From a virus (Duplodnaviria; Caudoviricetes): a stretch of 58,873 bases of DNA. Below, piece after piece: positions 1-58,873 of the stretch. The stretch covers positions 1-58,873 of IMG/VR virus record IMGVR_UViG_3300043036_000281; one strand, given 5' to 3'. Below the pieces are notes generated by a model. The model was given only the letters and a program-made list of their open reading frames with translations, was not told where the DNA came from and made no database searches. The number at the start of each line of letters is the position of its first letter. Within the stretch, counting starts at the first letter, position 1. Made by a program: the position numbers and the translations under genes.

Positions 1-56
1 GCACGGATCGCTTCAACCCCGGCAGCCTGGTACGGCCTGAGCTGAATTGAACTCAT
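1..56 (-). CDS. N-terminus of an SF2 (DEAD/DEAH-like) helicase, runs off the window
   Basis: Reads MSSIQLRPYQAAGVEAIR; LRPYQ is a typical SF2 Q motif. Its ATG overlaps the TGA of 53..367 (ATGA). Confidence 0.7.
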   Translation of the reverse strand, partial: MSSIQLRPYQAAGVEAIR

Positions 57-367
57 GCGTGGCGCCCCTGTTCCTCCTCAGATTCACGCTCTTTATTGCG
101 AGCAAGCGATTCCTCCGTATCTGCGGAGTTGATCAGGTCCAGCTGAACCAGGTTCGCTTCGATCATGTTCTGATTGCGCGCCTGTACCATTTTGATCAGC
201 GCGCCGATCATCAGGTCATAGGTGCGTTGACTGCACCCGGTTTTTTGCCGACGTAATACGGCGATGGTGGACGGAGAAACACCGGCCAGCACACAAACTT
301 CCTTTACAGGGAATCCTGCGCTGTCCACCTTTTGCAGCAGGTCAGATGCCAAGTTCATGATAATCAC
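53..367 (-). CDS. Small HTH (Cro/XRE-like) DNA-binding regulator
   Basis: VKEVCVLAGVSPSTIAVLRR fits a helix-turn-helix; first gene downstream of the leftward promoter. Confidence 0.65.
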   Translation of the reverse strand: MIIMNLASDLLQKVDSAGFPVKEVCVLAGVSPSTIAVLRRQKTGCSQRTYDLMIGALIKMVQARNQNMIEANLVQLDLINSADTEESLARNKERESEEEQGRHA

Positions 368-418
368 CTTGTCTTTTTCCAGTTTTCACCCCGGCGCCGG
401 TGGCACCACGGTTTGGCG

Positions 419-448
419 ATTATGAGCCAACAGATTTACAATTTGCAA
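419..448 (-). promoter_or_regulatory. Sigma70-like leftward promoter
   Basis: Minus strand TTGCAA-18 nt-CATAAT. Confidence 0.6.
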
Positions 449-470
449 ACGCTAACGTCAAAAAACTAGC

Positions 471-499
471 TTGCAAGGTGTAAAGCTGTTCGCCATAAT
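471..499 (+). promoter_or_regulatory. Sigma70-like rightward promoter
   Basis: TTGCAA-17 nt-CATAAT upstream of the ATG at 527. Confidence 0.7.
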
Positions 500-526
500 C
501 TGCGGCAGTCGGGACTAATTTCAATT

Positions 527-1390
527 ATGGGTGCAGAAGTGGCCAAAGACGAAACGATCATCCGGTGCAGTGCCCTACCTGCTTATATGGACTGCAATCG
601 CCGCGCCGCTGCAAAGCTCTTCCAGGAAGAGATCGAAGCGGCTGGCTATGAGGTTCGCCAGTTGGCGGCCTCGGTCGGTTCGGCGCTGGGCACTTCAGCG
701 CACTACGGTATCGAGGTAGTGCTAACCAACAAGATTTATAACGGCCAGCTGGGCAGCGTCGAAGACGCTTGCAACGCCGCCGTAGATAAATTCAGCGAGG
801 AAATCACCGACGGCGTGATTTGGGATGACACCACGCCCAGCCTCAATGCTGCGATCGTCCAGCTACGTCGCCAGGTGCAGGCCTATATGCCCATCGCCGC
901 ACTGCTTGACCCTAAAGCGGTGGAGATTTCCCTAAGTGCCGATGTCGGCGATGGGTTTACACTGGCCGGCCACATCGACATCCTCGAGCACAACGGTGCG
1001 ATCCGGGATGAGAAATACGGCGCTCGGGAAGGACAATTCTGGTTGCAGCTGGGCGGTTATGCCTTGTTGGCCAAATCCGCCGGGCATGAAGTGAAGAGCC
1101 TTAACGTCGACTGGATTCCTCGGGTCGGCAAAACGAAGCATCAACCACCGGTGACCACCACCACCTACCCGCTTCAGCAGTCACAAACAGACGCCTATCA
1201 AGTGATTCAACGCATCAAGATGGACGTCCAGCAGTTCCGAAAGGATCCAGACCGGCTTTATCAGTCATTTCCCGCAAACCCGATGAGCATGCTGTGCTCG
1301 GACAAGTATTGCCCGGCCCACGGCACCGAATTTTGTAACGCCTGGAAATATCAGGCAGCCAAACCTAAAGAAGAGGACTTCCCTGTATGA
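527..1390 (+). CDS. PD-(D/E)XK exonuclease, Cas4/AddB-like, probable Fe-S cluster
   Basis: GHID...DEKYG and QLGGY motifs; N-terminal Cys (YMDC) plus C-terminal C-x4-CP-x6-C. Confidence 0.8.
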   Translation: MGAEVAKDETIIRCSALPAYMDCNRRAAAKLFQEEIEAAGYEVRQLAASVGSALGTSAHYGIEVVLTNKIYNGQLGSVEDACNAAVDKFSEEITDGVIWDDTTPSLNAAIVQLRRQVQAYMPIAALLDPKAVEISLSADVGDGFTLAGHIDILEHNGAIRDEKYGAREGQFWLQLGGYALLAKSAGHEVKSLNVDWIPRVGKTKHQPPVTTTTYPLQQSQTDAYQVIQRIKMDVQQFRKDPDRLYQSFPANPMSMLCSDKYCPAHGTEFCNAWKYQAAKPKEEDFPV

Positions 1391-2529
1391 GTAACGAAGT
1401 GGCAAAACCGGCCAAGATGGTCAACCCCTACGCGCTTCAAGCTGGCGGAACACATCTGCCTGAAGGCGTGAACGCCGGTACGGTGACGATCGAGGTCCAA
1501 CGCGCGATCGCCGAAGTACAGGCCAAGCTGATGATCGCCAAGTCCATGCCGCGGGATCCCGTTGCTGCCTGGGAAAAGGTCATGAAGGCCTGCTCTCTTC
1601 CAGGTATGGCCGAAGCGGCGTTCTACTCCTATAAACGTGGCGGCCAAGAAGTCACCGGCCCATCGATCCGCCTGGCGGAAGCGTTGGCCAGCGCCTGGGG
1701 CAACATCGACTACGGCATGCGCGAGCTGTCGAACAAGGACGGCGTGACCGAACTCGAGGCGTATGCCTGGGACCTGGAAACCAACACCCTGACTACGCAG
1801 CGTTTCACCGTGCACCACAAGCGCGACACCAAGGGCGGTGGTTACGCGCTGACCGATCAGCGCGACATCTATGAACTCGGGGCCAACATGGGCGCACGGC
1901 GGATGCGTGCCCGTATCCTGGCTGTGTTGCCGGCCGATATCGTCAAGGCTGCCGAAGAGCGTTGCCGCCTGACCCTGCAGGGCGGTAGTGGTGTCCCCCT
2001 CAGCGAACGCGTAAAAACCATGCTGACCAAGTTCGCCCCGTTCGGCATCACACAGAAGCACGTCGAAACGCATCTGGGCAAAAAGCTGATCGACATCATG
2101 CCTGACGATATCGTCACTCTGATCGGTATTTACAACTCGGTTAAAGACGGCAACGTCAGCGCCGCCGAAGCCTTCGAAGCCAAAACCGAACAGCCAGTGG
2201 TCAAGGAGCCTGAACAGCCGAAGGCTCCTGCAGCTGACGACACAGCCGGCACTACCGGCGCAGCTATCAAAGACCCGGCTCCTACACGCCAACGTCAGAC
2301 TCGCGCGAAGCCGGCGGACAAGCCAGTCGAACCAGCCGAGCCTGAGACACCGAAAAATGAAGAAAACATCAATATCGTAGATGAGCAGCTGAACAACACC
2401 GACCCAGTGATCGAGGATCCGGTGCTCGAAGATCCAGCCACTGAACTCGGCGATATGTTTGGCGCTGATCAACAAACCCAAGACACAGATCCAGACGCTG
2501 AAACAGACGACGACGACGCACCGTTCTAA
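1387..2529 (+). CDS. Putative single-strand annealing/recombination protein with an acidic tail
   Basis: ATGA-coupled to the exonuclease; globular N-domain, low-complexity linker, ends DDDDAPF. Function inferred from position. Confidence 0.5.
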   Translation: MSNEVAKPAKMVNPYALQAGGTHLPEGVNAGTVTIEVQRAIAEVQAKLMIAKSMPRDPVAAWEKVMKACSLPGMAEAAFYSYKRGGQEVTGPSIRLAEALASAWGNIDYGMRELSNKDGVTELEAYAWDLETNTLTTQRFTVHHKRDTKGGGYALTDQRDIYELGANMGARRMRARILAVLPADIVKAAEERCRLTLQGGSGVPLSERVKTMLTKFAPFGITQKHVETHLGKKLIDIMPDDIVTLIGIYNSVKDGNVSAAEAFEAKTEQPVVKEPEQPKAPAADDTAGTTGAAIKDPAPTRQRQTRAKPADKPVEPAEPETPKNEENINIVDEQLNNTDPVIEDPVLEDPATELGDMFGADQQTQDTDPDAETDDDDAPF

Positions 2530-2592
2530 CCAACTCCATTTATTACCAGCACCGTCGGGCATCGTGCCCGGCGGCCGCAGAGGAACACCAGC

Positions 2593-4290
2593 ATGTTAGC
2601 GAGAATCGAAAATTTCCGAGGGATTCGCCGAGGCGACTTCCAGATCAAAGGCCTGACCCTGATCGGTGCGGACAACTACGCGGGCAAGTCATCCCTGGCC
2701 CAGGCCGTTGGTGCTGCGCTGACCGGGCGCCCGCTCCCGCTCAAAGGCATGACCAAAGCCATGGCCGGCCTGCTGGTGCGCAGCGGCGCAACCAAAGCCT
2801 TCGTCGAGGTAGCCACCGACGATAATGAAAGTGTGGTACGGATCAATTGGCCGAAAGCCGAAGTATCAACTGAAGGCCCAACCCCGCCGACAGCCACCGA
2901 ATGGGCCGCCGGCCTGATCAGCCTTGCGCATATGGACCCGCAGGAACGCAGCGTTGCACTGACTGACTTCCTGCAAGCCGTGCCGAGCAAAGCAGACCTG
3001 GCGGCCGAGCTGAAGAAAGCGGAGATCTCTGAAAAGGCCACCGAACAATTGTGGGCGATGATCACCGAGTTTGGCTGGGAGGAATCCGAACGCAAGGCCC
3101 GCGACAAAGGCAAAGAGTACAAATTCCAGTGGAAGAACATCACCGGTGAAAACTGGGGGAGCAAAAAAGGCGAGAGCTATGTTCCGGCCGACTGGGATTA
3201 TGAACTCGACAAGGAAGGGACCAACCTCGAACAGTTGCAGGCCGACGTCGACAATTACAAATCCGAGTTGGAATCGGCGATCGCCGCCAGCGCCGTCGAC
3301 TTTGCGGAGTATTCCCGCCTGCAAGAACTGGCCGATACCGAGGGTGAGCGTCACCAAGCACTGGACGAAGTCGCCGGCCGCTTGAAGGCAGCCCGTGAGG
3401 CTGAAGACCTGGCGAACCAGGCCGTCACCGATAATCCAATGCCGACGGCACTGCCAACCACCGTGGACTGCCCGCACTGCGCCATGGCCGTCATTATCCG
3501 CGGCGGCAAGCTGTTCAAGGTCGAGGACACGCTGTCTCCCGAGAAATTCGCCGAGATGCAGACCGCCCACATGGACGCCCGCAATGCAGCGGCCACCGCC
3601 CGGGAACTGTCGCAAACCATCGGCGCCGAGCATGGCGCGGCCCAGTCCAAACTGACCGAGGCCAAAGACGCCCAGGCCAAGGTACACGCACTGGATGAGG
3701 CGGCTGAAGCCGAAGGTGATAAAACCGAAGTAGACGTGGAAGGCGCCCGCGCCAGCCTGGCAGCCGCCGAAGCGCGCCTGGGATCATTCAAGAAGAAGCA
3801 CGACGCCGATCGCATCCACGCCGCGATCGAGAAAAACCAACTGGTGGTCGATATCCTGGCCCCCAGCGGTCTGCGTTTGAATGTGCTTTATGCAGCCGTT
3901 CGCAAATTCTGCGACGAGTGGGTCAAGCCACTGATCAAGGCATCGGGCTTCCCTTCCGTGGCAATTGACCGCGAGCTGTCGCTGACCCTGGGCGATCGCG
4001 TTTACCTGATGCTGTCGGAAGCGGAGAAATACATTGTCCGCGTGGTGCTCCAGACCGCCATGGCGATGAAGCTCGGCGACAAGGTAATGGTGATCGATGC
4101 GGCCGACATCCTGATGCGGACCGGGCGTAACAGCCTTGTGAAAATGCTGATCAAGTCGGGCATCGATACCCTGCTGTTTATGTCCCTGGCATCAGTTAGC
4201 GAACTGCCAGACCTGGCAAAATCTGGCAAAGGCAATTCTTATTGGATCGAAGATGGGGAGGTTGTCGAGCGCTCGACCGCTACTGCATAA
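2593..4290 (+). CDS. Rad50/SbcC-like coiled-coil ABC ATPase
   Basis: Walker A (GADNYAGKSS), coiled coils around a CPHC hook, degenerate signature LSEAE, Walker B VMVID. Confidence 0.75.
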   Translation: MLARIENFRGIRRGDFQIKGLTLIGADNYAGKSSLAQAVGAALTGRPLPLKGMTKAMAGLLVRSGATKAFVEVATDDNESVVRINWPKAEVSTEGPTPPTATEWAAGLISLAHMDPQERSVALTDFLQAVPSKADLAAELKKAEISEKATEQLWAMITEFGWEESERKARDKGKEYKFQWKNITGENWGSKKGESYVPADWDYELDKEGTNLEQLQADVDNYKSELESAIAASAVDFAEYSRLQELADTEGERHQALDEVAGRLKAAREAEDLANQAVTDNPMPTALPTTVDCPHCAMAVIIRGGKLFKVEDTLSPEKFAEMQTAHMDARNAAATARELSQTIGAEHGAAQSKLTEAKDAQAKVHALDEAAEAEGDKTEVDVEGARASLAAAEARLGSFKKKHDADRIHAAIEKNQLVVDILAPSGLRLNVLYAAVRKFCDEWVKPLIKASGFPSVAIDRELSLTLGDRVYLMLSEAEKYIVRVVLQTAMAMKLGDKVMVIDAADILMRTGRNSLVKMLIKSGIDTLLFMSLASVSELPDLAKSGKGNSYWIEDGEVVERSTATA

Positions 4291-4399
4291 CGGGACCATC
4301 GGGCGCCAGGACGTCGGCGCCCGATCTGCCAATGGATGAAAACACCCAGGTAGTCGTGCCCGCAGAATTGGGTGTTTCCAACAGAGCAAGGGGAACTCC

Positions 4400-4741
4400 G
4401 TGGCTCATAGAAAGTTGAAGGACCTGGCCGTAAAGGTTGGGGAGTACGAATCACAAGGCGAAAAGAAGAGCAGATGGCACAACGTAGGCGCGCTGATGGA
4501 TGATGGTAACGGTGGCCAGTACTTGATGCTCGATCGTTATTTCAATCCGGCCGGCGTGCCAAACCCTGAAGGCCGCGCTTCGTTGCTGGTGTCGATGTTT
4601 GATCCGAAGGACAACCGGACAGCCGCGCCAGCCACTCAGCAACAGCGTGCACCAGCGCAACGACCTACGCCACAACAACCGCGGCCCCAGGCGCCGCCAC
4701 AACAGCGACCACCGAATAAAGATGACGATGTGCCGTTCTAG
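4400..4741 (+). CDS. SSB-like single-stranded DNA-binding protein
   Basis: Small beta-rich domain, Q/P-rich linker, C-terminal DDDVPF; GTG start with AAGGGG RBS. Confidence 0.6.
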   Translation: MAHRKLKDLAVKVGEYESQGEKKSRWHNVGALMDDGNGGQYLMLDRYFNPAGVPNPEGRASLLVSMFDPKDNRTAAPATQQQRAPAQRPTPQQPRPQAPPQQRPPNKDDDVPF

Positions 4742-4772
4742 AGTCTACCCACCCGCACAAAGGATGCAACAG

Positions 4773-5051
4773 ATGTCGAACGAATTAAGAGAGCGTTGCA
4801 TTTACAGCCTGACCTCGCGCGGTTACACGCACAAGGCTGCCAACAGCATTTTCACCGAGATCATGAATGACCTGGCCCACACGCTGCTCGCCGACGGAAA
4901 GGCTGTTTTGCCCGGGGTCGGCACCCTGAAAAAGTATCGCCGCAAAGCCCGCAAGGGATATGACATACAGCACGGGACAATGGGCGAGATCCCGGAGACA
5001 ATCGCTGTGAAGTTCATCCCTGCCAAGCAAATCAAAGACGCTCTGAATTGA
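4773..5051 (+). CDS. Divergent HU/IHF-family DNA-binding protein
   Basis: LPGVGTL...RKARKG...VKFIPAKQIKDALN; AGGA lies 8 nt before the ATG at 4773. Confidence 0.75.
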   Translation: MSNELRERCIYSLTSRGYTHKAANSIFTEIMNDLAHTLLADGKAVLPGVGTLKKYRRKARKGYDIQHGTMGEIPETIAVKFIPAKQIKDALN

Positions 5052-5066
5052 ACAGCAGCACCATAG

Positions 5067-5091
5067 AAAAAGGCCCCGAGGGGCCTTTTTT
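5067..5091. terminator. Bidirectional intrinsic terminator
   Basis: AAAAAGGCCCC-GAG-GGGCCTTTTTT between convergent operons. Confidence 0.8.
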
Positions 5092-5169
5092 GTTGGCGGT
5101 CACATGGCGCAGCCCTCAGGGTTCGTTGTCGATATGCTCAAATCAATACAAGGAACCTGGACTATAGCA

Positions 5170-5712
5170 TCACGGACTGATCTTGCAGACCTTCATCAAA
5201 TCGCGCACGTAACCCTGCAGGCCGATTATTTGGGCGCGCTGGGTTTTGATTCCGGCGGCAAGACTTGGATAAGCTCGTTCAGCAGAGGCATCAAGTCGGA
5301 TGGTTCCTGCATCAGATTCGCCGGCGGTGCTGACATCGGAGCCTGGCTTAACTCTGCTGGCGGGGACCCAGTGGGCTTTGATGCGCAGGCGGTAAGTAGC
5401 ATCAGCGAGGCCAGCAGCCAGGGTTTCGCGTTCGGCATTTGCATTCTTCAGTTCCCCGTCGTAATCGCTGACCCGCTTTTCGGTGTCGGCGGTGAGTTGG
5501 CGTTGCAGCTTGGCAGTGGTTTGCAACGATACCACCCGGGCTTCAGCCTGACTTGCACGCTCTTTGAATTGATCACGCTCGAGGCTGATGGTCGCCACTT
5601 CGGCGTGTGCCGCATTCAACATCGTGTGCTGCACGAACAAGCCAGCCGCTGCCGCGATCGCAACCCATACCCAGATGGGGACCAGCTTGAACAAGGCAGT
5701 CACAGCGTGCAC
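5170..5712 (-). CDS. i-spanin (Rz-like)
   Basis: N-terminal TM helix followed by coiled coil; directly downstream of the endolysin. Confidence 0.8.
   Translation of the reverse strand: MHAVTALFKLVPIWVWVAIAAAAGLFVQHTMLNAAHAEVATISLERDQFKERASQAEARVVSLQTTAKLQRQLTADTEKRVSDYDGELKNANAERETLAAGLADATYRLRIKAHWVPASRVKPGSDVSTAGESDAGTIRLDASAERAYPSLAAGIKTQRAQIIGLQGYVRDLMKVCKISP
5226..5444 (-). CDS. o-spanin (Rz1-like lipoprotein) embedded in the i-spanin gene
   Basis: Signal peptide with lipobox LTAC, Pro-rich mature part, alternative reading frame. Confidence 0.8.
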   Translation of the reverse strand: MQMPNAKPWLLASLMLLTACASKPTGSPPAELSQAPMSAPPANLMQEPSDLMPLLNELIQVLPPESKPSAPK

Positions 5713-6239
5713 AACTCAGCGGTGGCCTGGCGATCTTCCCACAGGCCTTTGCAATACGGCTGTTCGGTTGAGCAATCAATCTTCTTGCCGTCGCGGGTAA
5801 TGTAGCGCCAGTTGAGCATGGCCTTGCAGCCTTCCAGCTGCTTGCCCTGATTCAACAGCTTGGCCGTATTCGATCCGGCACATCCAGCATTGCCGACGTT
5901 GTAGCAGAACCGCCCAAATGCGGCCCAGGCTGGCTCGCTCATCGGAACCTTGACCGTGTTATGGGCGAACGTCAGGCGCCGGCCAATCTCTGACTGGCGC
6001 CAGGTGTCGCACTGCTCTTTGGTCATGGTGGTGGTGGCCGTGACACCGGCGGTTTTGCCGTCGCAGACCGTCCAAACCCGGGCGCCATCCTGGTAGGCCT
6101 TCAGCTCATATCGGCCGCCACTCTCACGCTCCATCGTGAGCTGGTCCAAGATCGCCGGAGCACCGGCACCGGCGGCCACCAGGGCCAGCACGGCACCACT
6201 CAGCCAGGACTTACGGTTGTTTTTCAGTGGCAGCGGCAT
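5700..6239 (-). CDS. Endolysin, GH24 lysozyme, probably SAR-type
   Basis: Weakly hydrophobic Gly/Ala-rich N-terminal anchor; E...AYQD-x5-T triad; YNVG motif. Confidence 0.85.
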   Translation of the reverse strand: MPLPLKNNRKSWLSGAVLALVAAGAGAPAILDQLTMERESGGRYELKAYQDGARVWTVCDGKTAGVTATTTMTKEQCDTWRQSEIGRRLTFAHNTVKVPMSEPAWAAFGRFCYNVGNAGCAGSNTAKLLNQGKQLEGCKAMLNWRYITRDGKKIDCSTEQPYCKGLWEDRQATAELCTL

Positions 6240-6453
6240 TGTCGTCACTCGCGGTGGCTTCACGGGCTTTTGGCTGATAGATGAAACGAGCGATCAAAGC
6301 GATGGCCAGGGCCACGCGGTAAATCGTCAGGTCCATTGTTTCTGGTGCGTAATCGATGAATGAGCTGATCAGCTCCGGCAGAAACTGCAACAGCAACAGC
6401 GCCTGCACACTGGTGAAGCGCCATGCTTCACGCCATTCCGGAATAATTTTCAT
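6211..6453 (-). CDS. Putative holin (2 TM)
   Basis: MKIIPEWREAWRFTSVQ..., two hydrophobic segments, directly upstream of the endolysin; TGATG coupling. Confidence 0.6.
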   Translation of the reverse strand: MKIIPEWREAWRFTSVQALLLLQFLPELISSFIDYAPETMDLTIYRVALAIALIARFIYQPKAREATASDDNAAATEKQP

Positions 6454-6827
6454 CAGCTGCCACCGCCCTTCTTGTTTTGCCATTGGTCAAGGACCCAGAA
6501 CAGGAATACCGCTACCGCGGCCAGTGTCGGGGCCTTATCGATCAGCCAACCCAGCGCACCGCGCAAGGCTTTCTGGTTGTTGTGCCAGGTCATCAGGATG
6601 TCGAGCATGGATTGCTGCCTACTGAGCAGGTTCTGCATTTCCACGATCGATTCAGTGACGTCGGAGACTTTCGTATCCAGCTTCACCATCTCCTGAAAGT
6701 TATCGGTCAGACGACGGTGCAGATGCACCACCTCTTTGATCAGGTTGGAGTTATTGACGACTTCGCGACGCAGGGACTCCATGTCCGATTCGGCATGGCC
6801 TACGTGCTCTTGATGGTCTTCAGGCAC
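6453..6827 (-). CDS. Coiled-coil protein with a C-terminal TM (holin/antiholin-like)
   Basis: Heptad-rich body, TLAAVAVFLFWVL, basic tail; lies in the lysis cassette. Confidence 0.5.
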   Translation of the reverse strand: MPEDHQEHVGHAESDMESLRREVVNNSNLIKEVVHLHRRLTDNFQEMVKLDTKVSDVTESIVEMQNLLSRQQSMLDILMTWHNNQKALRGALGWLIDKAPTLAAVAVFLFWVLDQWQNKKGGGS

Positions 6828-7291
6828 TGTCGTGTCCTCACTACGGTATACAACAATGCTAACGGCACGACCTTCATGGCCGTATCGAAAACGAATCCAT
6901 CCATTCGTCCGACTGCGGACAGGTAAATCCCGCTATCGACGGCACATGCCACCAGCACGGATGACAACATCCGTTTGAGCACAGAGGGTTGTTGCGACTG
7001 TGAAAATATCGCCCAACCAAACGTCAGCCCTATCAGGAATCCGCTCGAAGAGGCGTAGGGATTATCTGAGGCAGACCAGATGATCAGAACCAGCAACCCC
7101 ATCGGGATCAACACCAGGTAATCACCGATAAGGGTCTGCAAATAATCCCTAGCGATGTACACGCCGCCCACCAGGAACAGCTGACCAATGTGCCAAGATC
7201 GCGATTCGAAAGGCTCCATGTTGCACACCAGGGCCATACCCAGCATCAGGCATAGCACCATCACCGTGCGCATGCTGTCACGGGTGATCAT
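6800..7291 (-). CDS. Multi-pass membrane protein of unknown function
   Basis: 5-6 hydrophobic segments; the ATG at 7291 overlaps the stop of 7288..7725. Confidence 0.6.
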   Translation of the reverse strand: MITRDSMRTVMVLCLMLGMALVCNMEPFESRSWHIGQLFLVGGVYIARDYLQTLIGDYLVLIPMGLLVLIIWSASDNPYASSSGFLIGLTFGWAIFSQSQQPSVLKRMLSSVLVACAVDSGIYLSAVGRMDGFVFDTAMKVVPLALLYTVVRTRQCLKTIKST

Positions 7292-7725
7292 GCGAATACC
7301 GCCTTGCGCGTTACGGACGCATGCAGAGTATTCGGGCAGAACCGCCAAGACTCCTGAAAGCCCAGCGCCGCGGCCAGTGCTTCGGAACAGAACCACTTGG
7401 ACTGGCTGCCGGAGAAAGGCCGCCACAGAAAGCCAACAAGGCCCAGCGTGTCGTATTTTTTGCCATTGTGTTCGGCAAACCAAGCGACGGCGGTGGCCTC
7501 TTCATCTGGAGACAAGGCCATCGGCACAATTACCCAGTGCGCCGGATCCAGTTCGATCATTTTCCGGCGGACACCGCCATCCATGAACGACGACGACCAG
7601 CACTCGGCAAACCCCTTGTCGTCATACCCGACAATCAGCTCGCAGTGCGAGAACGGACCACGAGTCCACCAGGCGGTGAGGATGTTGAACAGCCTGGTTT
7701 TACCTCGATAGAAAGCGAGCTGCAT
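7288..7725 (-). CDS. Permuted papain-like NlpC/P60 (YiiX/YaeF-like) hydrolase
   Basis: FSHCEL (His) precedes KYD and WFCSE (Cys), the permuted order. Confidence 0.7.
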   Translation of the reverse strand: MQLAFYRGKTRLFNILTAWWTRGPFSHCELIVGYDDKGFAECWSSSFMDGGVRRKMIELDPAHWVIVPMALSPDEEATAVAWFAEHNGKKYDTLGLVGFLWRPFSGSQSKWFCSEALAAALGFQESWRFCPNTLHASVTRKAVFA

Positions 7726-7731
7726 GACGGG

Positions 7732-8259
7732 TTACTCCTGGTAGAACGCAGGCCAGCCAGTGGAAAAATCGTATTCGCTCGGAACGGCTGAGGCTTCCAT
7801 GGCAAGGCGGTGTTCGGTTGCCTTGGCGAACAGCGTCTGATCAAGCGTCGCAGTGGCGGTGAAAATCTGCATGGCCAGGGTCGGCGTCATCAACGCAAAC
7901 TCTTCGCCCATGCTTTTCCACTGGATACCGGCCGGCATGTTGGCACCCATGATCACCAGAGCCAGTTGCTGGATACGGCTGGCGTCGTCGGAGTGGAACC
8001 AAATGTTTCCGACCTTGACGCCGAGGGCTTTGCGGCGATCACGCTCAGCTTTGATCTGCAACCAGATTTGATCGGCCGTCGGCAATGCTTGATCGGCGAG
8101 AAAAGGAAAACCATCCTCGCCCCAGCTAATCACCTTACCTTCTGACTGACCGGCCATCAGCGCTGCATGCAGGCCTTCAGGCAACTCGACCACATCCTCC
8201 GGCATCGAAGTGTGGATTTCTGGATCGTAAAAACCGCCGGTAGATTTTGAGCCGAACAT
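7732..8259 (-). CDS. Tail fibre assembly chaperone (DUF4376-like)
   Basis: STGGFYDPEIH...P.D.V N-terminus, IKAERDRR, C-terminal YDFSTGWP; follows the fibre genes. Confidence 0.75.
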   Translation of the reverse strand: MFGSKSTGGFYDPEIHTSMPEDVVELPEGLHAALMAGQSEGKVISWGEDGFPFLADQALPTADQIWLQIKAERDRRKALGVKVGNIWFHSDDASRIQQLALVIMGANMPAGIQWKSMGEEFALMTPTLAMQIFTATATLDQTLFAKATEHRLAMEASAVPSEYDFSTGWPAFYQE

Positions 8260-8311
8260 GGTCTTTTCCTTTGAATGTGATCATCGATGTCGACGAATCG
8301 ACTGCAAGTGA

Positions 8312-8327
8312 ATCGTGAAATCACGAC
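8312..8327 (-). promoter_or_regulatory. Late-promoter-like motif
   Basis: GTCGTGAT-TT-CACGAT, intergenic, upstream of the chaperone/lysis operon. Confidence 0.55.
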
Positions 8328-8340
8328 AAGATTTTATGAA

Positions 8341-8787
8341 TCAGTAGCCGATAGCAATCCAGCGGACTCCTGAGCCCGTCGTTCCAGTTCCAGTAAAGAA
8401 AGTCATCCCTGTGTTAGTAACAGAACTGAAACCAACGTTGTTGTATTGCGCCGCATCACCTGAAAGCTTTCCGCCATATCCTGTTGTTAAAACGCCATTT
8501 GGGAATGCAAGCTGAAAGGTAATTGCAATTGACGTAGTGACGCTTCCTGTAGTGCCCCATTGAATAATCAATCCGCTCGGAAGCTTCTGATAACCACTCG
8601 TTGTCAACGATGAAGCAAACTCATCCGCAAACTTCTGCATGGTCGCCAGCACGTTGCTGCGCACACCGGTAGTCGGGTTAACGGTCCCGCTCAACGTACC
8701 GTCGGCATTCAGGACGAGGCGATCAGCGCCATTCAGCTGCAATGCGCCGACAGCGCCGCCAGCATCGGCCCTCAGGGAAACAGACAT
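8341..8787 (-). CDS. Tail fibre tip-like protein (gp53-like domain), paralog 3
   Basis: GYQKLPSGLIIQWG...AFP...WIAIGY. Confidence 0.75.
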   Translation of the reverse strand: MSVSLRADAGGAVGALQLNGADRLVLNADGTLSGTVNPTTGVRSNVLATMQKFADEFASSLTTSGYQKLPSGLIIQWGTTGSVTTSIAITFQLAFPNGVLTTGYGGKLSGDAAQYNNVGFSSVTNTGMTFFTGTGTTGSGVRWIAIGY

Positions 8788-8799
8788 AGATTTTTCTCC

Positions 8800-9264
8800 T
8801 CAGTAGCCGATGGCGATCCATTGGGCAGGTTGCGGTGAGCCGCCAGCAAAAAATACGGTCATTTGCGAAACTGCCGTTCCTGAACCTACGTTCGTAGCAA
8901 ATGTTGCTGCGCTAATTGCAGCTGCCGCCCAAAAACCAGCAATCGCCGACAAGGCCTTATTTGGAAAGGCAATTGGGAATGTAACTGACACACTACTGCC
9001 AGGATTTATGCCTCCAGTAGTACCCCACTGAATGATCAGTCCACCAGGAAGCTTTTGATACCCTTGGGTGCCATACGACCGAACCAACTGTGGAAAATCA
9101 ACCTCGCCCAAGGCGTTGATGGTCAAAATGTCTTGCGTAGTCGCACCGGCCACCCCGCGCGCCAACTTCATCGTGCCGTCCGCCGCCGAGGCGTCAAACG
9201 TGAAGTTCTGCGTAGCGGTACCAGACAGCCCGAGCTGGACCCGGTTTGTTTTGAGTGTGCTCAT
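8800..9264 (-). CDS. Tail fibre tip-like protein (gp53-like domain), paralog 2
   Basis: GYQKLPGGLIIQWG...FPIAFP...WIAIGY. Confidence 0.75.
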   Translation of the reverse strand: MSTLKTNRVQLGLSGTATQNFTFDASAADGTMKLARGVAGATTQDILTINALGEVDFPQLVRSYGTQGYQKLPGGLIIQWGTTGGINPGSSVSVTFPIAFPNKALSAIAGFWAAAAISAATFATNVGSGTAVSQMTVFFAGGSPQPAQWIAIGY

Positions 9265-9273
9265 GATGGGTCC

Positions 9274-9672
9274 TTAATAGCCGATGGCAATCCAGCGGGA
9301 GTTGCCAGATGAGTTGACTCCACTGTTCGCGTGGCTCGCAATAAACTGGACAGCTGTTACAGTCGACAACTCGACCTCATCAGCACCGCCAGTAGTACCA
9401 TTGGCCGTAGCAACAACAGAAAAACATGCTGTAGGGAATGCGATCGGGAACACTGTAGTAACAGTACCCCCGGTACCAGTTAATCCCCATTGAATAATCA
9501 ATCCACTTGGTAACTTCTGCCAGCCGTTGGTAGCCAGCAAAGAACCAAACTCATCTGCAAACTTCTTCATCGTGGCGACCAACTCCGTCCGGTCACCAGT
9601 CGCAGGCGAGGCCGCCAGCAGCGACCCAGTCGGCAACGTCATCGGCCCAGTGCCAGGAAGTGTAAGACTCAT
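9274..9672 (-). CDS. Tail fibre tip-like protein (gp53-like domain), paralog 1
   Basis: GWQKLPSGLIIQWG...FPIAFP...WIAIGY; AAGGAG RBS before the ATG at 9672. Confidence 0.75.
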   Translation of the reverse strand: MSLTLPGTGPMTLPTGSLLAASPATGDRTELVATMKKFADEFGSLLATNGWQKLPSGLIIQWGLTGTGGTVTTVFPIAFPTACFSVVATANGTTGGADEVELSTVTAVQFIASHANSGVNSSGNSRWIAIGY

Positions 9673-9682
9673 CTGAAGCTCC

Positions 9683-10441
9683 TTAAACCACGGTCCAGAC
9701 AGCGCCGGATGCAACCGTGACTGTCTTGCCGCTGGCAATGGTGATAGGGCCGGCAGTCATGGCATTCTGCGTACCGGTAACGGTGTAGTCGTTGTTGATG
9801 GTCTGATCGTTCAGATAGAACACCGCGTCGGTGCCGCCACCCGTTGCACCGCCCAAGGAACCCCAGGCCGCACCGTTGTTGCCTTCGAATCTGGACGTGT
9901 CGCTGTTGTAACGCAGCTTGCCCGCACCGTTGCTCGGGCGTTGCACGATGGTGCCGACAGGGAGCTCCGCAGCACCGGTGTTCGAATCCTTCTGGACCGT
10001 CGTACCAAGCGCAGCGCGAGAGGTGTCCGTCGGATGGACATGGTCCTCACGAGCAACGTCGGTCGATGTGCCAACGGCGGCAACACCATCCATCAGCGGA
10101 ACTGCATCGGCTAGCGAACTTTCAGCTGCAACCCCAAGCTGACGAGTCCAGTTGGCTGGGTTAAAGGCTCCAGGACTGATCGAGGTATTGGCCTGCCAGA
10201 TGTTCTTCTGGTAGATCACCTGCTGGCCGCCGGAATAACTGCTACCAGCACTGAATGCGGCAGTGCCTGTACCTTTCAGCGCATTCAGTGCGTCGACCTG
10301 GGCCTTCAGCCAGGTGGTCCGGTTCGCCAAGCCCTTGGCCTGCAGGTTGGAGATCCCGTTGACGCCACCAATCACCGCATCGACAAGTTCGATTTGGTAA
10401 ATGCCAGCGTCATACGCGGCTGATTCTGGAAGGTTCGCCAT
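9683..10441 (-). CDS. Tail fibre proximal/anchor protein
   Basis: N-terminal GG.NGISNLQAKGLANRT.WLK anchor motif; AREDHVHP and G.LRYN fibre repeats. Confidence 0.75.
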   Translation of the reverse strand: MANLPESAAYDAGIYQIELVDAVIGGVNGISNLQAKGLANRTTWLKAQVDALNALKGTGTAAFSAGSSYSGGQQVIYQKNIWQANTSISPGAFNPANWTRQLGVAAESSLADAVPLMDGVAAVGTSTDVAREDHVHPTDTSRAALGTTVQKDSNTGAAELPVGTIVQRPSNGAGKLRYNSDTSRFEGNNGAAWGSLGGATGGGTDAVFYLNDQTINNDYTVTGTQNAMTAGPITIASGKTVTVASGAVWTVV

Positions 10442-10452
10442 TTACCAGCCCC

Positions 10453-10917
10453 TTAAAAGTTGATGCGCCAGGTGCCCGCAAGCGAAAGATCGGAATCTTT
10501 CACAATGGCACCGGCACGGGTTTTTCGAGCAAAAAGCACATCACCAGCGGTGAACAGGCCGAATTCCAGGATGGACAGGCCATTGGCTTCTGACGTGCTC
10601 AGGGCAAAGGCGTATTGCACAGAGTTGGTCGCCGGGTAGGTGACAGCCCCCAGCGCATTAACATAGGCCCCTGTCAGCGATGTATTCCCCGCAGATGGAG
10701 CCGTACCCGAGGTGCCCCAGCCCATTTTGGTCAGCGACCGGTTGGTCACATCGCCGCCGATCAACCTGGCCAGCTGTTGTTTGGAAAGGTCAACGACCAG
10801 GTTGTTGTCTTCGTAGACCTCAACCAGCACGCCTTTGCGGTAAATGTTCAGCGTGAAAATTCCGACCGGCCGATACTCGGGGTCGCCGTAATTCACGTCG
10901 TCAATGAGTTGGATCAT
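10453..10917 (-). CDS. Baseplate/tail-fibre attachment protein
   Basis: NLVV...G.G.SG...EANG..I.EFGL..LFARK...W.I.F pattern; position. Confidence 0.6.
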   Translation of the reverse strand: MIQLIDDVNYGDPEYRPVGIFTLNIYRKGVLVEVYEDNNLVVDLSKQQLARLIGGDVTNRSLTKMGWGTSGTAPSAGNTSLTGAYVNALGAVTYPATNSVQYAFALSTSEANGLSILEFGLFTAGDVLFARKTRAGAIVKDSDLSLAGTWRINF

Positions 10918-10944
10918 GGGGGGATGCCCTCCTTTAATGACAGG

Positions 10945-10960
10945 AGGGTAATGTCACGAC
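10945..10960 (-). promoter_or_regulatory. Late-promoter-like motif
   Basis: GTCGTGAC-AT-TACCCT, intergenic. Confidence 0.6.
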
Positions 10961-10963
10961 CGA

Positions 10964-12079
10964 CTACAGCGTTTCAGTGGTGGTTACGCCGCTGTTGTAA
11001 TAGGCCAGACGACCTACCCCGCCATGCGTTCGCGCGCCGTTATACGTGTGGACACTCAGCGACTCTATTACCAGGTCACCATCCACTGGCATGACTGCGC
11101 TCTCGACCAATGACAACGTGGCAGAAAGTGCCATGGAATCAGTCTGAGCATCGACCGAATCGATCAGTGTCACTTCACCGGCAAAACTCAGGCTTTCGGT
11201 AAAGTTGTAGGTGGCGTTGTCGACCAGCTGACCAGATTGCAACAATATCTGCCGCAGGTGCGTGCCGGCCGATCGAAACTGGTCAATGATGCCGAGCACA
11301 CGCGCAGTGAACGGGGCAATGTCCTCAGACCCTTCCAGGTCGAAAGCATATTCCACGTCGAAAAGGTTGCGCTGATATTTGCTCGTCGCGTTATACAGCC
11401 TGCTACCGTCATGATCGACCGCACCGTCATAGGCGGTTGAAATATCACCGGGCAACGTAACGTCGGTCACTTTGGACGGTAGGCCCCCAGTGGCCTGACT
11501 GATGGCAATCTCGATCGCCTTGTTGTTGTTCCGCGGGCGGATCACCTCATAGATGATTCGCGGACCGTAAACCTCATCGGTTTCTTCGTTCTGGCGCTTG
11601 ACGTTGTAATAGTCGCCGATTTCATCCAGCCACTCATCCTCAGCCGTTGGCACGACCATCTGCCGCAGCATCTGATAGATCTGTTCGCGCGCACGCTTGA
11701 GCTCGTAGGCGCTGGCTTCGAGAAACGCCCAGGTCAGAGACGTGTAGGCGTACAGGTGATCGCCATTCGATTGCGCCTGATCACCAGTGCTATCCATCAG
11801 CACACGCGCGCCGAGCGTCGATGCCGTGCCGGAAATTTGGAACGGCACCGAATACCCGGGCAACGCGGAAAAGTGATTCGCCAGCTGCGCCAGGTTGTAG
11901 TCAGCCAGTTCAACCACCTGGCTATCACCCGATCCGCCCGTCACGGTAGTAGTCAGCACCGCATCTTCAATGGTCCAGACCATGCCGCCGTCATAACTGA
12001 TACGCAGCGCCATGAACTGCACCGGATCGCGACTGAATGCCCGATTCAGGTAGCCAAGAAGTTTTTGAGTCAGCTTCAT
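10964..12079 (-). CDS. Baseplate wedge protein (P2 gpI-like position)
   Basis: TA..EWLDEIG.YY.V.R...E.D..Y motif; directly after baseplate J. Confidence 0.65.
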   Translation of the reverse strand: MKLTQKLLGYLNRAFSRDPVQFMALRISYDGGMVWTIEDAVLTTTVTGGSGDSQVVELADYNLAQLANHFSALPGYSVPFQISGTASTLGARVLMDSTGDQAQSNGDHLYAYTSLTWAFLEASAYELKRAREQIYQMLRQMVVPTAEDEWLDEIGDYYNVKRQNEETDEVYGPRIIYEVIRPRNNNKAIEIAISQATGGLPSKVTDVTLPGDISTAYDGAVDHDGSRLYNATSKYQRNLFDVEYAFDLEGSEDIAPFTARVLGIIDQFRSAGTHLRQILLQSGQLVDNATYNFTESLSFAGEVTLIDSVDAQTDSMALSATLSLVESAVMPVDGDLVIESLSVHTYNGARTHGGVGRLAYYNSGVTTTETL

Positions 12080-12083
12080 GCTG

Positions 12084-13214
12084 TTAGACCCCCGCTGTCA
12101 GCGTGACGACACCCGGCATGATTTTCTCAGAAGCGCTCGGAGCCAGGTCGGAAGTCGGCGCCGCCAGCACCAGGTTGTAAACGCCAGGCACCGCCATGAT
12201 CCGCTCGATGATTTCGTTCTTCACCGATTTCTCACCGACCTTCAGCGAAAGCAGGTACGAGCGAACCACCGTCGTACAGGCGGCCAAGACGTCAGCACTC
12301 TGATACCCAGCCAGGAAGTAGATCGAGCCGGTAACTGCCTGGAGCACTTCGGTCGCAGCGAAGCAATCAACCACTACCCCGGCGGCCTTCCAGCCAGGAA
12401 TAGGGTTCCCGTCCGCGTCGTAGGACCCATCGATAATCACCTGAGCATTGTCCACCAGCGTCGGCGATGTACCGCCAACCCCGTTGTGGATGTACACCTC
12501 GACATAACCCGGATCATTAGCGACCGGATCCACTTCGTAGGGTTCGATGATGCCGATGAACACCACGCGCTCGATGATGATCCCGTTAACATCAGTGACC
12601 ACCGCTGTGCTGGCGCCGTAGCGAATTGCCGCCAAGGTGCCGCGCTGTAGCGTACTGATGAAGCCCTGAAAACGCAGCTTGCGCTCGTCGTCTGTTTCAA
12701 CATCCCGGCCGCCAGAAAATGGCGTCAGGTTGGAAACTCCGGAAATTCCGGAAATCGCCCCGATCAGCACCAGGATGGTATTCGCGTCGCAGTTTGTATC
12801 GGAGCCAACCGTGTCAGCCACGCCGGCCACAGATACCTGTGCTTCACCAACCTCCAGGAATACATCGCGAATGGTCCGGTAAATCTTGTTGGTGGTCGGA
12901 TTTTTAACCAGCGTGCCTGTGGCAATCAGGATTGGCGCAGCATGGCCACCGCTGGCGTAGAAAGTCAGCACGCCGTTAGCAGCCGAGGCCGGCAGCAACG
13001 GGAATTCGAACGTGTTGTAGGTCGCGACCGGAATGGCTTCCTTCAGGCCGTGGAACATCTCCTGGTAAAGCTGGTCCAGCTCGGAGGCCGGCGCCTCAAT
13101 CAGCGTGCGCGCCACCGACCCGACGTTGAAGTCGGTAATCTTTTTGGTGCTCGCCCGCATCAGATTGATCATCGATGCGGTAATCGAGACGAAGTCCTTT
13201 ATTTGAAACGCCAC
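12084..13214 (-). CDS. Baseplate J-like wedge protein
   Basis: TDFNVGSVARTLIEA, GG.D.ETD...K.R, GT..AI motifs. Confidence 0.85.
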   Translation of the reverse strand: MAFQIKDFVSITASMINLMRASTKKITDFNVGSVARTLIEAPASELDQLYQEMFHGLKEAIPVATYNTFEFPLLPASAANGVLTFYASGGHAAPILIATGTLVKNPTTNKIYRTIRDVFLEVGEAQVSVAGVADTVGSDTNCDANTILVLIGAISGISGVSNLTPFSGGRDVETDDERKLRFQGFISTLQRGTLAAIRYGASTAVVTDVNGIIIERVVFIGIIEPYEVDPVANDPGYVEVYIHNGVGGTSPTLVDNAQVIIDGSYDADGNPIPGWKAAGVVVDCFAATEVLQAVTGSIYFLAGYQSADVLAACTTVVRSYLLSLKVGEKSVKNEIIERIMAVPGVYNLVLAAPTSDLAPSASEKIMPGVVTLTAGV

Positions 13215-13215
13215 G

Positions 13216-13839
13216 TTAGATCCCCACTTCGATTTTCATTGAGCGCCCAATGATGGGCAACACGTCAGCGGTGCCCTGGATCTGATCGCCGACTACATTA
13301 GCGACCACGCTGGTGACTTCCTGGACGCGCGGATCAGCCTTTAAGGTGGCTGCCACGTACTTGGCCGCCAGCGTGGCAGCCGTTGGGCCATTCACCGTGC
13401 CAATCAGCGCCCGGTGCAGCGAGCCGTATTCCGGATGCCACAGCAGCTCACCGCGCTCCACATCCACACGGTGCTCGAGTGCTTGCTTCAGGTTTGCACG
13501 GCCGTCGAATATGACGAAGTCGCCACCCTCATCGGCCGACAGGTCACCATCGATCAGCCCCATGTCGAGCTGATAGATCTCATCAGGATCAGTGGAATCA
13601 GACGCCTCAGAAATCTTGCTCTGTGCTGGGACAACGATTTGTTTCCCAGACAGCACAACTCGATCGGAAGCGAGCGATGCATCGTCAGTAATGTAGGGCG
13701 GCAGCAGGTTATTGATGTTGGCCAGGTCCGGCCAGCGATCGGCATTGCCCAGCTCGCGCGCGGCAACCCGCTGCAAGGTGTCGCCATACAGCGTATCGAC
13801 CAGGCGGTAGCCAATCAGAGGACGGTCAAATTCACTCAT
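13216..13839 (-). CDS. LysM-like plus gp25/W-like baseplate protein
   Basis: GDTLQRVAARELG.ADRW..LA..N; NLKQAL, HPEYGS, DPRV. Confidence 0.75.
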   Translation of the reverse strand: MSEFDRPLIGYRLVDTLYGDTLQRVAARELGNADRWPDLANINNLLPPYITDDASLASDRVVLSGKQIVVPAQSKISEASDSTDPDEIYQLDMGLIDGDLSADEGGDFVIFDGRANLKQALEHRVDVERGELLWHPEYGSLHRALIGTVNGPTAATLAAKYVAATLKADPRVQEVTSVVANVVGDQIQGTADVLPIIGRSMKIEVGI

Positions 13840-14999
13840 GCTGTAGCCTCGACAACAACCGTCCCGTCATTGACCGAGCGAATATTGGATTCCATATCCA
13901 TCGTCGGCGTTGCCGAAAGCACGTCCATACCAACCAGCAGCTTCATGGCGCTGCGTGCTTCAGGTGTTTGCGTGATCGGCGTGCTGGCGCTCGGTGCCAA
14001 CTTGTAGAAAGGGTTCTCGAAGCGCAGCGGCGACAGTGGACGCCCGCCGGAAATCGAGGAACAGTTGCTCGCACCGTACCAGTCGGAATAATTCGGGTAT
14101 TTCTTGCCGCCGCCGAAAGCGTTTTTCAGCAAGCACAAGGCATAAGTGAAGGCGCCGCCGATTTCCATGATCCTGGATTTGACGAACGTGCCAAGGGACT
14201 GGACCGAGGCCACGCTCGCCATGATGTTGCGGCCGGCCTGGGCCAGGTCAGTGGCGATCGACATCAAAGGTCCGGCCACCTCATCAAACGATCCCTTCAA
14301 GGAGCTGATCGTCTCGACCGTTACCGCCAGCACGTTGGCCGTCAGGTTCATGAAGGAACGAACCGCGGCGCCGATCGTACCGTTGATGAAGTTGCCCACG
14401 GTGGTGGCGAAGTTGCGGATACGGCCCAGGATCTCCCGGAGCGTTTTCAGCGCCTCGGGAACGGCCACGTCACCCGGCAAGATCACTGGCGGCCTGAGTT
14501 TGTCCTTGAGCTCCACCAGGTCTTCTGACAGCACCAGCATGCTGATCTGGTATTGCATCAGCAGCGGGCTCTGTTTGTTACGACGCAGCGTGAAGGCCAT
14601 CGGGGCCACCACGTACACGAAGTCGTCGAGCAGATCGGCAAAGATCAGCTGAATCAGCTCAGGGTCACGCCCGGCAGCAATCGCTAGACGGCGTTTCTCA
14701 TGCCAGCTCTTGAACACGGTGTTGTTCAGTGTCTTGAACGCCTCGACCCCATCCTCCAGATAACTGCCACGCCAGCCGGTATGACCGTTGATGTTCACCT
14801 GGCGAATGCCTGGCCCCCAGTTATCCAGCCAGGCCCCGCCGAGCGTCTGCTGCACAGTGGCGCGCGACGGCTCCACCCGCGTCAGATCAGCTGGGCGGAT
14901 GTTCAGTGGGACGCTGGTCAGGTCGTTGCCATTGCTCAGATCCTGGAGCAGGAAGCTGATCGGGCGAACGGCTGATTTCTGGGACGATGGTGTGCTCAT
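13836..14999 (-). CDS. Tail tube initiator/baseplate hub-associated protein
   Basis: QTLGGAW.D.WG.G...I.G.TG pattern; position in the tail module. Confidence 0.55.
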   Translation of the reverse strand: MSTPSSQKSAVRPISFLLQDLSNGNDLTSVPLNIRPADLTRVEPSRATVQQTLGGAWLDNWGPGIRQVNINGHTGWRGSYLEDGVEAFKTLNNTVFKSWHEKRRLAIAAGRDPELIQLIFADLLDDFVYVVAPMAFTLRRNKQSPLLMQYQISMLVLSEDLVELKDKLRPPVILPGDVAVPEALKTLREILGRIRNFATTVGNFINGTIGAAVRSFMNLTANVLAVTVETISSLKGSFDEVAGPLMSIATDLAQAGRNIMASVASVQSLGTFVKSRIMEIGGAFTYALCLLKNAFGGGKKYPNYSDWYGASNCSSISGGRPLSPLRFENPFYKLAPSASTPITQTPEARSAMKLLVGMDVLSATPTMDMESNIRSVNDGTVVVEATA

Positions 15000-15005
15000 G
15001 ACAGG

Positions 15006-15021
15006 ATGGTGCTGTCACGAC
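15006..15021 (-). promoter_or_regulatory. Late-promoter-like motif, predicted leaderless
   Basis: GTCGTGAC-AG-CACCAT-6 nt-ATG(14999). Confidence 0.65.
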
Positions 15022-15049
15022 AAGCGGTGCAATTACTTTGTATGTGCAG

Positions 15050-15078
15050 TTGCAAAGATATACATCTGCGACTATATT
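15050..15078 (+). promoter_or_regulatory. Sigma70-like promoter of the inserted operon
   Basis: TTGCAA-17 nt-TATATT. Confidence 0.65.
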
Positions 15079-15117
15079 TAAGTTGTAGGTAAGAAGAACG
15101 ACGCGGAGGAAGAAGAG

Positions 15118-15312
15118 ATGAGCAACTACAAAATGTGCGACGGTTCGAAGCTAGATCACAAGAAAACAAAGGTTGGTGGCGAGTTCGTATACCGGGGCTA
15201 CACGCTGACTAAGGATCGGATTTTGGGTTACACCACCAAGGAAGACAAAAGCCTGTTTGCTCATCGCGAAGTTAGCTTACTTCTGACCATCAACGCTCGT
15301 CTCGACGCCTAA
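15118..15312 (+). CDS. Small hypothetical protein (64 aa)
   Basis: GGAGGA RBS; first gene after the promoter. Confidence 0.65.
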   Translation: MSNYKMCDGSKLDHKKTKVGGEFVYRGYTLTKDRILGYTTKEDKSLFAHREVSLLLTINARLDA

Positions 15313-15368
15313 TCTACCCGCCCGGGAAACCGGGCTCTTCACTGGAACGAACAACGGAGCAAGACGAG

Positions 15369-15518
15369 ATGACAGGCAAGAAATGGTTTTACTGGCTCGG
15401 CAAACTTCACGGGGGCCGCAAGCTTCAACGAGAGTCACGCCAATGGCCTACGTTTGCGCAAGAGGCGTATGGACGTGGTTGGTACGACGGCTTCAACCAA
15501 GTCAGTATTTCTGACTAA
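15369..15518 (+). CDS. Small hypothetical protein (49 aa), not in the ORF track
   Basis: MTGKKWFYWLGKLHGGRKLQRESRQWPTFAQEAYGRGWYDGFNQVSISD; GGAG upstream. Confidence 0.55.
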   Translation: MTGKKWFYWLGKLHGGRKLQRESRQWPTFAQEAYGRGWYDGFNQVSISD

Positions 15519-15535
15519 CCAACCCCGCCCACCTC

Positions 15536-15556
15536 AAGCCCCTTAACTGGGGCTTT
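15536..15556 (+). terminator. Hairpin, weak terminator or processing site
   Basis: AAGCCCC-TTAACT-GGGGCTTT. Confidence 0.4.
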
Positions 15557-15582
15557 GCCAGTACCACCACGTAGGATCTGAA

Positions 15583-15726
15583 ATGCTCGATCGCCGCCAC
15601 AGCCACGGAGTACGAACCACGGATATTTCCCTGGGCTACATCCGCATGCTGGAGCCGCAGTTCGTGGTAGTTCAGTGGTACATGTTCGGCGACCACGGAG
15701 ACTTCTGCCCGGTCGAATTCAGGTAA
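15583..15726 (+). CDS. Small hypothetical protein (47 aa), not in the ORF track
   Basis: MLDRRHSHGVRTTDISLGYIRMLEPQFVVVQWYMFGDHGDFCPVEFR; AGGA RBS. Confidence 0.45.
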   Translation: MLDRRHSHGVRTTDISLGYIRMLEPQFVVVQWYMFGDHGDFCPVEFR

Positions 15727-15751
15727 ACAGCAGACCATAAGGATACGCATC

Positions 15752-16432
15752 ATGAAATCGCAAGCCACCCGCAACACCGTGATCGAAGCTCGCCGCCAGC
15801 GTAAATTGGCCATCCTGACTGCCCCGTTCGCAATCGTCAGCGTTATCCTTGCAGCCTTCGCCCTGGTGAGCATGGTTACACCAGCTCAGGCCTCCGACGA
15901 TGTCGAAGCCTACCGCGTTGCCGCCGACACTTTTTATTGCCCTCAGCCGCAGACGACCATGGCCGCCAAGGCGCGCATTCTCGAAGACGACTACCAGGGT
16001 TATCTGCAGGTGGTGACTGATGGGAATTGCGGTGAAGCCCCAGAAGGCTTTGTGGTGGCAGTCACGGAAATACATGACGGCACCTCCCGCGGCCTGATGC
16101 GCGACACGGAGAACCAGGTGGTCGACGGCTATTTCCTGACGCCACTGCTGAAACCGGCGCCTGACCTGATGCCAGCTGCATCAGCTACCGTACTGACGAA
16201 AACCGTGTTTATGTGCCGTGAGGCGATCGCCGCCGAGCTGTATCAGTCAAGGCTGGATATTGGTGACTCTCAGGGGGCAAAGATGCTGATCGACGAGAAT
16301 GGCTGTGCGGCAGTGTTTGCCGGTGACATGGTCACCGTGACCGGGGAACCGAACAACAAGGTTTATGCTGTCGAGGCTCCCGTGGGCGGTCAGGTGGTAC
16401 CGGGCTTTATCCCACAAGCCCAATTCCGTTAG
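15752..16432 (+). CDS. Exported or membrane-anchored protein with a two-repeat Cys-containing domain
   Basis: Basic N-terminus, TM, AQA cleavage-like site; repeated F.C...C...V.V...GY/GF units. Confidence 0.7.
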   Translation: MKSQATRNTVIEARRQRKLAILTAPFAIVSVILAAFALVSMVTPAQASDDVEAYRVAADTFYCPQPQTTMAAKARILEDDYQGYLQVVTDGNCGEAPEGFVVAVTEIHDGTSRGLMRDTENQVVDGYFLTPLLKPAPDLMPAASATVLTKTVFMCREAIAAELYQSRLDIGDSQGAKMLIDENGCAAVFAGDMVTVTGEPNNKVYAVEAPVGGQVVPGFIPQAQFR

Positions 16433-17238
16433 GGGTTTGGCACCGCAGTTTTTCCAGGAATCAGCGCGCCAGTACCGTGGTCATGGGTGTCGCCAACGTT
16501 TTTAGTATTGTGCTTGAGCGTGGCGCTGTTGATCTGCACGGAAGAACTGCTAGTGGCCTCGATCGTATTGGCCACCAGCGTATCGGAACCGGTAACGTTC
16601 TTCATTGCGTTGCCAGCCACGATCAGCGCGTAATTACCACCGACGTTCTGTGTGTAGTTACCGGCATGGCCCAGCGTTACATTGCCGGCCGGATCAATAT
16701 CCAGGCTTGCCACCTCCGCACCCGCATTACGCACTGATAAATGCACATGCACGGCCTTATCGGTGTTGTTGGCGATTGCCCACTTTCCATCAAAATCCTG
16801 CCCGGTCAGATCCTCATGCTCTGGCCCAGTGCCGATGCGCAGATAGGTACCTGACGGATGGAACATTTCATAGTTGCCGTCATTGTCCGTCGTCGTGTAC
16901 ACGTCCGAGGCGTGTCGGTCCACCTTGAAGTTCTGTCGGTCGAACAGCATCTGGCAGACCTGAGGAAACAGGAAGCCAATCACCACCGGCAGATTCTTGT
17001 AATAGGCGACACAGGCGATCACCTCACGTTCGCCGATCCTGTTCGGGTCCCACTGATCTTGCCCGGCCGCCGGCTGATCCGGCTGCACCAGGTTGACCAG
17101 TCCAGTATCGCCGCCAGCAGACCCCGCCAGCACCTGAACAGACGGCACACGGTCGCCGGTATCCATGAACAGTAGGTCGACGGCATGGCCACCAGGGACC
17201 ACACGCATCACTTTCGCCAAACTGATGCCGTCGTTCAT
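16429..17238 (-). CDS. Baseplate central spike (gpV/gp45-like)
   Basis: OB-like N-terminus, V.GN repeats of a beta helix, C-terminal HxH (THDH). Confidence 0.8.
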   Translation of the reverse strand: MNDGISLAKVMRVVPGGHAVDLLFMDTGDRVPSVQVLAGSAGGDTGLVNLVQPDQPAAGQDQWDPNRIGEREVIACVAYYKNLPVVIGFLFPQVCQMLFDRQNFKVDRHASDVYTTTDNDGNYEMFHPSGTYLRIGTGPEHEDLTGQDFDGKWAIANNTDKAVHVHLSVRNAGAEVASLDIDPAGNVTLGHAGNYTQNVGGNYALIVAGNAMKNVTGSDTLVANTIEATSSSSVQINSATLKHNTKNVGDTHDHGTGALIPGKTAVPNP

Positions 17239-18839
17239 TCGACACTCCTGTACACGCCATCACCATTCAGCTCAGAAAGGTATGGCGACTGCAAGCCGTT
17301 GCCACGTTTGGCTCGCTCGATGAATCCGGTGCCGCGCTCGAACGTCACCGTGGTGATGAAGGAACGAAACGGCATGAATGAGTGTTCAACCCGAGTCAGG
17401 TAATAGTCAGCGTACATGTTGCCACGCCACACGCGCAGGTACATGCCAGCTTTGATCTGCTCATTGCCCTTGAGCACCATCTGCCCGCTTTCGAACACGA
17501 CGTTGTCACGGTTGTTGGCCACCAGGATCGCACGGCGCTCATCAAGCCATGATTGCAATGCACCCTTTCCGGCCAGGATCTCCTGTTCTTTCTGCGAATC
17601 GAAACGGCCACCCTGATTGGTCTGCACCTGCATCATGCGCAGACCGTAGAGCCATGGCGCGCTGTTGCGGTAGTTCTCAATAAAGTAGGTTTCCGGATTC
17701 AGGCCGGCCGCTTGCAGGCGCAGCGTCTCGCCCTGGATCAGCGAGAACGATGGGTTGTCGACCCAGAAGTAGTTAGCCAGGTTGGCATCCGATCGGCCTG
17801 TGTTGATGCTGATCACGTCGATGTCGGTGATCTCGATGGTGACGATCCCCAGGCCCTGCACAAATCCTTCACCATCCGGCGGCTCGTAAGGATCAATCGG
17901 CGGATTCACCAGGTCATTGCCTGGTGTGAAAAACGGATTTGGCCGGTAGACGATCGCCACCCCGTCCTCACGGTCTTCCATATAGAGCTCATTCCACGGA
18001 CCGACGTCGCCGTAGTGGCAAAGCATTTGGTACAGCGTGCCGCCGGAGAAGCTGTTTACGCCAAAGGCCGATACGCGCGCATCTGGAACCGTCAGGTCGA
18101 ACACTTCGATGTCACGCACAGGACTGTTGCTGTCGCCCATTTCATCGAAGCCCATGCCCGAGTTGGTGCGCATGTTGGTGGTGAACGAATTCAGCACGCT
18201 CTGCACCACCTCATAAATGAACTGGTTTGGCGTGAAATCGACGTTCGAGTTGACCCCGTAGTTCTGGGCAAATTTCAGCGTGGTCAACAACTCTTGACCC
18301 AACACGTAGTTCGCCAGGTAGCGAATCTGAATGATTTGCCACAGCTTGCCGTAGTCCATACCGCTGATGCTGATCGAGCGCTGAGGCCTTCCGCTAGGAT
18401 CGATACTTTCCATCCGCCGCGGTGACGTAACGAAGCCACGCATGATGATCGGTAACTGTTCGGCCAGGCCCTGGTACTCGGCCACCACCCCAGGACTGGT
18501 CGGCGCGTGCGCCATGCGGATCTCAATTACATCCATCGGCTCGATGAGCCCGTACAGGGATTCCATCTGCGCGTTGTCGCCATTGAAAATCTTATCTGCC
18601 AACGTGACAGTGAAGCTGCCGGCCGGCTCGCGCACACCCTTCGCTGTACGCACACCGCCGGACTCGCCCAGGTAAGGCGTGAGGTCGATTCGATTCTGTA
18701 CGCCCTTGAATCGACCTGAGGCCGGGGATTCACTGCCCAACCCATCACCACCCGCCACATATTCACGGGCAACGTTCTTCAGCAGTAGAACGCTGATTTT
18801 CGGCTCATGAACTGGAATCGGTGTTCTGTTATTTCTCAT
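17235..18839 (-). CDS. Baseplate hub protein
   Basis: Between tape measure and spike; C-terminal YY...VEH.F...T.V..ERG. Confidence 0.65.
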   Translation of the reverse strand: MRNNRTPIPVHEPKISVLLLKNVAREYVAGGDGLGSESPASGRFKGVQNRIDLTPYLGESGGVRTAKGVREPAGSFTVTLADKIFNGDNAQMESLYGLIEPMDVIEIRMAHAPTSPGVVAEYQGLAEQLPIIMRGFVTSPRRMESIDPSGRPQRSISISGMDYGKLWQIIQIRYLANYVLGQELLTTLKFAQNYGVNSNVDFTPNQFIYEVVQSVLNSFTTNMRTNSGMGFDEMGDSNSPVRDIEVFDLTVPDARVSAFGVNSFSGGTLYQMLCHYGDVGPWNELYMEDREDGVAIVYRPNPFFTPGNDLVNPPIDPYEPPDGEGFVQGLGIVTIEITDIDVISINTGRSDANLANYFWVDNPSFSLIQGETLRLQAAGLNPETYFIENYRNSAPWLYGLRMMQVQTNQGGRFDSQKEQEILAGKGALQSWLDERRAILVANNRDNVVFESGQMVLKGNEQIKAGMYLRVWRGNMYADYYLTRVEHSFMPFRSFITTVTFERGTGFIERAKRGNGLQSPYLSELNGDGVYRSVE

Positions 18840-21586
18840 CTGCGAGCCCCGGCAGCCATTGGAAGGGAGAACGTGGTCTGGTGAGGCTCGATATCGCCTA
18901 CCTTGCCCTGACCATCGATGCCGTGCAGCGTACCATTTAAGCTCAGCTCCACGCGCACAGGTTCTGCGCTTCCAGATGCAGAACTGCCGCCTGGCATATT
19001 CCCCGTCAGGCCATCAGCCATGCCGAGGTAATCACGGGTTTCAGCATATGGAGCCTGCTTGCCGCTCGCCACGTCGGCACCGGCTTTGCTGCCACCGTTG
19101 TAGTGGGCCATCATGGCCTGCTCATTCCAGTTGTACTGCTTACCGAGGTCGTCGATAAACTTCGACATCCCGCCGGCAGCGTCCTCAAGATTGTTCGGAT
19201 CTTGAACACCGTAGGCCGTTGAGGTATCGGGCATGATCTGGAACGGACCCGCGGCGCCCTTCGGACTGGATGCCGAGTAGTTCAGCTTGCCAAAGCCACG
19301 GTTTTCGATGGCCAGTAAGCGTTTCATCATGCTCAGTTTGCGCGGATCACCACCGGCAGCTTTCTCGAGCGTCTTCAGTTCATCAGCGGTAAATTTCACC
19401 TTACCGACCTGCGCCCCGCCATCGCTAGATGCACTTTCATCCATCGGACCAAGGTCAAGCGCACCGTTGGCCTCAGATGCCGCACCGCCCGCTGCTGGTG
19501 TCGCCGACTGCTGCTGAATCAACTTTTCATAGTCGCCATTTTCCCGAGTGAACTTGTACAGCTCATCGGCCTGCATATCCTTCAGGTTCTTCAGCGCCTG
19601 TTCGCGCCGTGGACCGGTGATGCCACGATCGGACAAACTCTGCTCGAGCCGATCCATCTGCCGGCCATGGCCCGCCACCAAATCAACTTTCTGCGCCTGG
19701 TACACGCCGAGGCCTTCTTGCAGCTTCATCTTTTTCGCGTAATCAGAATTCGGTGACAGCGCGGTCGCCATCGCCACCACGCCTTCCTGGATGCCGGTGA
19801 TGACGGGGAGGATCTGGCCGCCAATCTTGGTCAGCGTGTTGTTGAGCTCGGAGACAGCGTCGCGCGTCTCGGTGCCGACGTTCTTTTCCTGCTCGCGCAC
19901 AGCGACTGCCTTCGCCATGGTCGACCGCAAGTCTTCCATGTTGCCACTGTCGAGGTTTTTCGAGATAGCACCTTTCTCGGTGTCGGTCAGGCGATCGTCC
20001 TTCAGCAACTTCGCGGCAATCGATTTCAACTCGCCGTCGTCAGCCGAACCGATCCGCGCCACGTTCTGGATGCCCGAAGCGCTCAAGGTACTGATGTCGT
20101 TCCCGATCAACCCCTGCAGGCCGCCCAGCTTCTTGCGATCCATGTTGGAAATGGCCGCGGCTTGCGACAGGCTGTTCAGGCCAAAGTAGTTTTTGGTCGC
20201 GTCCAGCTTCGCCATGCTGTTGCCGTATTGCTTGTCCATCTCGCCCATCACCAGCGACAGGTTGTCCTGGCCGGTGAAGTTTGGCGTTTTGATACCGTTG
20301 CGCTTGGCATACTCAGCAACCTGAGGCGAGATGCCCGAACCGAACGCACCCTGCTCCATCACAGCCTTGGCCATGATCGGATCAATGCCAGGCATCGCCC
20401 GGGAGAGTGCGCCGTAGGTGAAGTTCAAACCAGCTTCACCCATGCCGCCGCCCTGGCGGATAGAACCATCCACCTGCATCAGCATAGAGGCCGCGTTGGC
20501 TGGATCCAGGCCTACCCCATGCGTCGAGGTCAACCCGGCCAGGGCACCAGCAAACCCGGCCGCATTTGGCGTCGACAGCGCCAGGCGAGCGACCTGGGCA
20601 CTGAAGTTGGTCACCGCGGTCAGCACTTCGCCGGCCTTCGCCGTGTTTCCGCCTTTCTCGATGCTTTCCGCAATCATCAGGGCGAACTTGCGCCCATCCT
20701 TGTCGTCAGCACCTACCTGACCGAAGTGTCGAGCATTGGCCATGAACCCGACACCTTCGCCGAGTTCCAGGCCATAACCCCGCGCCAGGCCGAAACCGGT
20801 GCGCACGTTGCCGCCGATATCGCCACCGGCACCGTTGTTGATCTTCGCGTATTGCTTGGCCAGCGCCGCTGATTCGGTATAGAGCACGCCCAGGCCTTCG
20901 CCCGACGAGCGAACCCGCGAACGCAGATCATCAAAGGTTCTGTCCAGATCACCGACACTGCGCAACAGTTGGTCGGTGCTGGTGGATTCCTGGCGTGCCA
21001 GGTCCACTGCTCGCCCGGCCATGGCCATGACGCTGGTAATGCCTGCCAGCGCCAGACCGGCGCCAGCTGCCATCTTCAACCCACTCATGCCCGAGGATGC
21101 AGCTGCCCGATAGTTTGGCTGGAAGCTCCCATGTCCAGGACTGTTTGCCGCCTGGTAAGGGCTGCCAGGCCTGCCACCATGGCCGCCAATTGGAAATCCC
21201 TGCCCGGCAAAGTTGAACACCTGGCGCTTGTAGTTCTCGGCATCACGCTGTCTCAGAAACAGCGTGTGATTATTCGCATGCCAATCCTCGAAGCTGCCGA
21301 ACTGACGGATCTTCGAACCACCGGAAATACTCCTGTTATTCCGGATCCGGTCGAAGTTGCGCAGAAACTCCTCAGCCTGTTTTGGATTGATCGCCCGTCC
21401 CATCTCCACGGAGAGAGTTTTGGCGATCGCCTCGAGCCGCTTCAGATTGTCGCCGGCTTTTTTGGCTGCGTCGTCGATCTGCTTGACGCTGTCGACGACC
21501 TTGCGGGCGCCTTTCTCCACCTGGCCAAGGCCGGATGTCGCGCCGCTGGAGTCGGCGTTTACACCAATGCGAATGTCATTGCTCAA
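18836..21586 (-). CDS. Tape measure protein with a C-terminal lytic transglycosylase (SLT) domain
   Basis: Long Ala/Gly helical protein; AIEN...SPKGAAGPFQIMP.T...AHYNGG...ETRDY. Confidence 0.85.
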   Translation of the reverse strand: MSNDIRIGVNADSSGATSGLGQVEKGARKVVDSVKQIDDAAKKAGDNLKRLEAIAKTLSVEMGRAINPKQAEEFLRNFDRIRNNRSISGGSKIRQFGSFEDWHANNHTLFLRQRDAENYKRQVFNFAGQGFPIGGHGGRPGSPYQAANSPGHGSFQPNYRAAASSGMSGLKMAAGAGLALAGITSVMAMAGRAVDLARQESTSTDQLLRSVGDLDRTFDDLRSRVRSSGEGLGVLYTESAALAKQYAKINNGAGGDIGGNVRTGFGLARGYGLELGEGVGFMANARHFGQVGADDKDGRKFALMIAESIEKGGNTAKAGEVLTAVTNFSAQVARLALSTPNAAGFAGALAGLTSTHGVGLDPANAASMLMQVDGSIRQGGGMGEAGLNFTYGALSRAMPGIDPIMAKAVMEQGAFGSGISPQVAEYAKRNGIKTPNFTGQDNLSLVMGEMDKQYGNSMAKLDATKNYFGLNSLSQAAAISNMDRKKLGGLQGLIGNDISTLSASGIQNVARIGSADDGELKSIAAKLLKDDRLTDTEKGAISKNLDSGNMEDLRSTMAKAVAVREQEKNVGTETRDAVSELNNTLTKIGGQILPVITGIQEGVVAMATALSPNSDYAKKMKLQEGLGVYQAQKVDLVAGHGRQMDRLEQSLSDRGITGPRREQALKNLKDMQADELYKFTRENGDYEKLIQQQSATPAAGGAASEANGALDLGPMDESASSDGGAQVGKVKFTADELKTLEKAAGGDPRKLSMMKRLLAIENRGFGKLNYSASSPKGAAGPFQIMPDTSTAYGVQDPNNLEDAAGGMSKFIDDLGKQYNWNEQAMMAHYNGGSKAGADVASGKQAPYAETRDYLGMADGLTGNMPGGSSASGSAEPVRVELSLNGTLHGIDGQGKVGDIEPHQTTFSLPMAAGARR

Positions 21587-21878
21587 GGTCTATAAGCTCC
21601 CATTCTTCTGGCGGAATTTGTGCCGCCGCAGCTTCGGCTTCTGCATTGATGCGTTCAACCTCGGCCGCCATGTCGAAGTCTTCATCCTCGACCTCATCCT
21701 GGATGCCTTTCTCTGCATACTGATGCGCCCAATATTCAGCCATGATCTGATCAGGTGTCAGCTCAAGGTAGCGTGGATCATTCGGCGGCAGATTGTACTT
21801 CCGACGGAACCAAAACCCCATCGTCTGGTACATCAGTTTTGCTTGGCGCTTTGCTTGCTTTTCGGAGGTGCGGGCGAA
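21576..21878 (-). CDS. Tail assembly chaperone extension (gpT-like), probably reached by +1 frameshift
   Basis: WFRRKYNLPPNDPRY..., in the +1 frame overlapping the chaperone 3' end, without a well-spaced RBS/start. Confidence 0.65.
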   Translation of the reverse strand, partial: FARTSEKQAKRQAKLMYQTMGFWFRRKYNLPPNDPRYLELTPDQIMAEYWAHQYAEKGIQDEVEDEDFDMAAEVERINAEAEAAAAQIPPEEWELIDLEQ

Positions 21879-22176
21879 ACTCATCCTCCTTAGCGCGGAG
21901 CTGGTTAAATACCCGTTCGATCTGGACGAAAGTTTCCTCATCCAGCGGGTCGAGCTCTTCAATGTCCCAACCCTTCGGCGCCTTAACCATCAGCACCCGC
22001 AGGGCTGAAAGATAGGTTGCCAGGTTGAATAGCCATACAGTGGCCTGGACACCCTCGGTGATACGTGCGTATTCGACCTGGATCCGCAATTCATCGGCCA
22101 GCTTGCGATAGCCGAACATGAACGTGCCGATACCTTCGACGACTACCGGGAAATCGCTGCTGCTTTCAATACGCAT
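21778..22176 (-). CDS. Tail assembly chaperone (gpG-like)
   Basis: Between tube and tape measure; AAAGGA RBS favours ATG 22176 over 22200. Confidence 0.7.
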   Translation of the reverse strand: MRIESSSDFPVVVEGIGTFMFGYRKLADELRIQVEYARITEGVQATVWLFNLATYLSALRVLMVKAPKGWDIEELDPLDEETFVQIERVFNQLRAKEDEFRPHLRKASKAPSKTDVPDDGVLVPSEVQSAAE

Positions 22177-22202
22177 GGAGTAATCCTTTTTATCACTCAT
22201 GG

Positions 22203-22225
22203 AAAAACGGCCCCGTAGGGCCGTT
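22203..22225 (-). terminator. Intrinsic terminator after the tail tube gene
   Basis: AACGGCCC-TACG-GGGCCGTT-TTT. Confidence 0.6.
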
Positions 22226-22244
22226 CAGATCAGGTGGCCGACGG

Positions 22245-22670
22245 TTAACCGCCGAAACCAGTAACGTCAAGCGCGTTGAACGTGGCGTTGGCCATGACAA
22301 TCGCATGCTTCGACACTTCCATCGAGCCGGAAGCGTAGGAGCAGCTGATGTACTTGCGCAACTGAGTGCCGTCATCCTTGGACAGCGCCACGATGTCGAA
22401 CACCAGGCCGCGCAGCATATCGTCACCGTTCTCGGCACCGATACCGGCATCACGCAGCGACCCACGGTTCAACACCATGGCCGACACGTTAAGCGAGTGT
22501 CGCGCCATGGTCGGCACGTATTCGGCGACGTGAATGTCACCGATACCGCTGGCCGGCTCAGGCGCGTAATCGTCGCTCATGCCGACGCTTTGCACCAGGC
22601 CAACCTGTTTGCCGTCGAACAGCACGACAATCCGGTTGCCGGTGCGCGTTTGAAGGTTCTCTCTGGACAT
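22245..22670 (-). CDS. Tail tube protein
   Basis: 141 aa, GIG.....EYVP motif, directly after the sheath. Confidence 0.8.
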   Translation of the reverse strand: MSRENLQTRTGNRIVVLFDGKQVGLVQSVGMSDDYAPEPASGIGDIHVAEYVPTMARHSLNVSAMVLNRGSLRDAGIGAENGDDMLRGLVFDIVALSKDDGTQLRKYISCSYASGSMEVSKHAIVMANATFNALDVTGFGG

Positions 22671-22682
22671 TTTCTACGCCCC

Positions 22683-24401
22683 TTACGCGGTTGCGCTGCC
22701 GCTGAACGGCACCGCGAAGATGGTGACAGGAATGTAGTTCACCGGAATGACTGGGCTGCACTGGAACTCAACGCGCAGAACGTCGCCCTCGATGGACACC
22801 GTGATGTTTTTGTAAGCTGGGTTCTCGGCATCACCTGCCAGCACGCCAGGACCCTGAGGTTCCGACATGGCCAGTTGGCGCAGCGTGCTTTCGACGATCG
22901 TCAGGGCGCGAGCCATGGTGATCGGGTTGGCCTTTTCACCACGCAACACGTCCAGCGCGTTGCGCACGTTCCGCGAGGTGAAGTCCAGCGCCACACCGAC
23001 CGATTGCTCGACGCGGTTGTAGTTGTCGTTGATCAGCCAAGTGCTGATCGACTGCACAACCTTGAAGCCGGTCGCCACGTCCTCGACGCAGAGCACGCCG
23101 CCAGTGATCAGGCGATCAGTGTCGGTTGGGTTGCGCAGCTTGCGTTCCAGGCCGCGAACCTTCAGCGCTTTGTTGGTCATCGCGGTACCCGGGTTGGTGC
23201 CGCAGAACGCGCCACCGATTTGGGCCGCCAGGATGTACGGAGGGAACAACGTCAAGGCGCCATCGGCGTCATAGTCGTGGAAACCCAGGTGAACCAGCGA
23301 GGTACGATCGCTGTTCAGCGCTTTGGCCGCGGCAATCGCTTGATCATCGGTGGTGCCCAGGGCCATGCCACAGATCGAACGACGCTCCATGCGAGCAATG
23401 TTCGACATGTAGGCGCAGTGGGAGTCGGTCATGGCGTGAATCGACGGATCGGCACTCAGAGGAGTTACCCACTGGACATCCTCAGCCTGGAGCACTTCGT
23501 CGAAGGCATCCGACCATTCCTGGTTAGTCACCACACCATCCGAACCACCAGACAGGTAGGTCCAGTTGATGTTCGCCGGAGGCTTGCCAACACCCGCTAC
23601 ACGCTCGGCATCGACGAACCCTTCAGCACTGCCGTTGATGTAATCAACGAAGGCCTGGAGGTCAGCCTGTACGGTGTAGGCCGCCGTTTTGATGTCCTGG
23701 ACACTGATGTAATCCAGACCATTGAGCGCCGGCTTGTTGGCATTGCCATCGAGCACGGTTGCACTGAAGCCGCTTACTGCGTTGATACGATCGACCAGCT
23801 CCTGCACCGATTTGTAAGTTGCCAGATCGATGGTAGCCACGGTGGTCCCCGTTGGGGCCTGCAACACCACCGACGTGCCGGTGATGGACATCACGCCACT
23901 TGCTGCGCCGCCGACATACTGCACCTGGAGCGCGTCACGGTGGACGTCATCCTGAGAGTAGTAGTCGTTACCGCGCTGGGTTGTGACCTTCAAGCCACGA
24001 TTGGTGGCTGCCTCGATCTTGAACTTGACCTGGTTGGCCACCAGACCGTAATCGGTCGATTTGAGGTTGACCACCGGCGTCGGCGTCAAGTCGCTCAGCA
24101 CCAGCGTTGCCTGAGTGGCCGGGTTGACACGCACGAAAATGATGGTCGATGCGGCGCCGGTTTGCGACGACGGATCGAACGCCTTTTCGATGGCGGTCAG
24201 GCCCTCACCACCCTGCAGGATATTACGGGCTTCAGAAGGACTGCCGAAGCGCAATGCAGTATTGGGCTTGCCCGCCACCGATCGGCCGACGATCGCCTGA
24301 ACGTTGGCGACCGACAGGCCGCGGTTGAACATAGCGGAATCATCCACCACGCTCATGGTCGCCGGCGAAACCCACAACCGGCCATTAAAGAAAACAGGCA
24401 T
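22683..24401 (-). CDS. Tail sheath protein
   Basis: 572 aa; YLSGGSDG; C-terminal SPVIPVNYIPVT. Confidence 0.9.
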   Translation of the reverse strand: MPVFFNGRLWVSPATMSVVDDSAMFNRGLSVANVQAIVGRSVAGKPNTALRFGSPSEARNILQGGEGLTAIEKAFDPSSQTGAASTIIFVRVNPATQATLVLSDLTPTPVVNLKSTDYGLVANQVKFKIEAATNRGLKVTTQRGNDYYSQDDVHRDALQVQYVGGAASGVMSITGTSVVLQAPTGTTVATIDLATYKSVQELVDRINAVSGFSATVLDGNANKPALNGLDYISVQDIKTAAYTVQADLQAFVDYINGSAEGFVDAERVAGVGKPPANINWTYLSGGSDGVVTNQEWSDAFDEVLQAEDVQWVTPLSADPSIHAMTDSHCAYMSNIARMERRSICGMALGTTDDQAIAAAKALNSDRTSLVHLGFHDYDADGALTLFPPYILAAQIGGAFCGTNPGTAMTNKALKVRGLERKLRNPTDTDRLITGGVLCVEDVATGFKVVQSISTWLINDNYNRVEQSVGVALDFTSRNVRNALDVLRGEKANPITMARALTIVESTLRQLAMSEPQGPGVLAGDAENPAYKNITVSIEGDVLRVEFQCSPVIPVNYIPVTIFAVPFSGSATA

Positions 24402-24412
24402 TTGTTAGACCC

Positions 24413-24628
24413 TCACGCAGGTTTTTTGATGAAGGCCTCGTAGCGCGCGGAGAATGCGGCTACGGTGTCCTTGATGGTGCCATTGGCCTTTTCGGTGTGA
24501 TGGAACCCACCGATCAGGGCGACACGTTTGTCTTTGCTCGACAGCTGCGTGCAAAACTCGTCGAGGGTCAGCGGAAAACCGCTCTCGTCGGGCTGGGCCG
24601 GAGCGGCTGTATCTTCTTTCTTGCTCAT
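24413..24628 (-). CDS. Small hypothetical protein upstream of the sheath
   Basis: 71 aa with AGGTG RBS. Confidence 0.65.
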   Translation of the reverse strand: MSKKEDTAAPAQPDESGFPLTLDEFCTQLSSKDKRVALIGGFHHTEKANGTIKDTVAAFSARYEAFIKKPA

Positions 24629-24657
24629 GCGATCACCTTTTGGTGGATTTTGCCGCT

Positions 24658-25485
24658 CTACGGCACGTTTACAGTTAATTCAACGTCGATGATTTCATCC
24701 TGTTTGCTGACGATCTGAACCGGTGCCACACAGGAGAAACTGCCAACGCTTTTGTAAATAACGGTGTTCTTTTCGCCGTGCGGCTCTTCGGTGTCAGACT
24801 GGCTCAGGTCGATCTGAATCATCCCAACGCTGTCGAATACCGGAAGGTTGGCGATAAGCACACGGCGAATGGCTTGCCGCAGTGATGCCCGTTCGATCGC
24901 GTTCTGCGACCAGCCGATAATGTCCAGGCGTACACGGGACAACCAGCCTTCACCGACTTCCCAGTCATCACCATCAAACTCATCTGGCGCCAGCGTTTCG
25001 CCTATACCGCGCCCGTCAGAACCATCCGACGACAAATGTACTGTCACGACAGGCCATGCAATTTCTTTCTGAAATGGGAACGCTGGGAGCACTGGAATGC
25101 GGTTGTTCGGGTGCTTGAGTTTGCCGCGCTGGAGCTCGACAAATAGACCCTGATTAAGCCGGTCGAGCACCACGGTTAGGACATCGTCCGTGACCTCCTG
25201 GTAGTCAGAGGTCACCGTGACCGGAACTGTCGCCGAGCCGGACCAGGTCGTGGCGGCCAGGTAGTAAACCCGATAGAAATAGGTGCTCGTATTGGTCAGC
25301 GCAGTACGATCGACCGCACTGATGGTTTGCTTGCTATCCAGCACAACCAGTGCTGCCGGATCGTCCTGACCTGTAAAGGTGTCCGTAGCTTTACGCAGCA
25401 GGCGCCAGCGCGTTGCGCCAGCTGGAGGCGATAGGACAATGCGAACGGCATTGCCAATGGCGAGGGATTGCGCGAATGAGATCAT
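24658..25485 (-). CDS. Tail terminator/completion-like protein with an N-terminal FnIII-like part
   Basis: Position; YFYRVY; start chosen at 25485 (MISFAQSL) from the promoter motif. Confidence 0.6.
   Translation of the reverse strand: MISFAQSLAIGNAVRIVLSPPAGATRWRLLRKATDTFTGQDDPAALVVLDSKQTISAVDRTALTNTSTYFYRVYYLAATTWSGSATVPVTVTSDYQEVTDDVLTVVLDRLNQGLFVELQRGKLKHPNNRIPVLPAFPFQKEIAWPVVTVHLSSDGSDGRGIGETLAPDEFDGDDWEVGEGWLSRVRLDIIGWSQNAIERASLRQAIRRVLIANLPVFDSVGMIQIDLSQSDTEEPHGEKNTVIYKSVGSFSCVAPVQIVSKQDEIIDVELTVNVP
25035..25050 (-). promoter_or_regulatory. Intragenic late-promoter-like motif
   Basis: GTCGTGAC-AG-TACATT inside the CDS, oriented toward the sheath/tube genes. Confidence 0.4.
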
Positions 25486-25492
25486 GGGCAGG

Positions 25493-25508
25493 ATGATGCG
25501 GTCACGAC
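25493..25508 (-). promoter_or_regulatory. Late-promoter-like motif, predicted leaderless
   Basis: GTCGTGAC-CG-CATCAT-7 nt-ATG(25485). Confidence 0.65.
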
Positions 25509-25511
25509 CTA

Positions 25512-25527
25512 ATCGTGACGCGAACAT
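25512..25527 (+). promoter_or_regulatory. Late-promoter-like motif, predicted leaderless
   Basis: ATCGTGAC-GC-GAACAT-6 nt-ATG(25534). Confidence 0.6.
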
Positions 25528-25533
25528 GGCTAC

Positions 25534-26388
25534 ATGGCCTACTTCAACATTAACGTCGATTTGTCCGAACTGATGAACCTTGCCCCGAACCTGAGCAAGG
25601 AGATCTTCCCGCGCCTGCACGAGGCTGTCGGCGCTGTCGCTGCAGCGGCCCACCGGGATTGGACGGCCGCGGTGATGAATGCCCCGCTATGGTCGAAGGA
25701 ACGCCAGGAATACGCACGATCGATCACCTGGGACTATAAAGGTGCATTCTCCGCAGAAGTGGTCGCCACCTACAAGAATGCTGAAGCGATCGAAACCGGG
25801 CGCGCAGAACGCGACTTGAAAAAGATGCTGGATACCAGCCTCAAGGTGCGCCGGACTGCCAGCGGCAAGCGATTCCTGATTATCCCCTTCCGCCACAACA
25901 CGCCAGGAAACAACGCCAGTGGCAATGCAATGCCGTTCGCCGTCTACCAACAGGCGCGCGACCTGGCCAAGTCATTGATCGTTGGCAAAGGCGAGCGCCT
26001 GGCCGGACACACCGTGCACCTGATCCCCGGGGCCGGCATGGTGGTCGCTCGCAAGCAACCAGAATTCGCCTCAGATCCGAGCACCAAAGGTCGCGCCATG
26101 GTGCCGTCCAGGGATTATCGCTGGGCCGGCGCACTCAAAAGCGGCGACCTGGCCAAGCACGGGAAAGACGTTCAGAACCGGTATGCGGGTATGGTCCGCA
26201 TGGAATCGAGCTCGGGCGTCGAAAGCCGCAGCTCGTACATGACGTTCAGGGTGATGATGGAAGGCTCTAGCGGCTGGATCATCCCGGCGAAGCCTGGCCT
26301 GTTCCTCGCCAAGCAAGTCGCCGAACGCATGACGCCGCTCGCTGAAGAAGTGTTCCATGAAGCGGTGAAGCTGGATCTCGGCGGTTAA
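25534..26388 (+). CDS. Probable neck/tail-completion protein, inverted relative to its neighbours
   Basis: Basic 284-aa protein; IE.G...DLK, FLIIPFRH, YMTFR, GWIIP; stop overlaps the convergent gene. Confidence 0.6.
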   Translation: MAYFNINVDLSELMNLAPNLSKEIFPRLHEAVGAVAAAAHRDWTAAVMNAPLWSKERQEYARSITWDYKGAFSAEVVATYKNAEAIETGRAERDLKKMLDTSLKVRRTASGKRFLIIPFRHNTPGNNASGNAMPFAVYQQARDLAKSLIVGKGERLAGHTVHLIPGAGMVVARKQPEFASDPSTKGRAMVPSRDYRWAGALKSGDLAKHGKDVQNRYAGMVRMESSSGVESRSSYMTFRVMMEGSSGWIIPAKPGLFLAKQVAERMTPLAEEVFHEAVKLDLGG

Positions 26389-27029
26389 GCACCGTTCTCG
26401 ACACGCCCCAACAGATCGAACTTGCGCAGCACCACTTTGCGCGGCAGGCGTGCGCCCGAATGGTGGGCTCGATCCTGAGGGAAGTCCTGGTAGCAGAAAT
26501 ACTCCGGGAGCCGGCGCCCGGTGATGCTGTACATCATGCCAATCGGTGGCTCGCCGAATGCCCAGGTCAGCGTGCCGTCCTCGGCTACATCGGGAATGCC
26601 GCCGTCGACAATCGCCTTGTTCTCATCCAGCCAGAACACACGACGGATCGATACGACGGTAAACCACAGCTTGTCATTGCCGCCACGGGTCAACTCGAAG
26701 GAAAACGGCTCCGAACTGTTCAGCATGGTGGCCCGATCGTAATCACCGATATCGTACAGCGGCGAATCACTGGGAATGGTCAGCACCACGTCGCCCGCCT
26801 GGAAGCCACCGAAGTCGGCCCACTGGCGCTGGATCTTCATCCCGGCGATGCCCGACATCCCCTGCTGCTCCGCTTCCCAGATGTGCCCGCGGCCTAGGCA
26901 GTTCGGGCATTCAGGATCTGCCGAGCCGTAGCCGGCGACCGAGCACGGGCAGACGAACGACGGCCGCCAGCCGAACAGCTGGCCAAGGTCATTCAGGTGG
27001 GCATTGAACTCGTCGGGATTGAGGTGCAT
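26385..27029 (-). CDS. Head closure/neck protein with a Zn-finger
   Basis: CPC...CPNCLGRG; position after the adaptor. Confidence 0.6.
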   Translation of the reverse strand: MHLNPDEFNAHLNDLGQLFGWRPSFVCPCSVAGYGSADPECPNCLGRGHIWEAEQQGMSGIAGMKIQRQWADFGGFQAGDVVLTIPSDSPLYDIGDYDRATMLNSSEPFSFELTRGGNDKLWFTVVSIRRVFWLDENKAIVDGGIPDVAEDGTLTWAFGEPPIGMMYSITGRRLPEYFCYQDFPQDRAHHSGARLPRKVVLRKFDLLGRVENGA

Positions 27030-27199
27030 CACAGGGCTTCACCGTCAGACAGTGGCCGGTGCAGTGGCTGAATATCGGCAACATCGAAACGCTTCGTCAT
27101 CTGCTCGAAAACCGGCTCGAAACGACCGTCGCCGACGTAGCGCAGCCGCTGGCCATTCATTGTGATTTCTTCACCGATCGCCAGCTGTCGCGCTTCCAT
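27029..27199 (-). CDS. 56-aa protein not in the ORF track
   Basis: MEARQLAIGEEITMNGQRLRYVGDGRFEPV...; coupled at both ends (TAATG and TGATG). Confidence 0.6.
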   Translation of the reverse strand: MEARQLAIGEEITMNGQRLRYVGDGRFEPVFEQMTKRFDVADIQPLHRPLSDGEAL

Positions 27200-27972
27200 T
27201 ACATAATCACCATGCTGCGAATGCCGTGGATTTCACTCATCAGACCGCCGTTGCTGCCCTTCGGCCCGTTGAGCTCGTAGTCGATCTGGTCCTGGTACTT
27301 CGAAGTGTCCGTGCTCATCGATCGCGACAAGCCGTCGGCGCTAATGCTGCCGCTTTGCGGAACGAATGCCCCGAGGATGATCTTGAGGCCGGCCATCATC
27401 TTGATCAGGTCGATCAAGTTAGGGTAGTCGTTGAAGACGTCCTTCAGGCCAGCAACATAGGTCACACGGATCATGTGCGGGATGGTTCGACCACCGCCGA
27501 GCGCCTGCATGATGTACGCGCCGAGCGGGGCCATGAAGGCCTGAGTCGACGGCACCAGGCGAATATGCCCGTACTTCTTGTCGAGGCGCAGCCAATCATC
27601 GGGCACCTTCAAGATCGATTGCGTCGGAGCTGGATAAGCGAACTCCATTTTTTCGACTTCAATGATCGGGCTCTGCCGGGTGATGATGTAACCCCAGCGG
27701 TTGTTCACGAAAAAATCAGGATCATAGTCATATGCCGGCTCTTCAGCCCAAGGCATATCGGTCGGCTCCTCGCTCGGATCATGTCCGAACGGCAGAACCT
27801 TGGTAGGCTCGAGGAAGACCCGCAGCTTCTGTGCGGCATCCGCTTCGGCGGCCCGGATCTTGTTCCAGATTAAATCATCTGAAAGTGGAACCCCGGCAAG
27901 ATAGGTGCGAATGGCTGGAGCCAGCCACTCGCGCATCTCCGCAACGATCGTTTCCTTTACGAAGATGGACAT
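27199..27972 (-). CDS. Head-tail adaptor/neck protein
   Basis: VTYVAG, SISADGLSRS; position after the capsid gene. Confidence 0.65.
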   Translation of the reverse strand: MSIFVKETIVAEMREWLAPAIRTYLAGVPLSDDLIWNKIRAAEADAAQKLRVFLEPTKVLPFGHDPSEEPTDMPWAEEPAYDYDPDFFVNNRWGYIITRQSPIIEVEKMEFAYPAPTQSILKVPDDWLRLDKKYGHIRLVPSTQAFMAPLGAYIMQALGGGRTIPHMIRVTYVAGLKDVFNDYPNLIDLIKMMAGLKIILGAFVPQSGSISADGLSRSMSTDTSKYQDQIDYELNGPKGSNGGLMSEIHGIRSMVIM

Positions 27973-27976
27973 AGGC

Positions 27977-28195
27977 TTACGGCGCCAGACGCGATTGCAG
28001 AGTGGCGATGCCCAGGGTTGCGGCAAAGTTGGTGTCGGTCACACCGGCGTCAGCATCAAGCTTGGCGCACAGGGCGTTATGCTTGGTGATCATCTCGTCG
28101 AGAAGATTTCCGAGTTTCGTGTATTCAGCGGCGGGCGAGGAGTTGTTAAGCAATTCCTTCGCGTCGCGTGCGTTACGGCCTGCACTGGTACCCAT
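27977..28195 (-). CDS. Small virion-associated protein (possible decoration)
   Basis: 72 aa, in operon; KLDADAGVTDTNF. Confidence 0.55.
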   Translation of the reverse strand: MGTSAGRNARDAKELLNNSSPAAEYTKLGNLLDEMITKHNALCAKLDADAGVTDTNFAATLGIATLQSRLAP

Positions 28196-28198
28196 GAC

Positions 28199-28627
28199 TT
28201 ATTCCTCGCCTTCTGGCTTGCCGTCTTTGTCGGCAGGCGCGGTGGATTCGGTACCAGTGGATTCAGTGCCGGTAGCAGCTTGATCAACTGGAGCGGTTTC
28301 TTCGGCAGGTTTTTTGCCTTTGCCAGCTTTCTCAGCGGCCTTTTTTTCTTTGGCTTCCTGCGCGTCGGTTGCTTTCTTGTCCTTGGCAGCCTGGGCATCA
28401 GCGGCTTTCTGATCCTTGATGCGCTGAGCCTCGGCCAGTGCTTCAGGATCATCTTCCTTTTTCGCCTTGCCACCTTCGGCCATGAAGCCAGGCACAGACA
28501 GGAAAATGGCTGCCAGATCTTCAGGAACCGCATCGACGGAAACCATACCGCCGCCAGCGTCTACCGCAAATTTGATGCCGTTCATCTCCTCGGAGGCGTT
28601 CGGCAAAGTGCAACGAATCTTGGTCAT
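28199..28627 (-). CDS. Hypothetical protein with a low-complexity tail
   Basis: 142 aa directly after the capsid gene; GGAGA RBS. Confidence 0.65.
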   Translation of the reverse strand: MTKIRCTLPNASEEMNGIKFAVDAGGGMVSVDAVPEDLAAIFLSVPGFMAEGGKAKKEDDPEALAEAQRIKDQKAADAQAAKDKKATDAQEAKEKKAAEKAGKGKKPAEETAPVDQAATGTESTGTESTAPADKDGKPEGEE

Positions 28628-28688
28628 CAGGTATCTCCCAGTAAGAACGCCCCGGCTGGGGCGCTCCTATTCTAGCCTACCACCGTAA

Positions 28689-30134
28689 TTAAACGGTGAA
28701 TGGACGCCAGACTGCGCCGTTTGGCACGATGTTTTTGATCACAACGTGGTGCTTGCGCTTGGCGATCCGCAGGTAGCCGAACATCAGCTGGGCCCAAGGA
28801 ATTACCGCGCTCACGGTTGGGTACAGCGGGAACTTCAACATCGGCAACAGCTGGCGCCAGTTGATCGCGGAATCGCCTGGGTTGCAGTTGAGGATGTAGG
28901 CGCTGGTCGAGCCCGGGATGTCGCGGTTGAGGTCGGTGTACACGGTGCTTGCACCGGTGCGAGCGACACGCGCCATCTGACGGAAGTCAGTGACAGTGTT
29001 GGTGCCGTTCTGGCGACCACGGTAGATCACGTAGCCAGTTTCAGCGCCGCCGACCGATTGAGCGATGGTCAGAGCAACCTGTTTGCCCGCTGCTACCGTC
29101 ACCTGGGAAGTGATAACCCCGGTGGACTGGCCTTTGGCGTTGATGCCAGTAACCAGGTAGTAGTAGTTGCCAGCACGCGCCGCAGTGAACTGGGACGAGG
29201 CGTTGTCAACGGTCGCGACCGGGGTCACGCTCGCAGGCTTGAAGGTGTCGTTCGCCACAGCCAGAGCCGAGAAACCAACCTGGAACGGCAGTTGCTGCGC
29301 TTCGTCACGGATGAACACGTCCGGCACGGCTGCGATGTTGCCCCAGCTGGTACGGATGCCGGAAACCGGCGAACCCAGCATGATGCTGTTCGGCTGGTTA
29401 TCCAGCGCTACGCGCCAGGCCGGATCGAGGCCGGTGTCGAAGTCGCTTTGAGTCGACTGGGACATGAACAGGTGAGTCGGCGTACCGAAGTTGCCGTAGC
29501 CACTGATGGTGGCGGCCGCTTTGTTGATCAGGTCAACAGAGGCCAGGCTCGCGCCTTGGGCGTCCAGGACGTGATCCGAGCTACCGAGGCTTGCGATCTG
29601 CACTTCGATGCCGTCGAACTCGGTGTTAACCACCGAAGAGTCGCCTTCGAAGCACAGGAACTCGGCGTCGGTCAGCAGTTGCTTGGCGCCGTTTTGCTGC
29701 TCGACAGCTTCCGAGTCAGCAATGGTGTTTTGCAGCGATTGAACCAGGGTCACTTCGCGACGGGTCATCAGGTACTTCACAGTACCTACGCGACGAGCAT
29801 AGTCGCCGGTTGCCGCGGCAATGGTGCCGGATTCAGTGTTGGTCGAACCGCCCAGGAAACCACCGACGCCGGACTGTTCAGTCCATTCGTCCACGGTCGC
29901 CGTTGCGTTGCCCTTGGCGATCAGGTTGAACAGGCGGAAGTGCTTGTTCTCCTGGATGGTCGCCATCATGGTTTTATCCAGGGACTGGATACGCAGCGCG
30001 CCACCACCGGTGAGCGTGGCAACGTCGGTGCCGTAACCGGCTTCGAGCGCTTTACGCAGCTCGGCGACGCTTTCCATTTGCATACCGCCGGTGGTCGAAG
30101 AACCGGCGGCCAAATCTGGCAGATTGATGTTCAT
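28689..30134 (-). CDS. Major capsid protein precursor
   Basis: KAL.AGY...GGGALR.QSL N-terminus; E..CF.GD....EFDG; inserted beta domain. Confidence 0.85.
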   Translation of the reverse strand: MNINLPDLAAGSSTTGGMQMESVAELRKALEAGYGTDVATLTGGGALRIQSLDKTMMATIQENKHFRLFNLIAKGNATATVDEWTEQSGVGGFLGGSTNTESGTIAAATGDYARRVGTVKYLMTRREVTLVQSLQNTIADSEAVEQQNGAKQLLTDAEFLCFEGDSSVVNTEFDGIEVQIASLGSSDHVLDAQGASLASVDLINKAAATISGYGNFGTPTHLFMSQSTQSDFDTGLDPAWRVALDNQPNSIMLGSPVSGIRTSWGNIAAVPDVFIRDEAQQLPFQVGFSALAVANDTFKPASVTPVATVDNASSQFTAARAGNYYYLVTGINAKGQSTGVITSQVTVAAGKQVALTIAQSVGGAETGYVIYRGRQNGTNTVTDFRQMARVARTGASTVYTDLNRDIPGSTSAYILNCNPGDSAINWRQLLPMLKFPLYPTVSAVIPWAQLMFGYLRIAKRKHHVVIKNIVPNGAVWRPFTV

Positions 30135-30174
30135 TTGTTGCCCCTATTGCAGGATTAAAGGTTTGGCAGCCGGT

Positions 30175-30828
30175 TTAGGCCATTACTTTGGCGCGAATAT
30201 CCGCAGGGATTTCGATGCCGCGGTTCAGATACGACTCGGCACGCGCCACGTCCAGGCCGGAGAGTTTCCCTTGCTCCTGGAGAGTGAGTGCTTTCGCCAT
30301 GAATTCAGCAGGACCCATACCGGTCGGCTCGGACTTCGCCAGGGTAGCCGGATCAACTTTGTCGACCAGGGTCACGGCGGTTTTACGACCGCGGCCAGCA
30401 TTGGCCAGACGGGTTACGTCAGCCTGCAGGGACTTGATCATGTCGCCTTGGGTTTTGATGGTGCCCACGGTGATTTCCAGGGCCTTGGTCAGAGCAGTTT
30501 CAACACCGTCCTGGCGTGCGCCGAGGGCCTTCAGCAACTCGGTGGCATCGAAGGCTTCAACCTTGGTGCCGTCGTCAAGAGTCAGGTCGAACGATTTGCC
30601 CATGGCTTCATCGCCTTCCTTCTTGATGACAGGCTTGCCGGTTTTATCGTTGGTGCCGTCGTCATCCAGATCGCCATTGGCCTTGTCGTCGGCGGCATTG
30701 GCGATGTTTTGGTCATCGGCCTTGTCGTCGTTCGGGGCATAGGATTTCTGCATCACTTCGCCTTCGTCTTTCAAGGCGTTCAGGTCAGCGATCAGCGCGT
30801 CAAACGGATTTGCAGTAGTGCCAGTCAT
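30175..30828 (-). CDS. Scaffolding-like protein
   Basis: Acidic/coiled-coil, between protease and capsid; many K-A/K-S sites. Confidence 0.65.
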   Translation of the reverse strand: MTGTTANPFDALIADLNALKDEGEVMQKSYAPNDDKADDQNIANAADDKANGDLDDDGTNDKTGKPVIKKEGDEAMGKSFDLTLDDGTKVEAFDATELLKALGARQDGVETALTKALEITVGTIKTQGDMIKSLQADVTRLANAGRGRKTAVTLVDKVDPATLAKSEPTGMGPAEFMAKALTLQEQGKLSGLDVARAESYLNRGIEIPADIRAKVMA

Positions 30829-31739
30829 GATTTACTCCGGTTTTTCAGCTCGGTATTAAGGTCGCGCATGAAGCGCTCTACGGTTTTCGCCGCTTCATCC
30901 AGCGACACTCCGAACGTCTTGGCGGCATACTCAACGAGTTGTCGCGCGCCAGGGTTCTTACCGGCACTCCCGTTTTTGAGGGCGCTGGCGAGTTTGTTGC
31001 GGAAGTCCCAGTAGTTGGCTGGAGCTCCGTGCAGGCTTTGGGTGCGCATGGCCCCGCCGCCAGTAAGCGTTGCCGAGTCGGTGCCGTAACCGGCTTCCAA
31101 CGTCTTGGCCATGACAAAACCGTTCAACGCTTTGGCGAAAACGCCAATCGGAGCGGTATTGATTTCGGAAACTGTTTTGTTGACCGGGCAGCGATCGAGG
31201 GCGATGTTGTTCCAGCGCACTTCCTCAATCACAGCAACTCGCTGCTGGGTCTTCGGATCGAACTGGACGGACTTCGACAGGACCGCGCCACCTACGGACG
31301 GATACCAGCGCATCGGCGGACTCTGTGACGTCAGCGTCTCCCAGACCATATTGGCGTTACGCGCCTGGGGCGAGTCGCCACGGTAAAGCTGGGCCTTCAC
31401 GAAGGTCTTCTTGCCATCCATCCTGACCGCCACCGGCTTGCCGATTTCGTATTCAAGATGGTTCGGGATGCCGGCTTTCGGCCCCATGATCGAGTAGTGC
31501 GACAGGTCGATGTTGCCGTGGCGCAGGTAATACTCAGAAGAGGCCTTGAGCGCCTTTTGCAGAACGATTTCATTCTGGTGGTCGACGTCCTCATTGCTGG
31601 CTTCCAAATAGATGAAGCGCTCCCCGTCCTCGCTAGAGGCGGTTGCTTTGAGCAGTCCACCCACGCTGATAAAGCCGGGGACTTCTGCTAGCAGTTCTTC
31701 ATCATTCGCGGTCAACGTCGTTGCACCTATATCGTTCAT
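30825..31739 (-). CDS. Prohead protease
   Basis: AS.E.VD...E, GNIDLSH, SVGG, P.N motifs. Confidence 0.75.
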   Translation of the reverse strand: MNDIGATTLTANDEELLAEVPGFISVGGLLKATASSEDGERFIYLEASNEDVDHQNEIVLQKALKASSEYYLRHGNIDLSHYSIMGPKAGIPNHLEYEIGKPVAVRMDGKKTFVKAQLYRGDSPQARNANMVWETLTSQSPPMRWYPSVGGAVLSKSVQFDPKTQQRVAVIEEVRWNNIALDRCPVNKTVSEINTAPIGVFAKALNGFVMAKTLEAGYGTDSATLTGGGAMRTQSLHGAPANYWDFRNKLASALKNGSAGKNPGARQLVEYAAKTFGVSLDEAAKTVERFMRDLNTELKNRSKS

Positions 31740-31746
31740 GGCCTGA

Positions 31747-31762
31747 ATTCTGCTGTCACGAC
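31747..31762 (-). promoter_or_regulatory. Late-promoter-like motif, predicted leaderless
   Basis: GTCGTGAC-AG-CAGAAT-7 nt-ATG(31739). Confidence 0.65.
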
Positions 31763-32016
31763 TGCGAGCCAGTCTTTTGTCGTGTTGCCTGTTGCGTTGT
31801 CACGAGCTGACCACGCTCCTGCACCAGGGCCATGTATTCATCTGCCGCGTCGCTATCGAGGATCACATTCGGGCGCAACTCGGCCAGCATCTGGTCGACC
31901 TTGGCCAGACGATCGCCAGCCGATTGGCCGATGCGATCGTCAGAAGCCTGGACACGCGCATGTAGGCCGGCGACCTTGGCCAGCTGCTTGTGCACGTTGT
32001 CGATGGTGTCGCGCAT
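31756..32016 (-). CDS. Hypothetical helical protein (86 aa)
   Basis: MRDTIDNVHKQ...; own promoter motif upstream. Confidence 0.6.
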   Translation of the reverse strand: MRDTIDNVHKQLAKVAGLHARVQASDDRIGQSAGDRLAKVDQMLAELRPNVILDSDAADEYMALVQERGQLVTTQQATRQKTGSQS

Positions 32017-32043
32017 AAAAAATCCCCGCTCAGTGGCGGGGAT
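32017..32043 (-). terminator. Intrinsic terminator after the methylase, overlapping the next promoter
   Basis: ATCCCCGC-CACTGA-GCGGGGAT-TTTTT. Confidence 0.65.
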
Positions 32044-32057
32044 CATGAAGTCACGAC
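32042..32057 (-). promoter_or_regulatory. Late-promoter-like motif
   Basis: GTCGTGAC-TT-CATGAT. Confidence 0.6.
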
Positions 32058-32064
32058 TTGAAGG

Positions 32065-33348
32065 TCAGATCAGAGAGAGCTGACTCGATTCATCCTTGGC
32101 GAACTGCTGGGCGTACAAGATGCGCGCCTCAGCCATTGCCAGATAGGATTTGTCATTGTCGATGCCGATGAAGTTGAAGCCTTCCAGCATGGCGGCCTTG
32201 CCCGTGCTGCCGGAGCCGACGAACATATCCAGCGCCGTCCCACCAGGTGGCGTCACCAGGCGCAAAAGGTAGGCCATCAGGTCAGTGGGCTTGACTGTCG
32301 GGTGCGTGTTGCCTTTCAGCTCTGCGTTTTCAACCATACGCAAAGTGGTCCCCTGCTTGAACTGGGCCCCGGGATTCAACATGCCTTCATGCCGATCGGT
32401 GCGGCTGGTCTTCGCGCAGTAATAGAAGCGCGCCGCACTGCCACTGTCACCATGGAAAGCACCGGCCACTCGTTCGATCATGCCGCTGTACTTTACGTTT
32501 CCGCTGAATCCGTTGGCGGTCGGCTCAGTGCCAAGGACCGGCGCCGATGCACCCGCCTCAGCCGGAAACATCGCCACCACTTCAGCACAACCGTCGTGAA
32601 TCAGGTTCGCTGGCCATCGTCCGGAAGGCTGGACATATTCCCCCGCAGACGCGCCGATCACATTCAATCCGCTACCCTGGCGCATGGCCGAGGACACCGA
32701 CCGACGCCCACCTTCGGTGTACGCGCCGCCGTTCAAATCTTCTTCGGTTGAGATTCGGCAAGCGTCGACGTTCAGCGCACCCACGCCATGCTCGAGCATG
32801 TTTTCCGCTACGGTAGCCGGGAATGGCTTGCGCGCCATGCAGATCGGCTCGTGTGCCGGCTTGAGCGCAGTGCCCCAGCCTTCATGGTCGCCCTTGAGGT
32901 TATGCGACTTCGGGAAGCCGGAACCGAACACCCACATGATCTGGTCGCGGATCTCGAAGCCGGCCATTTCAATCCCGACCGCCAGGTGGTGATAGGTGCG
33001 CGGCGAAGCGAAGGACAACAGGTGACCGCCAGGCTTGAGCACCCGCAGCGCTTCACTCGCCCACTCGAATGTGAAAGCCTGAAATGCCTTCATGCCACCA
33101 GGTGTCAAGTCGTACTTTCCAGCTTCAGCGGCGCGCGAGTTGTGCCCGCCTGTTTCGCCGGCGGCGAGCGCCTGTGACGGCATGCTTGATCGATACGCCG
33201 TGCGCTCTTCGATGTCCTTGCCATCCCAGGCCTTACCCATAAATCTGATCCCGTAGGGAGGGTCTGTGCAGATGCTGTCGATTGAGTTGTCAGCCAACGT
33301 GCGCATGACCTCAATGCAATCGCCCAGGTGCAGCGTGTATTCAGCCAT
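32065..33348 (-). CDS. DNA methyltransferase, beta class (N6-A/N4-C)
   Basis: DPPY before HPTVKP and DMFVGSGSTG. Confidence 0.9.
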   Translation of the reverse strand: MAEYTLHLGDCIEVMRTLADNSIDSICTDPPYGIRFMGKAWDGKDIEERTAYRSSMPSQALAAGETGGHNSRAAEAGKYDLTPGGMKAFQAFTFEWASEALRVLKPGGHLLSFASPRTYHHLAVGIEMAGFEIRDQIMWVFGSGFPKSHNLKGDHEGWGTALKPAHEPICMARKPFPATVAENMLEHGVGALNVDACRISTEEDLNGGAYTEGGRRSVSSAMRQGSGLNVIGASAGEYVQPSGRWPANLIHDGCAEVVAMFPAEAGASAPVLGTEPTANGFSGNVKYSGMIERVAGAFHGDSGSAARFYYCAKTSRTDRHEGMLNPGAQFKQGTTLRMVENAELKGNTHPTVKPTDLMAYLLRLVTPPGGTALDMFVGSGSTGKAAMLEGFNFIGIDNDKSYLAMAEARILYAQQFAKDESSQLSLI

Positions 33349-33349
33349 C

Positions 33350-34111
33350 TTAATCATCCCCGTCATAGCAGCCGCATGGCATATCGGCTGGCTGGTCAAA
33401 CATTGTCATTTGCTCTTGGTGCGAGCGCAAAAGGTCAGCCCAACGCCAGCGACGGCCCAGGCCCTTGATCGAGGTCAGGTCGGCATTCTCTTCCATCTCG
33501 ATGGCGCGCAACTTCAGTTCAGGAGGCAGCGCCAGGATTTCGGGGATCTTGCTGTTCGGGCAGAAGAAACACGAACTCTTACCTGGAAGCGGCAGACCAG
33601 CAGCGCGGATCGAGTCAATGCACTCGTCGCGCCCCATGTCCCACTCGATCAACGGGTAACGCCACAGGTATTTTTTGCTTTCCTGGAACCGCGCAGCACG
33701 GTGCGGCTCGCCCGCGTCATAACCGATGCACTTCACAACCTGGATGCCGGCCGCCCATGCCTCTTTGGCCGGCGCCCAGTTGTTGGCGAACTTCTCCTGA
33801 GGCTCAACCTTGAACCGCTGCGAACAGGTCTTGAAGCCGTAGGCAACGCTCGGTAGCTGTTTCAGTCGCAGCAGCACCTGTTCCAGGGTTTCGACGGTTC
33901 CGCCTTTCTTAACCACAGTGATGGGCGGCATCCCGTGGGCAACCAGCCAAGCACTTAATATCTCCAGGTAGGCGTAGGTTTCAGGACGCTCGCCACCAGT
34001 GTCGGCGAAGGTGATGACATCCACCTTCTCGCAGCGCTTGACCATCTCGACCAGCATCGCAGTGCTGTTGGTTCCAAGGCCGCAACTGACCATGATCGGT
34101 CGATCAAGCAT
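33350..34111 (-). CDS. PAPS-reductase-family (PP-loop) protein
   Basis: SCGLGTNS, FADTG.E, C...FK..P, GYD..E..R, YPL, KSSCFFCP, C-terminal PCGC. Confidence 0.8.
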   Translation of the reverse strand: MLDRPIMVSCGLGTNSTAMLVEMVKRCEKVDVITFADTGGERPETYAYLEILSAWLVAHGMPPITVVKKGGTVETLEQVLLRLKQLPSVAYGFKTCSQRFKVEPQEKFANNWAPAKEAWAAGIQVVKCIGYDAGEPHRAARFQESKKYLWRYPLIEWDMGRDECIDSIRAAGLPLPGKSSCFFCPNSKIPEILALPPELKLRAIEMEENADLTSIKGLGRRWRWADLLRSHQEQMTMFDQPADMPCGCYDGDD

Positions 34112-34514
34112 TGGCGGCAAGCTCCTGCTTGATCGCGCGCTGGATGAACTTCGGAATACGCGGGGCTCGAACGAACACTGTCGGGCACGGGAGTACTTCA
34201 ACCGATTCGTATACGGGGATTTCCAGGCGGACCGCTTCGATGATCTCGCCGATGGTGCCGCTGGACATCTGCCAGCCTGGGCAAAGCACGACCGCATCAC
34301 AGCGGCGCATCAGCTCCATGGTTGCATCGAGCCAAAACTGCTCATCGCCTGGGCGAATGACTTCGTCCATGTGCGCGGTGTTCATGTGAGGGATGATCGG
34401 CGAATAGCCCTTCTGGGCGACCAGGCAACCGACCTTCATCGACGACTGAATATTGAGTTGAATGCCTGCGCGCGTGGCGTGGCGATATGGACCAGCAACA
34501 TAAATCACTTTCAT
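34104..34514 (-). CDS. Nucleoside 2-deoxyribosyltransferase-like protein (DUF4406/DUF1937-like)
   Basis: IYVAGPY...CDAVV...GW..S.G...E. Confidence 0.75.
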   Translation of the reverse strand: MKVIYVAGPYRHATRAGIQLNIQSSMKVGCLVAQKGYSPIIPHMNTAHMDEVIRPGDEQFWLDATMELMRRCDAVVLCPGWQMSSGTIGEIIEAVRLEIPVYESVEVLPCPTVFVRAPRIPKFIQRAIKQELAANA

Positions 34515-34567
34515 CAGCTCGGCTCCCCGTTTTATTAGTCAGGCTGCATTATTATGCAGCCGTAACA

Positions 34568-37500
34568 TTAAAACAAGCTGCCGGACTGCTCTTGTTGTCG
34601 ATCACGGCGCTGCTTGAGGAAATACGCCAGGCCACTATCATCCAGGCCTTCGAGCGGACTGGTGACCAGGTCACGCAGTGCGTATTTCGTCTGGAGCCTG
34701 GCCCTGTCCGCCCGTTCCATCGGATGATCGGCCACCAGGTCAGCCAGCTCGACGTCGTTCTTCTGCCCGGTGCGGTAGATCCGGCCTTGCCGCTGGGCAT
34801 GGGTCATAGCTGTTTCCGGCGTGTCGATCGCCGTCAACCACTGACCGCGCTGAATGTTCATGCCGGTCGCCGCCGCATCGGAGGCTACCAGGATATCGGC
34901 CTGGGCTTCTGCACCACCCTCAGGGTTGAACATCTGCCGCTTGGCCTCCTTTTCCTTCGAGCTGTCGGCGCCGGTGATTGTCGCCACCCGGAAGCCTTCT
35001 TTTTCCAGCCTGGCTTTCAGAATCGCCACACCCTCGAGCGAGCGTGTGAAGAACACCCCGGGCTTACCCTTGCGCTCACGCGCATAGTTCACCGCGGCCT
35101 CAAACTTGGCGCCGTCCGGATGGTTGTTGATCACCCGGCGCACGGCCGGACGTTTAAGCAAGCCGATGTTCTTCTGCAGGGCCTTGGCGATTGCTTCGTG
35201 CCTCTCCTCAGGCACACCCGCGAACTGTTCCGGCGCCAGGGCCTTGGCCGACTCGATATCGACGCGACCACCCATGCGCGCCAGGCGCAGAGCCAACGCG
35301 TGACGGTCGATCTTTTCCAGTTCGGTTTTCTGCTGGTCGTTGAGCTGGACCTTGATCTCCTGGCGATTGGCGCCGGTTTCAGGGTCAATCTTCGACGGGT
35401 AGAAGTAGCGCGCCATTTCCCGGCGCAACGAATCCTTGCTTGCCGCGGTGTCGACGCCGTATTTACGCATGAAGGTATCGCGGTCCATGTAGTTGCCGCC
35501 GGCCAGCTTGGTCATGGCGTCGTGCAACTCGGACAGGTCATTCTTGACCGGGTCCGCGGTGGCGCTCACGAAGTACTCGCTGTTGTCCGTAGCGGCATCG
35601 ATCACATTGGCCATGCCGCTGTCTTCTTTGCCTTTTCGGTTCAGCGTGTTGTGCCCTTCGTCGACCATGATGTACTGATGGTCGATGCCTTCCTTGTCCA
35701 TCACGGCGCGGATCCAGGCCTTGCGATCGCCCCGGCTCATTTCGCCCAGCTTCTGGCTCATCTGGTCCTCAGGAATCCCCGCGTGCTGCGCTCCGAGTTT
35801 CACCATGTCATCGCGAAACGATTGGTGCGTCACCACGGTGAAACTGTTTTCCGGATCCTTATAGGCCTGCAAACGCGACTCGAACGACGCGCCGGGCTCC
35901 GCATGCCACTTGAATTTGCCAGGCTCCAGGTAGCGCAGCGCCTCACCGCCGAACTGGCCCTGGACGATCGATGGCACGACAAACAAACCCTTCTTGATTT
36001 TGCCCTGCTCGTGCAGGTGCGAGAAGCCGCCCAGGCCGATCGCGGTTTTACCCGTGCCGACGCCGAACGCCAGACCGACCCGCTTGTTCGCATCGAGGAG
36101 CTTGATAGCGCGCTGCCGCGGCGCCCCGGACCCGCTCATCGTTGGCTGCCACAGTTTCAGCGCCTGGCCCGGTTTGAAATTCTTTCCCACGACGGACATC
36201 ATGCTGGCGATTTTCTGCTCGGCGGCATGGCCCAGGGTATAGCGCTCATCAGCACCAAGCGCCTTTTCCTGTTCGGTGGCGGGCATTTCCTCAGAGGAAA
36301 ACATCCCGAGCTGCGACTGCTCGAAAGCGGCCTGCTGTTCCCGCTGCTGATCCAGCTTGTCGATCACGCTGCCACTGGCGTACTTGCCGCCGACGCGCTC
36401 GCGCAGACCATCACGCAAGGCAGTTTCCTTCGCCTCCCTGGCGGCCCGTGCTTTAGGATCGACCGTGTCCAGGTGGTCCAGGTTGTTGCGGATCACCGTG
36501 TGGCCGAGTTTCAGTGCACCCTTCGGGTTGAGCGTGTTGTAATTCTCGTGAAAGCCTTTCGCGATCTTCGAGCGGATCAGATCCTGGGCCGCTTCGTAAG
36601 CCTTGGCTGTGCTGCCCATGGCCTTGACGTATTTGCCCCAACTCAGGCTGCTGCTGTTGTGCTGGGCAGCCAGGTCATCACGCTCGGACTTCCAGGCCAG
36701 CCACTCAGGGTTATTCGCCTGCTCGCCAAACATATCGGTGACATGCTGCTCAGGCTCATTCGCCACGAGCGCGTCCAGCTTCTGCCGGATCTCCCCGGCC
36801 TCGGGCGACTCATGCGCAACCTCACGAGCGAAGTACTCCCGTAGCGCGCGCTGGTCTTTGTGATCCAGTTCGCCGATCGGCTTGTACGCGGCTACCCCGG
36901 ATGGCTCGGCCGACAGGGCACGGTGCAACGCATCGACAGACGTCTGGTCCATGTCGAACTGCTGACGATGAAGCGGCGTCAGATCAGCGCCGTAGCGTTT
37001 CTCGACGAACTCGTCTGCCATTTTCTCGAACGACGATTGCAGCGACTCGTTCCGAATCTGCTTGCCGTCTGCATCCTGGGCGGGCGCCAGCTTATCCAGC
37101 GCCTGCATGTATTGGTCACGGCGATCGCCAGCCTTCTGCATGAACGTCTCGGACTGCAAGTCGGCGACGATATCGGCAGGCGAATCACCATCAGCTGCAC
37201 GCCCACCAATGTAATCGGCCAGCGACTGTTCAGCGTCAGCACCAACCTCGAACGGGATGGCCAGTTTCGCCGCGACGCCCGGTTTCGGTTTCAGGTCCAG
37301 ATCTGGCCGGTTGGCAAAACCCTTAGGAAGCCATTGGTCTTCGTCCTGCTTGCCTTCGATGATGTCCAGGTTCCGGCGGATCTGCTGCATCGATTCACGG
37401 TCGACCGGCTCGGCCAAGCGATCCATGCCGCTGGCGGTGATGGTCAGGAAGGTTTGCCCGCCGACGGGATCGATTGAGTAATCACCGCGTTGCAAACCAA

Positions 37501-39121
37501 GCGCGCGCGCCTGGCGGATGATCGCCTCCGGCTGCGCCTTGCCCATGGGAATTTCCAGCTTATCGGCCGGCTTGTCACGCAGTGCTTGTACCAGCGCAGC
37601 GTTGGCTTCCATTTCACCGGCAGCGGTACCGAGGATACGCGTCGATTCATTCAGTGCATCCCGGCGCCGTGCGTTTATCTCCTGGAGCGCTGCCAGGTCA
37701 CCGCCATTGTCAGCAGTAGGCAGCGTCATACTTTCGACTTGATCCGTCAGCGCTTTGGCCTCATCCAAGGATTTCTTGGATAGGTCCATGTAATGGTGCT
37801 GGTGGAAATCTTCCATGCCTTCGGCGACTTGAGCCATTTCATCCGGCGTCAGATCGGTATGCAGCCGGCGAGCCAGGACCGAAGCGGCACCGGCCACGCC
37901 GAGCACGTCAACGGTGCTACGATCCATCAGGCCTGCGCCCGTGGCCGCCAGCGACAGGCTATTGATCGAGTTGAACGCGCCACTGGCAACGTGGGAGCCG
38001 ATCGACTTTTCAGGCACCTTGCCGGCTTCGCTCAGGAAGTTTCGCGTGCGGATGGTGCGCAGATCGTTGACCACTTGGCTCTCTACCGCACTGTCAACAT
38101 CGGCGGCGTCTACTTCGAGCACGTAGGCCTTAGGTTCGACATTGGATTTTTCCACGCTCTTCAGCGCGTCAGAGGCTTTCTTGCGGGCTAGGTCGAGGCG
38201 CTTTTTCGCCTTCATCAGCTCGAGCGCTTTATCCGCTTCCACCAGGTGCGCTTTGAGTCGATCGGTTTTCTCTGCGTCATCCTCGCGAACACCCTGCAGC
38301 TCCTGTTTCACCAGCTTGGCCGACTGCCCGCGGTTGATCGCTGCTTTGCGTTCGCCTTCGGACATCTGCGCCTGTTTCTTTTCGCGAACCTGGCCGGCTT
38401 CCTTTTCCAATTCAGGATCAGTCAGTCCGGCCTCTTCGGCACGCGCTTTATATTCAGGGGAGAAACCCAGTCCCGTGGACGGGCCCGCAGCCTGGTCCAG
38501 GTCGGCCACTGAAATGCTGTCGGGATCATCAGGCTTGTAGGTGGCGCCGCCGATGTTCGCCTGTTGGCGCGCTTCGGAATCCATCGCCAGGCTTTGACGG
38601 TTCAGGTCGTAGGCTTCATTCGCTTTCTTCACCAGCTCGCGATGGTGCTCACGCGCCAACTTGGTCACGGCCGCCGGCGACAGATCCGCATGTTTCTCTT
38701 CGTCGAAGGCCAGATCCTTTTCATCCCAGCCCATGACCTTGGCTGTTGCTTTGACGTATTCACGCTCCTCGGCGTGTGTCTGTTCCTTGATCTCCTTGCG
38801 GACTTTGGCTTTCGATCCGGCAATGCCAGCCTCTTTATCCTTGGCCCGCTGCGCAGCCACCGCCTGCTTTTTCGCCTCGCGGTTGGTTTTCTCTTTCTCG
38901 CCGGACTCTTTCTTGTACTGCTCTTTCGACTTTACGCCGCGGAGCTTCAAGTGGTTGAGTTTGCCACCGGCACCGCCGATCACGGACGCAGAGCCGTCCG
39001 GATTCTCACGCACGAGCACGGGCGAACCCTTCTCGGCGCCTGGGGCCTTGACGGTAATCCAGCGCTCGCCTTCAGCGAGGGCCTTCAGGAAGATGAGGCG
39101 GTGCGTGATATTTTCGGTCAT
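34568..39121 (-). CDS. 1517-aa polyvalent protein with a C-terminal SNF2-type helicase
   Basis: GVGTGKT, VDEGH, SATA.P..N, TGMNIQ, QRQGRIYRTGQ; about 1000-aa helical N-region. Confidence 0.85.
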   Translation of the reverse strand: MTENITHRLIFLKALAEGERWITVKAPGAEKGSPVLVRENPDGSASVIGGAGGKLNHLKLRGVKSKEQYKKESGEKEKTNREAKKQAVAAQRAKDKEAGIAGSKAKVRKEIKEQTHAEEREYVKATAKVMGWDEKDLAFDEEKHADLSPAAVTKLAREHHRELVKKANEAYDLNRQSLAMDSEARQQANIGGATYKPDDPDSISVADLDQAAGPSTGLGFSPEYKARAEEAGLTDPELEKEAGQVREKKQAQMSEGERKAAINRGQSAKLVKQELQGVREDDAEKTDRLKAHLVEADKALELMKAKKRLDLARKKASDALKSVEKSNVEPKAYVLEVDAADVDSAVESQVVNDLRTIRTRNFLSEAGKVPEKSIGSHVASGAFNSINSLSLAATGAGLMDRSTVDVLGVAGAASVLARRLHTDLTPDEMAQVAEGMEDFHQHHYMDLSKKSLDEAKALTDQVESMTLPTADNGGDLAALQEINARRRDALNESTRILGTAAGEMEANAALVQALRDKPADKLEIPMGKAQPEAIIRQARALGLQRGDYSIDPVGGQTFLTITASGMDRLAEPVDRESMQQIRRNLDIIEGKQDEDQWLPKGFANRPDLDLKPKPGVAAKLAIPFEVGADAEQSLADYIGGRAADGDSPADIVADLQSETFMQKAGDRRDQYMQALDKLAPAQDADGKQIRNESLQSSFEKMADEFVEKRYGADLTPLHRQQFDMDQTSVDALHRALSAEPSGVAAYKPIGELDHKDQRALREYFAREVAHESPEAGEIRQKLDALVANEPEQHVTDMFGEQANNPEWLAWKSERDDLAAQHNSSSLSWGKYVKAMGSTAKAYEAAQDLIRSKIAKGFHENYNTLNPKGALKLGHTVIRNNLDHLDTVDPKARAAREAKETALRDGLRERVGGKYASGSVIDKLDQQREQQAAFEQSQLGMFSSEEMPATEQEKALGADERYTLGHAAEQKIASMMSVVGKNFKPGQALKLWQPTMSGSGAPRQRAIKLLDANKRVGLAFGVGTGKTAIGLGGFSHLHEQGKIKKGLFVVPSIVQGQFGGEALRYLEPGKFKWHAEPGASFESRLQAYKDPENSFTVVTHQSFRDDMVKLGAQHAGIPEDQMSQKLGEMSRGDRKAWIRAVMDKEGIDHQYIMVDEGHNTLNRKGKEDSGMANVIDAATDNSEYFVSATADPVKNDLSELHDAMTKLAGGNYMDRDTFMRKYGVDTAASKDSLRREMARYFYPSKIDPETGANRQEIKVQLNDQQKTELEKIDRHALALRLARMGGRVDIESAKALAPEQFAGVPEERHEAIAKALQKNIGLLKRPAVRRVINNHPDGAKFEAAVNYARERKGKPGVFFTRSLEGVAILKARLEKEGFRVATITGADSSKEKEAKRQMFNPEGGAEAQADILVASDAAATGMNIQRGQWLTAIDTPETAMTHAQRQGRIYRTGQKNDVELADLVADHPMERADRARLQTKYALRDLVTSPLEGLDDSGLAYFLKQRRDRQQEQSGSLF

Positions 39122-39127
39122 GGCCGC

Positions 39128-39143
39128 ATGGTGCGGTCACGAC
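39128..39143 (-). promoter_or_regulatory. Late-promoter-like motif, predicted leaderless
   Basis: GTCGTGAC-CG-CACCAT-6 nt-ATG(39121). Confidence 0.65.
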
Positions 39144-39148
39144 GCAGA

Positions 39149-39790
39149 TCAGCTCATCAGAACCCGGCGAACAGCTCTTATTGGGAACCAACCATTGAAG
39201 CCGGAAGCGCCAACCGCACCGCTGACCATGCTTCTCAGCGCATAGTTGAATGAATCTGAAGTGGCACAACCATAGTCCGAACTCATGAAGGCCTGGGCCC
39301 CGCCAGACTGGAACGCGGCGATCGATGATCGGGCCGGAACGCCTGACGTGTAATTAGCCGTGTTGGGTATTGAGCTGGTGTTGGCACCGGTGGTGGTGTT
39401 GTTCGCATCCGTGGTCGGCTTGAAGTTTCGGTACAGCATCTCAAGCTCATCGCTAGTCGGTAGATACCAGTCGGTGAACCCGCCAATACTCAATCCCACG
39501 CAAAACTTCTGAGAGTCAAAATTATCGATACCCGCAGCGATCATGTTGGTGCGGATCAGCATGCCGTCATTGGTCGATGCCCCGCCCGGGAACGTGCTTT
39601 CGACCTGACTATAAGGCAGGTATCCGCCTTCCCCAGCAATAGGAGAAAGGACCAGCCCGTAAGTGCTTCCACCCAAAAGGAACTGACCAGCGAAGTATCC
39701 GCCACCATAGGCGTCACCAATCGCTGGAATAGCAGGCGCGGCAGCGTCAGCATTAATTGCCCGCAGCAATAGCCTGGCCAAATTGCTCAT
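39149..39790 (-). CDS. DUF1566/Lcl-like C-type-lectin-fold protein
   Basis: GGYFAG, GFTDWYLPT.DEL, IRAVRR. Confidence 0.65.
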   Translation of the reverse strand: MSNLARLLLRAINADAAAPAIPAIGDAYGGGYFAGQFLLGGSTYGLVLSPIAGEGGYLPYSQVESTFPGGASTNDGMLIRTNMIAAGIDNFDSQKFCVGLSIGGFTDWYLPTSDELEMLYRNFKPTTDANNTTTGANTSSIPNTANYTSGVPARSSIAAFQSGGAQAFMSSDYGCATSDSFNYALRSMVSGAVGASGFNGWFPIRAVRRVLMS

Positions 39791-40272
39791 GTGTACCTAC
39801 CTTTGCCGCCTTCGATCACCGTGCCGTTTTTGGTGCTAAAAACGTACTCGACCATCTTGTTCACGGCAGGGTCAGCAACCTTCACGGCGCCCACAGTCAG
39901 CCAGGTGACAGAACCCGGCCAGGTCACCGTGCGCAGTGTTGCACCTTGCGTGATCCGCACCACGAACGAAAACACTTGTCCAGACGGCACTGGCATGTTC
40001 GAGAACGCGATCGTCGTGTTTCCGGTCAGTGTCAGCTCGAACGACGTGGCCAAGGACATGTTCAGTGTCACCGTGCCAGTAGCTGCCGAGATCGTGACCA
40101 GGTCGTCAAACCCAGACGCACGCGTAGTACCGAGCTTGGTTTTCTCCGCTGTCGTGTAATCGTTGGTCGACAAACCCTTGCCCGCAACAACCGACACCTT
40201 GTTCGCGGTCAGACTTTTTATGTCGGCCCCGATCGCCTGGGCCAGCGCAGTTATGGTGTCGATCAGGCTCAT
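39787..40272 (-). CDS. Fibre/whisker-like virion protein
   Basis: GKGLSTNDYTTAEKTKL motif; TWP..V.W C-terminal domain. Confidence 0.6.
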   Translation of the reverse strand: MSLIDTITALAQAIGADIKSLTANKVSVVAGKGLSTNDYTTAEKTKLGTTRASGFDDLVTISAATGTVTLNMSLATSFELTLTGNTTIAFSNMPVPSGQVFSFVVRITQGATLRTVTWPGSVTWLTVGAVKVADPAVNKMVEYVFSTKNGTVIEGGKGRYT

Positions 40273-40274
40273 GG

Positions 40275-40757
40275 TTACGCCTTGGCGGTGGTGTAGTCAG
40301 TGACGAAGTTATGCGCTGGATCACCCACACCAATGTTCGCGCAAGCCTGGGCCTGTTGTGGCGTAGTCAGTGTCTGCGCCGCATCAAAACGGATACGGTT
40401 TCCCATTGCCGTGGCGATGGTTGTTGCATAGTTCGGATCATTGCCCAGTGCGGTAGCCAGCTCATTGAGCGTATTCAATGTAGATGGAGAGCTTGCCACC
40501 AGTGCAGTTACGGCTGCATCGATAGCAGCTGTCGACTTCTGAGCTGACCAGGTTGTGGTGGTGCTGGTGGTGCTGGCGTCGTTGATCGCCGCTCCACCGC
40601 CGGTTCCGATCAGTGTTTTCAGCTCGTTCAGCGCCGCCACCAACGAAGATTTGGCCGTAGTGGTCAGCGTGGAAAGATCACCATCAGCCAGTCTTAACGC
40701 TTTGATGTCAGTGCCGATAGCAGTGACCAGCGATGTGATTTGCGTTTCGAGAGACAT
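40275..40757 (-). CDS. Fibre/whisker-like virion protein
   Basis: K.SLV.A.NEL, TWSA.K, P.TLNTLNELA.ALGNDPN fibre repeat. Confidence 0.65.
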   Translation of the reverse strand: MSLETQITSLVTAIGTDIKALRLADGDLSTLTTTAKSSLVAALNELKTLIGTGGGAAINDASTTSTTTTWSAQKSTAAIDAAVTALVASSPSTLNTLNELATALGNDPNYATTIATAMGNRIRFDAAQTLTTPQQAQACANIGVGDPAHNFVTDYTTAKA

Positions 40758-40762
40758 ATAAA

Positions 40763-40987
40763 TTACCCCTTGGCGAGGATGTAGTAGGCGAGCGGATCGG
40801 TAGGGAGTGAACCTGCACCGGGCAACCCTGGAGGGCCACGTAGACTAGTTTCACTGGTTTTAATGCTCAGACCGCCAATGCTCGAGGCACTGACGGAATG
40901 CAAACTGATTTTCAGCTTCGCCCCAGACACCAACATTTCGCCGACTGCTGTGATGGTGCCGCTCCGACTTGCCGTAGCAATGATCAT
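40763..40987 (-). CDS. Small protein with a short collagen-like stretch
   Basis: RGPPGLPG; ATGA-coupled. Confidence 0.55.
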   Translation of the reverse strand: MIIATASRSGTITAVGEMLVSGAKLKISLHSVSASSIGGLSIKTSETSLRGPPGLPGAGSLPTDPLAYYILAKG

Positions 40988-41295
40988 GGTGTCACCAATG
41001 ATGGCGTGTCTGACTTGATCACCTGGATCACCTCAGATGCGGTGGTGGTGACCTGTTCAGAATCGGTGGTGTAACGGATATCGAATGAATAAGTGCCGAT
41101 CTTCCAGGCGGATGTGTCGGCCCGCAGCAGAACTTTCCCAGCTGCACGGTCTGGATACTCGATATCAAACTCAGCCATGACCCCGGACACGCTACTCACG
41201 CAGGATCTGATAGACCAGTCCGTCAGGTCCTGTGGTTGCCCATCAACGGAAATTTGGAGCGGCAGCAGAAACGTATCGCCCTGTTTGATAATCAT
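40984..41295 (-). CDS. BppU-N-like Ig-fold fibre base protein
   Basis: IKQGDT, P.DLT, G.Y.FDI. Confidence 0.6.
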   Translation of the reverse strand: MIIKQGDTFLLPLQISVDGQPQDLTDWSIRSCVSSVSGVMAEFDIEYPDRAAGKVLLRADTSAWKIGTYSFDIRYTTDSEQVTTTASEVIQVIKSDTPSLVTP

Positions 41296-41333
41296 CAGTT
41301 CTCGCCCGCGTGAAACGTGAATTCTATGGACGC

Positions 41334-41349
41334 ATCATGGCGTCACGAT
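41334..41349 (-). promoter_or_regulatory. Late-promoter-like motif
   Basis: ATCGTGAC-GC-CATGAT just downstream of a terminator. Confidence 0.6.
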
Positions 41350-41359
41350 TTGCAGGCAC

Positions 41360-41387
41360 AAAAAAACCCGCGCATGGCGGGTTTTTT
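41360..41387. terminator. Intrinsic terminator
   Basis: AAAAAAACCCGC-GCATG-GCGGGTTTTTT. Confidence 0.8.
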
Positions 41388-41405
41388 ACACGACGACTTT
41401 TTCAG

Positions 41406-41726
41406 TCAGCTGATACTGGGCTTGGCAATGCCTTCACCGACGCCGATCTGTTCGCCGGTCTCAATCGCAGAGGTTTGTCGGAAGCCGTTACTGTCGCGCA
41501 TCAAGTCGGAATTTACCGTAGAGGCAAGCACCACCTTGGCATCGGCGTTGTACGCCAACTCGGCGTGCAGCTTGTCGACGCTGGCGTGATAGCCAAGGCC
41601 GTCATAGGCCGACAGCGAGCACAGGCGATATGCCACGGTCTCGGCGGCGCCGGCAAACTGGAACCCGCACATGGCAAAAGCCATCGCGCAGAACATGGAA
41701 AGACTTCGGAAAATTCGCATCGGCAT
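41406..41726 (-). CDS. Hypothetical protein with a signal-peptide-like N-terminus
   Basis: GAGG RBS; lies between HU and the terminator. Confidence 0.5.
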   Translation of the reverse strand: MPMRIFRSLSMFCAMAFAMCGFQFAGAAETVAYRLCSLSAYDGLGYHASVDKLHAELAYNADAKVVLASTVNSDLMRDSNGFRQTSAIETGEQIGVGEGIAKPSIS

Positions 41727-41799
41727 TGCCTCTGGATCGGGGGGAAGGGTTAACCGCGTGTGCGGGCTGGCCAGATCGGCATCAGTGGCGTTGGTTGAA

Positions 41800-42075
41800 T
41801 CAGCGATTCACAGCGGCCTTGAAGTCAGCGCCCGGGGCGAACTTCGGTACGATGGCAGCAGCAATCTGCAGCGCGGCGCCGGTTTGAGGGTTGCGGCCAA
41901 CACGGGCGGTGCGTTCGGTCGTCTTGAACGTGCCGAAGCCCACCAGGCGAACTTCCTGGCCGTGAGCCAATGCGTCCTGCACTTCATGCAGAATCGAATC
42001 AAGAACATCCTTTGCGACGGCCTTGGAGACGGCGGCGCGTTCTGCAACTGCGTCAATCAGATCTTGCTTATTCAT
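41800..42075 (-). CDS. HU-family nucleoid protein
   Basis: MNKQDLI..., V.LVGFGTF, R.GRNPQTG, PKF.PG. Confidence 0.95.
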   Translation of the reverse strand: MNKQDLIDAVAERAAVSKAVAKDVLDSILHEVQDALAHGQEVRLVGFGTFKTTERTARVGRNPQTGAALQIAAAIVPKFAPGADFKAAVNR

Positions 42076-42110
42076 CGAGTACTCATCCGTGCTTTTGGGT
42101 TGAAGGTGTT

Positions 42111-42231
42111 GCAGAAAGCCCTACTCGGTACCTGTCGCCCCTTGGCCCGCGGTGACCCCAAAGGGACGGAACCTAAGCCCACTGTGCGAAGCGGGGGCGA
42201 TCTCATGTTTCAGTTGTCACGAGCTTTCTGC
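42111..42231 (-). ncRNA. Candidate rod-shaped structured RNA upstream of HU
   Basis: Nested inverted repeats GCAGAAAGC/GCTTTCTGC, CTCG/CGAG, TCGCCCC/GGGGCGA. Confidence 0.4.
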
Positions 42232-42396
42232 ATCGGACAAGTATCAAGTAGGCCGGGCCCGGCTTACTGCGCAATCTAGGGGGATTCGAACCCCAGGCAT
42301 CGGTTGGCTGCGAACTTGAAGCCCCCAGGGCCAAGTGTGTATGCGCTTCCCGTTGTACAGCCTATGCCGCGCAGGCTTGATACTTGTCCGATACAG
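42228..42396 (-). ncRNA. Candidate tRNA-like RNA closed by a 21-bp stem
   Basis: Perfect 17-bp inverted repeat (42232-42248/42376-42392), inner CTGCGC/GCGCAG stem, T-arm GGGG-TTCGAAT-CCCC. Confidence 0.55.
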
Positions 42397-42419
42397 CCTG
42401 GGCGGCCAGGTTGCGTCGG

Positions 42420-42475
42420 TCCTGTCTCTCCAGGATGTATGGGCCAGAAGCTTGCCATTACCGCCATTCTCGTCA
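42420..42475 (-). repeat. RNA motif copy B: TGACGAGA...ACA-TCCTG-GAGAGA-CAGGA
   Basis: Same architecture as 42679-42725, with compensatory stem changes. Confidence 0.45.
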
Positions 42476-42507
42476 GGACAGCGTTTTAAGCTGTGCAGAG
42501 TCGAATA

Positions 42508-42584
42508 TGGTTGCGGGGGCTGGATTTGAACCAGCGACCTCAAGGTTATGAGCCTTGCGAGCTACCGGGCTGCTCTACCCCGCA
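42508..42584 (-). tRNA. tRNA-Met (CAT), initiator-type, with encoded CCA
   Basis: TGCGGGGTAGAGCAGCCCGGTAGCTCGCAAGGCTCATAACCTTGAGGTCGCTGGTTCAAATCCAGCCCCCGCAACCA; full cloverleaf. Confidence 0.95.
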
Positions 42585-42678
42585 AAAACTTTGTATTAGA
42601 TGTAGTCCCTGACCCGACGAGTGCATCAGGACGAGTGAGTCTTCAACCAGACCAAGGACCACACTGATAAAAAGTTGT

Positions 42679-42725
42679 GTCTGTCTTTCCAGACTGTCAG
42701 CGACCTCTACTTACTGATCCCGTCA
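42679..42725 (-). repeat. RNA motif copy A: TGACGGGA...ACA-GTCTG-GAAAGA-CAGAC
   Basis: Same architecture as 42420-42475. Confidence 0.45.
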
Positions 42726-42976
42726 CCCCACCGCAACAGGTCTATCAGTTTTTAAGGACGGCTCCCAGGGCGGAACACTTTATGGAAGTGACCCCGTGCC
42801 GTACTGCGTGGGATTTTCAGCCGCCCTCTCCACGCCCTGACGTCCAGCTTACCCAGCGTCTGCACAAAGCAAGGAGGGAACCTTGTGCTTCAACTAGCCC
42901 GGCTGGCCCGGGAACACACAACACCCAATCAGCGATCCCCATCGCTGGATGCACAATAGACCAACGACAACACGAA

Positions 42977-43303
42977 TTACAACCCCACATCGTTATCAAA
43001 TATCGTTATTTCTTCACCATTTTCGGCGGTTACAGTCGATCTGCCCAAATTGAACACGGCGTTTCTGCCATATTCCTCGGCCGCGGCGGTTAATGCCGCT
43101 TCCAGGGTTTCGAACGGAGGCATGGCGGCGACCACTTCGGGATCGACATAAGGCCCCAGTATTGGCATCTGGTTGCGGTCGTAGAACTTCTTCAGCAACG
43201 CCTTGATGAAGAACCAATAGACGCCGAAGTTTCGATAGCGCTTCGGGTCTTCATCCAGAAGCTTGCGCACATTCGCCGCGTATTCTTTTGCCGAGACGGT
43301 CAT
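42977..43303 (-). CDS. Hypothetical protein coupled to the DarB-like gene
   Basis: 108 aa; ATGA overlap; AGGAG RBS. Confidence 0.7.
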   Translation of the reverse strand: MTVSAKEYAANVRKLLDEDPKRYRNFGVYWFFIKALLKKFYDRNQMPILGPYVDPEVVAAMPPFETLEAALTAAAEEYGRNAVFNLGRSTVTAENGEEITIFDNDVGL

Positions 43304-46300
43304 GCTGCGTTCTCCTGCAGGGCTTCACCCAGGGTTCCGGCCCGTGCCGGGTAGATATGCTTCAACGCCCAAGGGAGCTCGTCGATCTTCAGCGCGCCGA
43401 GCTCTGGATTATTCTGCACCAGGACACGAATCGCCTGCTTGGCTTGTTTCGCGACAACGGTGGTAGTTCCAGAATAGCGGCTGTCGTGTTGCTGCTCCGA
43501 CACCGTAGCGAGCATTTCCAGCGCCTTGCGCGGCTGATCCTTCCAGTGGTCGAGCACCATTGCCGCCGCCAGGTCCTGATGGCCTGAGACACTGGCACGC
43601 TCGATCAGCGAACTGATCAATGGCAGATCCGCATTGAGAATCTGATGGTCCGCCTTCTGGTCACCGCCGGTGGCGTATTTGCTCACCTGGCCCAACAGAT
43701 CGACGCGCTTCGCTTGGGCGTACAGGGTCGCGATGGCACGTTTCGGCATGGTCACCTTCGGCGTGCCGTACCCAGCGACCTGCGCCAGGGGTTTCAGCGC
43801 CTGGTAGGCTTCGGCCAGTGTCTTGGCGTGACGCCCTTCAGTGATGGCCGACTGCGCCACACGGCGCATGGCTTCCGCCTCGAACTCGCTACCGAACAGC
43901 TTTTTGCCGACCTCGCCCCATGGGTTTGTGTACCAGTCCCAACCGCCGTCGTACTTCTGCCGAAACACGTAGCTGCCGCCCGAGCTGTTCTTGCGCCCGT
44001 TCGACTGCCAGTCCATGGAGAACTTCTTGCTGCGCTCGGCGCCGACGTAGGCATCAAGCACTTTCGCCCGGTGCTCATCGGTGGCCAACAGATAATCGTC
44101 CTCGCCCTTGTCGCTGTAATAGGTGACCACTTTCGGCACACCATCGGCGCCGAGCAAACCCACGCGGCCGTTCTGGAAGTCGCTGGGCATCTTGTACGCC
44201 TTGCGTGCTTCCTTCAGCTGGGCCTGGATCTGCGGGTAAAGCTTCTTCACGGTTTCGGCCGGCAACTGCGCCACCTGCGCCGGGGAGGTAATTGCGTTCT
44301 CGCCGGAGCTGACAGTCTCTTCAGCACGGCGCGCCATTTCGGTGGCTTCAACGGAATGGTCCAGCTTGCTGACGGACAAGTCGCTGCCGATATCGGACAG
44401 TTCCACGCCCATCGAGCGGGTACCAGCGTAGTGACGCAGACGCAGACGGCCGTCCTCAGGATTGACCCCGGTCACCACCCAATCACCACCCTCGCTGATT
44501 TTCGACTTCGGCCCCAGATGCAGCACGGTGTCCAGGGTAATCCCGGCGCCGGTATCCGGGTGCACGACCGCGGGAGCGTCACTGGTCAACAGATCCTTGG
44601 CGGTGAACCACTTCGAACTCGCCAGGTTGTTTTGCGCTTTCTCGATCTCGGCCGCCAGTTTGATCGCGCTGCGACCACCTTTGCCGGCCAGCTTCGAATA
44701 GCTGCGCTTGAGCCCTTGCAGGCGAGTGAACTGCACGGCCACTTCGCGACGTTTCTCGCTGCCCTGGCGCTCGAGCGCAGCCGACTTGTTCTCGGCGAAC
44801 TGCTTGCGGGCTTCGTCCGGATCGGCGGCCAGCATGATCAGCATGTCCTCGCGCGCCAGGTTGTCCGGCCGGTTGTGGTTGGCGATCGTGTTGCCGCCGT
44901 TCCACAAATCGCCCTGCCAATCGCGCTTCGAGGCGACGGTCTGGTATTTGTAGCCGTCAAAGCTGCCCTTGGACAGGTAGGTGTGAATCCGCACCGCCTC
45001 GCTGATGTTGCCCTGGCGCAGACCTCGGCCGTTGCGCTGCTGGATGGACGCCGGCTCCCACGGCAGATCAAGGTGGTGGATGTCAGTGGTGCCCACCTGC
45101 AGGTTGATGCCCTCGCCCATGGTGGCCGTGTTGCCGATCACCACCTTGATTTTACCGGCGTTGAAATCGTCGGCAATGCGCTGGCGTTTCAGCGAGCTGT
45201 TCGCCACCTGGGCGTTAATGATCGCGATTTGGTTGCGCGGGATGCCACGCTTGACCAGCTCAGCGGCGATTTTCTCGTGGGAGGCGACGAAGTCAGAGAA
45301 CACGACTTGCCCGCCATCCTGGGCCCCGTTGGTGATTTCCTTGGCCGCGGCCTGGTACTTCGGCGAAACGTGGCCGGCATAGGCGACCGGATCCAACAGT
45401 TCCAGGTCCATCGATGCCTTCGACATCTTGTCCATGATGCTGAAGATATGCCCGTCGCCGGTAGCGTCGTCCTTCTTGGCCGACTCCTCAGCCAAGGCGC
45501 GCAGATCGACGTAAGCCGCTTTCTGCTGATCATCCATATCAACGGCGTGCATGCGGTCATCACGCGACGGCAGCACCAGGCCGACATCCTCAGCGGTGGT
45601 CCGGTGGATGTAGCGGCGCATGATCTCGCGCAATTCGTCCATGTTCTTGAAGCCGCTGGTCACCAACGACTCTTCGATCTCGCCGGTGGTGCTCAGGATG
45701 TTTTCCGTGGTGAACACACAGAAACGATCGAGGAAGTCTTCGCTGTTGCGGATCCCGATCTTTTCGAAGGCCTCCGGCGCGACGTAAGACAGCATGCTGT
45801 AGATTTCCAGCGGGCTGTTTTTGGTCGGCGTGGCCGTCAGGGTGAACACGTTCTTGCCGTCGTTGTTGTCGCGGATGTAGCGGGTTTTGAACGACATATC
45901 GAACGCGCGGTTCGACTGGCCCTGGCCACCGAGGAACTTCGGTGTTTCGCCGAAGCGGTTGCGCGCCGCGTACAGGTTCTTGTAGGCGTGGCCTTCATCC
46001 AGGATAAGCATGTCGACGCCCAGGTCCTCGAAGCTGATAGCGTCGGTGCGGTCCTGGAACTCTCGGCCGGCTACGGACTGCTCGTAGGCTTCTCGGACCT
46101 TCTTGATACGCTTGTCGCCCGCGTTACCCAGCTTTTCGCCGCGCTGCACCCAGAAGTCATCGGACAGGTAGTTGTTCTTCAGCTCCGGTGAGACGTCGAC
46201 CTCCTCGAACGCCGGCTGGCTGATCAGGATGAAGTCGTAATCGTTCTGGGTCATGTCGTGGTATTTGCGCTTGCGCTCGGCCACGGTGTCCTGCTTGCCG

Positions 46301-49248
46301 ATCAGCTTGCCGTCTTCATCGCGCGAATAGCTCTCGCCGATCGTCAGCACACGCGAACCCGGGAACCACTTTTCAGCCTCGGCATACCAGTTGGCCAGGA
46401 CCGATTTCGGCACCACGATCATCGGGCGATCAGCCTTCCCATCGGCCTTGGCCATCCTCGCCAGGATCAGGCCCCGCGCCGTCTTACCCAGACCGACGTC
46501 CGCGGCAATGATGCCCTTGCCGGCGTCCATCGCCCAGCGCAGGCCGGAATATTGGTACGTCTTCAGGCCTTCAGCATTCAGGCCGGGGATCTCGAACGGC
46601 GTTTCGGAATAGGTGCGCTCGGCAAAGCCGCGGAACTTGCGGTTGTACAGGTCTTCCAGTTCGTCACGGTGACCAGACGTCAGCGCCCAGGTTTTGAAGT
46701 CGCGATTCATCGCCTCGAGCGTGGCCTTGTCGTCTTTGCGCACGCCGGTACGGTTGAGGTAGGTGTCGAGCAGCTTGGTCTCGCCGTACTCGTTGCCCCC
46801 GCTCACGGTATAGATGCCGTCGGCATAGGTCACTTCGACCGGAGCAAGTTTCTTGGTCCACTCGTTGCCGTTGGCGTTCTTGTCGGTGAAGTACTCGCTG
46901 ATGATCGACAGCGGGATCCATGCCTGGTTGACGGCGATATCCACGTCATCGATCGAGGCCGGGTCAATCACCGCTTCCAACTGCTGCGCCTGCTGTTCGA
47001 ACTTGGCACGGTCGATCGGGCTTAGGTCGCCGTTCAGCGTGGCGGCCCGGGCGGCGTCCAACTTCGGCCACAACTCACCAGACAGGTAGGCGTCAGTGGT
47101 GGTCCAGTTACCATCGGGCAGCAAGGCGTAAGACTTCGAGGCGTACAGGTGGTCCAGCGCTTCATCAGCGTCACCCTTGCCCCAGCGTTCGGCCAGCTCG
47201 GCCGGAGTGAAGGTGCCGTGTTCCACAGCCAGGGCCTGGGCGGCGCCATCCAGCGTGCCTTCCTGCTTGCGTGTCGAGCCAGTCACCACGTCGGACAGCG
47301 AGCCGTCCGGCTTGATTGCGCCCACCAGGCGATACAGCTTCTTGTCGGCGCCGGCCGCAAGCATCAGGTCTTTGTTCTTCGACGGGATCCCGTAGGCTTC
47401 GACGTAGGCATTCACCGCCGCTTCCAGCGCCGGGCGATCGATTGCCTGCCCATTCATCAGCCGGTCAATGTCCTCAGCCAGCGGCAAGGCATCGGCCACC
47501 GACGGTTTCTGCATCAGGTCGTCCATGCGATTCCAGCGCGGAGGGTCACCCTGCAGGACATAGGTCACACCATCGACCACCTTGGTATCGCCGACGCGTG
47601 GTTCGGCATAGGCCTTTTTCCCAGCAGCCGATAGCGCGCGATCGCGGGCCTGGCCCTCAGGCAGCACCGCCAACACGTCATCCATGGTCGGACCAACTGC
47701 CACCGGCGCCGGCTTGAATGCGGCGATCGCCTCGGGCACGCCCTGCATTGAACCCTCGACGGTGATGTCGTTACCCATCCCAGCCTTGGCCCGCCAGCCT
47801 TCGGTCATGGTGCCCAGCACGTTTTCGGCGCCGCTCCCGGTGAAGTAGGACCCGGCCAGAAATTCATCATCCAACACGTCAAGCTGGCGCAGCTGATCGG
47901 CATTCAAAGTGCCCAGCGCCATCGCCACGTCATCCGGACGCTTGCGCAGGTACAGCACGTCGGTGGTCACGCCGGTGTGCGCGTGCTCGAACGCGGTGTT
48001 CGGCATGCGCTGGGCGCCGATGAATTCACCCTTGGTCAGGATGGTTTGGCGGAAAGCCCGGCCGGTTTTCGAGTCCATCACGCCCGACGGCAAGATCAGG
48101 GCGACCACGCCACCGGCCTTGGTCTTGTCGAGCGCGGTGTCGATGAAGTATTGCTCGGCGGTGGCCAGGTGCGGTTTGTCGTCCTTGATCAGCGCACCGC
48201 GCAGACCGAACGGCGGGTTGCCAATGACGGCGTCGAACTGCCGATCGTCCTGCGTCGCGAAGCGCTCGAGACTGGCGTTGTTGATCTCGTGGTCAGCGCC
48301 GTGCAGCGCTCGGGCAATCCTGGAACTGATCCCGTCCAGTTCGACGCCCACCACTTTGACGCCATCCGGCGCCGTGTGCATGAACACGCCGGTCGCGGCC
48401 GACGGCTCGAGCACGACAGAACCCTCAGGAAGGCCCAGGTCATGCAACACCTTCCACATGCCAGCGGCCACGCGGGTATCGGTGTAGAACTCGTTGAGGC
48501 TGTCGCCCACGCCGCCGTTGCCGCTGTACTGACTCAGGGTTTTGCGCTCGTCGTCATTGAACGGGCCACCGCGATTGATCAGCGATCGGGCCTCGCCATT
48601 GATGCGGATCCGCTCGCCCTTGGTCACGCCAGCGCTCACGCCGAACGGTGCAATAGAAGAAGGGGAAAAATCGCCGTCGTAATTGATGCCTGGCCGATGG
48701 GTTTTCTGGGCTTCAGTTGTCAACTCAGGGTTGACCACTGGCGCAACTGGCAAGGATTGCTTGACGGTTGCCCGCGGATGGATCTCGAAACGCCGACCGA
48801 CCGCGATCACTTCATGCGTGTCGGACAGCTTCTTTTTGTCGATCCAGGCGTCTGCTTTCTCCTGGCTGCCAAACCACTTTACGTCGTTCGATGCTGCGGG
48901 AGCAGGATCGGGGGTTTTTACCTCCGGCGCCTTTGTTTCCGTGGCTTCCACTGTGGGAGCGAACAGGTCCGCTTGAGCAGCTCGGGCCGGTGGCGCGCTG
49001 TCGAACAAATCGCGCGTCTGCCCGATAACCACCGGCTCATCATGGGCGGCGAATAGATCAGGTGTATGCGGGCGCGGTGCGGAGGTAATGCGGCCTTTCA
49101 GCGGCACAGTCGGGCGCTTCTTCACCACACGCATATGCGCATGGACCATGGTCCCGTCCTTGCGGACATGCGGCGCTACCAGCGTCGGACTGGCGAATAG
49201 GCCAAGCTGCTGGGCTTTGAGAAGGTCTTTGAACAGAATAAGCAGCAT
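43300..49248 (-). CDS. DarB-like N6-adenine methyltransferase plus SNF2 helicase (1982 aa)
   Basis: LEPSAATG and NPPF (gamma MTase); DVGLGKT, DEGH, TATP..N, GEGINLQ, QRNGRGLRQG. Confidence 0.9.
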   Translation of the reverse strand: MLLILFKDLLKAQQLGLFASPTLVAPHVRKDGTMVHAHMRVVKKRPTVPLKGRITSAPRPHTPDLFAAHDEPVVIGQTRDLFDSAPPARAAQADLFAPTVEATETKAPEVKTPDPAPAASNDVKWFGSQEKADAWIDKKKLSDTHEVIAVGRRFEIHPRATVKQSLPVAPVVNPELTTEAQKTHRPGINYDGDFSPSSIAPFGVSAGVTKGERIRINGEARSLINRGGPFNDDERKTLSQYSGNGGVGDSLNEFYTDTRVAAGMWKVLHDLGLPEGSVVLEPSAATGVFMHTAPDGVKVVGVELDGISSRIARALHGADHEINNASLERFATQDDRQFDAVIGNPPFGLRGALIKDDKPHLATAEQYFIDTALDKTKAGGVVALILPSGVMDSKTGRAFRQTILTKGEFIGAQRMPNTAFEHAHTGVTTDVLYLRKRPDDVAMALGTLNADQLRQLDVLDDEFLAGSYFTGSGAENVLGTMTEGWRAKAGMGNDITVEGSMQGVPEAIAAFKPAPVAVGPTMDDVLAVLPEGQARDRALSAAGKKAYAEPRVGDTKVVDGVTYVLQGDPPRWNRMDDLMQKPSVADALPLAEDIDRLMNGQAIDRPALEAAVNAYVEAYGIPSKNKDLMLAAGADKKLYRLVGAIKPDGSLSDVVTGSTRKQEGTLDGAAQALAVEHGTFTPAELAERWGKGDADEALDHLYASKSYALLPDGNWTTTDAYLSGELWPKLDAARAATLNGDLSPIDRAKFEQQAQQLEAVIDPASIDDVDIAVNQAWIPLSIISEYFTDKNANGNEWTKKLAPVEVTYADGIYTVSGGNEYGETKLLDTYLNRTGVRKDDKATLEAMNRDFKTWALTSGHRDELEDLYNRKFRGFAERTYSETPFEIPGLNAEGLKTYQYSGLRWAMDAGKGIIAADVGLGKTARGLILARMAKADGKADRPMIVVPKSVLANWYAEAEKWFPGSRVLTIGESYSRDEDGKLIGKQDTVAERKRKYHDMTQNDYDFILISQPAFEEVDVSPELKNNYLSDDFWVQRGEKLGNAGDKRIKKVREAYEQSVAGREFQDRTDAISFEDLGVDMLILDEGHAYKNLYAARNRFGETPKFLGGQGQSNRAFDMSFKTRYIRDNNDGKNVFTLTATPTKNSPLEIYSMLSYVAPEAFEKIGIRNSEDFLDRFCVFTTENILSTTGEIEESLVTSGFKNMDELREIMRRYIHRTTAEDVGLVLPSRDDRMHAVDMDDQQKAAYVDLRALAEESAKKDDATGDGHIFSIMDKMSKASMDLELLDPVAYAGHVSPKYQAAAKEITNGAQDGGQVVFSDFVASHEKIAAELVKRGIPRNQIAIINAQVANSSLKRQRIADDFNAGKIKVVIGNTATMGEGINLQVGTTDIHHLDLPWEPASIQQRNGRGLRQGNISEAVRIHTYLSKGSFDGYKYQTVASKRDWQGDLWNGGNTIANHNRPDNLAREDMLIMLAADPDEARKQFAENKSAALERQGSEKRREVAVQFTRLQGLKRSYSKLAGKGGRSAIKLAAEIEKAQNNLASSKWFTAKDLLTSDAPAVVHPDTGAGITLDTVLHLGPKSKISEGGDWVVTGVNPEDGRLRLRHYAGTRSMGVELSDIGSDLSVSKLDHSVEATEMARRAEETVSSGENAITSPAQVAQLPAETVKKLYPQIQAQLKEARKAYKMPSDFQNGRVGLLGADGVPKVVTYYSDKGEDDYLLATDEHRAKVLDAYVGAERSKKFSMDWQSNGRKNSSGGSYVFRQKYDGGWDWYTNPWGEVGKKLFGSEFEAEAMRRVAQSAITEGRHAKTLAEAYQALKPLAQVAGYGTPKVTMPKRAIATLYAQAKRVDLLGQVSKYATGGDQKADHQILNADLPLISSLIERASVSGHQDLAAAMVLDHWKDQPRKALEMLATVSEQQHDSRYSGTTTVVAKQAKQAIRVLVQNNPELGALKIDELPWALKHIYPARAGTLGEALQENAA

Positions 49249-49275
49249 GAGGGCACCAGTCCGATTTGTTGCGGG

Positions 49276-49291
49276 ATGGTGCCGTCACGAA
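49276..49291 (-). promoter_or_regulatory. Late-promoter-like motif
   Basis: TTCGTGAC-GG-CACCAT. Confidence 0.6.
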
Positions 49292-49300
49292 GGGGCTAGG

Positions 49301-50800
49301 TCAATCGCGGCGACAGATGATCAGCGCCTTGGTCATGTCAGGGTGAGTCGCATCGAAGCCGCCGTTATTGCCGATCGCCGACTTTGCTTGCTCAGGCCTG
49401 AAAGCGACCCACTGCTGCGGAATGCCGCCAAGCCCCTCGCGGGATTCTGGGATATTGCTCGCCTCGTCGCTCTCGGTAACGATACCGTCGTAGCCCTGCG
49501 CCTCCCACTTAGCGATCTGATCGGTGATGTACTCCCGGTCGTTGCCGGCCTTTTGTGCCAGGCGATTTCCTTCTAGTGCGGAAAGGCGAATCGGATTTTT
49601 TATCGAGAGATAGACCGGGCGAACGTTACCGCCGCCATCACCGCCAGGGGTTGCGCGGACTACAGCCTCCTCATACTCAGCGATCCGCTCGGCGGCAGAC
49701 TCTGACGTGTCAGCCTTTTGCACAACGACATGATCATTGTCAGAGGCATCAGCGGAAAAATCCGGCTCCAGATCATTGAACACCGTCCACTTGTTGCCCC
49801 CTTCATATCGGTAGGCCCGGTCATCAGTAGCTACGACTTCGCCAACTTGCGGGGATTCAAGCTCTGCCAGGCCATCATACGCATAACGCACATTTGCACC
49901 GTCGGACTTCCCACCGTCAGAGCCAATGGTGAACTTCCCGGTCATTCGACCACGTGCCATGGTAGCGCTGGCTCCGGTGTAGGCTCCGGCCTCTTGTGGG
50001 TGTTCAGTGAAATAGGCGCCAGGCAGGAACTCGGAGAAGTCGTTCGGTGTGCCGTGGTAAACCACCAGCGGCTTACCTTTGTCGTCGACCACCTTGCTAT
50101 CGCCAAACCAGCGCTTAAACGCCTCGGTGTCGGTGGCGTGTGGTTTTTTAGCTGGGGTTTGTTTGGCCTGGGCCACCACCTTGGTGCTGTACGCATCGAC
50201 GCGCACCACCTTGCCCGATTTCAGCGTGCGGGAGTGCGCCGCAACATGCGCCTTCACAAACAGCAGCGCCTTGATCATCTGCGGGGCATTTTTGGTCGCG
50301 TAGACCTTGGTCCTGAATTCCTCGATCGGCATGGCGATGATGCCGCCGAAGAACCGCGGGTCATCGTAGTGGTTGAGGTAGGCCTGTTTCGCCTCCTCCA
50401 TGCTGGCGAAGCCAATGAAGCACTTGTCCTCATCGAACTGATCCCACTTCTTGCGCTTCATCTGGCGGACGATGTAGACCTCGCGCGCGCCTTCGTCTGG
50501 GCCCACGTAGACGTCCACCGGGTCACCATCGACGCCGAGGCTGCCGGTGATCTCGCCATAGGCGTGGGCGAACTCAGTCCGCCAGGCCTTGCCGGTTTCG
50601 TCGACGCCTTCGCGGATGGTGCCGGCCGGGTTTTCAATCACCAGGTTGAAGCCGGCGAACTTGAGTTTGGTCGTATCGCCTTCGGCCTGGACGCTACCGC
50701 CAACGGAGCTCAGCGCTTCGACCTGCGCTGACGCCGGATTTCGGGCATGGCGATTCTGCATCAGGATTGCCCGAAAACCTTCTTTCATCCAATCAGTCAT
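49301..50800 (-). CDS. Polyvalent protein: inorganic-pyrophosphatase-like plus ADP-ribosyltransferase-like domain
   Basis: YG...G.DGDPVDVY, DEDK; FKRWFGDSKVVD..G.PLVVYHGT, YFT, VYL.IKNP, GYDGI, KSAIGN.G.FD. Confidence 0.75.
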   Translation of the reverse strand: MTDWMKEGFRAILMQNRHARNPASAQVEALSSVGGSVQAEGDTTKLKFAGFNLVIENPAGTIREGVDETGKAWRTEFAHAYGEITGSLGVDGDPVDVYVGPDEGAREVYIVRQMKRKKWDQFDEDKCFIGFASMEEAKQAYLNHYDDPRFFGGIIAMPIEEFRTKVYATKNAPQMIKALLFVKAHVAAHSRTLKSGKVVRVDAYSTKVVAQAKQTPAKKPHATDTEAFKRWFGDSKVVDDKGKPLVVYHGTPNDFSEFLPGAYFTEHPQEAGAYTGASATMARGRMTGKFTIGSDGGKSDGANVRYAYDGLAELESPQVGEVVATDDRAYRYEGGNKWTVFNDLEPDFSADASDNDHVVVQKADTSESAAERIAEYEEAVVRATPGGDGGGNVRPVYLSIKNPIRLSALEGNRLAQKAGNDREYITDQIAKWEAQGYDGIVTESDEASNIPESREGLGGIPQQWVAFRPEQAKSAIGNNGGFDATHPDMTKALIICRRD

Positions 50801-51962
50801 CCTTCTTGCGCTCCGGTGCCTTGAGTTTCTCGTCGAGCCAGGCGCTGAACTTCGCGTCACCGGCTTTCTCGCGTTGTTTGATGATGATCCAGATTCCCCG
50901 ACAGTGGGGATGCTGCACCCCGGCAGCGGGCCACCACAGCTCAGCGGCATTGCGCGGCATCAGCACACCGTTGACGCGCTTCATGGGCGAAGCGGACCGG
51001 CCGATGTTGGTTTTACCCACCCACACGTCCGTTTCCGGATTCTTGATCTTCTGCGCCGGGTCGACGACCTTGAACTCGTTGCCGTCGATCTTGCGACAGA
51101 ATGCGCACGCGCCCTGGTAACGTTCCTGGCGCCGGACCATGGTCCCCGGATCCAGCGCGGCGATAAACCCCTGGTTGGAGTTTTCCGACGCCTCAGTCAT
51201 GGCGATACGGCGCCAGTCGCGATTCAATGGACCGAATTCATCGAGCAGCTGCGTTTGCAGGCTGGACGCAGTCGCCGCGGAGTCGCCGATAAACTCGGCC
51301 TCTTGATGCGCCAGGATCACGCGCTTGATTCGGTGGCGAAGGCTGTCGGTCAGTCCGGTGATGTTCTCAGCACAGCGCGCCTGGCCGTAGTCCATGATCG
51401 CCCGCTGTGAGCGATTGAGCCCGAACATGGCCTCAGCCGCGACCGAGGTTTCCGGGATCTGGGGCAGCAGCACCGCCACCGCGCCGGCTTCGAGATCCGG
51501 CTTGGCTTCCTGCACCTTGCCCATGATTGTCGACTTGGTCGCCATCCATTCAGCCGCACTACGTGCGAACTCCGGCGGCAGATAGCGCTGAGCAATGTAG
51601 TCGACCAGCAGCGACCAGTCATCAATGCCGAACTGGGCAGGGGGAATCGACTCCAGGTAGAGTTTCGCCAATCGCAGCTCGTCGGGCGTCCACTTCAGAA
51701 TCCCACCAGCGAAGGCAGCCGGCACCTCGACGCCTGGTCGGAAGTGCTCACCCTTGATCCACTCGTCCAGCTCGGTCTGCACACCGTGAATCTGCAACAG
51801 GCCGCGTTGGGTAAAACGTTCGATCAGCTCACGGACAAATGGCGACTCATGCGGGCGCCAGGCACCATCGTCGCCACCTTCACCGATCGCCTTGTACATC
51901 GCCTCAATGCCATGGTCGAAAGCATGGTCTGGAACGCTTGAAACGTCGATAAACTGTGGCAT
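50793..51962 (-). CDS. MuF/SPP1 gp7-like head morphogenesis protein
   Basis: RRIA.TE, ACAFC, HPHCRG; AAAGGA RBS before ATG 51962. Confidence 0.75.
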   Translation of the reverse strand: MPQFIDVSSVPDHAFDHGIEAMYKAIGEGGDDGAWRPHESPFVRELIERFTQRGLLQIHGVQTELDEWIKGEHFRPGVEVPAAFAGGILKWTPDELRLAKLYLESIPPAQFGIDDWSLLVDYIAQRYLPPEFARSAAEWMATKSTIMGKVQEAKPDLEAGAVAVLLPQIPETSVAAEAMFGLNRSQRAIMDYGQARCAENITGLTDSLRHRIKRVILAHQEAEFIGDSAATASSLQTQLLDEFGPLNRDWRRIAMTEASENSNQGFIAALDPGTMVRRQERYQGACAFCRKIDGNEFKVVDPAQKIKNPETDVWVGKTNIGRSASPMKRVNGVLMPRNAAELWWPAAGVQHPHCRGIWIIIKQREKAGDAKFSAWLDEKLKAPERKKDD

Positions 51963-51988
51963 ACGAGTGTCCTTTGATTTCTCCAGGC

Positions 51989-52004
51989 ACCTTGGGGTCA
52001 CGAC
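51989..52004 (-). promoter_or_regulatory. Late-promoter-like motif
   Basis: GTCGTGAC-CC-CAAGGT. Confidence 0.6.
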
Positions 52005-52015
52005 ACATCAAACAA

Positions 52016-52044
52016 TTGCATTGTTGTTATGAGTGCAATATATT
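52016..52044 (+). promoter_or_regulatory. Sigma70-like early promoter
   Basis: TTGCAT-17 nt-TATATT; ATTGCA/TGCAAT inverted repeat overlaps it. Confidence 0.65.
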
Positions 52045-52072
52045 GGCATCAGAGACAGAAAAGGAACGCGCC

Positions 52073-52660
52073 ATGAACCCAGCTCAAAAGAAATACACCG
52101 TCGAGAATGCGATCGCGATCGCTTCCCGTGCGCACAGTGGCCAAACCCGGAAACAAAGCAGCACCCCTTACATTCTCCACCCAATGCAGGTCGCCACCCT
52201 GGTGATGCAGCATGGCGGTTCGCTCGAGCAAATCGCCGCCGCCTGGCTGCACGACGTGATCGAGGACTGCGGCGCCGATTACGCAATGATGATCGAATTC
52301 AGTTGCGGCAAGCATGTGCGGCGACTGGTCCAAGCCTGCAGCGACTGCATGCCGGCTACCGGCGAGGAAAAGGCGCCTTGGCAGGATCGGAAGAACTTCT
52401 ACATCGACGGGATCAAGAATCACCCGGGCGATACGCTACTGATCATCGCCTGCGACAAGCTGGCCAACATCACTGACAGCGTCGAAGGCTTGAAGCGGGG
52501 CGAGGACGTGATGAGCCTGTTCAACTGCACCCGGGACCAGACGCTCTGGTATTACTGCGCCGTGTTCAAACAACTTGAGCTGTACGGTGACGCCAAGGTC
52601 CAGGCCGTGGCTAAGCTGTTGGATGCGCAAATTCTGATGCTGGATGCACTGAGCGCCTGA
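52073..52660 (+). CDS. HD-domain small alarmone hydrolase (RelA/SpoT-HD, Mesh1-like)
   Basis: H.GQ.RK...PYI.HP, AAWLHDVIED, DKL.N. Confidence 0.85.
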   Translation: MNPAQKKYTVENAIAIASRAHSGQTRKQSSTPYILHPMQVATLVMQHGGSLEQIAAAWLHDVIEDCGADYAMMIEFSCGKHVRRLVQACSDCMPATGEEKAPWQDRKNFYIDGIKNHPGDTLLIIACDKLANITDSVEGLKRGEDVMSLFNCTRDQTLWYYCAVFKQLELYGDAKVQAVAKLLDAQILMLDALSA

Positions 52661-52689
52661 CACCCAGGCCGCCACGTAGAGGAAGACCA

Positions 52690-52920
52690 ATGAGACCAAT
52701 TCCGATATCTGCCGCCGAGCGCATAGCCAAGGACTACGGCTACGACCAGGTGATCATCATCGCTCGCAAAGTTGGAGACGCTCCAGATCCGCACGGCGAG
52801 CACTGCACTACCTACGGCGTCACCAAGGCCCATTGCGAGGTTGCTGCGCGGGCCGGCGACTTCTTGAAATACAAGGTGATGGGCTGGGCTAAAGCCGATG
52901 CAGCTGGTGGTGAGCAATGA
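52690..52920 (+). CDS. Hypothetical protein
   Basis: 76 aa; GAGGA RBS. Confidence 0.7.
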   Translation: MRPIPISAAERIAKDYGYDQVIIIARKVGDAPDPHGEHCTTYGVTKAHCEVAARAGDFLKYKVMGWAKADAAGGEQ

Positions 52921-53129
52921 TCCGCTGCTGCCGCGATCGCTGCGAGCCAGGAACCGAGTGCGGCTGCGCCGAGTGTTCCGCCAAGAAGTGGCCGCAATAC
53001 GCCAAGCAGACCGGCATCGAACAAATGGCCGCCATCTGCCCTGGCTGCCAGGGGAGCATGGTCTACCGCAATAACGTGCTGGTGCACTCAAGCCCACGAT
53101 CCACTTGCCCGGGAGTTATCAGGCGATGA
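52917..53129 (+). CDS. Cys-rich hypothetical protein
   Basis: ATGA-coupled at both ends; several CxxC pairs. Confidence 0.6.
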   Translation: MIRCCRDRCEPGTECGCAECSAKKWPQYAKQTGIEQMAAICPGCQGSMVYRNNVLVHSSPRSTCPGVIRR

Positions 53130-53593
53130 GTAATTGTGATTGCAATCAAGGGCGATTGCCCTGCAGCTGCAAACAAAACGACACCCAATCCGAGCTGGCT
53201 GCGCTGCGGGAAGAGCTGGCCCGTATCAAGGGTATTTCAGATAACTATTACTCGCTGCTGGTTGACGCAAATCAAAGCCTTGCAGCCGCCGAGCAGCGGA
53301 ATGCGGAGCTGGAGAAGAATGCGGCCCGCTATATCTGGCTGCGCGACAAAAGCGAATCAGTGCACCAGTTCTATTTGAGCACGCCGATCTGGTTTACCGG
53401 CGTGAAATTCAACCAAGAGAGCGTCGACAGCACTATTGACGCAGCCATGGCCAAACCAACCGAATCGGACCTGTGCGCAGCCTGCGACGGAGCAGGATCG
53501 GTAAGCACTGGCATTGCCGAAGCGTCTTCAACGATCTGCAATAAGTGCGACGGCACAGGGACCAAACCCACCGAATCGGGAGCAAGCGAATGA
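53126..53593 (+). CDS. Modular early protein: coiled coil plus DnaJ-type Zn finger
   Basis: CDCNQGRLPC.C, ARY.WLR, CAACDGAG...CNKCDGTG. Confidence 0.7.
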   Translation: MSNCDCNQGRLPCSCKQNDTQSELAALREELARIKGISDNYYSLLVDANQSLAAAEQRNAELEKNAARYIWLRDKSESVHQFYLSTPIWFTGVKFNQESVDSTIDAAMAKPTESDLCAACDGAGSVSTGIAEASSTICNKCDGTGTKPTESGASE

Positions 53594-53850
53594 CTACCCA
53601 AAGCAAGCTGGAATCCTTTGTTGAGACATGTATCAACACAACTATCGGTTACGTGGTCGCTCTTCTGTCTCAGCTGCTGGTTTTCCCTATGGTTGGGATC
53701 GATGTTCCGTTCTCGACCAACCTTGAAATTGGCGCGTGGTTCACGGTTATCAGCGTAGCTCGCGGTTACATCATTCGTCGCTGGTTCAATGCTCGTCTGA
53801 AGAGTGTTGCCCGCAGCATTGCAGGGGAAGTAAGCCATGACCAAAGATAA
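53590..53850 (+). CDS. Small two-TM membrane protein
   Basis: QSK.ES..E...N..IG, SVARGY..RRWF; ATGA-coupled. Confidence 0.7.
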   Translation: MTTQSKLESFVETCINTTIGYVVALLSQLLVFPMVGIDVPFSTNLEIGAWFTVISVARGYIIRRWFNARLKSVARSIAGEVSHDQR

Positions 53851-54439
53851 AACCGTAACCATGTCTCGGGAGCTGGCGGAGGACCGCGTCCGATTTGAGA
53901 AGTGGCACAATGACTTCTACGGACCACAAGACAAGTTCAACCCTATCCGAAGCCTTGCGCATGACTCATTTAGCGTAGGACTTGGCTATGACGACCCGAC
54001 TGTTCAGGCACAGTTTTGCGCATTTCGCGGAGCCATCGCCGACCCAGTCGTCGATCGCCAAGACGGATCGGCACTTATGAGGATTGCCGCCGACCTTGCG
54101 AACCGTCGCCCACTAAGCCGGCTCCAACGAATCTGCGAAGGAACTGGCAAAATCAGTATCGAGAACCTTTCGGAAGATGTTGATAAATGCGGCGATTTGC
54201 TTGCAGGCATCGCGCTGGATATACGCCGAGCGATCACCTCGCCGCCCGCGCCGGTATCGGTGGTACTGCCTGACCTGAGTGTGATCCGCGAATATCACCT
54301 CGACGCTACAATCCGACTTGATCGATATGCAGCCGATGCTGACATGCGGAAAAGCGACAGCGAGCATTACCGCAAGCGCGCCGCCTTTCATCGTGATCAA
54401 GTAGCAACAATCGACAAGTTAAAGGAGCTGAATCAATGA
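53837..54439 (+). CDS. Modular hypothetical early protein
   Basis: 200 aa; GGGG RBS; PAPVSVVLP linker. Confidence 0.7.
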   Translation: MTKDKTVTMSRELAEDRVRFEKWHNDFYGPQDKFNPIRSLAHDSFSVGLGYDDPTVQAQFCAFRGAIADPVVDRQDGSALMRIAADLANRRPLSRLQRICEGTGKISIENLSEDVDKCGDLLAGIALDIRRAITSPPAPVSVVLPDLSVIREYHLDATIRLDRYAADADMRKSDSEHYRKRAAFHRDQVATIDKLKELNQ

Positions 54440-55662
54440 CCAACAAAACAGAAGCACGTCATGCAGCCGTGAAAGCGCTGCACGACATCATGCAGGCCGT
54501 CCCATCCAGTTCGCTGTATTCGCTGGCCGAGGCCGTGCTTGATGCCGGCTATGCGAAACACGGAAAAGATTCCGTCCTCATCGAAGGCATGTACTTCAGC
54601 CATGCTGAAATCCTCAGGTGGCGCGAAGATTCCTGTACACCGGGGATCACCATTGAAGCGGTAGGAGTAACGCGCGAAGGTGACGACGGGCTTTATATCG
54701 AGTGGACACTGGAAGGCGGCATTGCTGCGCTGGAAACGGCTGGCCTGGTCCTGTTCGCCTGCCCCGAAGCCAATGATATGTGCGATGAGGATGGCAGCTG
54801 CGAAGTGTACCTGGCACCGGTCGACCTGGACGCAACGGAGCAACGCGGCTTTATCCGCGGGATGAATGCCGAATCTGAGGACCGGGACGCCCGCGCGACC
54901 AGCACGATGGCCTGCGACGTGCCGCCACCAGGCTGGACCTGTTCACGCGCCAAAGGCCACGACGGTCCTTGCGCCGCCAGCCAGACCCCTAAGGGAAGTG
55001 GCTCGATCGAGTTTGACGCACTGCTGGCCGAGTACCATGAAGCCGTGTGGGAAGCGGCCGCTTACGAAGAAAGCAACAGAACCGACTACGACCTGGCCGG
55101 CGTCGATATCGCCAAGAAAATACAGGCGATGTTCCGTGCGCAAGTTGGCGAACAGGCAAGCCCGGCTCAAACCTTCGAGCCGGAGCAACTGCGTGCCGAG
55201 CTGGATTCCTACGTGGCTGGCCTGCAGGCTGAGCGTCGACGCTTACTGGCACTGCTCAAGAAGATCGACAAAACGCCGCTGGATCGTTGGTATCACGAGC
55301 ACCTGAACTCAGACATAACCGAAGCCGTTCGCTTCCTCGAGCGCTCCCCGCAACAGCTGACCTATTTCTCCAGCCAGTCCACCGGATGCGCCGGATGCGG
55401 AATTCACAAGCATACCCCGTTGCGTGTTGACCCAATGGGCGGATATGTCTGCCTGACCTGTATCGATAAGGAGCTCGATCGCCTGCTGATCGAAGAGTCT
55501 GCACGCGAAGCCGAAGGCGACTGGCCTGGCTGCCAGGAGATCTCCGACTTGCCGCGCGTGCATGAAGTGATGTCGAATTTCAGCACTGACCCAACCGAGG
55601 ACAATGGCATTGCCGTCGTGCAGGCGATCGTCCAGGCCACCACCAGGAAAACCTCAGAATGA
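54436..55662 (+). CDS. Modular hypothetical early protein
   Basis: 408 aa; C-x7-C-x4-H-x3-C and CxxC...CxxC modules. Confidence 0.7.
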   Translation: MTNKTEARHAAVKALHDIMQAVPSSSLYSLAEAVLDAGYAKHGKDSVLIEGMYFSHAEILRWREDSCTPGITIEAVGVTREGDDGLYIEWTLEGGIAALETAGLVLFACPEANDMCDEDGSCEVYLAPVDLDATEQRGFIRGMNAESEDRDARATSTMACDVPPPGWTCSRAKGHDGPCAASQTPKGSGSIEFDALLAEYHEAVWEAAAYEESNRTDYDLAGVDIAKKIQAMFRAQVGEQASPAQTFEPEQLRAELDSYVAGLQAERRRLLALLKKIDKTPLDRWYHEHLNSDITEAVRFLERSPQQLTYFSSQSTGCAGCGIHKHTPLRVDPMGGYVCLTCIDKELDRLLIEESAREAEGDWPGCQEISDLPRVHEVMSNFSTDPTEDNGIAVVQAIVQATTRKTSE

Positions 55663-56204
55663 TCGATTTAACCTACCTTCAGGCCGAGCTTGTGAGAGCT
55701 CATCAAGAAGGACAGAAAACCATTATGGTCGACCGTTCCGAGTTGCAGTCGATCGTCCACCGGCTACAGCGCTTCCAGGAGCATGACAACCAGGTGCCGA
55801 AGCGATTCGGCTACATCATCTCCGACGACCTGCGCAACATGCAGTCCGGCTCGCATATGTTCGCCAAGGTGAAGCGGCGCAATACCGGCCGTTTCGATTG
55901 CCCGATTTACTACCTGGAGTTGCCCAACGCTGAGCCGGACCCAGGTCCAGTGCCTGAGGACGTCTATTACAACGCGGCAGAAGACTACTTCTTCAGCGAC
56001 GTGAGCGGCCGGAACATGGGCGGTGCGTTCTGGCAAACTTGGCGACGACGCAAGGCGGATTTTCCACAGCGGCGATCGACACCCAGAGAGCGCCAGTTCC
56101 TGGAGGAACTCGAGGACTGCATGCCGGACCTGAGCGCGCCACCGCCTACGCACTTCAGCGGGATCGTTTCTATTGGAATAGATGGCACCCCAGATAAGAC
56201 GTGA
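55659..56204 (+). CDS. Hypothetical protein
   Basis: 181 aa; ATGA-coupled. Confidence 0.65.
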   Translation: MIDLTYLQAELVRAHQEGQKTIMVDRSELQSIVHRLQRFQEHDNQVPKRFGYIISDDLRNMQSGSHMFAKVKRRNTGRFDCPIYYLELPNAEPDPGPVPEDVYYNAAEDYFFSDVSGRNMGGAFWQTWRRRKADFPQRRSTPRERQFLEELEDCMPDLSAPPPTHFSGIVSIGIDGTPDKT

Positions 56205-56213
56205 CGCCAAGAT
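56198..56213 (+). promoter_or_regulatory. Late-promoter-like motif (variant)
   Basis: GACGTGAC-GC-CAAGAT upstream of 56241. Confidence 0.5.
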
Positions 56214-56240
56214 GGTCGGACCAACACGGAGCTGACCATC

Positions 56241-56705
56241 ATGTCTGAAACCATTGACCTTACCGCACGAATGGCAGCGTTCCTCAGCGAGGGGAACGCC
56301 GTCACCGTCCTGGATTACGCCGGCAATGCCGTCGGCGAGCACCGCGATATCGACTTGAACCAGGAACGCATCCTGGAGCTTGAGCCGGAGAAGAAGACCC
56401 GCGGCGCCACCCCGAAGAACAAGCATGTCATTTCTGCGCCGTCGCTCGGCTTGCCGCGTGAAGGATCCGTGCGGGCGAAACAGTTTGATCCGGTGGAACT
56501 TGATCAGGCTGAGCCTGAGCCGGTGCGCCCGACGGTGAAAAAGATTGTGCCGTTCCATGCTGTGGCCACGCCGCCACCAGCACCGCCAGAAGAACGCCCA
56601 GCGGCGCCGGTCGATGTGATGGCCGAGCTGCGCAAGATCCGCAAAGCCCTTGCCGACATCACCATCAGTGTCGAACGCTTCGAGCGAATCAGCCTCAGGG
56701 CCTGA
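56241..56705 (+). CDS. Protein with a SutA-like RNAP-binding N-terminal motif
   Basis: DLTARMAAFLSEGNAVTVL; disordered Pro-rich middle; C-terminal coiled coil. Confidence 0.5.
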   Translation: MSETIDLTARMAAFLSEGNAVTVLDYAGNAVGEHRDIDLNQERILELEPEKKTRGATPKNKHVISAPSLGLPREGSVRAKQFDPVELDQAEPEPVRPTVKKIVPFHAVATPPPAPPEERPAAPVDVMAELRKIRKALADITISVERFERISLRA

Positions 56706-56718
56706 TCAGGCGCCAATG

Positions 56719-56746
56719 AAAACCCCGCACTAGGCGGGGTTTTTTT
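56719..56746. terminator. Bidirectional intrinsic terminator
   Basis: AAAACCCCGC-ACTAG-GCGGGGTTTTTTT. Confidence 0.8.
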
Positions 56747-56912
56747 CGTCCTGAACTTCGGTCCCGGGAGCGGGCTTGCCACCGCCGGTACCTGCATCGA
56801 TCAGCGCCTGGATGTCAGGCGGTGTCTCAATCGTGCTTTCGCTACCCTCGGGCCGACCGTCATAACCTTCGTCATACAGGTCCGGCCGTTCCTTCACGCT
56901 GGGGATGCTCAT
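56730..56912 (-). CDS. Small acidic protein coupled to the Zeta-like gene
   Basis: 60 aa; ATGA overlap. Confidence 0.55.
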   Translation of the reverse strand: MSIPSVKERPDLYDEGYDGRPEGSESTIETPPDIQALIDAGTGGGKPAPGTEVQDEKNPA

Positions 56913-58567
56913 GCTGCTTTCCTCGATGTGTCGGCTTCAGCCGCTTTGCCCTTCTGCGAAATCAGGATAGGCGGGGAGCCCTTCGGTACGTTGTTGTCCC
57001 TGAAGGACCAATCGTCCACCAGGTGCTTGACCTGGTCAAACGCTTTCTCGTTGGTGGTATTGGAGAGCACGACGTCGACCGGCACGTAACGGCCTTTCTC
57101 GCCGCCGTTGAGGAACCGGCCAACAGCGCGCTTGGCCGCCTCCTGGCGTGGCAGGTGCATATAGTGGGCCTCGGTCTGGTAACCGGCTTCCTTGAACGCG
57201 TTGACGTCTGCAATCGCAGACCGCGCGGTTTTCATCGTCTTGTCCAGCACCACGTTCAACCCCAGGGCCCTGGCCAGCTCGGTGACCTTATCGAAGATCT
57301 CGCCAGACTCTTCATGCACCTGCGCCGCATTCCAGCCTTCGTATTCCGGGATCATGCTCTTGATGTGGTCGGCATCGAGGACGATCGCCTTTTTCGAGTC
57401 GTAGACCGTGCCGTCGAACGACGACTTACCGGAACCACCGCGACCGCCGAGGATGATGAACTTGGGTTTTTCCCCTTCGGCCGGCGTGGCGCGCTTGACC
57501 GCATCGGGCGACAGCATTTCACCGATGATCTTGTGGTGCAGCACGGTGCGTTGGGCGGTCCACTTGCCGTCCTTCTTCTGTGTATCGATGGTCTGCTCAA
57601 TCGATTTGAGCCGATCCTGAGCTGCTGCGATGCGGTCCTTGGTGTCTTCAGGGAAGTGGTCGAGGATCGAATCGGCGCTCACGTCCGGGTCATCGTGCTC
57701 GGCGGCATAGTCGTTGGCGCTGAATTTGTCCGGCTCGACTTCCGCCTGATCACCCTTCACTTCGTTTTTCACGTCAGATTTAGGCGCTTCATCTCCAGGC
57801 ATGGAATGGGTGACTTCGTGGTGGTGCACCTGGTGTTCACGTCCGGTCGAGTCCTTGACGGTCATGCCGTCTTTGCCGACCGCGGCCACCTCACCTTCAC
57901 CCGCATGCTCGCCGGCCTTGAATTTGACTTTGTGCCCTGGCTGGATGTCGTGGGTGCCGTAACCGACGGCACTGCCGCGCTTGTCGTGTGGATCAGGGTC
58001 CGCTGACTTGTGCGGAGCCTTCTGGTCAATGCCGGTTTTCTTCCAGCGCTTGATCGTGTGGCCGGTTTTATCGGTGGTGGACTGCAACGCGACGCCGGGT
58101 TGCCCCTTGATGGCCTTGGCCAACAGCTCCTCACGCGATCCCGCGCTGACCAGGATGATGGTTTTTGCCAACAACTCTTCCACCGGCGCCAGGCCGCGCA
58201 GATCACTGAGGATCGAACCAATCGCCTTGGTCATCTTGGTGGTCGCGTCGTCGTCCTGCTCGACATTGCCCTGCAGGAAGAAGCGCTTACCGTCCTCGGT
58301 TTCGCAAATCGAACCGTCCTCGCCCTGGTCGATGATCGAGGCTTTGCGCTCAACGCGCTGCTTGTGGCCGTGCAGTTCCGCCCAGCGCACTTTGTGGTGC
58401 TGACCTTTGTCGCATTTCACCGTGCAGCCGTGTGCACCCGAGGCCAGCACCTTGCCGGTCATTGGTCCGTGCTCGGCATGGTTGAAATAGACCGAGTCGC
58501 CTGGATGCGCGCGCGGCCCGTCAGTCGGCTCGATCGGTTTGGCTTTCGCTGGTGGTTTCTGATTCAC
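56909..58567 (-). CDS. Polyvalent protein with a C-terminal Zeta-toxin-like P-loop kinase
   Basis: ILGGRGGSGKSS, LDAD.IK, HEES, VVLD.T, A..RA..R...GRYVP; two SH3/KOW-like N-terminal repeats. Confidence 0.8.
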   Translation of the reverse strand: MNQKPPAKAKPIEPTDGPRAHPGDSVYFNHAEHGPMTGKVLASGAHGCTVKCDKGQHHKVRWAELHGHKQRVERKASIIDQGEDGSICETEDGKRFFLQGNVEQDDDATTKMTKAIGSILSDLRGLAPVEELLAKTIILVSAGSREELLAKAIKGQPGVALQSTTDKTGHTIKRWKKTGIDQKAPHKSADPDPHDKRGSAVGYGTHDIQPGHKVKFKAGEHAGEGEVAAVGKDGMTVKDSTGREHQVHHHEVTHSMPGDEAPKSDVKNEVKGDQAEVEPDKFSANDYAAEHDDPDVSADSILDHFPEDTKDRIAAAQDRLKSIEQTIDTQKKDGKWTAQRTVLHHKIIGEMLSPDAVKRATPAEGEKPKFIILGGRGGSGKSSFDGTVYDSKKAIVLDADHIKSMIPEYEGWNAAQVHEESGEIFDKVTELARALGLNVVLDKTMKTARSAIADVNAFKEAGYQTEAHYMHLPRQEAAKRAVGRFLNGGEKGRYVPVDVVLSNTTNEKAFDQVKHLVDDWSFRDNNVPKGSPPILISQKGKAAEADTSRKAA

Positions 58568-58873
58568 GCTTGCACCTCGAAGACGATCGCGCCAGTTTGG
58601 TTCGGGTCGAAGGCTTTGCCGAAATCGCCCTCCTGCGGTTTACCGAAATCAGGTTTCGCGCCTGGTTGAGCTTTTTCAGGGCCTTGATCTGCCTGGCCTT
58701 CAGGGTCGTCCTGATTTCCAGCCTGCTTATCGGCTTGCTCTTGCTCATCCGCTGGGACCTGGCCGAAGTCCTCTTCTTCACCACCTTCGGCGCCTGGTTG
58801 GGCTTCAGGTGCTGGCTGATTCAGTTGCAGCCATGGGCCGATCAGGGATGGGTTGACTGGCGCGTCGCCGAGT
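58564..58873 (-). CDS. C-terminus of the probable portal protein (partial)
   Basis: Open frame from the window end: LGDAPVNPSLIGPW, then an acidic Q/E/D/P tail ending DFGKAF...EVQA; GTGA overlap with the next gene. Confidence 0.55.
   Translation of the reverse strand, partial: LGDAPVNPSLIGPWLQLNQPAPEAQPGAEGGEEEDFGQVPADEQEQADKQAGNQDDPEGQADQGPEKAQPGAKPDFGKPQEGDFGKAFDPNQTGAIVFEVQA

Follow-up and report, generated by a model that had tools for sequence, protein, structure and literature searches.

ATG codons at the predicted transcription start of a probable promoter class without a -35 element in a family of proteobacterial myoviruses

In Gammaproteobacteria and Betaproteobacteria, leaderless mRNAs are considered uncommon, and their translation weak. 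Such a message begins on the A of its start codon or within 1-3 nt of it, and requires a 5'-terminal AUG. The window, i.e., the whole stretch of 58,873 nucleotides of phage DNA analysed here, raises the question whether a phage may use them for the leading genes of its operons. An initial annotation listed five ATGs, located 6-7 nt after a -10-like hexamer and devoid of a Shine-Dalgarno (SD) sequence. It predicted leaderless transcripts and coupled them to a variant tRNA-fMet encoded at 42508. All five positions were confirmed. The two further claims fared differently.

Five start sites and their motif

The five sites have one design. The octamer GTCGTGAC is positioned 2 nt upstream of a -10-like hexamer (cAnnAT), and the ATG follows after a short spacer.

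14997..15021, minus strand: promoter and start of the baseplate/virion-protein operon; G 15021, TCGTGAC 15020-15014, CACCAT 15011-15006, 6-nt spacer, ATG 14999-14997 (TCGTGAC ag CACCAT cctgtc ATG)
25483..25508, minus strand: promoter of the sheath/tube unit and start of its leading 275-aa gene; TCGTGAC 25507-25501, CATCAT 25498-25493, 7-nt spacer, ATG 25485-25483 (TCGTGAC cg CATCAT cctgccc ATG)
25512..25536, plus strand: divergent partner promoter and start of the 284-aa gene 25534-26388; TCGTGAC 25513-25519, GAACAT 25522-25527, 6-nt spacer, ATG 25534-25536 (TCGTGAC gc GAACAT ggctac ATG)
31737..31762, minus strand: promoter and start of the prohead protease gene; TCGTGAC 31761-31755, CAGAAT 31752-31747, 7-nt spacer, ATG 31739-31737 (TCGTGAC ag CAGAAT tcaggcc ATG)
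39119..39143, minus strand: promoter and start of the gene for a 1517-aa helicase-like protein; TCGTGAC 39142-39136, CACCAT 39133-39128, 6-nt spacer, ATG 39121-39119 (TCGTGAC cg CACCAT gcggcc ATG)

The unit headed by 31739 consists of prohead protease, a 217-aa protein and the major capsid protein. The 48-bp gap from ATG to ATG of the divergent pair is wholly occupied by the two promoter cores, which are 5 bp apart. The unit names of the initial annotation were in part guesses: the gene at 25485, placed in a tail-completion unit, is the leading gene of the sheath/tube unit, and no function is known for the product of 25534, assigned to the neck.

Judged from the sequence, the five ATGs are genuine start codons. 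The N-termini of the products are conserved across relatives from residue 1-2 onward; at 25485 the start MI(S/A/K/T)(F/M) is kept in all eight genomes compared. PHROG profile alignments begin at residues 4-16 of these proteins, corresponding to the first 4-14 profile positions; for gene 13836-14999 (387 aa), which starts at ATG 14999, the alignment with PHROG 1011 begins at residue 4. Where the ATG is at motif position 22, the motif itself supplies an in-frame stop, its TGA, six codons before the start. The SD duplex energies, calculated for the 17 nt upstream of the start against a generic anti-SD tail, are -2.1 to -2.4 kcal/mol at four of the five sites; most other genes have -5 to -12. The gene at 25485 was outside the gene list used for this calculation and the absence of an SD was judged by eye. 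Downstream cistrons retain ordinary SD sites.

In the window there are 12 matches to the pattern TCGTGAY-N2-NANNNT, compared with a mean of 0.8 and a maximum of 4 in 200 first-order Markov shuffles. An ATG at motif position 22/23 is found at five sites (mean 0.015, maximum 1 in the shuffles). Thus, the ATG is placed on the predicted +1 in 5/12 sites; 11/12 sites are on the minus strand. Among the other copies are the following.

10915..10960, minus strand: tail-fibre unit; 21-nt leader with a strong SD (AAGGAGGG, -12.1 kcal/mol), ATG 10917
32014..32057, minus strand: copy whose -10 and spacer overlap the 5' arm of the hairpin 32044-32021; likely start ATG 32016
41293..41349, minus strand: tail-fibre-related unit; TCGTGAC gc CATGAT closely following a terminator-like hairpin, leader, ATG 41295
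49246..49291, minus strand: DarB-like 1982-aa protein; TCGTGAC gg CACCAT, 21-nt leader, ATG 49248
51960..52004, minus strand: conserved 389-aa protein; TCGTGAC cc CAAGGT, 20-nt leader with AAGGA as SD, ATG 51962

The hairpin 32044-32021 is the strongest terminator hairpin of its region, and the copy which overlaps it is conserved in the uncultured relatives G001 and G002. The copy ahead of 41295 has an orthologue in G002 at 6126.

Base preferences were derived from 99 unique sites. At positions which the search pattern leaves free, G prevails at -1 (77%) and A at hexamer position 5 (67%). Motif position 22 is A in 56% and G in 2%, and the leadered sites, too, carry A at the equivalent position. 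The A at hexamer position 2 is imposed by the search pattern, hence its invariance is no evidence. Upstream of -1 no position reaches 45% conservation. With nothing conserved further upstream the class lacks a -35 element. No sigma70-type match was found on the coding strand upstream of the five sites, and the hexamers CACCAT, CATCAT, CAGAAT and GAACAT are poor -10 elements.

Conservation in relatives

Eight genomes were compared, the window and seven fully fetched relatives, three of them uncultured (G001, G002, G003) and four cultured (Touem01, PHB04, ST4, Dolphis). They contain 102 motif sites, 43 of which head an open reading frame directly (leaderless-type sites). All 43 start with ATG, none with GTG or TTG. 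Orthologous genes of all seven relatives retain the geometry, with 5-7 nt between hexamer and ATG, while the bases of the spacer vary. The same five genes possess motif, hexamer, spacer and ATG in G001 and in G003, the DNA of which is only about 65% identical to the window, and four of the five do so in G002. Leaderless-type sites account for 8 of 15 motif sites in Touem01, 8 of 16 in PHB04, 3 of 10 in ST4 and 5 of 12 in Dolphis. The arrangement persists in relatives down to about 50% capsid identity, including cultured phages of Pseudomonas (Dolphis from P. putida, Touem01 from P. syringae), Bordetella (PHB04) and Aeromonas (ST4).

Individual sites can be followed in the same way. The 14999 site has orthologous counterparts in G001, G002, G003, Touem01, PHB04 and Dolphis, and the divergent pair is matched by orthologous pairs in G001, G002, G003 and Touem01. 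The helicase gene is leaderless-type in PHB04 and G003 as well; its G001 orthologue has a 5-nt spacer and is located after a terminator. All 33 near-complete IMG/VR relatives carry leaderless-type sites, 2-11 each and 213 in total, compared with none in any of them for the reversed pattern. The bare heptamer TCGTGAC is strand-biased (forward/reverse 17/2 in G001, 2/14 in G002, 2/12 in G003); the reversed-heptamer controls gave 13/9, 7/8 and 2/2, respectively.

Leaderless starts are not obligatory in the family, as the protease gene of the enterobacterial relatives Mecenats66 and ECML-606-1 has a leader and an SD behind the same motif.

The surroundings of the sites bear on what the motif does. 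An intrinsic terminator is found within tens of bases before the motif at the protease gene of G003, Touem01, PHB04, ST4 and Dolphis, where the design of the window's site is repeated directly behind it, and at the helicase gene of G001. Terminators just before the motif, a divergent gap of 48 bp and the lack of sigma70-type matches leave little room for another promoter. The ATGs at 31739 and 39121 are preceded by an ORF on the same strand whose end is 16-27 nt away, so that read-through transcripts with internal ATGs may also exist. One might instead take the motif for an RNA element, either a processing site or a signal for SD-independent translation, embedded in long late transcripts that arise by read-through. 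Such a role would fit these two ORF ends and the invariable location of the motif on the sense strand, yet it is highly improbable given sites directly after strong terminators or between divergent genes, where no upstream transcript is expected on that strand, a -10-like hexamer at promoter spacing, and leadered sites at which motif and ATG are 40-55 nt apart and separated by an ordinary SD.

The promoter reading and known systems

We consider it likely that the five ATGs are the first transcribed bases, as predicted, of a promoter class which is specific for this phage family and operates without a -35 element. Its form is G-TCGTGAY, 2 nt, cAnnAT, 5-7 nt, +1 (A). The hexamer would probably serve as a weak -10 for the sigma70 RNA polymerase of the host. 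The octamer, at about -22 to -15, might be read by a putative phage factor, either an activator or a protein that remodels or replaces sigma; this factor would take the place of the -35 contact and define the start point. No activator or sigma-like protein was detected when the window and the rest of G001 were scanned against Pfam and PHROGs. About 40% of the transcripts from this promoter class would then begin on the start codon. With the ATG on +1 the message of the first cistron in these operons would be leaderless, and it may be translated, like lambda cI, by direct binding of 70S ribosomes and fMet-tRNA to the 5'-terminal AUG. As far as sequence goes, the earlier prediction of leaderless transcripts is supported by the conserved geometry, the A at position 22 of leadered sites and the uniform use of ATG. 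The messages of the five operon-leading genes are thus probably without a leader.

In a different reading of the same elements, a sigma-like factor of the phage would use the octamer for melting, as a -10-like element. The start would then lie within cAnnAT, about 6-8 nt beyond the octamer, and the messages would have very short SD-less leaders of about 7-12 nt instead of being truly leaderless. The octamer is in fact conserved far above the hexamer, a -35 element is lacking, and the A at hexamer position 2 could equally be the start purine. Nonetheless, we consider this improbable. It leaves three regularities unexplained: the A that is frequent at the fifth hexamer position, which the pattern leaves free, the A (G being very rare) that leadered sites carry at position 22, and the 5-7 nt between hexamer and ATG in 43 sites. 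The sigma-like protein which it requires was not found in the above scans.

The class is probably a late one, judging from the function of the genes behind the motif, which encode virion, tail, baseplate, capsid-maturation and cargo (DarB-like, helicase-like) proteins. We found no published description of the motif in these phages.

A precedent for the promoter reading comes from the Thermus phage Lalka27a. According to the preprint, short-RNA sequencing places 5' ends 6 nt after the -10, and most transcripts are leaderless, including those of a distinct late class without -35 (bioRxiv 10.64898/2026.04.20.719267). Many late promoters of Lalka27a, and also of YS40, lack a -35, and its authors propose a phage factor; divergent late promoter pairs adjoin the prohead protease gene (10.64898/2026.04.20.719267). 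The major capsid proteins of Lalka27a and the window are 36% identical. The elements differ, however: Lalka27a has a TAGGGT -10 and a conserved C at -25, compared with GTCGTGAY (-22 to -15) abutting cAnnAT here. Further, leaderless mRNAs are common in the Thermus host, whereas the relatives studied here infect Proteobacteria and their starts are predicted.

The late promoters of P1 (LPmat, LPpro, LPlyz, LPdar, LPs, LPsit, LP26/LPpmgL and others), which are activated by Lpa, likewise have no -35. A GTGAC-containing box (AAGTGACTT) is located upstream of a TANNNT -10, one pair is divergent, and about a dozen copies precede virion, lysis and Dar genes. Yet the P1 box is a 9-bp inverted repeat near -22 which shares only the core GTGAC with G-TCGTGAY; the flanks differ. 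Box and hexamer are 4 nt apart in P1 but 2 nt here, and six extracted P1 sites have 19-86 nt from -10 to start codon with SDs, none being leaderless. Applying the P1 placement (box, 4 nt, -10) to the window puts the start 4 nt inside the genes. Consequently, the geometry must differ from that of the only characterised look-alike. The P1 proteins which match the window are DarB and a tail-fibre segment only. A tblastn search of the eight genomes with P1 Lpa gave a best E-value of 1.9, and no PHROG match was Lpa-like. As a side observation, the octamer box contains a -35-like TGAC.

Leaderless mRNAs of lambda (cI from PRM) and E. coli similarly combine a 5'-terminal AUG, no SD and a -10 located 6-7 nt before the ATG (compare PMC10491246). 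There, single regulatory genes are concerned; here the design extends systematically to the first cistrons of structural and cargo operons, in about 40% of one promoter class.

If the promoter reading is correct, a whole phage family seems to employ leaderless mRNAs to express the leading genes of its operons for capsid maturation, tail, baseplate and cargo. The promoter implies a new transcription factor which, positioned next to the -10, takes over the role of -35 recognition. In more than 100 related genomes start codons and operon boundaries can be placed exactly with the motif, and the cultured members Dolphis and Jeremy (both on P. putida), Touem01, ST4 and PHB04 constitute a test system for the leaderless prediction. 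A wider scenario is speculative and, taken as a whole, rather unlikely: in this family of proteobacterial myoviruses of about 90 kb a putative factor would read GTCGTGAY at about -20, beyond the normal -35 contact of sigma70, and fix the start so precisely that +1 coincides with the ATG of as many as eleven leading genes of operons in a genome. This would be a systematic leaderless strategy inherited from a lineage shared with the Thermus phages and pursued in hosts which seldom have such mRNAs; the recurrent, rapidly evolving initiator-like tRNA would serve it as an optional booster or as a spare that withstands toxins.

The initiator-like tRNA

Initiator tRNA-fMet is characterised by a 1x72 mismatch, three consecutive G:C pairs at 29-31:39-41 and A11:U24. 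The tRNA-fMet variant noted initially is real, initiator-like and deviant.

42508..42584, minus strand: initiator-like tRNA-Met (CAU), detected by ARAGORN and by Rfam (67.8 bits), consensus fold a cloverleaf

It shares with bacterial tRNA-fMet the CAU anticodon, A11:U24, G30:C40 and G31:C39, and its overall cloverleaf resembles that of PHB04, a canonical phage copy. However, two initiator hallmarks are lost: U1:A72 is paired where a mismatch is expected, and A29:U41 replaces the first G:C pair of the anticodon stem, which reads GGG/CCC at 29-31:39-41 in G001, G002 and PHB04. Among eight phage initiator copies, position 1:72 is a mismatch in four (three CxA, one UxU) and a weak A-U pair in four, never G:C. 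A11:U24 is present in six of the eight, including the window; one copy has an altered loop. The cloverleaf is kept through compensatory changes in 11 of 20 pairs, indicating that the tRNA is under selection.

The tRNA may be an anti-defence spare which replaces host tRNA-fMet once initiator-cleaving toxins of the VapC type are active, and which is unrelated to leaderless mRNAs; with its altered anticodon stem it would be a poor substrate for these toxins. Variation is concentrated in the anticodon stem (29:41 is GC in four copies, AU in two, CG and UA in one each) and the distribution is patchy, as for an accessory gene. In a 2023 eLife article, phage tRNAs are proposed to evade anticodon nucleases and VapC is stated to cleave initiator tRNA, but Shigella phages mostly avoid encoding tRNA-fMet (PMC10264068). 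Moreover, the phage of the window is uncultured and has no known host or toxin. We view the spare as a possibility, albeit a doubtful one.

Leaderless initiation depends on fMet-tRNA and IF2. The coupled late-translation programme initially proposed, in which the phage tRNA-fMet feeds 70S-type initiation when SD-led initiation or tRNA-fMet of the host is impaired, has therefore an evident attraction. In its favour, the initiator-like tRNA-Met is the sole tRNA of the window and G001, its fold is selected as described, and it recurs in G002, G003, PHB04, G010, G013, G015, G025 and G026. It is the commonest tRNA species seen, present in seven of the 14 near-complete relatives bearing any tRNA above the Rfam cut-off. 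Yet these are seven of 33, and 19 have no tRNA above cut-off. Leaderless-type sites without an initiator-like tRNA characterise 26 of the 33, and the mean number of sites per genome is alike, 6.3 with and 6.5 without it. Of the cultured phages, Touem01 with 8 sites and Dolphis with 5 have no tRNA gene, and ST4 has no tRNA-Met. The tRNA of the window lacks the two hallmarks named above, and no motif copy is located upstream of 42508-42584. We give the coupled programme little credence: the proposed link is unsupported and fails as a requirement. The initiator-like tRNA is a separate accessory, dispensable for the leaderless design; as such it may still aid initiation.

An element ahead of five probably late gene units

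The initial annotation had proposed that five gene units begin without a leader, each heading ATG lying 6 or 7 nt past a -10-like hexamer and lacking a Shine-Dalgarno sequence (SD). The spacing is borne out by the sequence at all five ATGs, i.e., at 14999 (-), 25485 (-), 25534 (+), 31739 (-), and 39121 (-). The lack of an SD stands as well, with values of about -2 kcal/mol compared with -5 to -12 kcal/mol for most genes (25485 was judged by eye). Beyond this description, a common 15-base element, TCGTGAC-NN-cAnnAT, precedes each of the five ATGs, mostly with a G ahead of it. The hexamers are CACCAT, CATCAT, GAACAT, CAGAAT, and CACCAT. A search for TCGTGAY-N2-NANNNT gives 12 hits in the window versus 0.8 in 200 shuffles; an ATG at motif position 22/23 is present at 5 window sites versus 0.015 expected.

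By all sequence indications the five ATGs are true start codons, because family profiles align from the first residues, relatives share the N-termini from residue 1-2 onward, and the motif-internal TGA closes the upstream frame at sites with the ATG at position 22. Several points argue against a transcription start further upstream. Terminators are located immediately upstream of several sites. The divergent ATGs at 25485 and 25534 are separated by 48 bp, and the two promoter cores occupy this gap completely. Further, the coding strand upstream of the five ATGs carries no canonical sigma70 promoter.

The remaining seven motif copies in the window are:
8326, TCGTGAT variant, 5' of the tail-fibre assembly gene
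10959, leader of about 20-30 nt and ordinary SD
25035-25049 (-), TCGTGAC ag TACATT, within the coding sequence 24658-25485
32014-32057 (-), site 32056, at a terminator
41348, leader of about 20-30 nt and ordinary SD
49290, leader of about 20-30 nt and ordinary SD
52003, leader of about 20-30 nt and ordinary SD

At site 32056 the region's strongest terminator hairpin (32044-32021) takes its 5' arm from the -10 and spacer of the motif, and this motif copy is kept in the uncultured relatives G001 (21358) and G002 (82154). Transcripts arriving from upstream would terminate here; those started at the motif would be devoid of the 5' arm and would read on. G001 and G002 also share the copy at 25035-25049, which may serve as an internal promoter or just reflect conservation of the coding sequence.

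The phage, its relatives, and the conservation of the element

The window, a record from an uncultured virus, comprises 58,873 bp at about 58% G+C and has an estimated completeness of 64%. PHROG scans identify a contractile-tailed phage:
10964-13839, baseplate genes
22683-24401, sheath
28689-30134, major capsid protein
30825-31739, prohead protease
helicase-like protein of 1517 aa and DarB-like protein of 1982 aa
tail-fibre cassettes and endolysin

The capsid protein shares about 45-52% identity with its counterparts in phages of about 90 kb with Pseudomonas (Touem01, Dolphis, Jeremy), Morganella (Mecenats66), Bordetella (PHB04), Aeromonas (ST4), and enterobacteria as named hosts. Capsids of Thermus Lalka phages share 36% identity with it. 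Two complete uncultured relatives and a partial one were fetched (G001, G002, and G003); their DNA identities to the window are about 83-90%, 72-88%, and 65%, respectively.

Three regions of the window deserve mention in their own right. A block at 32063-34112 carries a DNA methyltransferase, a PAPS-reductase-like gene, and part of a nucleoside 2-deoxyribosyltransferase-like gene. It is skipped in the contig of a relative and most of it is unaligned (about 33065-34109 against G001, 31766-34102 against G002); it looks like a variable DNA-modification island. Three ORFs, each of about 150 aa, lie in tandem at 8341-9738 (-); they match tail-fibre proteins over the C-terminal part of the latter and may be alternative fibre tips. 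A 552-aa protein at 56909-58567 (-) has a C-terminal Zeta_toxin/AAA_33 kinase-like domain, and its G001 orthologue is placed directly behind the portal gene.

In G001 through G003 the motif, the hexamer, the 5-7 nt distance, and the ATG are kept at the five orthologous genes while the spacer bases vary; the helicase site is absent in G002. The protease site of G003 directly follows a terminator and has nothing else in common with the window upstream of the ATG. At the helicase gene, the C run between -10 and ATG (window 39122; G001 14665-14687) differs by one base in length, which makes the spacer 6 nt in the window versus 5 nt in G001; the same deletion is also present in a contig of a public run.

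Among cultured phages the motif occurs 15 times in Touem01, 16 times in PHB04, 10 times in ST4, and 12 times in Dolphis, with 0 in reversed controls. Of these copies, 8, 8, 3, and 5, respectively, have an ORF beginning at position 21-23. The protease upstream region is built alike in all four: a terminator, GTCGTGAC-NN-hexamer, 6-7 nt, and the annotated ATG. In Mecenats66 (L059, about 1190-1264) and the E. coli phage ECML-606-1 the protease gene retains the motif, but with a leader and an SD. In ECML-606-1 (L063, about 1260-1331) a two-codon ORF, ATG-TTT-TGA, is positioned at the old +1 and is followed by the SD and the annotated ATG. This suggests a loss of leaderless starts in the hosts of these two enterobacterial relatives.

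Leaderless-type sites, i.e., motifs with an ATG at the predicted +1, are found in every one of the 33 relatives in IMG/VR that reach 80 kb or more, with 2-11 each, 213 in total and 0 in controls (the heading of ORFs was checked for G001 and G002). The arrangement is confirmed in the window and extends to a phage family, and the leaderless prediction for the five genes is well supported by comparative sequence evidence.

Alignment of 99 unique sites defines the element further. Conserved positions not imposed by the search are G at -1 (77%), A at hexamer position 5 (67%), and C at 21 (57%); position 22 is A in 56% and G in only 2%. No conservation is seen further upstream in these sites. This positional conservation describes an element G-TCGTGAY / N2 / cAnnAT / N6 / A without a -35. 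When the hexamer is placed at -12 to -7, the octamer covers -22 to -15 and position 22 becomes +1. In the window, G001 through G003, Touem01, PHB04, ST4, and Dolphis, 43 of 102 sites have, at position 21-23, the A of the ATG that opens an ORF; GTG and TTG are each found at 0. Leaderless mRNAs need a 5'-terminal AUG, and the exclusive use of ATG at the 43 sites agrees with this need.

Known late promoters and a proposed mechanism

The late promoters of phage P1 resemble the element in that they lack a -35, carry a box with GTGAC, and include a divergent pair. They differ in the spacer between box and hexamer, which is 4 nt in P1, and they have 19-86 nt from the -10 to the start codon (six extracted sites). 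Applied to the window, the P1 geometry would start transcription inside genes. Genes resembling DarB and Ulx, together with the GTGAC box, had raised the possibility of kinship with P1. This kinship was rejected because only DarB and a tail-fibre segment of 72 P1 proteins match the window, no homologue of the P1 late activator Lpa was found, and the promoter spacing is different.

The closest functional precedent is the distantly related Thermus phage Lalka27a. For this phage a preprint reports a separate class of late promoters that lack a -35, with 5' ends 6 nt past the -10 and mostly leaderless transcripts (10.64898/2026.04.20.719267). The late-promoter motif of Lalka27a is unlike the one in the window. 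Full-text literature searches yielded no description of the motif or of leaderless starts in proteobacterial phages of this group, and the words 'promoter' and 'leaderless' are both absent from the Mecenats66 paper. The motif and the predicted leaderless starts are a variation on factor-dependent -35-less late promoters and on leaderless mRNAs, both of which are already known.

A -35-like TGAC is present inside the box only 1-2 bp from the -10; therefore, a normal sigma70 geometry is impossible. We propose that host RNA polymerase would use the weak hexamer as a -10, and that a phage protein, either binding at the octamer or re-directed to it, would supply the absent upstream contact and set the start point. 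Such a protein could be an activator, a sigma-remodelling factor, or a small phage sigma. The motif probably constitutes a late promoter class because it serves virion, tail, capsid-maturation, and cargo genes. Translation of the first cistron would be leaderless where the ATG coincides with +1; the cistrons behind it have SDs.

Neither a sigma factor nor a known late activator turned up when the window and the G001 part outside it were scanned with Pfam and PHROGs. The sole factor-like match is a 240-aa G001 protein (L048:5649-6371) with weak HTH/Sigma70_r4 matches below cut-offs. G001 genes conserved in at least 4 of 5 more distant genomes, according to a tblastn screen, are structural, replication, and packaging genes plus a few of unknown function, with no small regulator among them.

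The initiator-like tRNA

The tRNA-Met (CAU) at 42508-42584 (-) is a sound tRNA of the initiator type. It has a U1:A72 pair instead of the mismatch and A29:U41 instead of the first of three G:C pairs. Eight phage copies fit a single cloverleaf, and 11 of its 20 pairs show compensatory changes. Among the three pairs, 29:41 varies most (GC 4, AU 2, CG 1, UA 1). At 1:72, 4 copies have a mismatch and the other 4 a weak A-U pair. The PHB04 copy is canonical (C1xA72, GGG/CCC). Judged from the shared cloverleaf, the compensatory changes, and the variable pairs, the gene is functional, fast-evolving, and recurrent; it appears not to be bound to the promoter design.

The initial annotation had suggested that this tRNA may be coupled to leaderless late translation. 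As a requirement this was not borne out: leaderless-type sites average 6.3 in 7 relatives with the tRNA versus 6.5 in 26 without, in a comparison of relatives which are not phylogenetically independent and with a window which is itself incomplete. The 7 of 33 near-complete relatives with an initiator-like tRNA-Met are our own reading of ARAGORN output, G025 and G026 being borderline. Any tRNA over the cut-off is present in 14 of the 33; lower-scoring or filtered-out ones may exist. Touem01 and Dolphis have no tRNA, ST4 has no tRNA-Met, and no motif copy lies upstream of the window tRNA. Alternatively, the tRNA could equally well be an anti-defence spare against initiator-cleaving toxins.

Just downstream of the tRNA, at 41800-42075 (-), an HU-type DNA-binding protein is encoded (PF00216, E 5e-31). 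In PHB04 (L071 6061-6432) ARAGORN calls a permuted tmRNA-like gene with the tag ANDDYIRAAA, adjoining tRNA-Met, tRNA-Asn, and tRNA-Pro.

Follow-up and report, generated by a model that had tools for sequence, protein, structure and literature searches.

A row of predicted RNA modules beside a phage tRNA includes a diverged, enlarged relative of Proteo-phage-1

In phage lambda, 6S RNA is the late leader that runs from PR' to tR' and is read through under Q; to our knowledge it has no conserved structure, whereas the Proteo-phage-1 family is strongly structured. The put elements of phage HK022 are cis-acting antiterminator RNAs, consisting of two stem-loops of about 65 nt, with two sites per genome. 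Bacterial Y RNA of the YrlA type is composed of a long stem and a tRNA-like domain. GOLLD and ROOL, which we take to be RF01998 and RF03087, are further candidates for comparison. Proteo-phage-1 itself (RF03044) is typed 'Gene; sRNA' in Rfam and carries no assigned function. Its name was not found in the searchable literature and is likewise missing from the accessible portion of the main text of Weinberg et al. 2017 (PMC5737381).

The window (the whole stretch of DNA analysed, 58,873 nt of the Caudoviricetes record IMGVR_UViG_3300043036_000281) contains a gap of 901 nt on the minus strand, at 42076-42976, in which no credible coding sequence was found. Its upstream neighbour, previously called 'DarB-associated', is an ulx-like gene of 108 aa (42977-43303, minus strand; phrog_1629 'Ulx-like anti-restriction', E 1.8e-14), which is preceded by a DarB-like ORF of 1982 aa. 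The next gene downstream codes for an HU-family DNA-binding protein (41800-42075, minus strand; Pfam PF00216 Bac_DNA_binding, E 4.9e-31). The original prediction of a non-coding island between these genes was borne out, as the ORFs at 42677-43093 (plus strand) and 42244-42543 (minus strand) gave no Pfam match; in addition, the frame of the plus-strand ORF is broken in the relative L004 by an indel of 1 nt. The Rfam check that had been proposed recovered the tRNA as the sole match in the window and nothing else, even at E values up to 10 in 41700-43400. Similarly, the tRNA was the only part of the island for which blastn found a match among 50,697 phage records. A retron and an attP remnant were dropped as candidates, as there was no reverse transcriptase and no integrase, respectively. 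GGA motifs were spotted by eye, and the idea of a CsrA/RsmA sponge was likewise dropped.

The main element of the island is a predicted structured RNA of about 320 nt (42906-42589, minus strand, as are all its parts). Helix P1 (CCAGC 42906-42902 with GCUGG 42848-42844) carries an insertion hairpin of about 53 nt in its loop (42901-42849) and is followed by the junction GGAC. Then come P2 (42842-42839 with 42825-42822), a putative pseudoknot (42835-42830 with 42811-42806), P4 (42802-42758), P5 (42757-42754 with 42707-42704), P6/P7 (42749-42713), P8 (GUCUG-GAAAGA-CAGAC, 42694-42679) and an extra 3' rod (42674-42589), in which CACTCGTC is present as a direct repeat in two copies. A multibranch domain closed by GGACG-TCAGGGCG and CGCCCTGG-CGTCC, as previously proposed, had to be abandoned. 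Comparison supports another arrangement, in which GGAC is an unpaired, conserved junction, GGGCGUGG belongs to the P2 loop and would pair with CCCACGC, and hairpin P4 has CGCCCUGG as its 3' strand. The hairpins CAGCGAT/ATCGCTG and CAAGG/CCTTG were found in the sequence as described; the first of them (CAGCGAU-GGGG-AUCGCUG in the RNA, 42947-42930, minus strand) lies upstream of the conserved RNA core and is not conserved in the relatives L002 or L004.

Judging by covariance-model matches in both directions, the RNA at 42906-42589 is a diverged, enlarged relative of Proteo-phage-1. Model R1 was built from the window, L002 and L004, and model R2 from 36 canonical sequences, none of them of the window type; the E-values of both are approximate owing to a shortened calibration. 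R1 matched a further relative, L027, directly after its ulx-like gene (31.7 bits), and the same stretch is a match of RF03044 (60.6 bits, gathering score 42). Among the matches listed, R1 also recognised 38 of 80 Proteo-phage-1 loci over lengths of 180-240 nt; these loci had been fetched from viral contigs with a pattern derived from the Rfam consensus, which gave at least 120 pattern matches. In the opposite direction, R2 matched the window at 42669-42879 with 31.8 bits (E about 2e-9), as well as L016 (36.6 bits) and L018 (32.4 bits). The matches of both models were strand-specific, on the minus strand only in the window, and they included the P4 to P8 landmarks AGAC...GGG...GUCGC/GGC...GGAAAGAC. 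The Rfam model of RF03044 (gathering score 42 bits) gave no match at E up to 10 in 41700-43400 or 42770-42920 of the window, nor in L016 or L018.

The window RNA and Proteo-phage-1 share the succession of a P1 hairpin, GGAC and a P2 hairpin with a loop of 13-15 nt, which may pair with sequence that follows an A-rich run. P1 reads CCAGG/CCUGG in canonical sequences and CGCGG/CCGCG or CGCAG/CUGCG in other members. Both RNAs occur in phages, Proteo-phage-1 in prophages too, and the L027 copy follows an ulx-like gene as in the window. The window form differs in the P1 insertion, in a length that extends about 240 nt past the 82 positions of Rfam (P4-P8 plus rod) and in an end at a tRNA, not a terminator. 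It also differs in its pseudoknot strands, which are GCGUGG/CCACGC in the window type and GCCGG/CCGGC in canonical members, at the same places; this is a compensated difference between subfamilies. The pseudoknot is our own reading, the Rfam structure line leaving those positions unpaired, and GCCGG/CCGGC is invariant in the 36 canonical sequences and thus uninformative on pairing within that set. Window-type material amounted to three lineages plus L027. When two conserved stretches were searched as exact patterns in viral contigs, only the three known relatives were recovered, and 12 of the 16 loci obtained with a looser pattern were chance matches. A scan of genome contigs with a 19-mer gave three matches, all rejected as chance since only the 19-mer aligned. 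Among the 25 loci from a metagenome pattern scan R1 matched none, nor did R2 in the five that were tried, and nhmmer with a three-sequence profile returned no distant relative.

As read from the alignment of canonical members, the 82-nt motif of Rfam is merely the 5' third of a putatively pseudoknotted RNA of about 220 nt with helices P1 to P8. This RNA is present as a single copy per genome. In lambdoid Pseudomonas-type phages the gene order is NinG, a hypothetical gene, the RNA, holin/endolysin/Rz and terminase. The hypothetical protein (phrog_3412) was modelled as AlpA-like (VIA, Z 11.4, rmsd 4.1 over 134 residues; next match, Z 3.7), so that, on this structural model, the gene directly upstream would be an AlpA-like (Q-type) antiterminator gene. 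AlpA is presented as a Q-like antiterminator in the accessible part of PMC7969949, which also names lambda Q, PR' and tR'. Canonical members lie directly downstream of such a gene; several unrelated gene families also occur upstream of the RNA. Two upstream proteins, compared by sequence with the PDB, gave nothing useful, and no Pfam match was obtained for 13 upstream ORFs. At the 3' side, 25 of the 48 full-type members have a terminator of 9-12 bp at most 14 nt from the model end, while in seven of the 48 a tRNA-Gly-like sequence begins right after P8. In 7 of 71 members ARAGORN placed same-strand tRNAs at distances up to about 75 nt, four of them being tRNA-Met. No clear -35/-10 was apparent in the upstream alignment of canonical members. 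The slot after the antiterminator gene and before the lysis genes, with a terminator or tRNA at its end, suggests that the RNA is a promoter-proximal product of the late transcription unit. It is the slot of lambda 6S, namely antiterminator gene, short unit, terminator and lysis genes.

The window copy departs from this arrangement, with neither antiterminator gene nor intrinsic terminator. The upstream gene is the ulx-like one; the AlpA-like profile A7 was detected in none of five window-type records (three of them complete) against three of three positive controls, and no relatives of phrog_3412 or phrog_3373 were found among the window ORFs. Between the main RNA and the HU gene a terminator scan gave none besides a weak terminator-like call on P8, with its GAAAGA loop, and the U-run behind it. 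In place of a terminator, a tRNA-Met (anticodon CAT; 42508-42584, minus strand; ARAGORN, and Rfam RF00005 with 67.8 bits, gathering score 29) starts 4 nt past the 3' rod. The RNA stands at the head of a block of HU and tail-fibre genes. That a diverged form occurs in unrelated phages of about 90 kb lacking the AlpA-like antiterminator argues for a role of the RNA in its own right.

A promoter-like site is located at 42982-42953 on the minus strand, with a -35 TTGTAA (42982-42977) overlapping the ulx-like stop codon, a spacer of 18 nt and a -10 TATTGT (42958-42953); the predicted transcription start is near 42946. Both hexamers are present as had been proposed and are invariant in L002 and L004, the spacer being variable. 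The candidate fared less well in a consensus promoter scan, which returned no sites, TTGTAA/TATTGT scoring 8/12 and falling under the threshold. The island is probably transcribed from this site, with reading through into the HU gene.

The explanation that we consider best, with somewhat better than even confidence, is that the island consists of independent modules and that the main RNA is a discrete folded RNA from the start of the late unit. Homology, secondary structure, strand and genomic position are what was seen, and from them we infer where transcription starts and that the RNA is processed, stable and active in free form. The RNA would be the first product of the late unit, and cleavage by RNase P directly before tRNA-Met would generate the 3' end that relatives obtain from a terminator. 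Once released, the molecule would not serve as a message but would bind protein as a separate, folded RNA. The position at the head of an operon suits a cis-acting leader equally well.

Such a leader, attached to the transcript or polymerase, would control elongation into the late genes by antitermination or insulation, in the manner of HK022 put or lambda nut. This is a possible explanation, though a doubtful one. The RNA always heads a co-directional gene block, canonical copies lie between the AlpA-like antiterminator gene and a terminator, a single copy is present per genome and in the window it opens the HU and tail-fibre block, where P8 with its conserved GAAAGA loop and the following U-run was called terminator-like. 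The likeness to put extends to being a structured phage RNA just after a promoter where an operon begins; however, the main RNA is 220-320 nt long, putatively pseudoknotted and single-copy. Against tethered action, RNase P would sever the RNA from the elongating polymerase wherever a tRNA adjoins, as in the window and in 7 of 48 canonical members, and severing of this kind should end the action of a put-like element. The RNA is also found with several unrelated upstream families, and the window types lack the AlpA-like one. Moreover, AlpA and Q-type factors load via promoter DNA sites and not via RNA, according to the accessible part of PMC7969949.

The main RNA is followed, beyond the tRNA-Met, by a phage-unique spacer with a GGAGAGA motif (42397-42507, minus strand), without counterpart in L002, L004 or L025, and then by a module of 169 nt (42228-42396, minus strand; fold z -4.27). 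The latter is closed by a 21-bp stem, CUGUAUCGGACAAGUAUCAAG / CUUGAUACUUGUCCGAUGCAG, and has an internal T-arm-like hairpin, GGGG-UUCGAAUC-CCCC. The inverted repeat (42228-42248 with 42376-42396, 21 nt) is 95% complementary, and its sole mismatch becomes U.G on the minus strand, in line with the earlier observation of G-U pairs specific to that strand. Of the '21-bp-closed tRNA-like RNA' originally described the stem holds; its tRNA likeness amounts to the T-arm-like hairpin only, uncalled by ARAGORN and by the Rfam tRNA model. Sequence comparison places the module in a separate family of stem-closed modules with stems of 18-26 bp and a conserved closure, CUG[CU]AUCGG...CCGAUGCAG. Five modules were found in three related phages, and the closure pattern led to 54 viral loci, about 48 of which have a stem-closed module, most with interiors other than that of the window module. 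One of the modules had no blastn match in 50,697 phage records. The family is absent from Rfam 15, so that the description of the island RNAs as undescribed fits these modules; it does not fit the main RNA, a diverged relative of the filed Proteo-phage-1.

The 169-nt module may be a processed RNA cassette. It resembles bacterial Y RNA in its long closing stem and internal T-arm-like hairpin; in contrast, the stem-closed modules mostly have other interiors. Y RNA was rejected as an identification, with no Rfam match and no Ro/TROVE gene among the ORFs scanned in the window, which is 64% of the genome. We regard it as unlikely that, instead of a functional RNA, the module represents a tRNA gene in decay or a MITE-like mobile element with inverted repeats. 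The T-arm-like GGGGTTCGAATCCCC, the 21-bp terminal inverted repeats and the variable, moron-like contexts speak for such an origin. However, the many distinct stems of 18-26 bp differ in their inner sequences yet stay complementary, no target-site duplication was seen in the sequence, and the interiors are unrelated between modules, which argues against copies of one mobile element. In addition, an 86% ortholog (L242, 1391-1559) keeps the stem by a compensatory change from U-A to C-G and retains the T-loop-like hairpin.

Downstream of the module, a 'rod-shaped RNA' had been placed at 42085-42240. This could not be upheld: the segment folds like its shuffles (z -0.56; 56 of 200 shuffles were as good), and the 95% identity of 42112-42237 with L002 is about the background for these two phages. 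The stretch at 42076-42237 (minus strand) was assigned to the 5' untranslated part of the HU gene, with no evidence of a separate structured RNA.

The structural evidence for the main RNA is comparative, not thermodynamic: folded alone, the whole conserved block is only marginally better than shuffles (z -1.87). In an independent MAFFT alignment of 36 canonical sequences, compensatory changes on both sides were found in 25 of 47 pairs, and 96.4% of cells were paired. None of 500 shuffles equalled these values, and slid controls paired only 31-45% of cells. In canonical P2 both sides changed in four of five pairs. The three window-type sequences (window, L002 and L004) contributed 9 compensatory pairs, and P2 is CGUC/GGCG in the window against CACC/GGUG in L002, again compensatory. 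It could be supposed that the block functions as DNA (an operator, an origin or a packaging site) rather than as RNA, since 260 nt of it are nearly invariant in the three phages, against only 62% identity in their flanking protein, and since the 3' rod carries the direct repeat. The compensated pairs make this very improbable, as do one invariant U.G pair (36 of 36 sequences), which would be A.C on the opposite strand, and the restriction of covariance-model matches to one strand.

From comparison of close relatives, the island is modular rather than one ornate RNA, its independent RNA modules being lined up on the minus strand. An insertion of about 160 nt in L002 separates the conserved RNA from the tRNA, and the 270 nt 3' of tRNA-Met have no counterpart in L002 or L004. 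The proposal that the whole island of about 900 nt forms a single large ornate RNA, comparable to GOLLD or ROOL, can practically be dismissed: continuous pairing potential on one strand and an adjoining tRNA, as is often the case for these phage and prophage RNAs (PMC5737381, accessible text), recommend it, but the main RNA is far smaller and of different, modular architecture, close relatives gain, lose and swap modules independently, canonical relatives reach a terminator after about 220 nt and end there, and the GOLLD/ROOL models gave no match in a gathering-score scan of the whole window or at E up to 10 in 41700-43400. The other form of the proposal, a polycistronic precursor from which several RNAs derive, would agree with the anatomy as read from the sequence, with one promoter-like site, no terminator before HU and all parts on the same strand.

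Taken jointly, the results would allow a wider reading, which is speculative and rather doubtful. Extended Proteo-phage-1 would be a functional late-leader RNA common to phages from lambdoid prophages through Dar-gene phages of about 90 kb, released by a terminator or RNase P and, as a phage counterpart of 6S-type RNAs or sponges, acting on the machinery of transcription or host takeover. The stem-closed modules would form a new class of RNA cassettes, with a shared handle of about 20 bp (CUGCAUCGG...CCGAUGCAG), perhaps a recognition site for RNase III or a protein, and exchangeable cargo, one of them tRNA-like. Proteo-phage-1, one of many orphan RNA motifs, gains a testable anatomy, and the stem-closed family, new to Rfam 15, is widespread in viral contigs. 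Cultured carriers exist in the Pseudomonas phages phiAH14a and Solano, which allows direct functional tests. The phiAH14a copy, from an environmental Pseudomonas phage, occupies about 26303-26522 of its record (L197, 3484-3703), and gp54 of this phage is the AlpA-like protein. In four wastewater-metagenome runs, possibly of RNA and probably of DNA, short low-depth contigs covered genes and island alike, and foreign tRNAs were piled on tRNA-Met.

The window corresponds to an entire IMG/VR virus record, approximately 64% complete; complete relatives measure 86-94 kb and carry direct terminal repeats. The minus strand is the coding strand for all the genes around the island, in the order DarB-like ORF (1982 aa), Ulx-like ORF (42977-43303, 108 aa; phrog_1629, E 1.8e-14), non-coding island, HU gene (41800-42075) and, past the latter, tail-fibre-like genes. 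As stated in the original prediction, no convincing CDS was found in the island, which is non-coding: none of its ORFs had a family match. The longest, on the plus strand at 42677-43093, overlaps the genuine ulx-like gene, and in L004, a relative, a 1-nt indel breaks its frame despite highly conserved DNA there. The only tRNA called was tRNA-Met(CAT), at 42508-42584 (minus). When the island was compared with the Rfam 15 models, as had been proposed, this tRNA was recovered and no other family was matched, even at E values up to 10. Elsewhere in the window, the ORF at 4599-5051 (plus) is a second member of the HU family (PF00216, E 6e-12), and that at 56909-58567 (minus; 552 aa) encodes a Zeta-toxin/AAA_33 kinase domain (E 6e-26).

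Using the ulx-like protein as query, four related viral loci were retrieved, with protein identities to the window of 94% (L002/L003) and 62% (L004) among them. The 260 nt immediately 5' of tRNA-Met were near-invariant in L002/L003 and L004, a conservation far above that of the flanking protein. RNAalifold on the three window-type sequences returned 86 pairs, nine of them compensatory. The case for structure is comparative, since, taken alone, the window block folds only slightly better than its shuffles (z -1.87). In the closest relative, an insertion of about 160 nt (L002 3710-3874) separates the conserved RNA from tRNA-Met; its 3' end is a terminator-like hairpin, CCTCGGA...TCCGAGG, followed by CCTTTAATT. 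Fragmentary contigs from read sets X1 and X3, probably derived from DNA, contained a variant of the RNA-bearing region (window 42640-42918 and 42827-43309) showing 20-35 differences, one of which, 42718 A>G in RNA sense, turns a U-A pair of helix P6 into U.G; therefore, further window-type lineages are present in public reads.

A covariance model built from the window, L002 and L004 (R1) was searched in 19 ulx-like loci and revealed one additional relative, L027 2899-3076 (31.7 bits), directly 3' of the ulx-like gene of that locus. The 5' part of this match overlaps L027 2868-2948, which is a bona fide Proteo-phage-1 RNA (Rfam RF03044, 60.6 bits vs a gathering score of 42). A pattern derived from the RF03044 consensus matched at least 120 viral contigs, and 80 loci were analysed. 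R1 matched 38 of these (E below 1e-3) over 180-240 nt, vs the 82 positions of the Rfam model. The reciprocal model (R2), for which L027 and 35 canonical sequences were used and none of the window type, matched 71 of the 80 loci. In the window it matched 42669-42879 with 31.8 bits (E about 2e-9), and the window-type loci L016 and L018 scored 36.6 and 32.4 bits. Two cultured phages of Pseudomonas were matched as well, phiAH14a with 232.9 bits and Solano with 86.9 bits. Rfam's own RF03044 model gave no match in the window or its two close relatives. Because R1 and R2 match in both directions while RF03044 misses the window, the window RNA (42906-42589, minus) is a diverged relative of Proteo-phage-1 and not a member by the Rfam threshold. 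It represents a new variant, larger than the canonical form, of an orphan family already known, and its full structure and genomic logic are newly defined here.

The family structure was derived by an independent MAFFT/RNAalifold run on the 36 canonical sequences. The consensus comprises 47 pairs in nine helices, with standard pairs in 96.4% of the cells. Both sides change in 25 of the 47 pairs; none of 500 shuffles reached the observed pairing, and slid partners paired in 31-45% of the cells. The canonical helices are P1 (CCAGG/CCUGG), P2 (CGUCG/CGACG), the long-range P3, the long hairpin P4, P5, P6/P7 (CAGCG-AGA-UCGAUGC...) and P8 (GCGCG-GAAAGA-CGCGC). The P2 loop GCCGG is complementary to CCGGC after an A-rich run, a putative pairing that is invariant in the canonical set. 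The window RNA keeps this architecture with altered letters: P1 is CCAGC/GCUGG with an inserted hairpin of about 53 nt, P2 is CGUC/GGCG (in L002, CACC/GGUG), the putative pseudoknot reads GCGUGG/CCACGC, and P4 to P8 are retained, the last of them followed by an extra rod of 86 nt (42674-42589, minus). For the helix earlier thought to close a multibranch domain, the comparison supports another pairing. Solano has no P5-P7, and in a second tier of members the 3' portion is short or differs; therefore, the family is modular. Metagenome loci with GGUCGCU...CUGGAAAGACA...ACUUUUUGUACAG, which the window RNA also has in its P8 region, form a recurrent variable sequence family (L052/L055/L065/L072, L054/L057/L058/L059, L060, L069 and L071; motif near position 1500 in some). 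It had no match to R1, R2 or Rfam, so that it may represent a structured RNA that is unrelated or only very distantly related.

In phiAH14a the canonical RNA follows NinB, NinG and a hypothetical gene (gp54) and precedes lysis-type genes and the terminase, and in Solano it lies between early genes and those for endolysin, lysis protein and terminase. A survey of 54 flanking ORFs from 38 loci revealed phrog_3412 (5 loci) or phrog_3373 (2) as the upstream same-strand gene, NinG fused or adjacent in one locus, holins (3) and Rz-like spanins (2) downstream, and HicB-like genes on the opposite strand in 4. The protein model of phrog_3412, for which a 5-sequence alignment was used (mean pLDDT 67), resembled AlpA as seen in complexes with RNA polymerase (Foldseek probability 0.97, E 0.07; with VIA-align, Z 11.4 and rmsd 4.1 over 134 residues, vs Z 3.7 for the next entry). 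AlpA is a Q-like processive antiterminator: loading at a promoter DNA site, it enables polymerase to read through a terminator located shortly downstream (PMC7969949; PMC9371919). Among 48 full-type members, a terminator (9-12-bp GC-rich hairpin plus T-run) begins at most 14 nt from the RNA end in 25, with weak calls in 7 more, and a tRNA-Gly(UCC)-like sequence lies directly 3' of P8 in 7, only two of which are called by ARAGORN. Same-strand tRNAs within about 75 nt were called by ARAGORN in 7 of 71 members, four being tRNA-Met. Given the gene order, the AlpA-like neighbour and the terminator or tRNA at the 3' end, the canonical RNA thus fills the slot of the textbook late leader of lambda, PR'-6S RNA-tR', to which its genomic position is equivalent.

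The window RNA, present in one copy per genome, has the ulx-like gene as upstream neighbour and not an antiterminator gene. Searched with an AlpA-like profile, five window-type records (three complete) gave no match, and the target was found in 3/3 control records. The promoter candidate upstream, TTGTAA-18-TATTGT, has conserved hexamers and a variable spacer, and is weak. Between the RNA and HU no intrinsic terminator was detected, save a weak call on P8 plus its U-run; tRNA-Met starts 4 nt past the 3' rod. Family-wide, the 3' end would be set about 10-15 nt past P8, by a terminator or a tRNA 5' end, and in the window by tRNA-Met, after the added rod. A cis-acting leader controlling elongation fits the genomic position equally well, but it is weakened by the loading of AlpA/Q factors through DNA and by the tRNA next to the RNA, at which RNase P would sever the tether. 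Owing to the fixed 3' end and to the occurrence with several unrelated upstream gene families, also without the AlpA-like one, the favoured reading is that a discrete, stable, folded RNA would be released from the head of a late transcription unit and function in RNA form, probably through protein binding. What had been seen in the island was largely real, and a succession of several RNAs is a plausible reading of it.

Downstream of tRNA-Met, 42507-42238 had no counterpart in L002, L004 or L025, and 42237-42112 showed 95% identity to L002, about background for those two phages. The supposed rod-shaped RNA near HU (42085-42240) folded no better than shuffles (z -0.56). The element closed by 21 bp (42396-42228, minus) folds well (z -4.27) and is not a tRNA, neither ARAGORN nor Rfam calling it as one. 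Its ends, AGGCUG[CU]AUCGG...CCGAUGCAGA, also bound two modules in L002 and two in L004, with differing inner stems and interiors. The end pattern retrieved 54 viral loci (about 11 estimated by chance, about 6 of random appearance), with stems of 18-26 bp, many distinct inner sequences and diverse flanking genes; wobble pairs did not settle the strand, and Rfam, run on twenty of these loci, gave no match apart from one tRNA. L242 1391-1559, likewise after a tRNA, is an 86% ortholog of the window module, with a stem U-A replaced by C-G and the T-loop-like hairpin kept. These stem-closed modules are regarded as a second family, not filed in Rfam.

Proximity of the two RNA families is also seen outside the window: in L089 a Proteo-phage-1-type RNA is followed by GAUGAAUGCGCAGGCUG, a motif that flanks stem-closed modules, and in L243 such a module (903-1175) lies directly after an HU gene (phrog_379), the window module lying instead upstream of HU. 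The ulx-like locus L025 (53% identity) has, after the ulx-like gene, a gene-poor stretch of 1.3 kb with tRNA-Thr (2822-4160) and no R1 or R2 match, which may hold a different RNA island. L018 4350-4398, after HU and tRNA-Trp, is a near-threshold match to the Rfam abiF RNA (RF03085; 33.5 bits vs a gathering score of 37), with no counterpart in the window. Finally, 48 nt are 100% identical between L002 (4116-4163) and L004 (3806-3853, just after tRNA-Asn), the neighbouring protein being only 62% identical.
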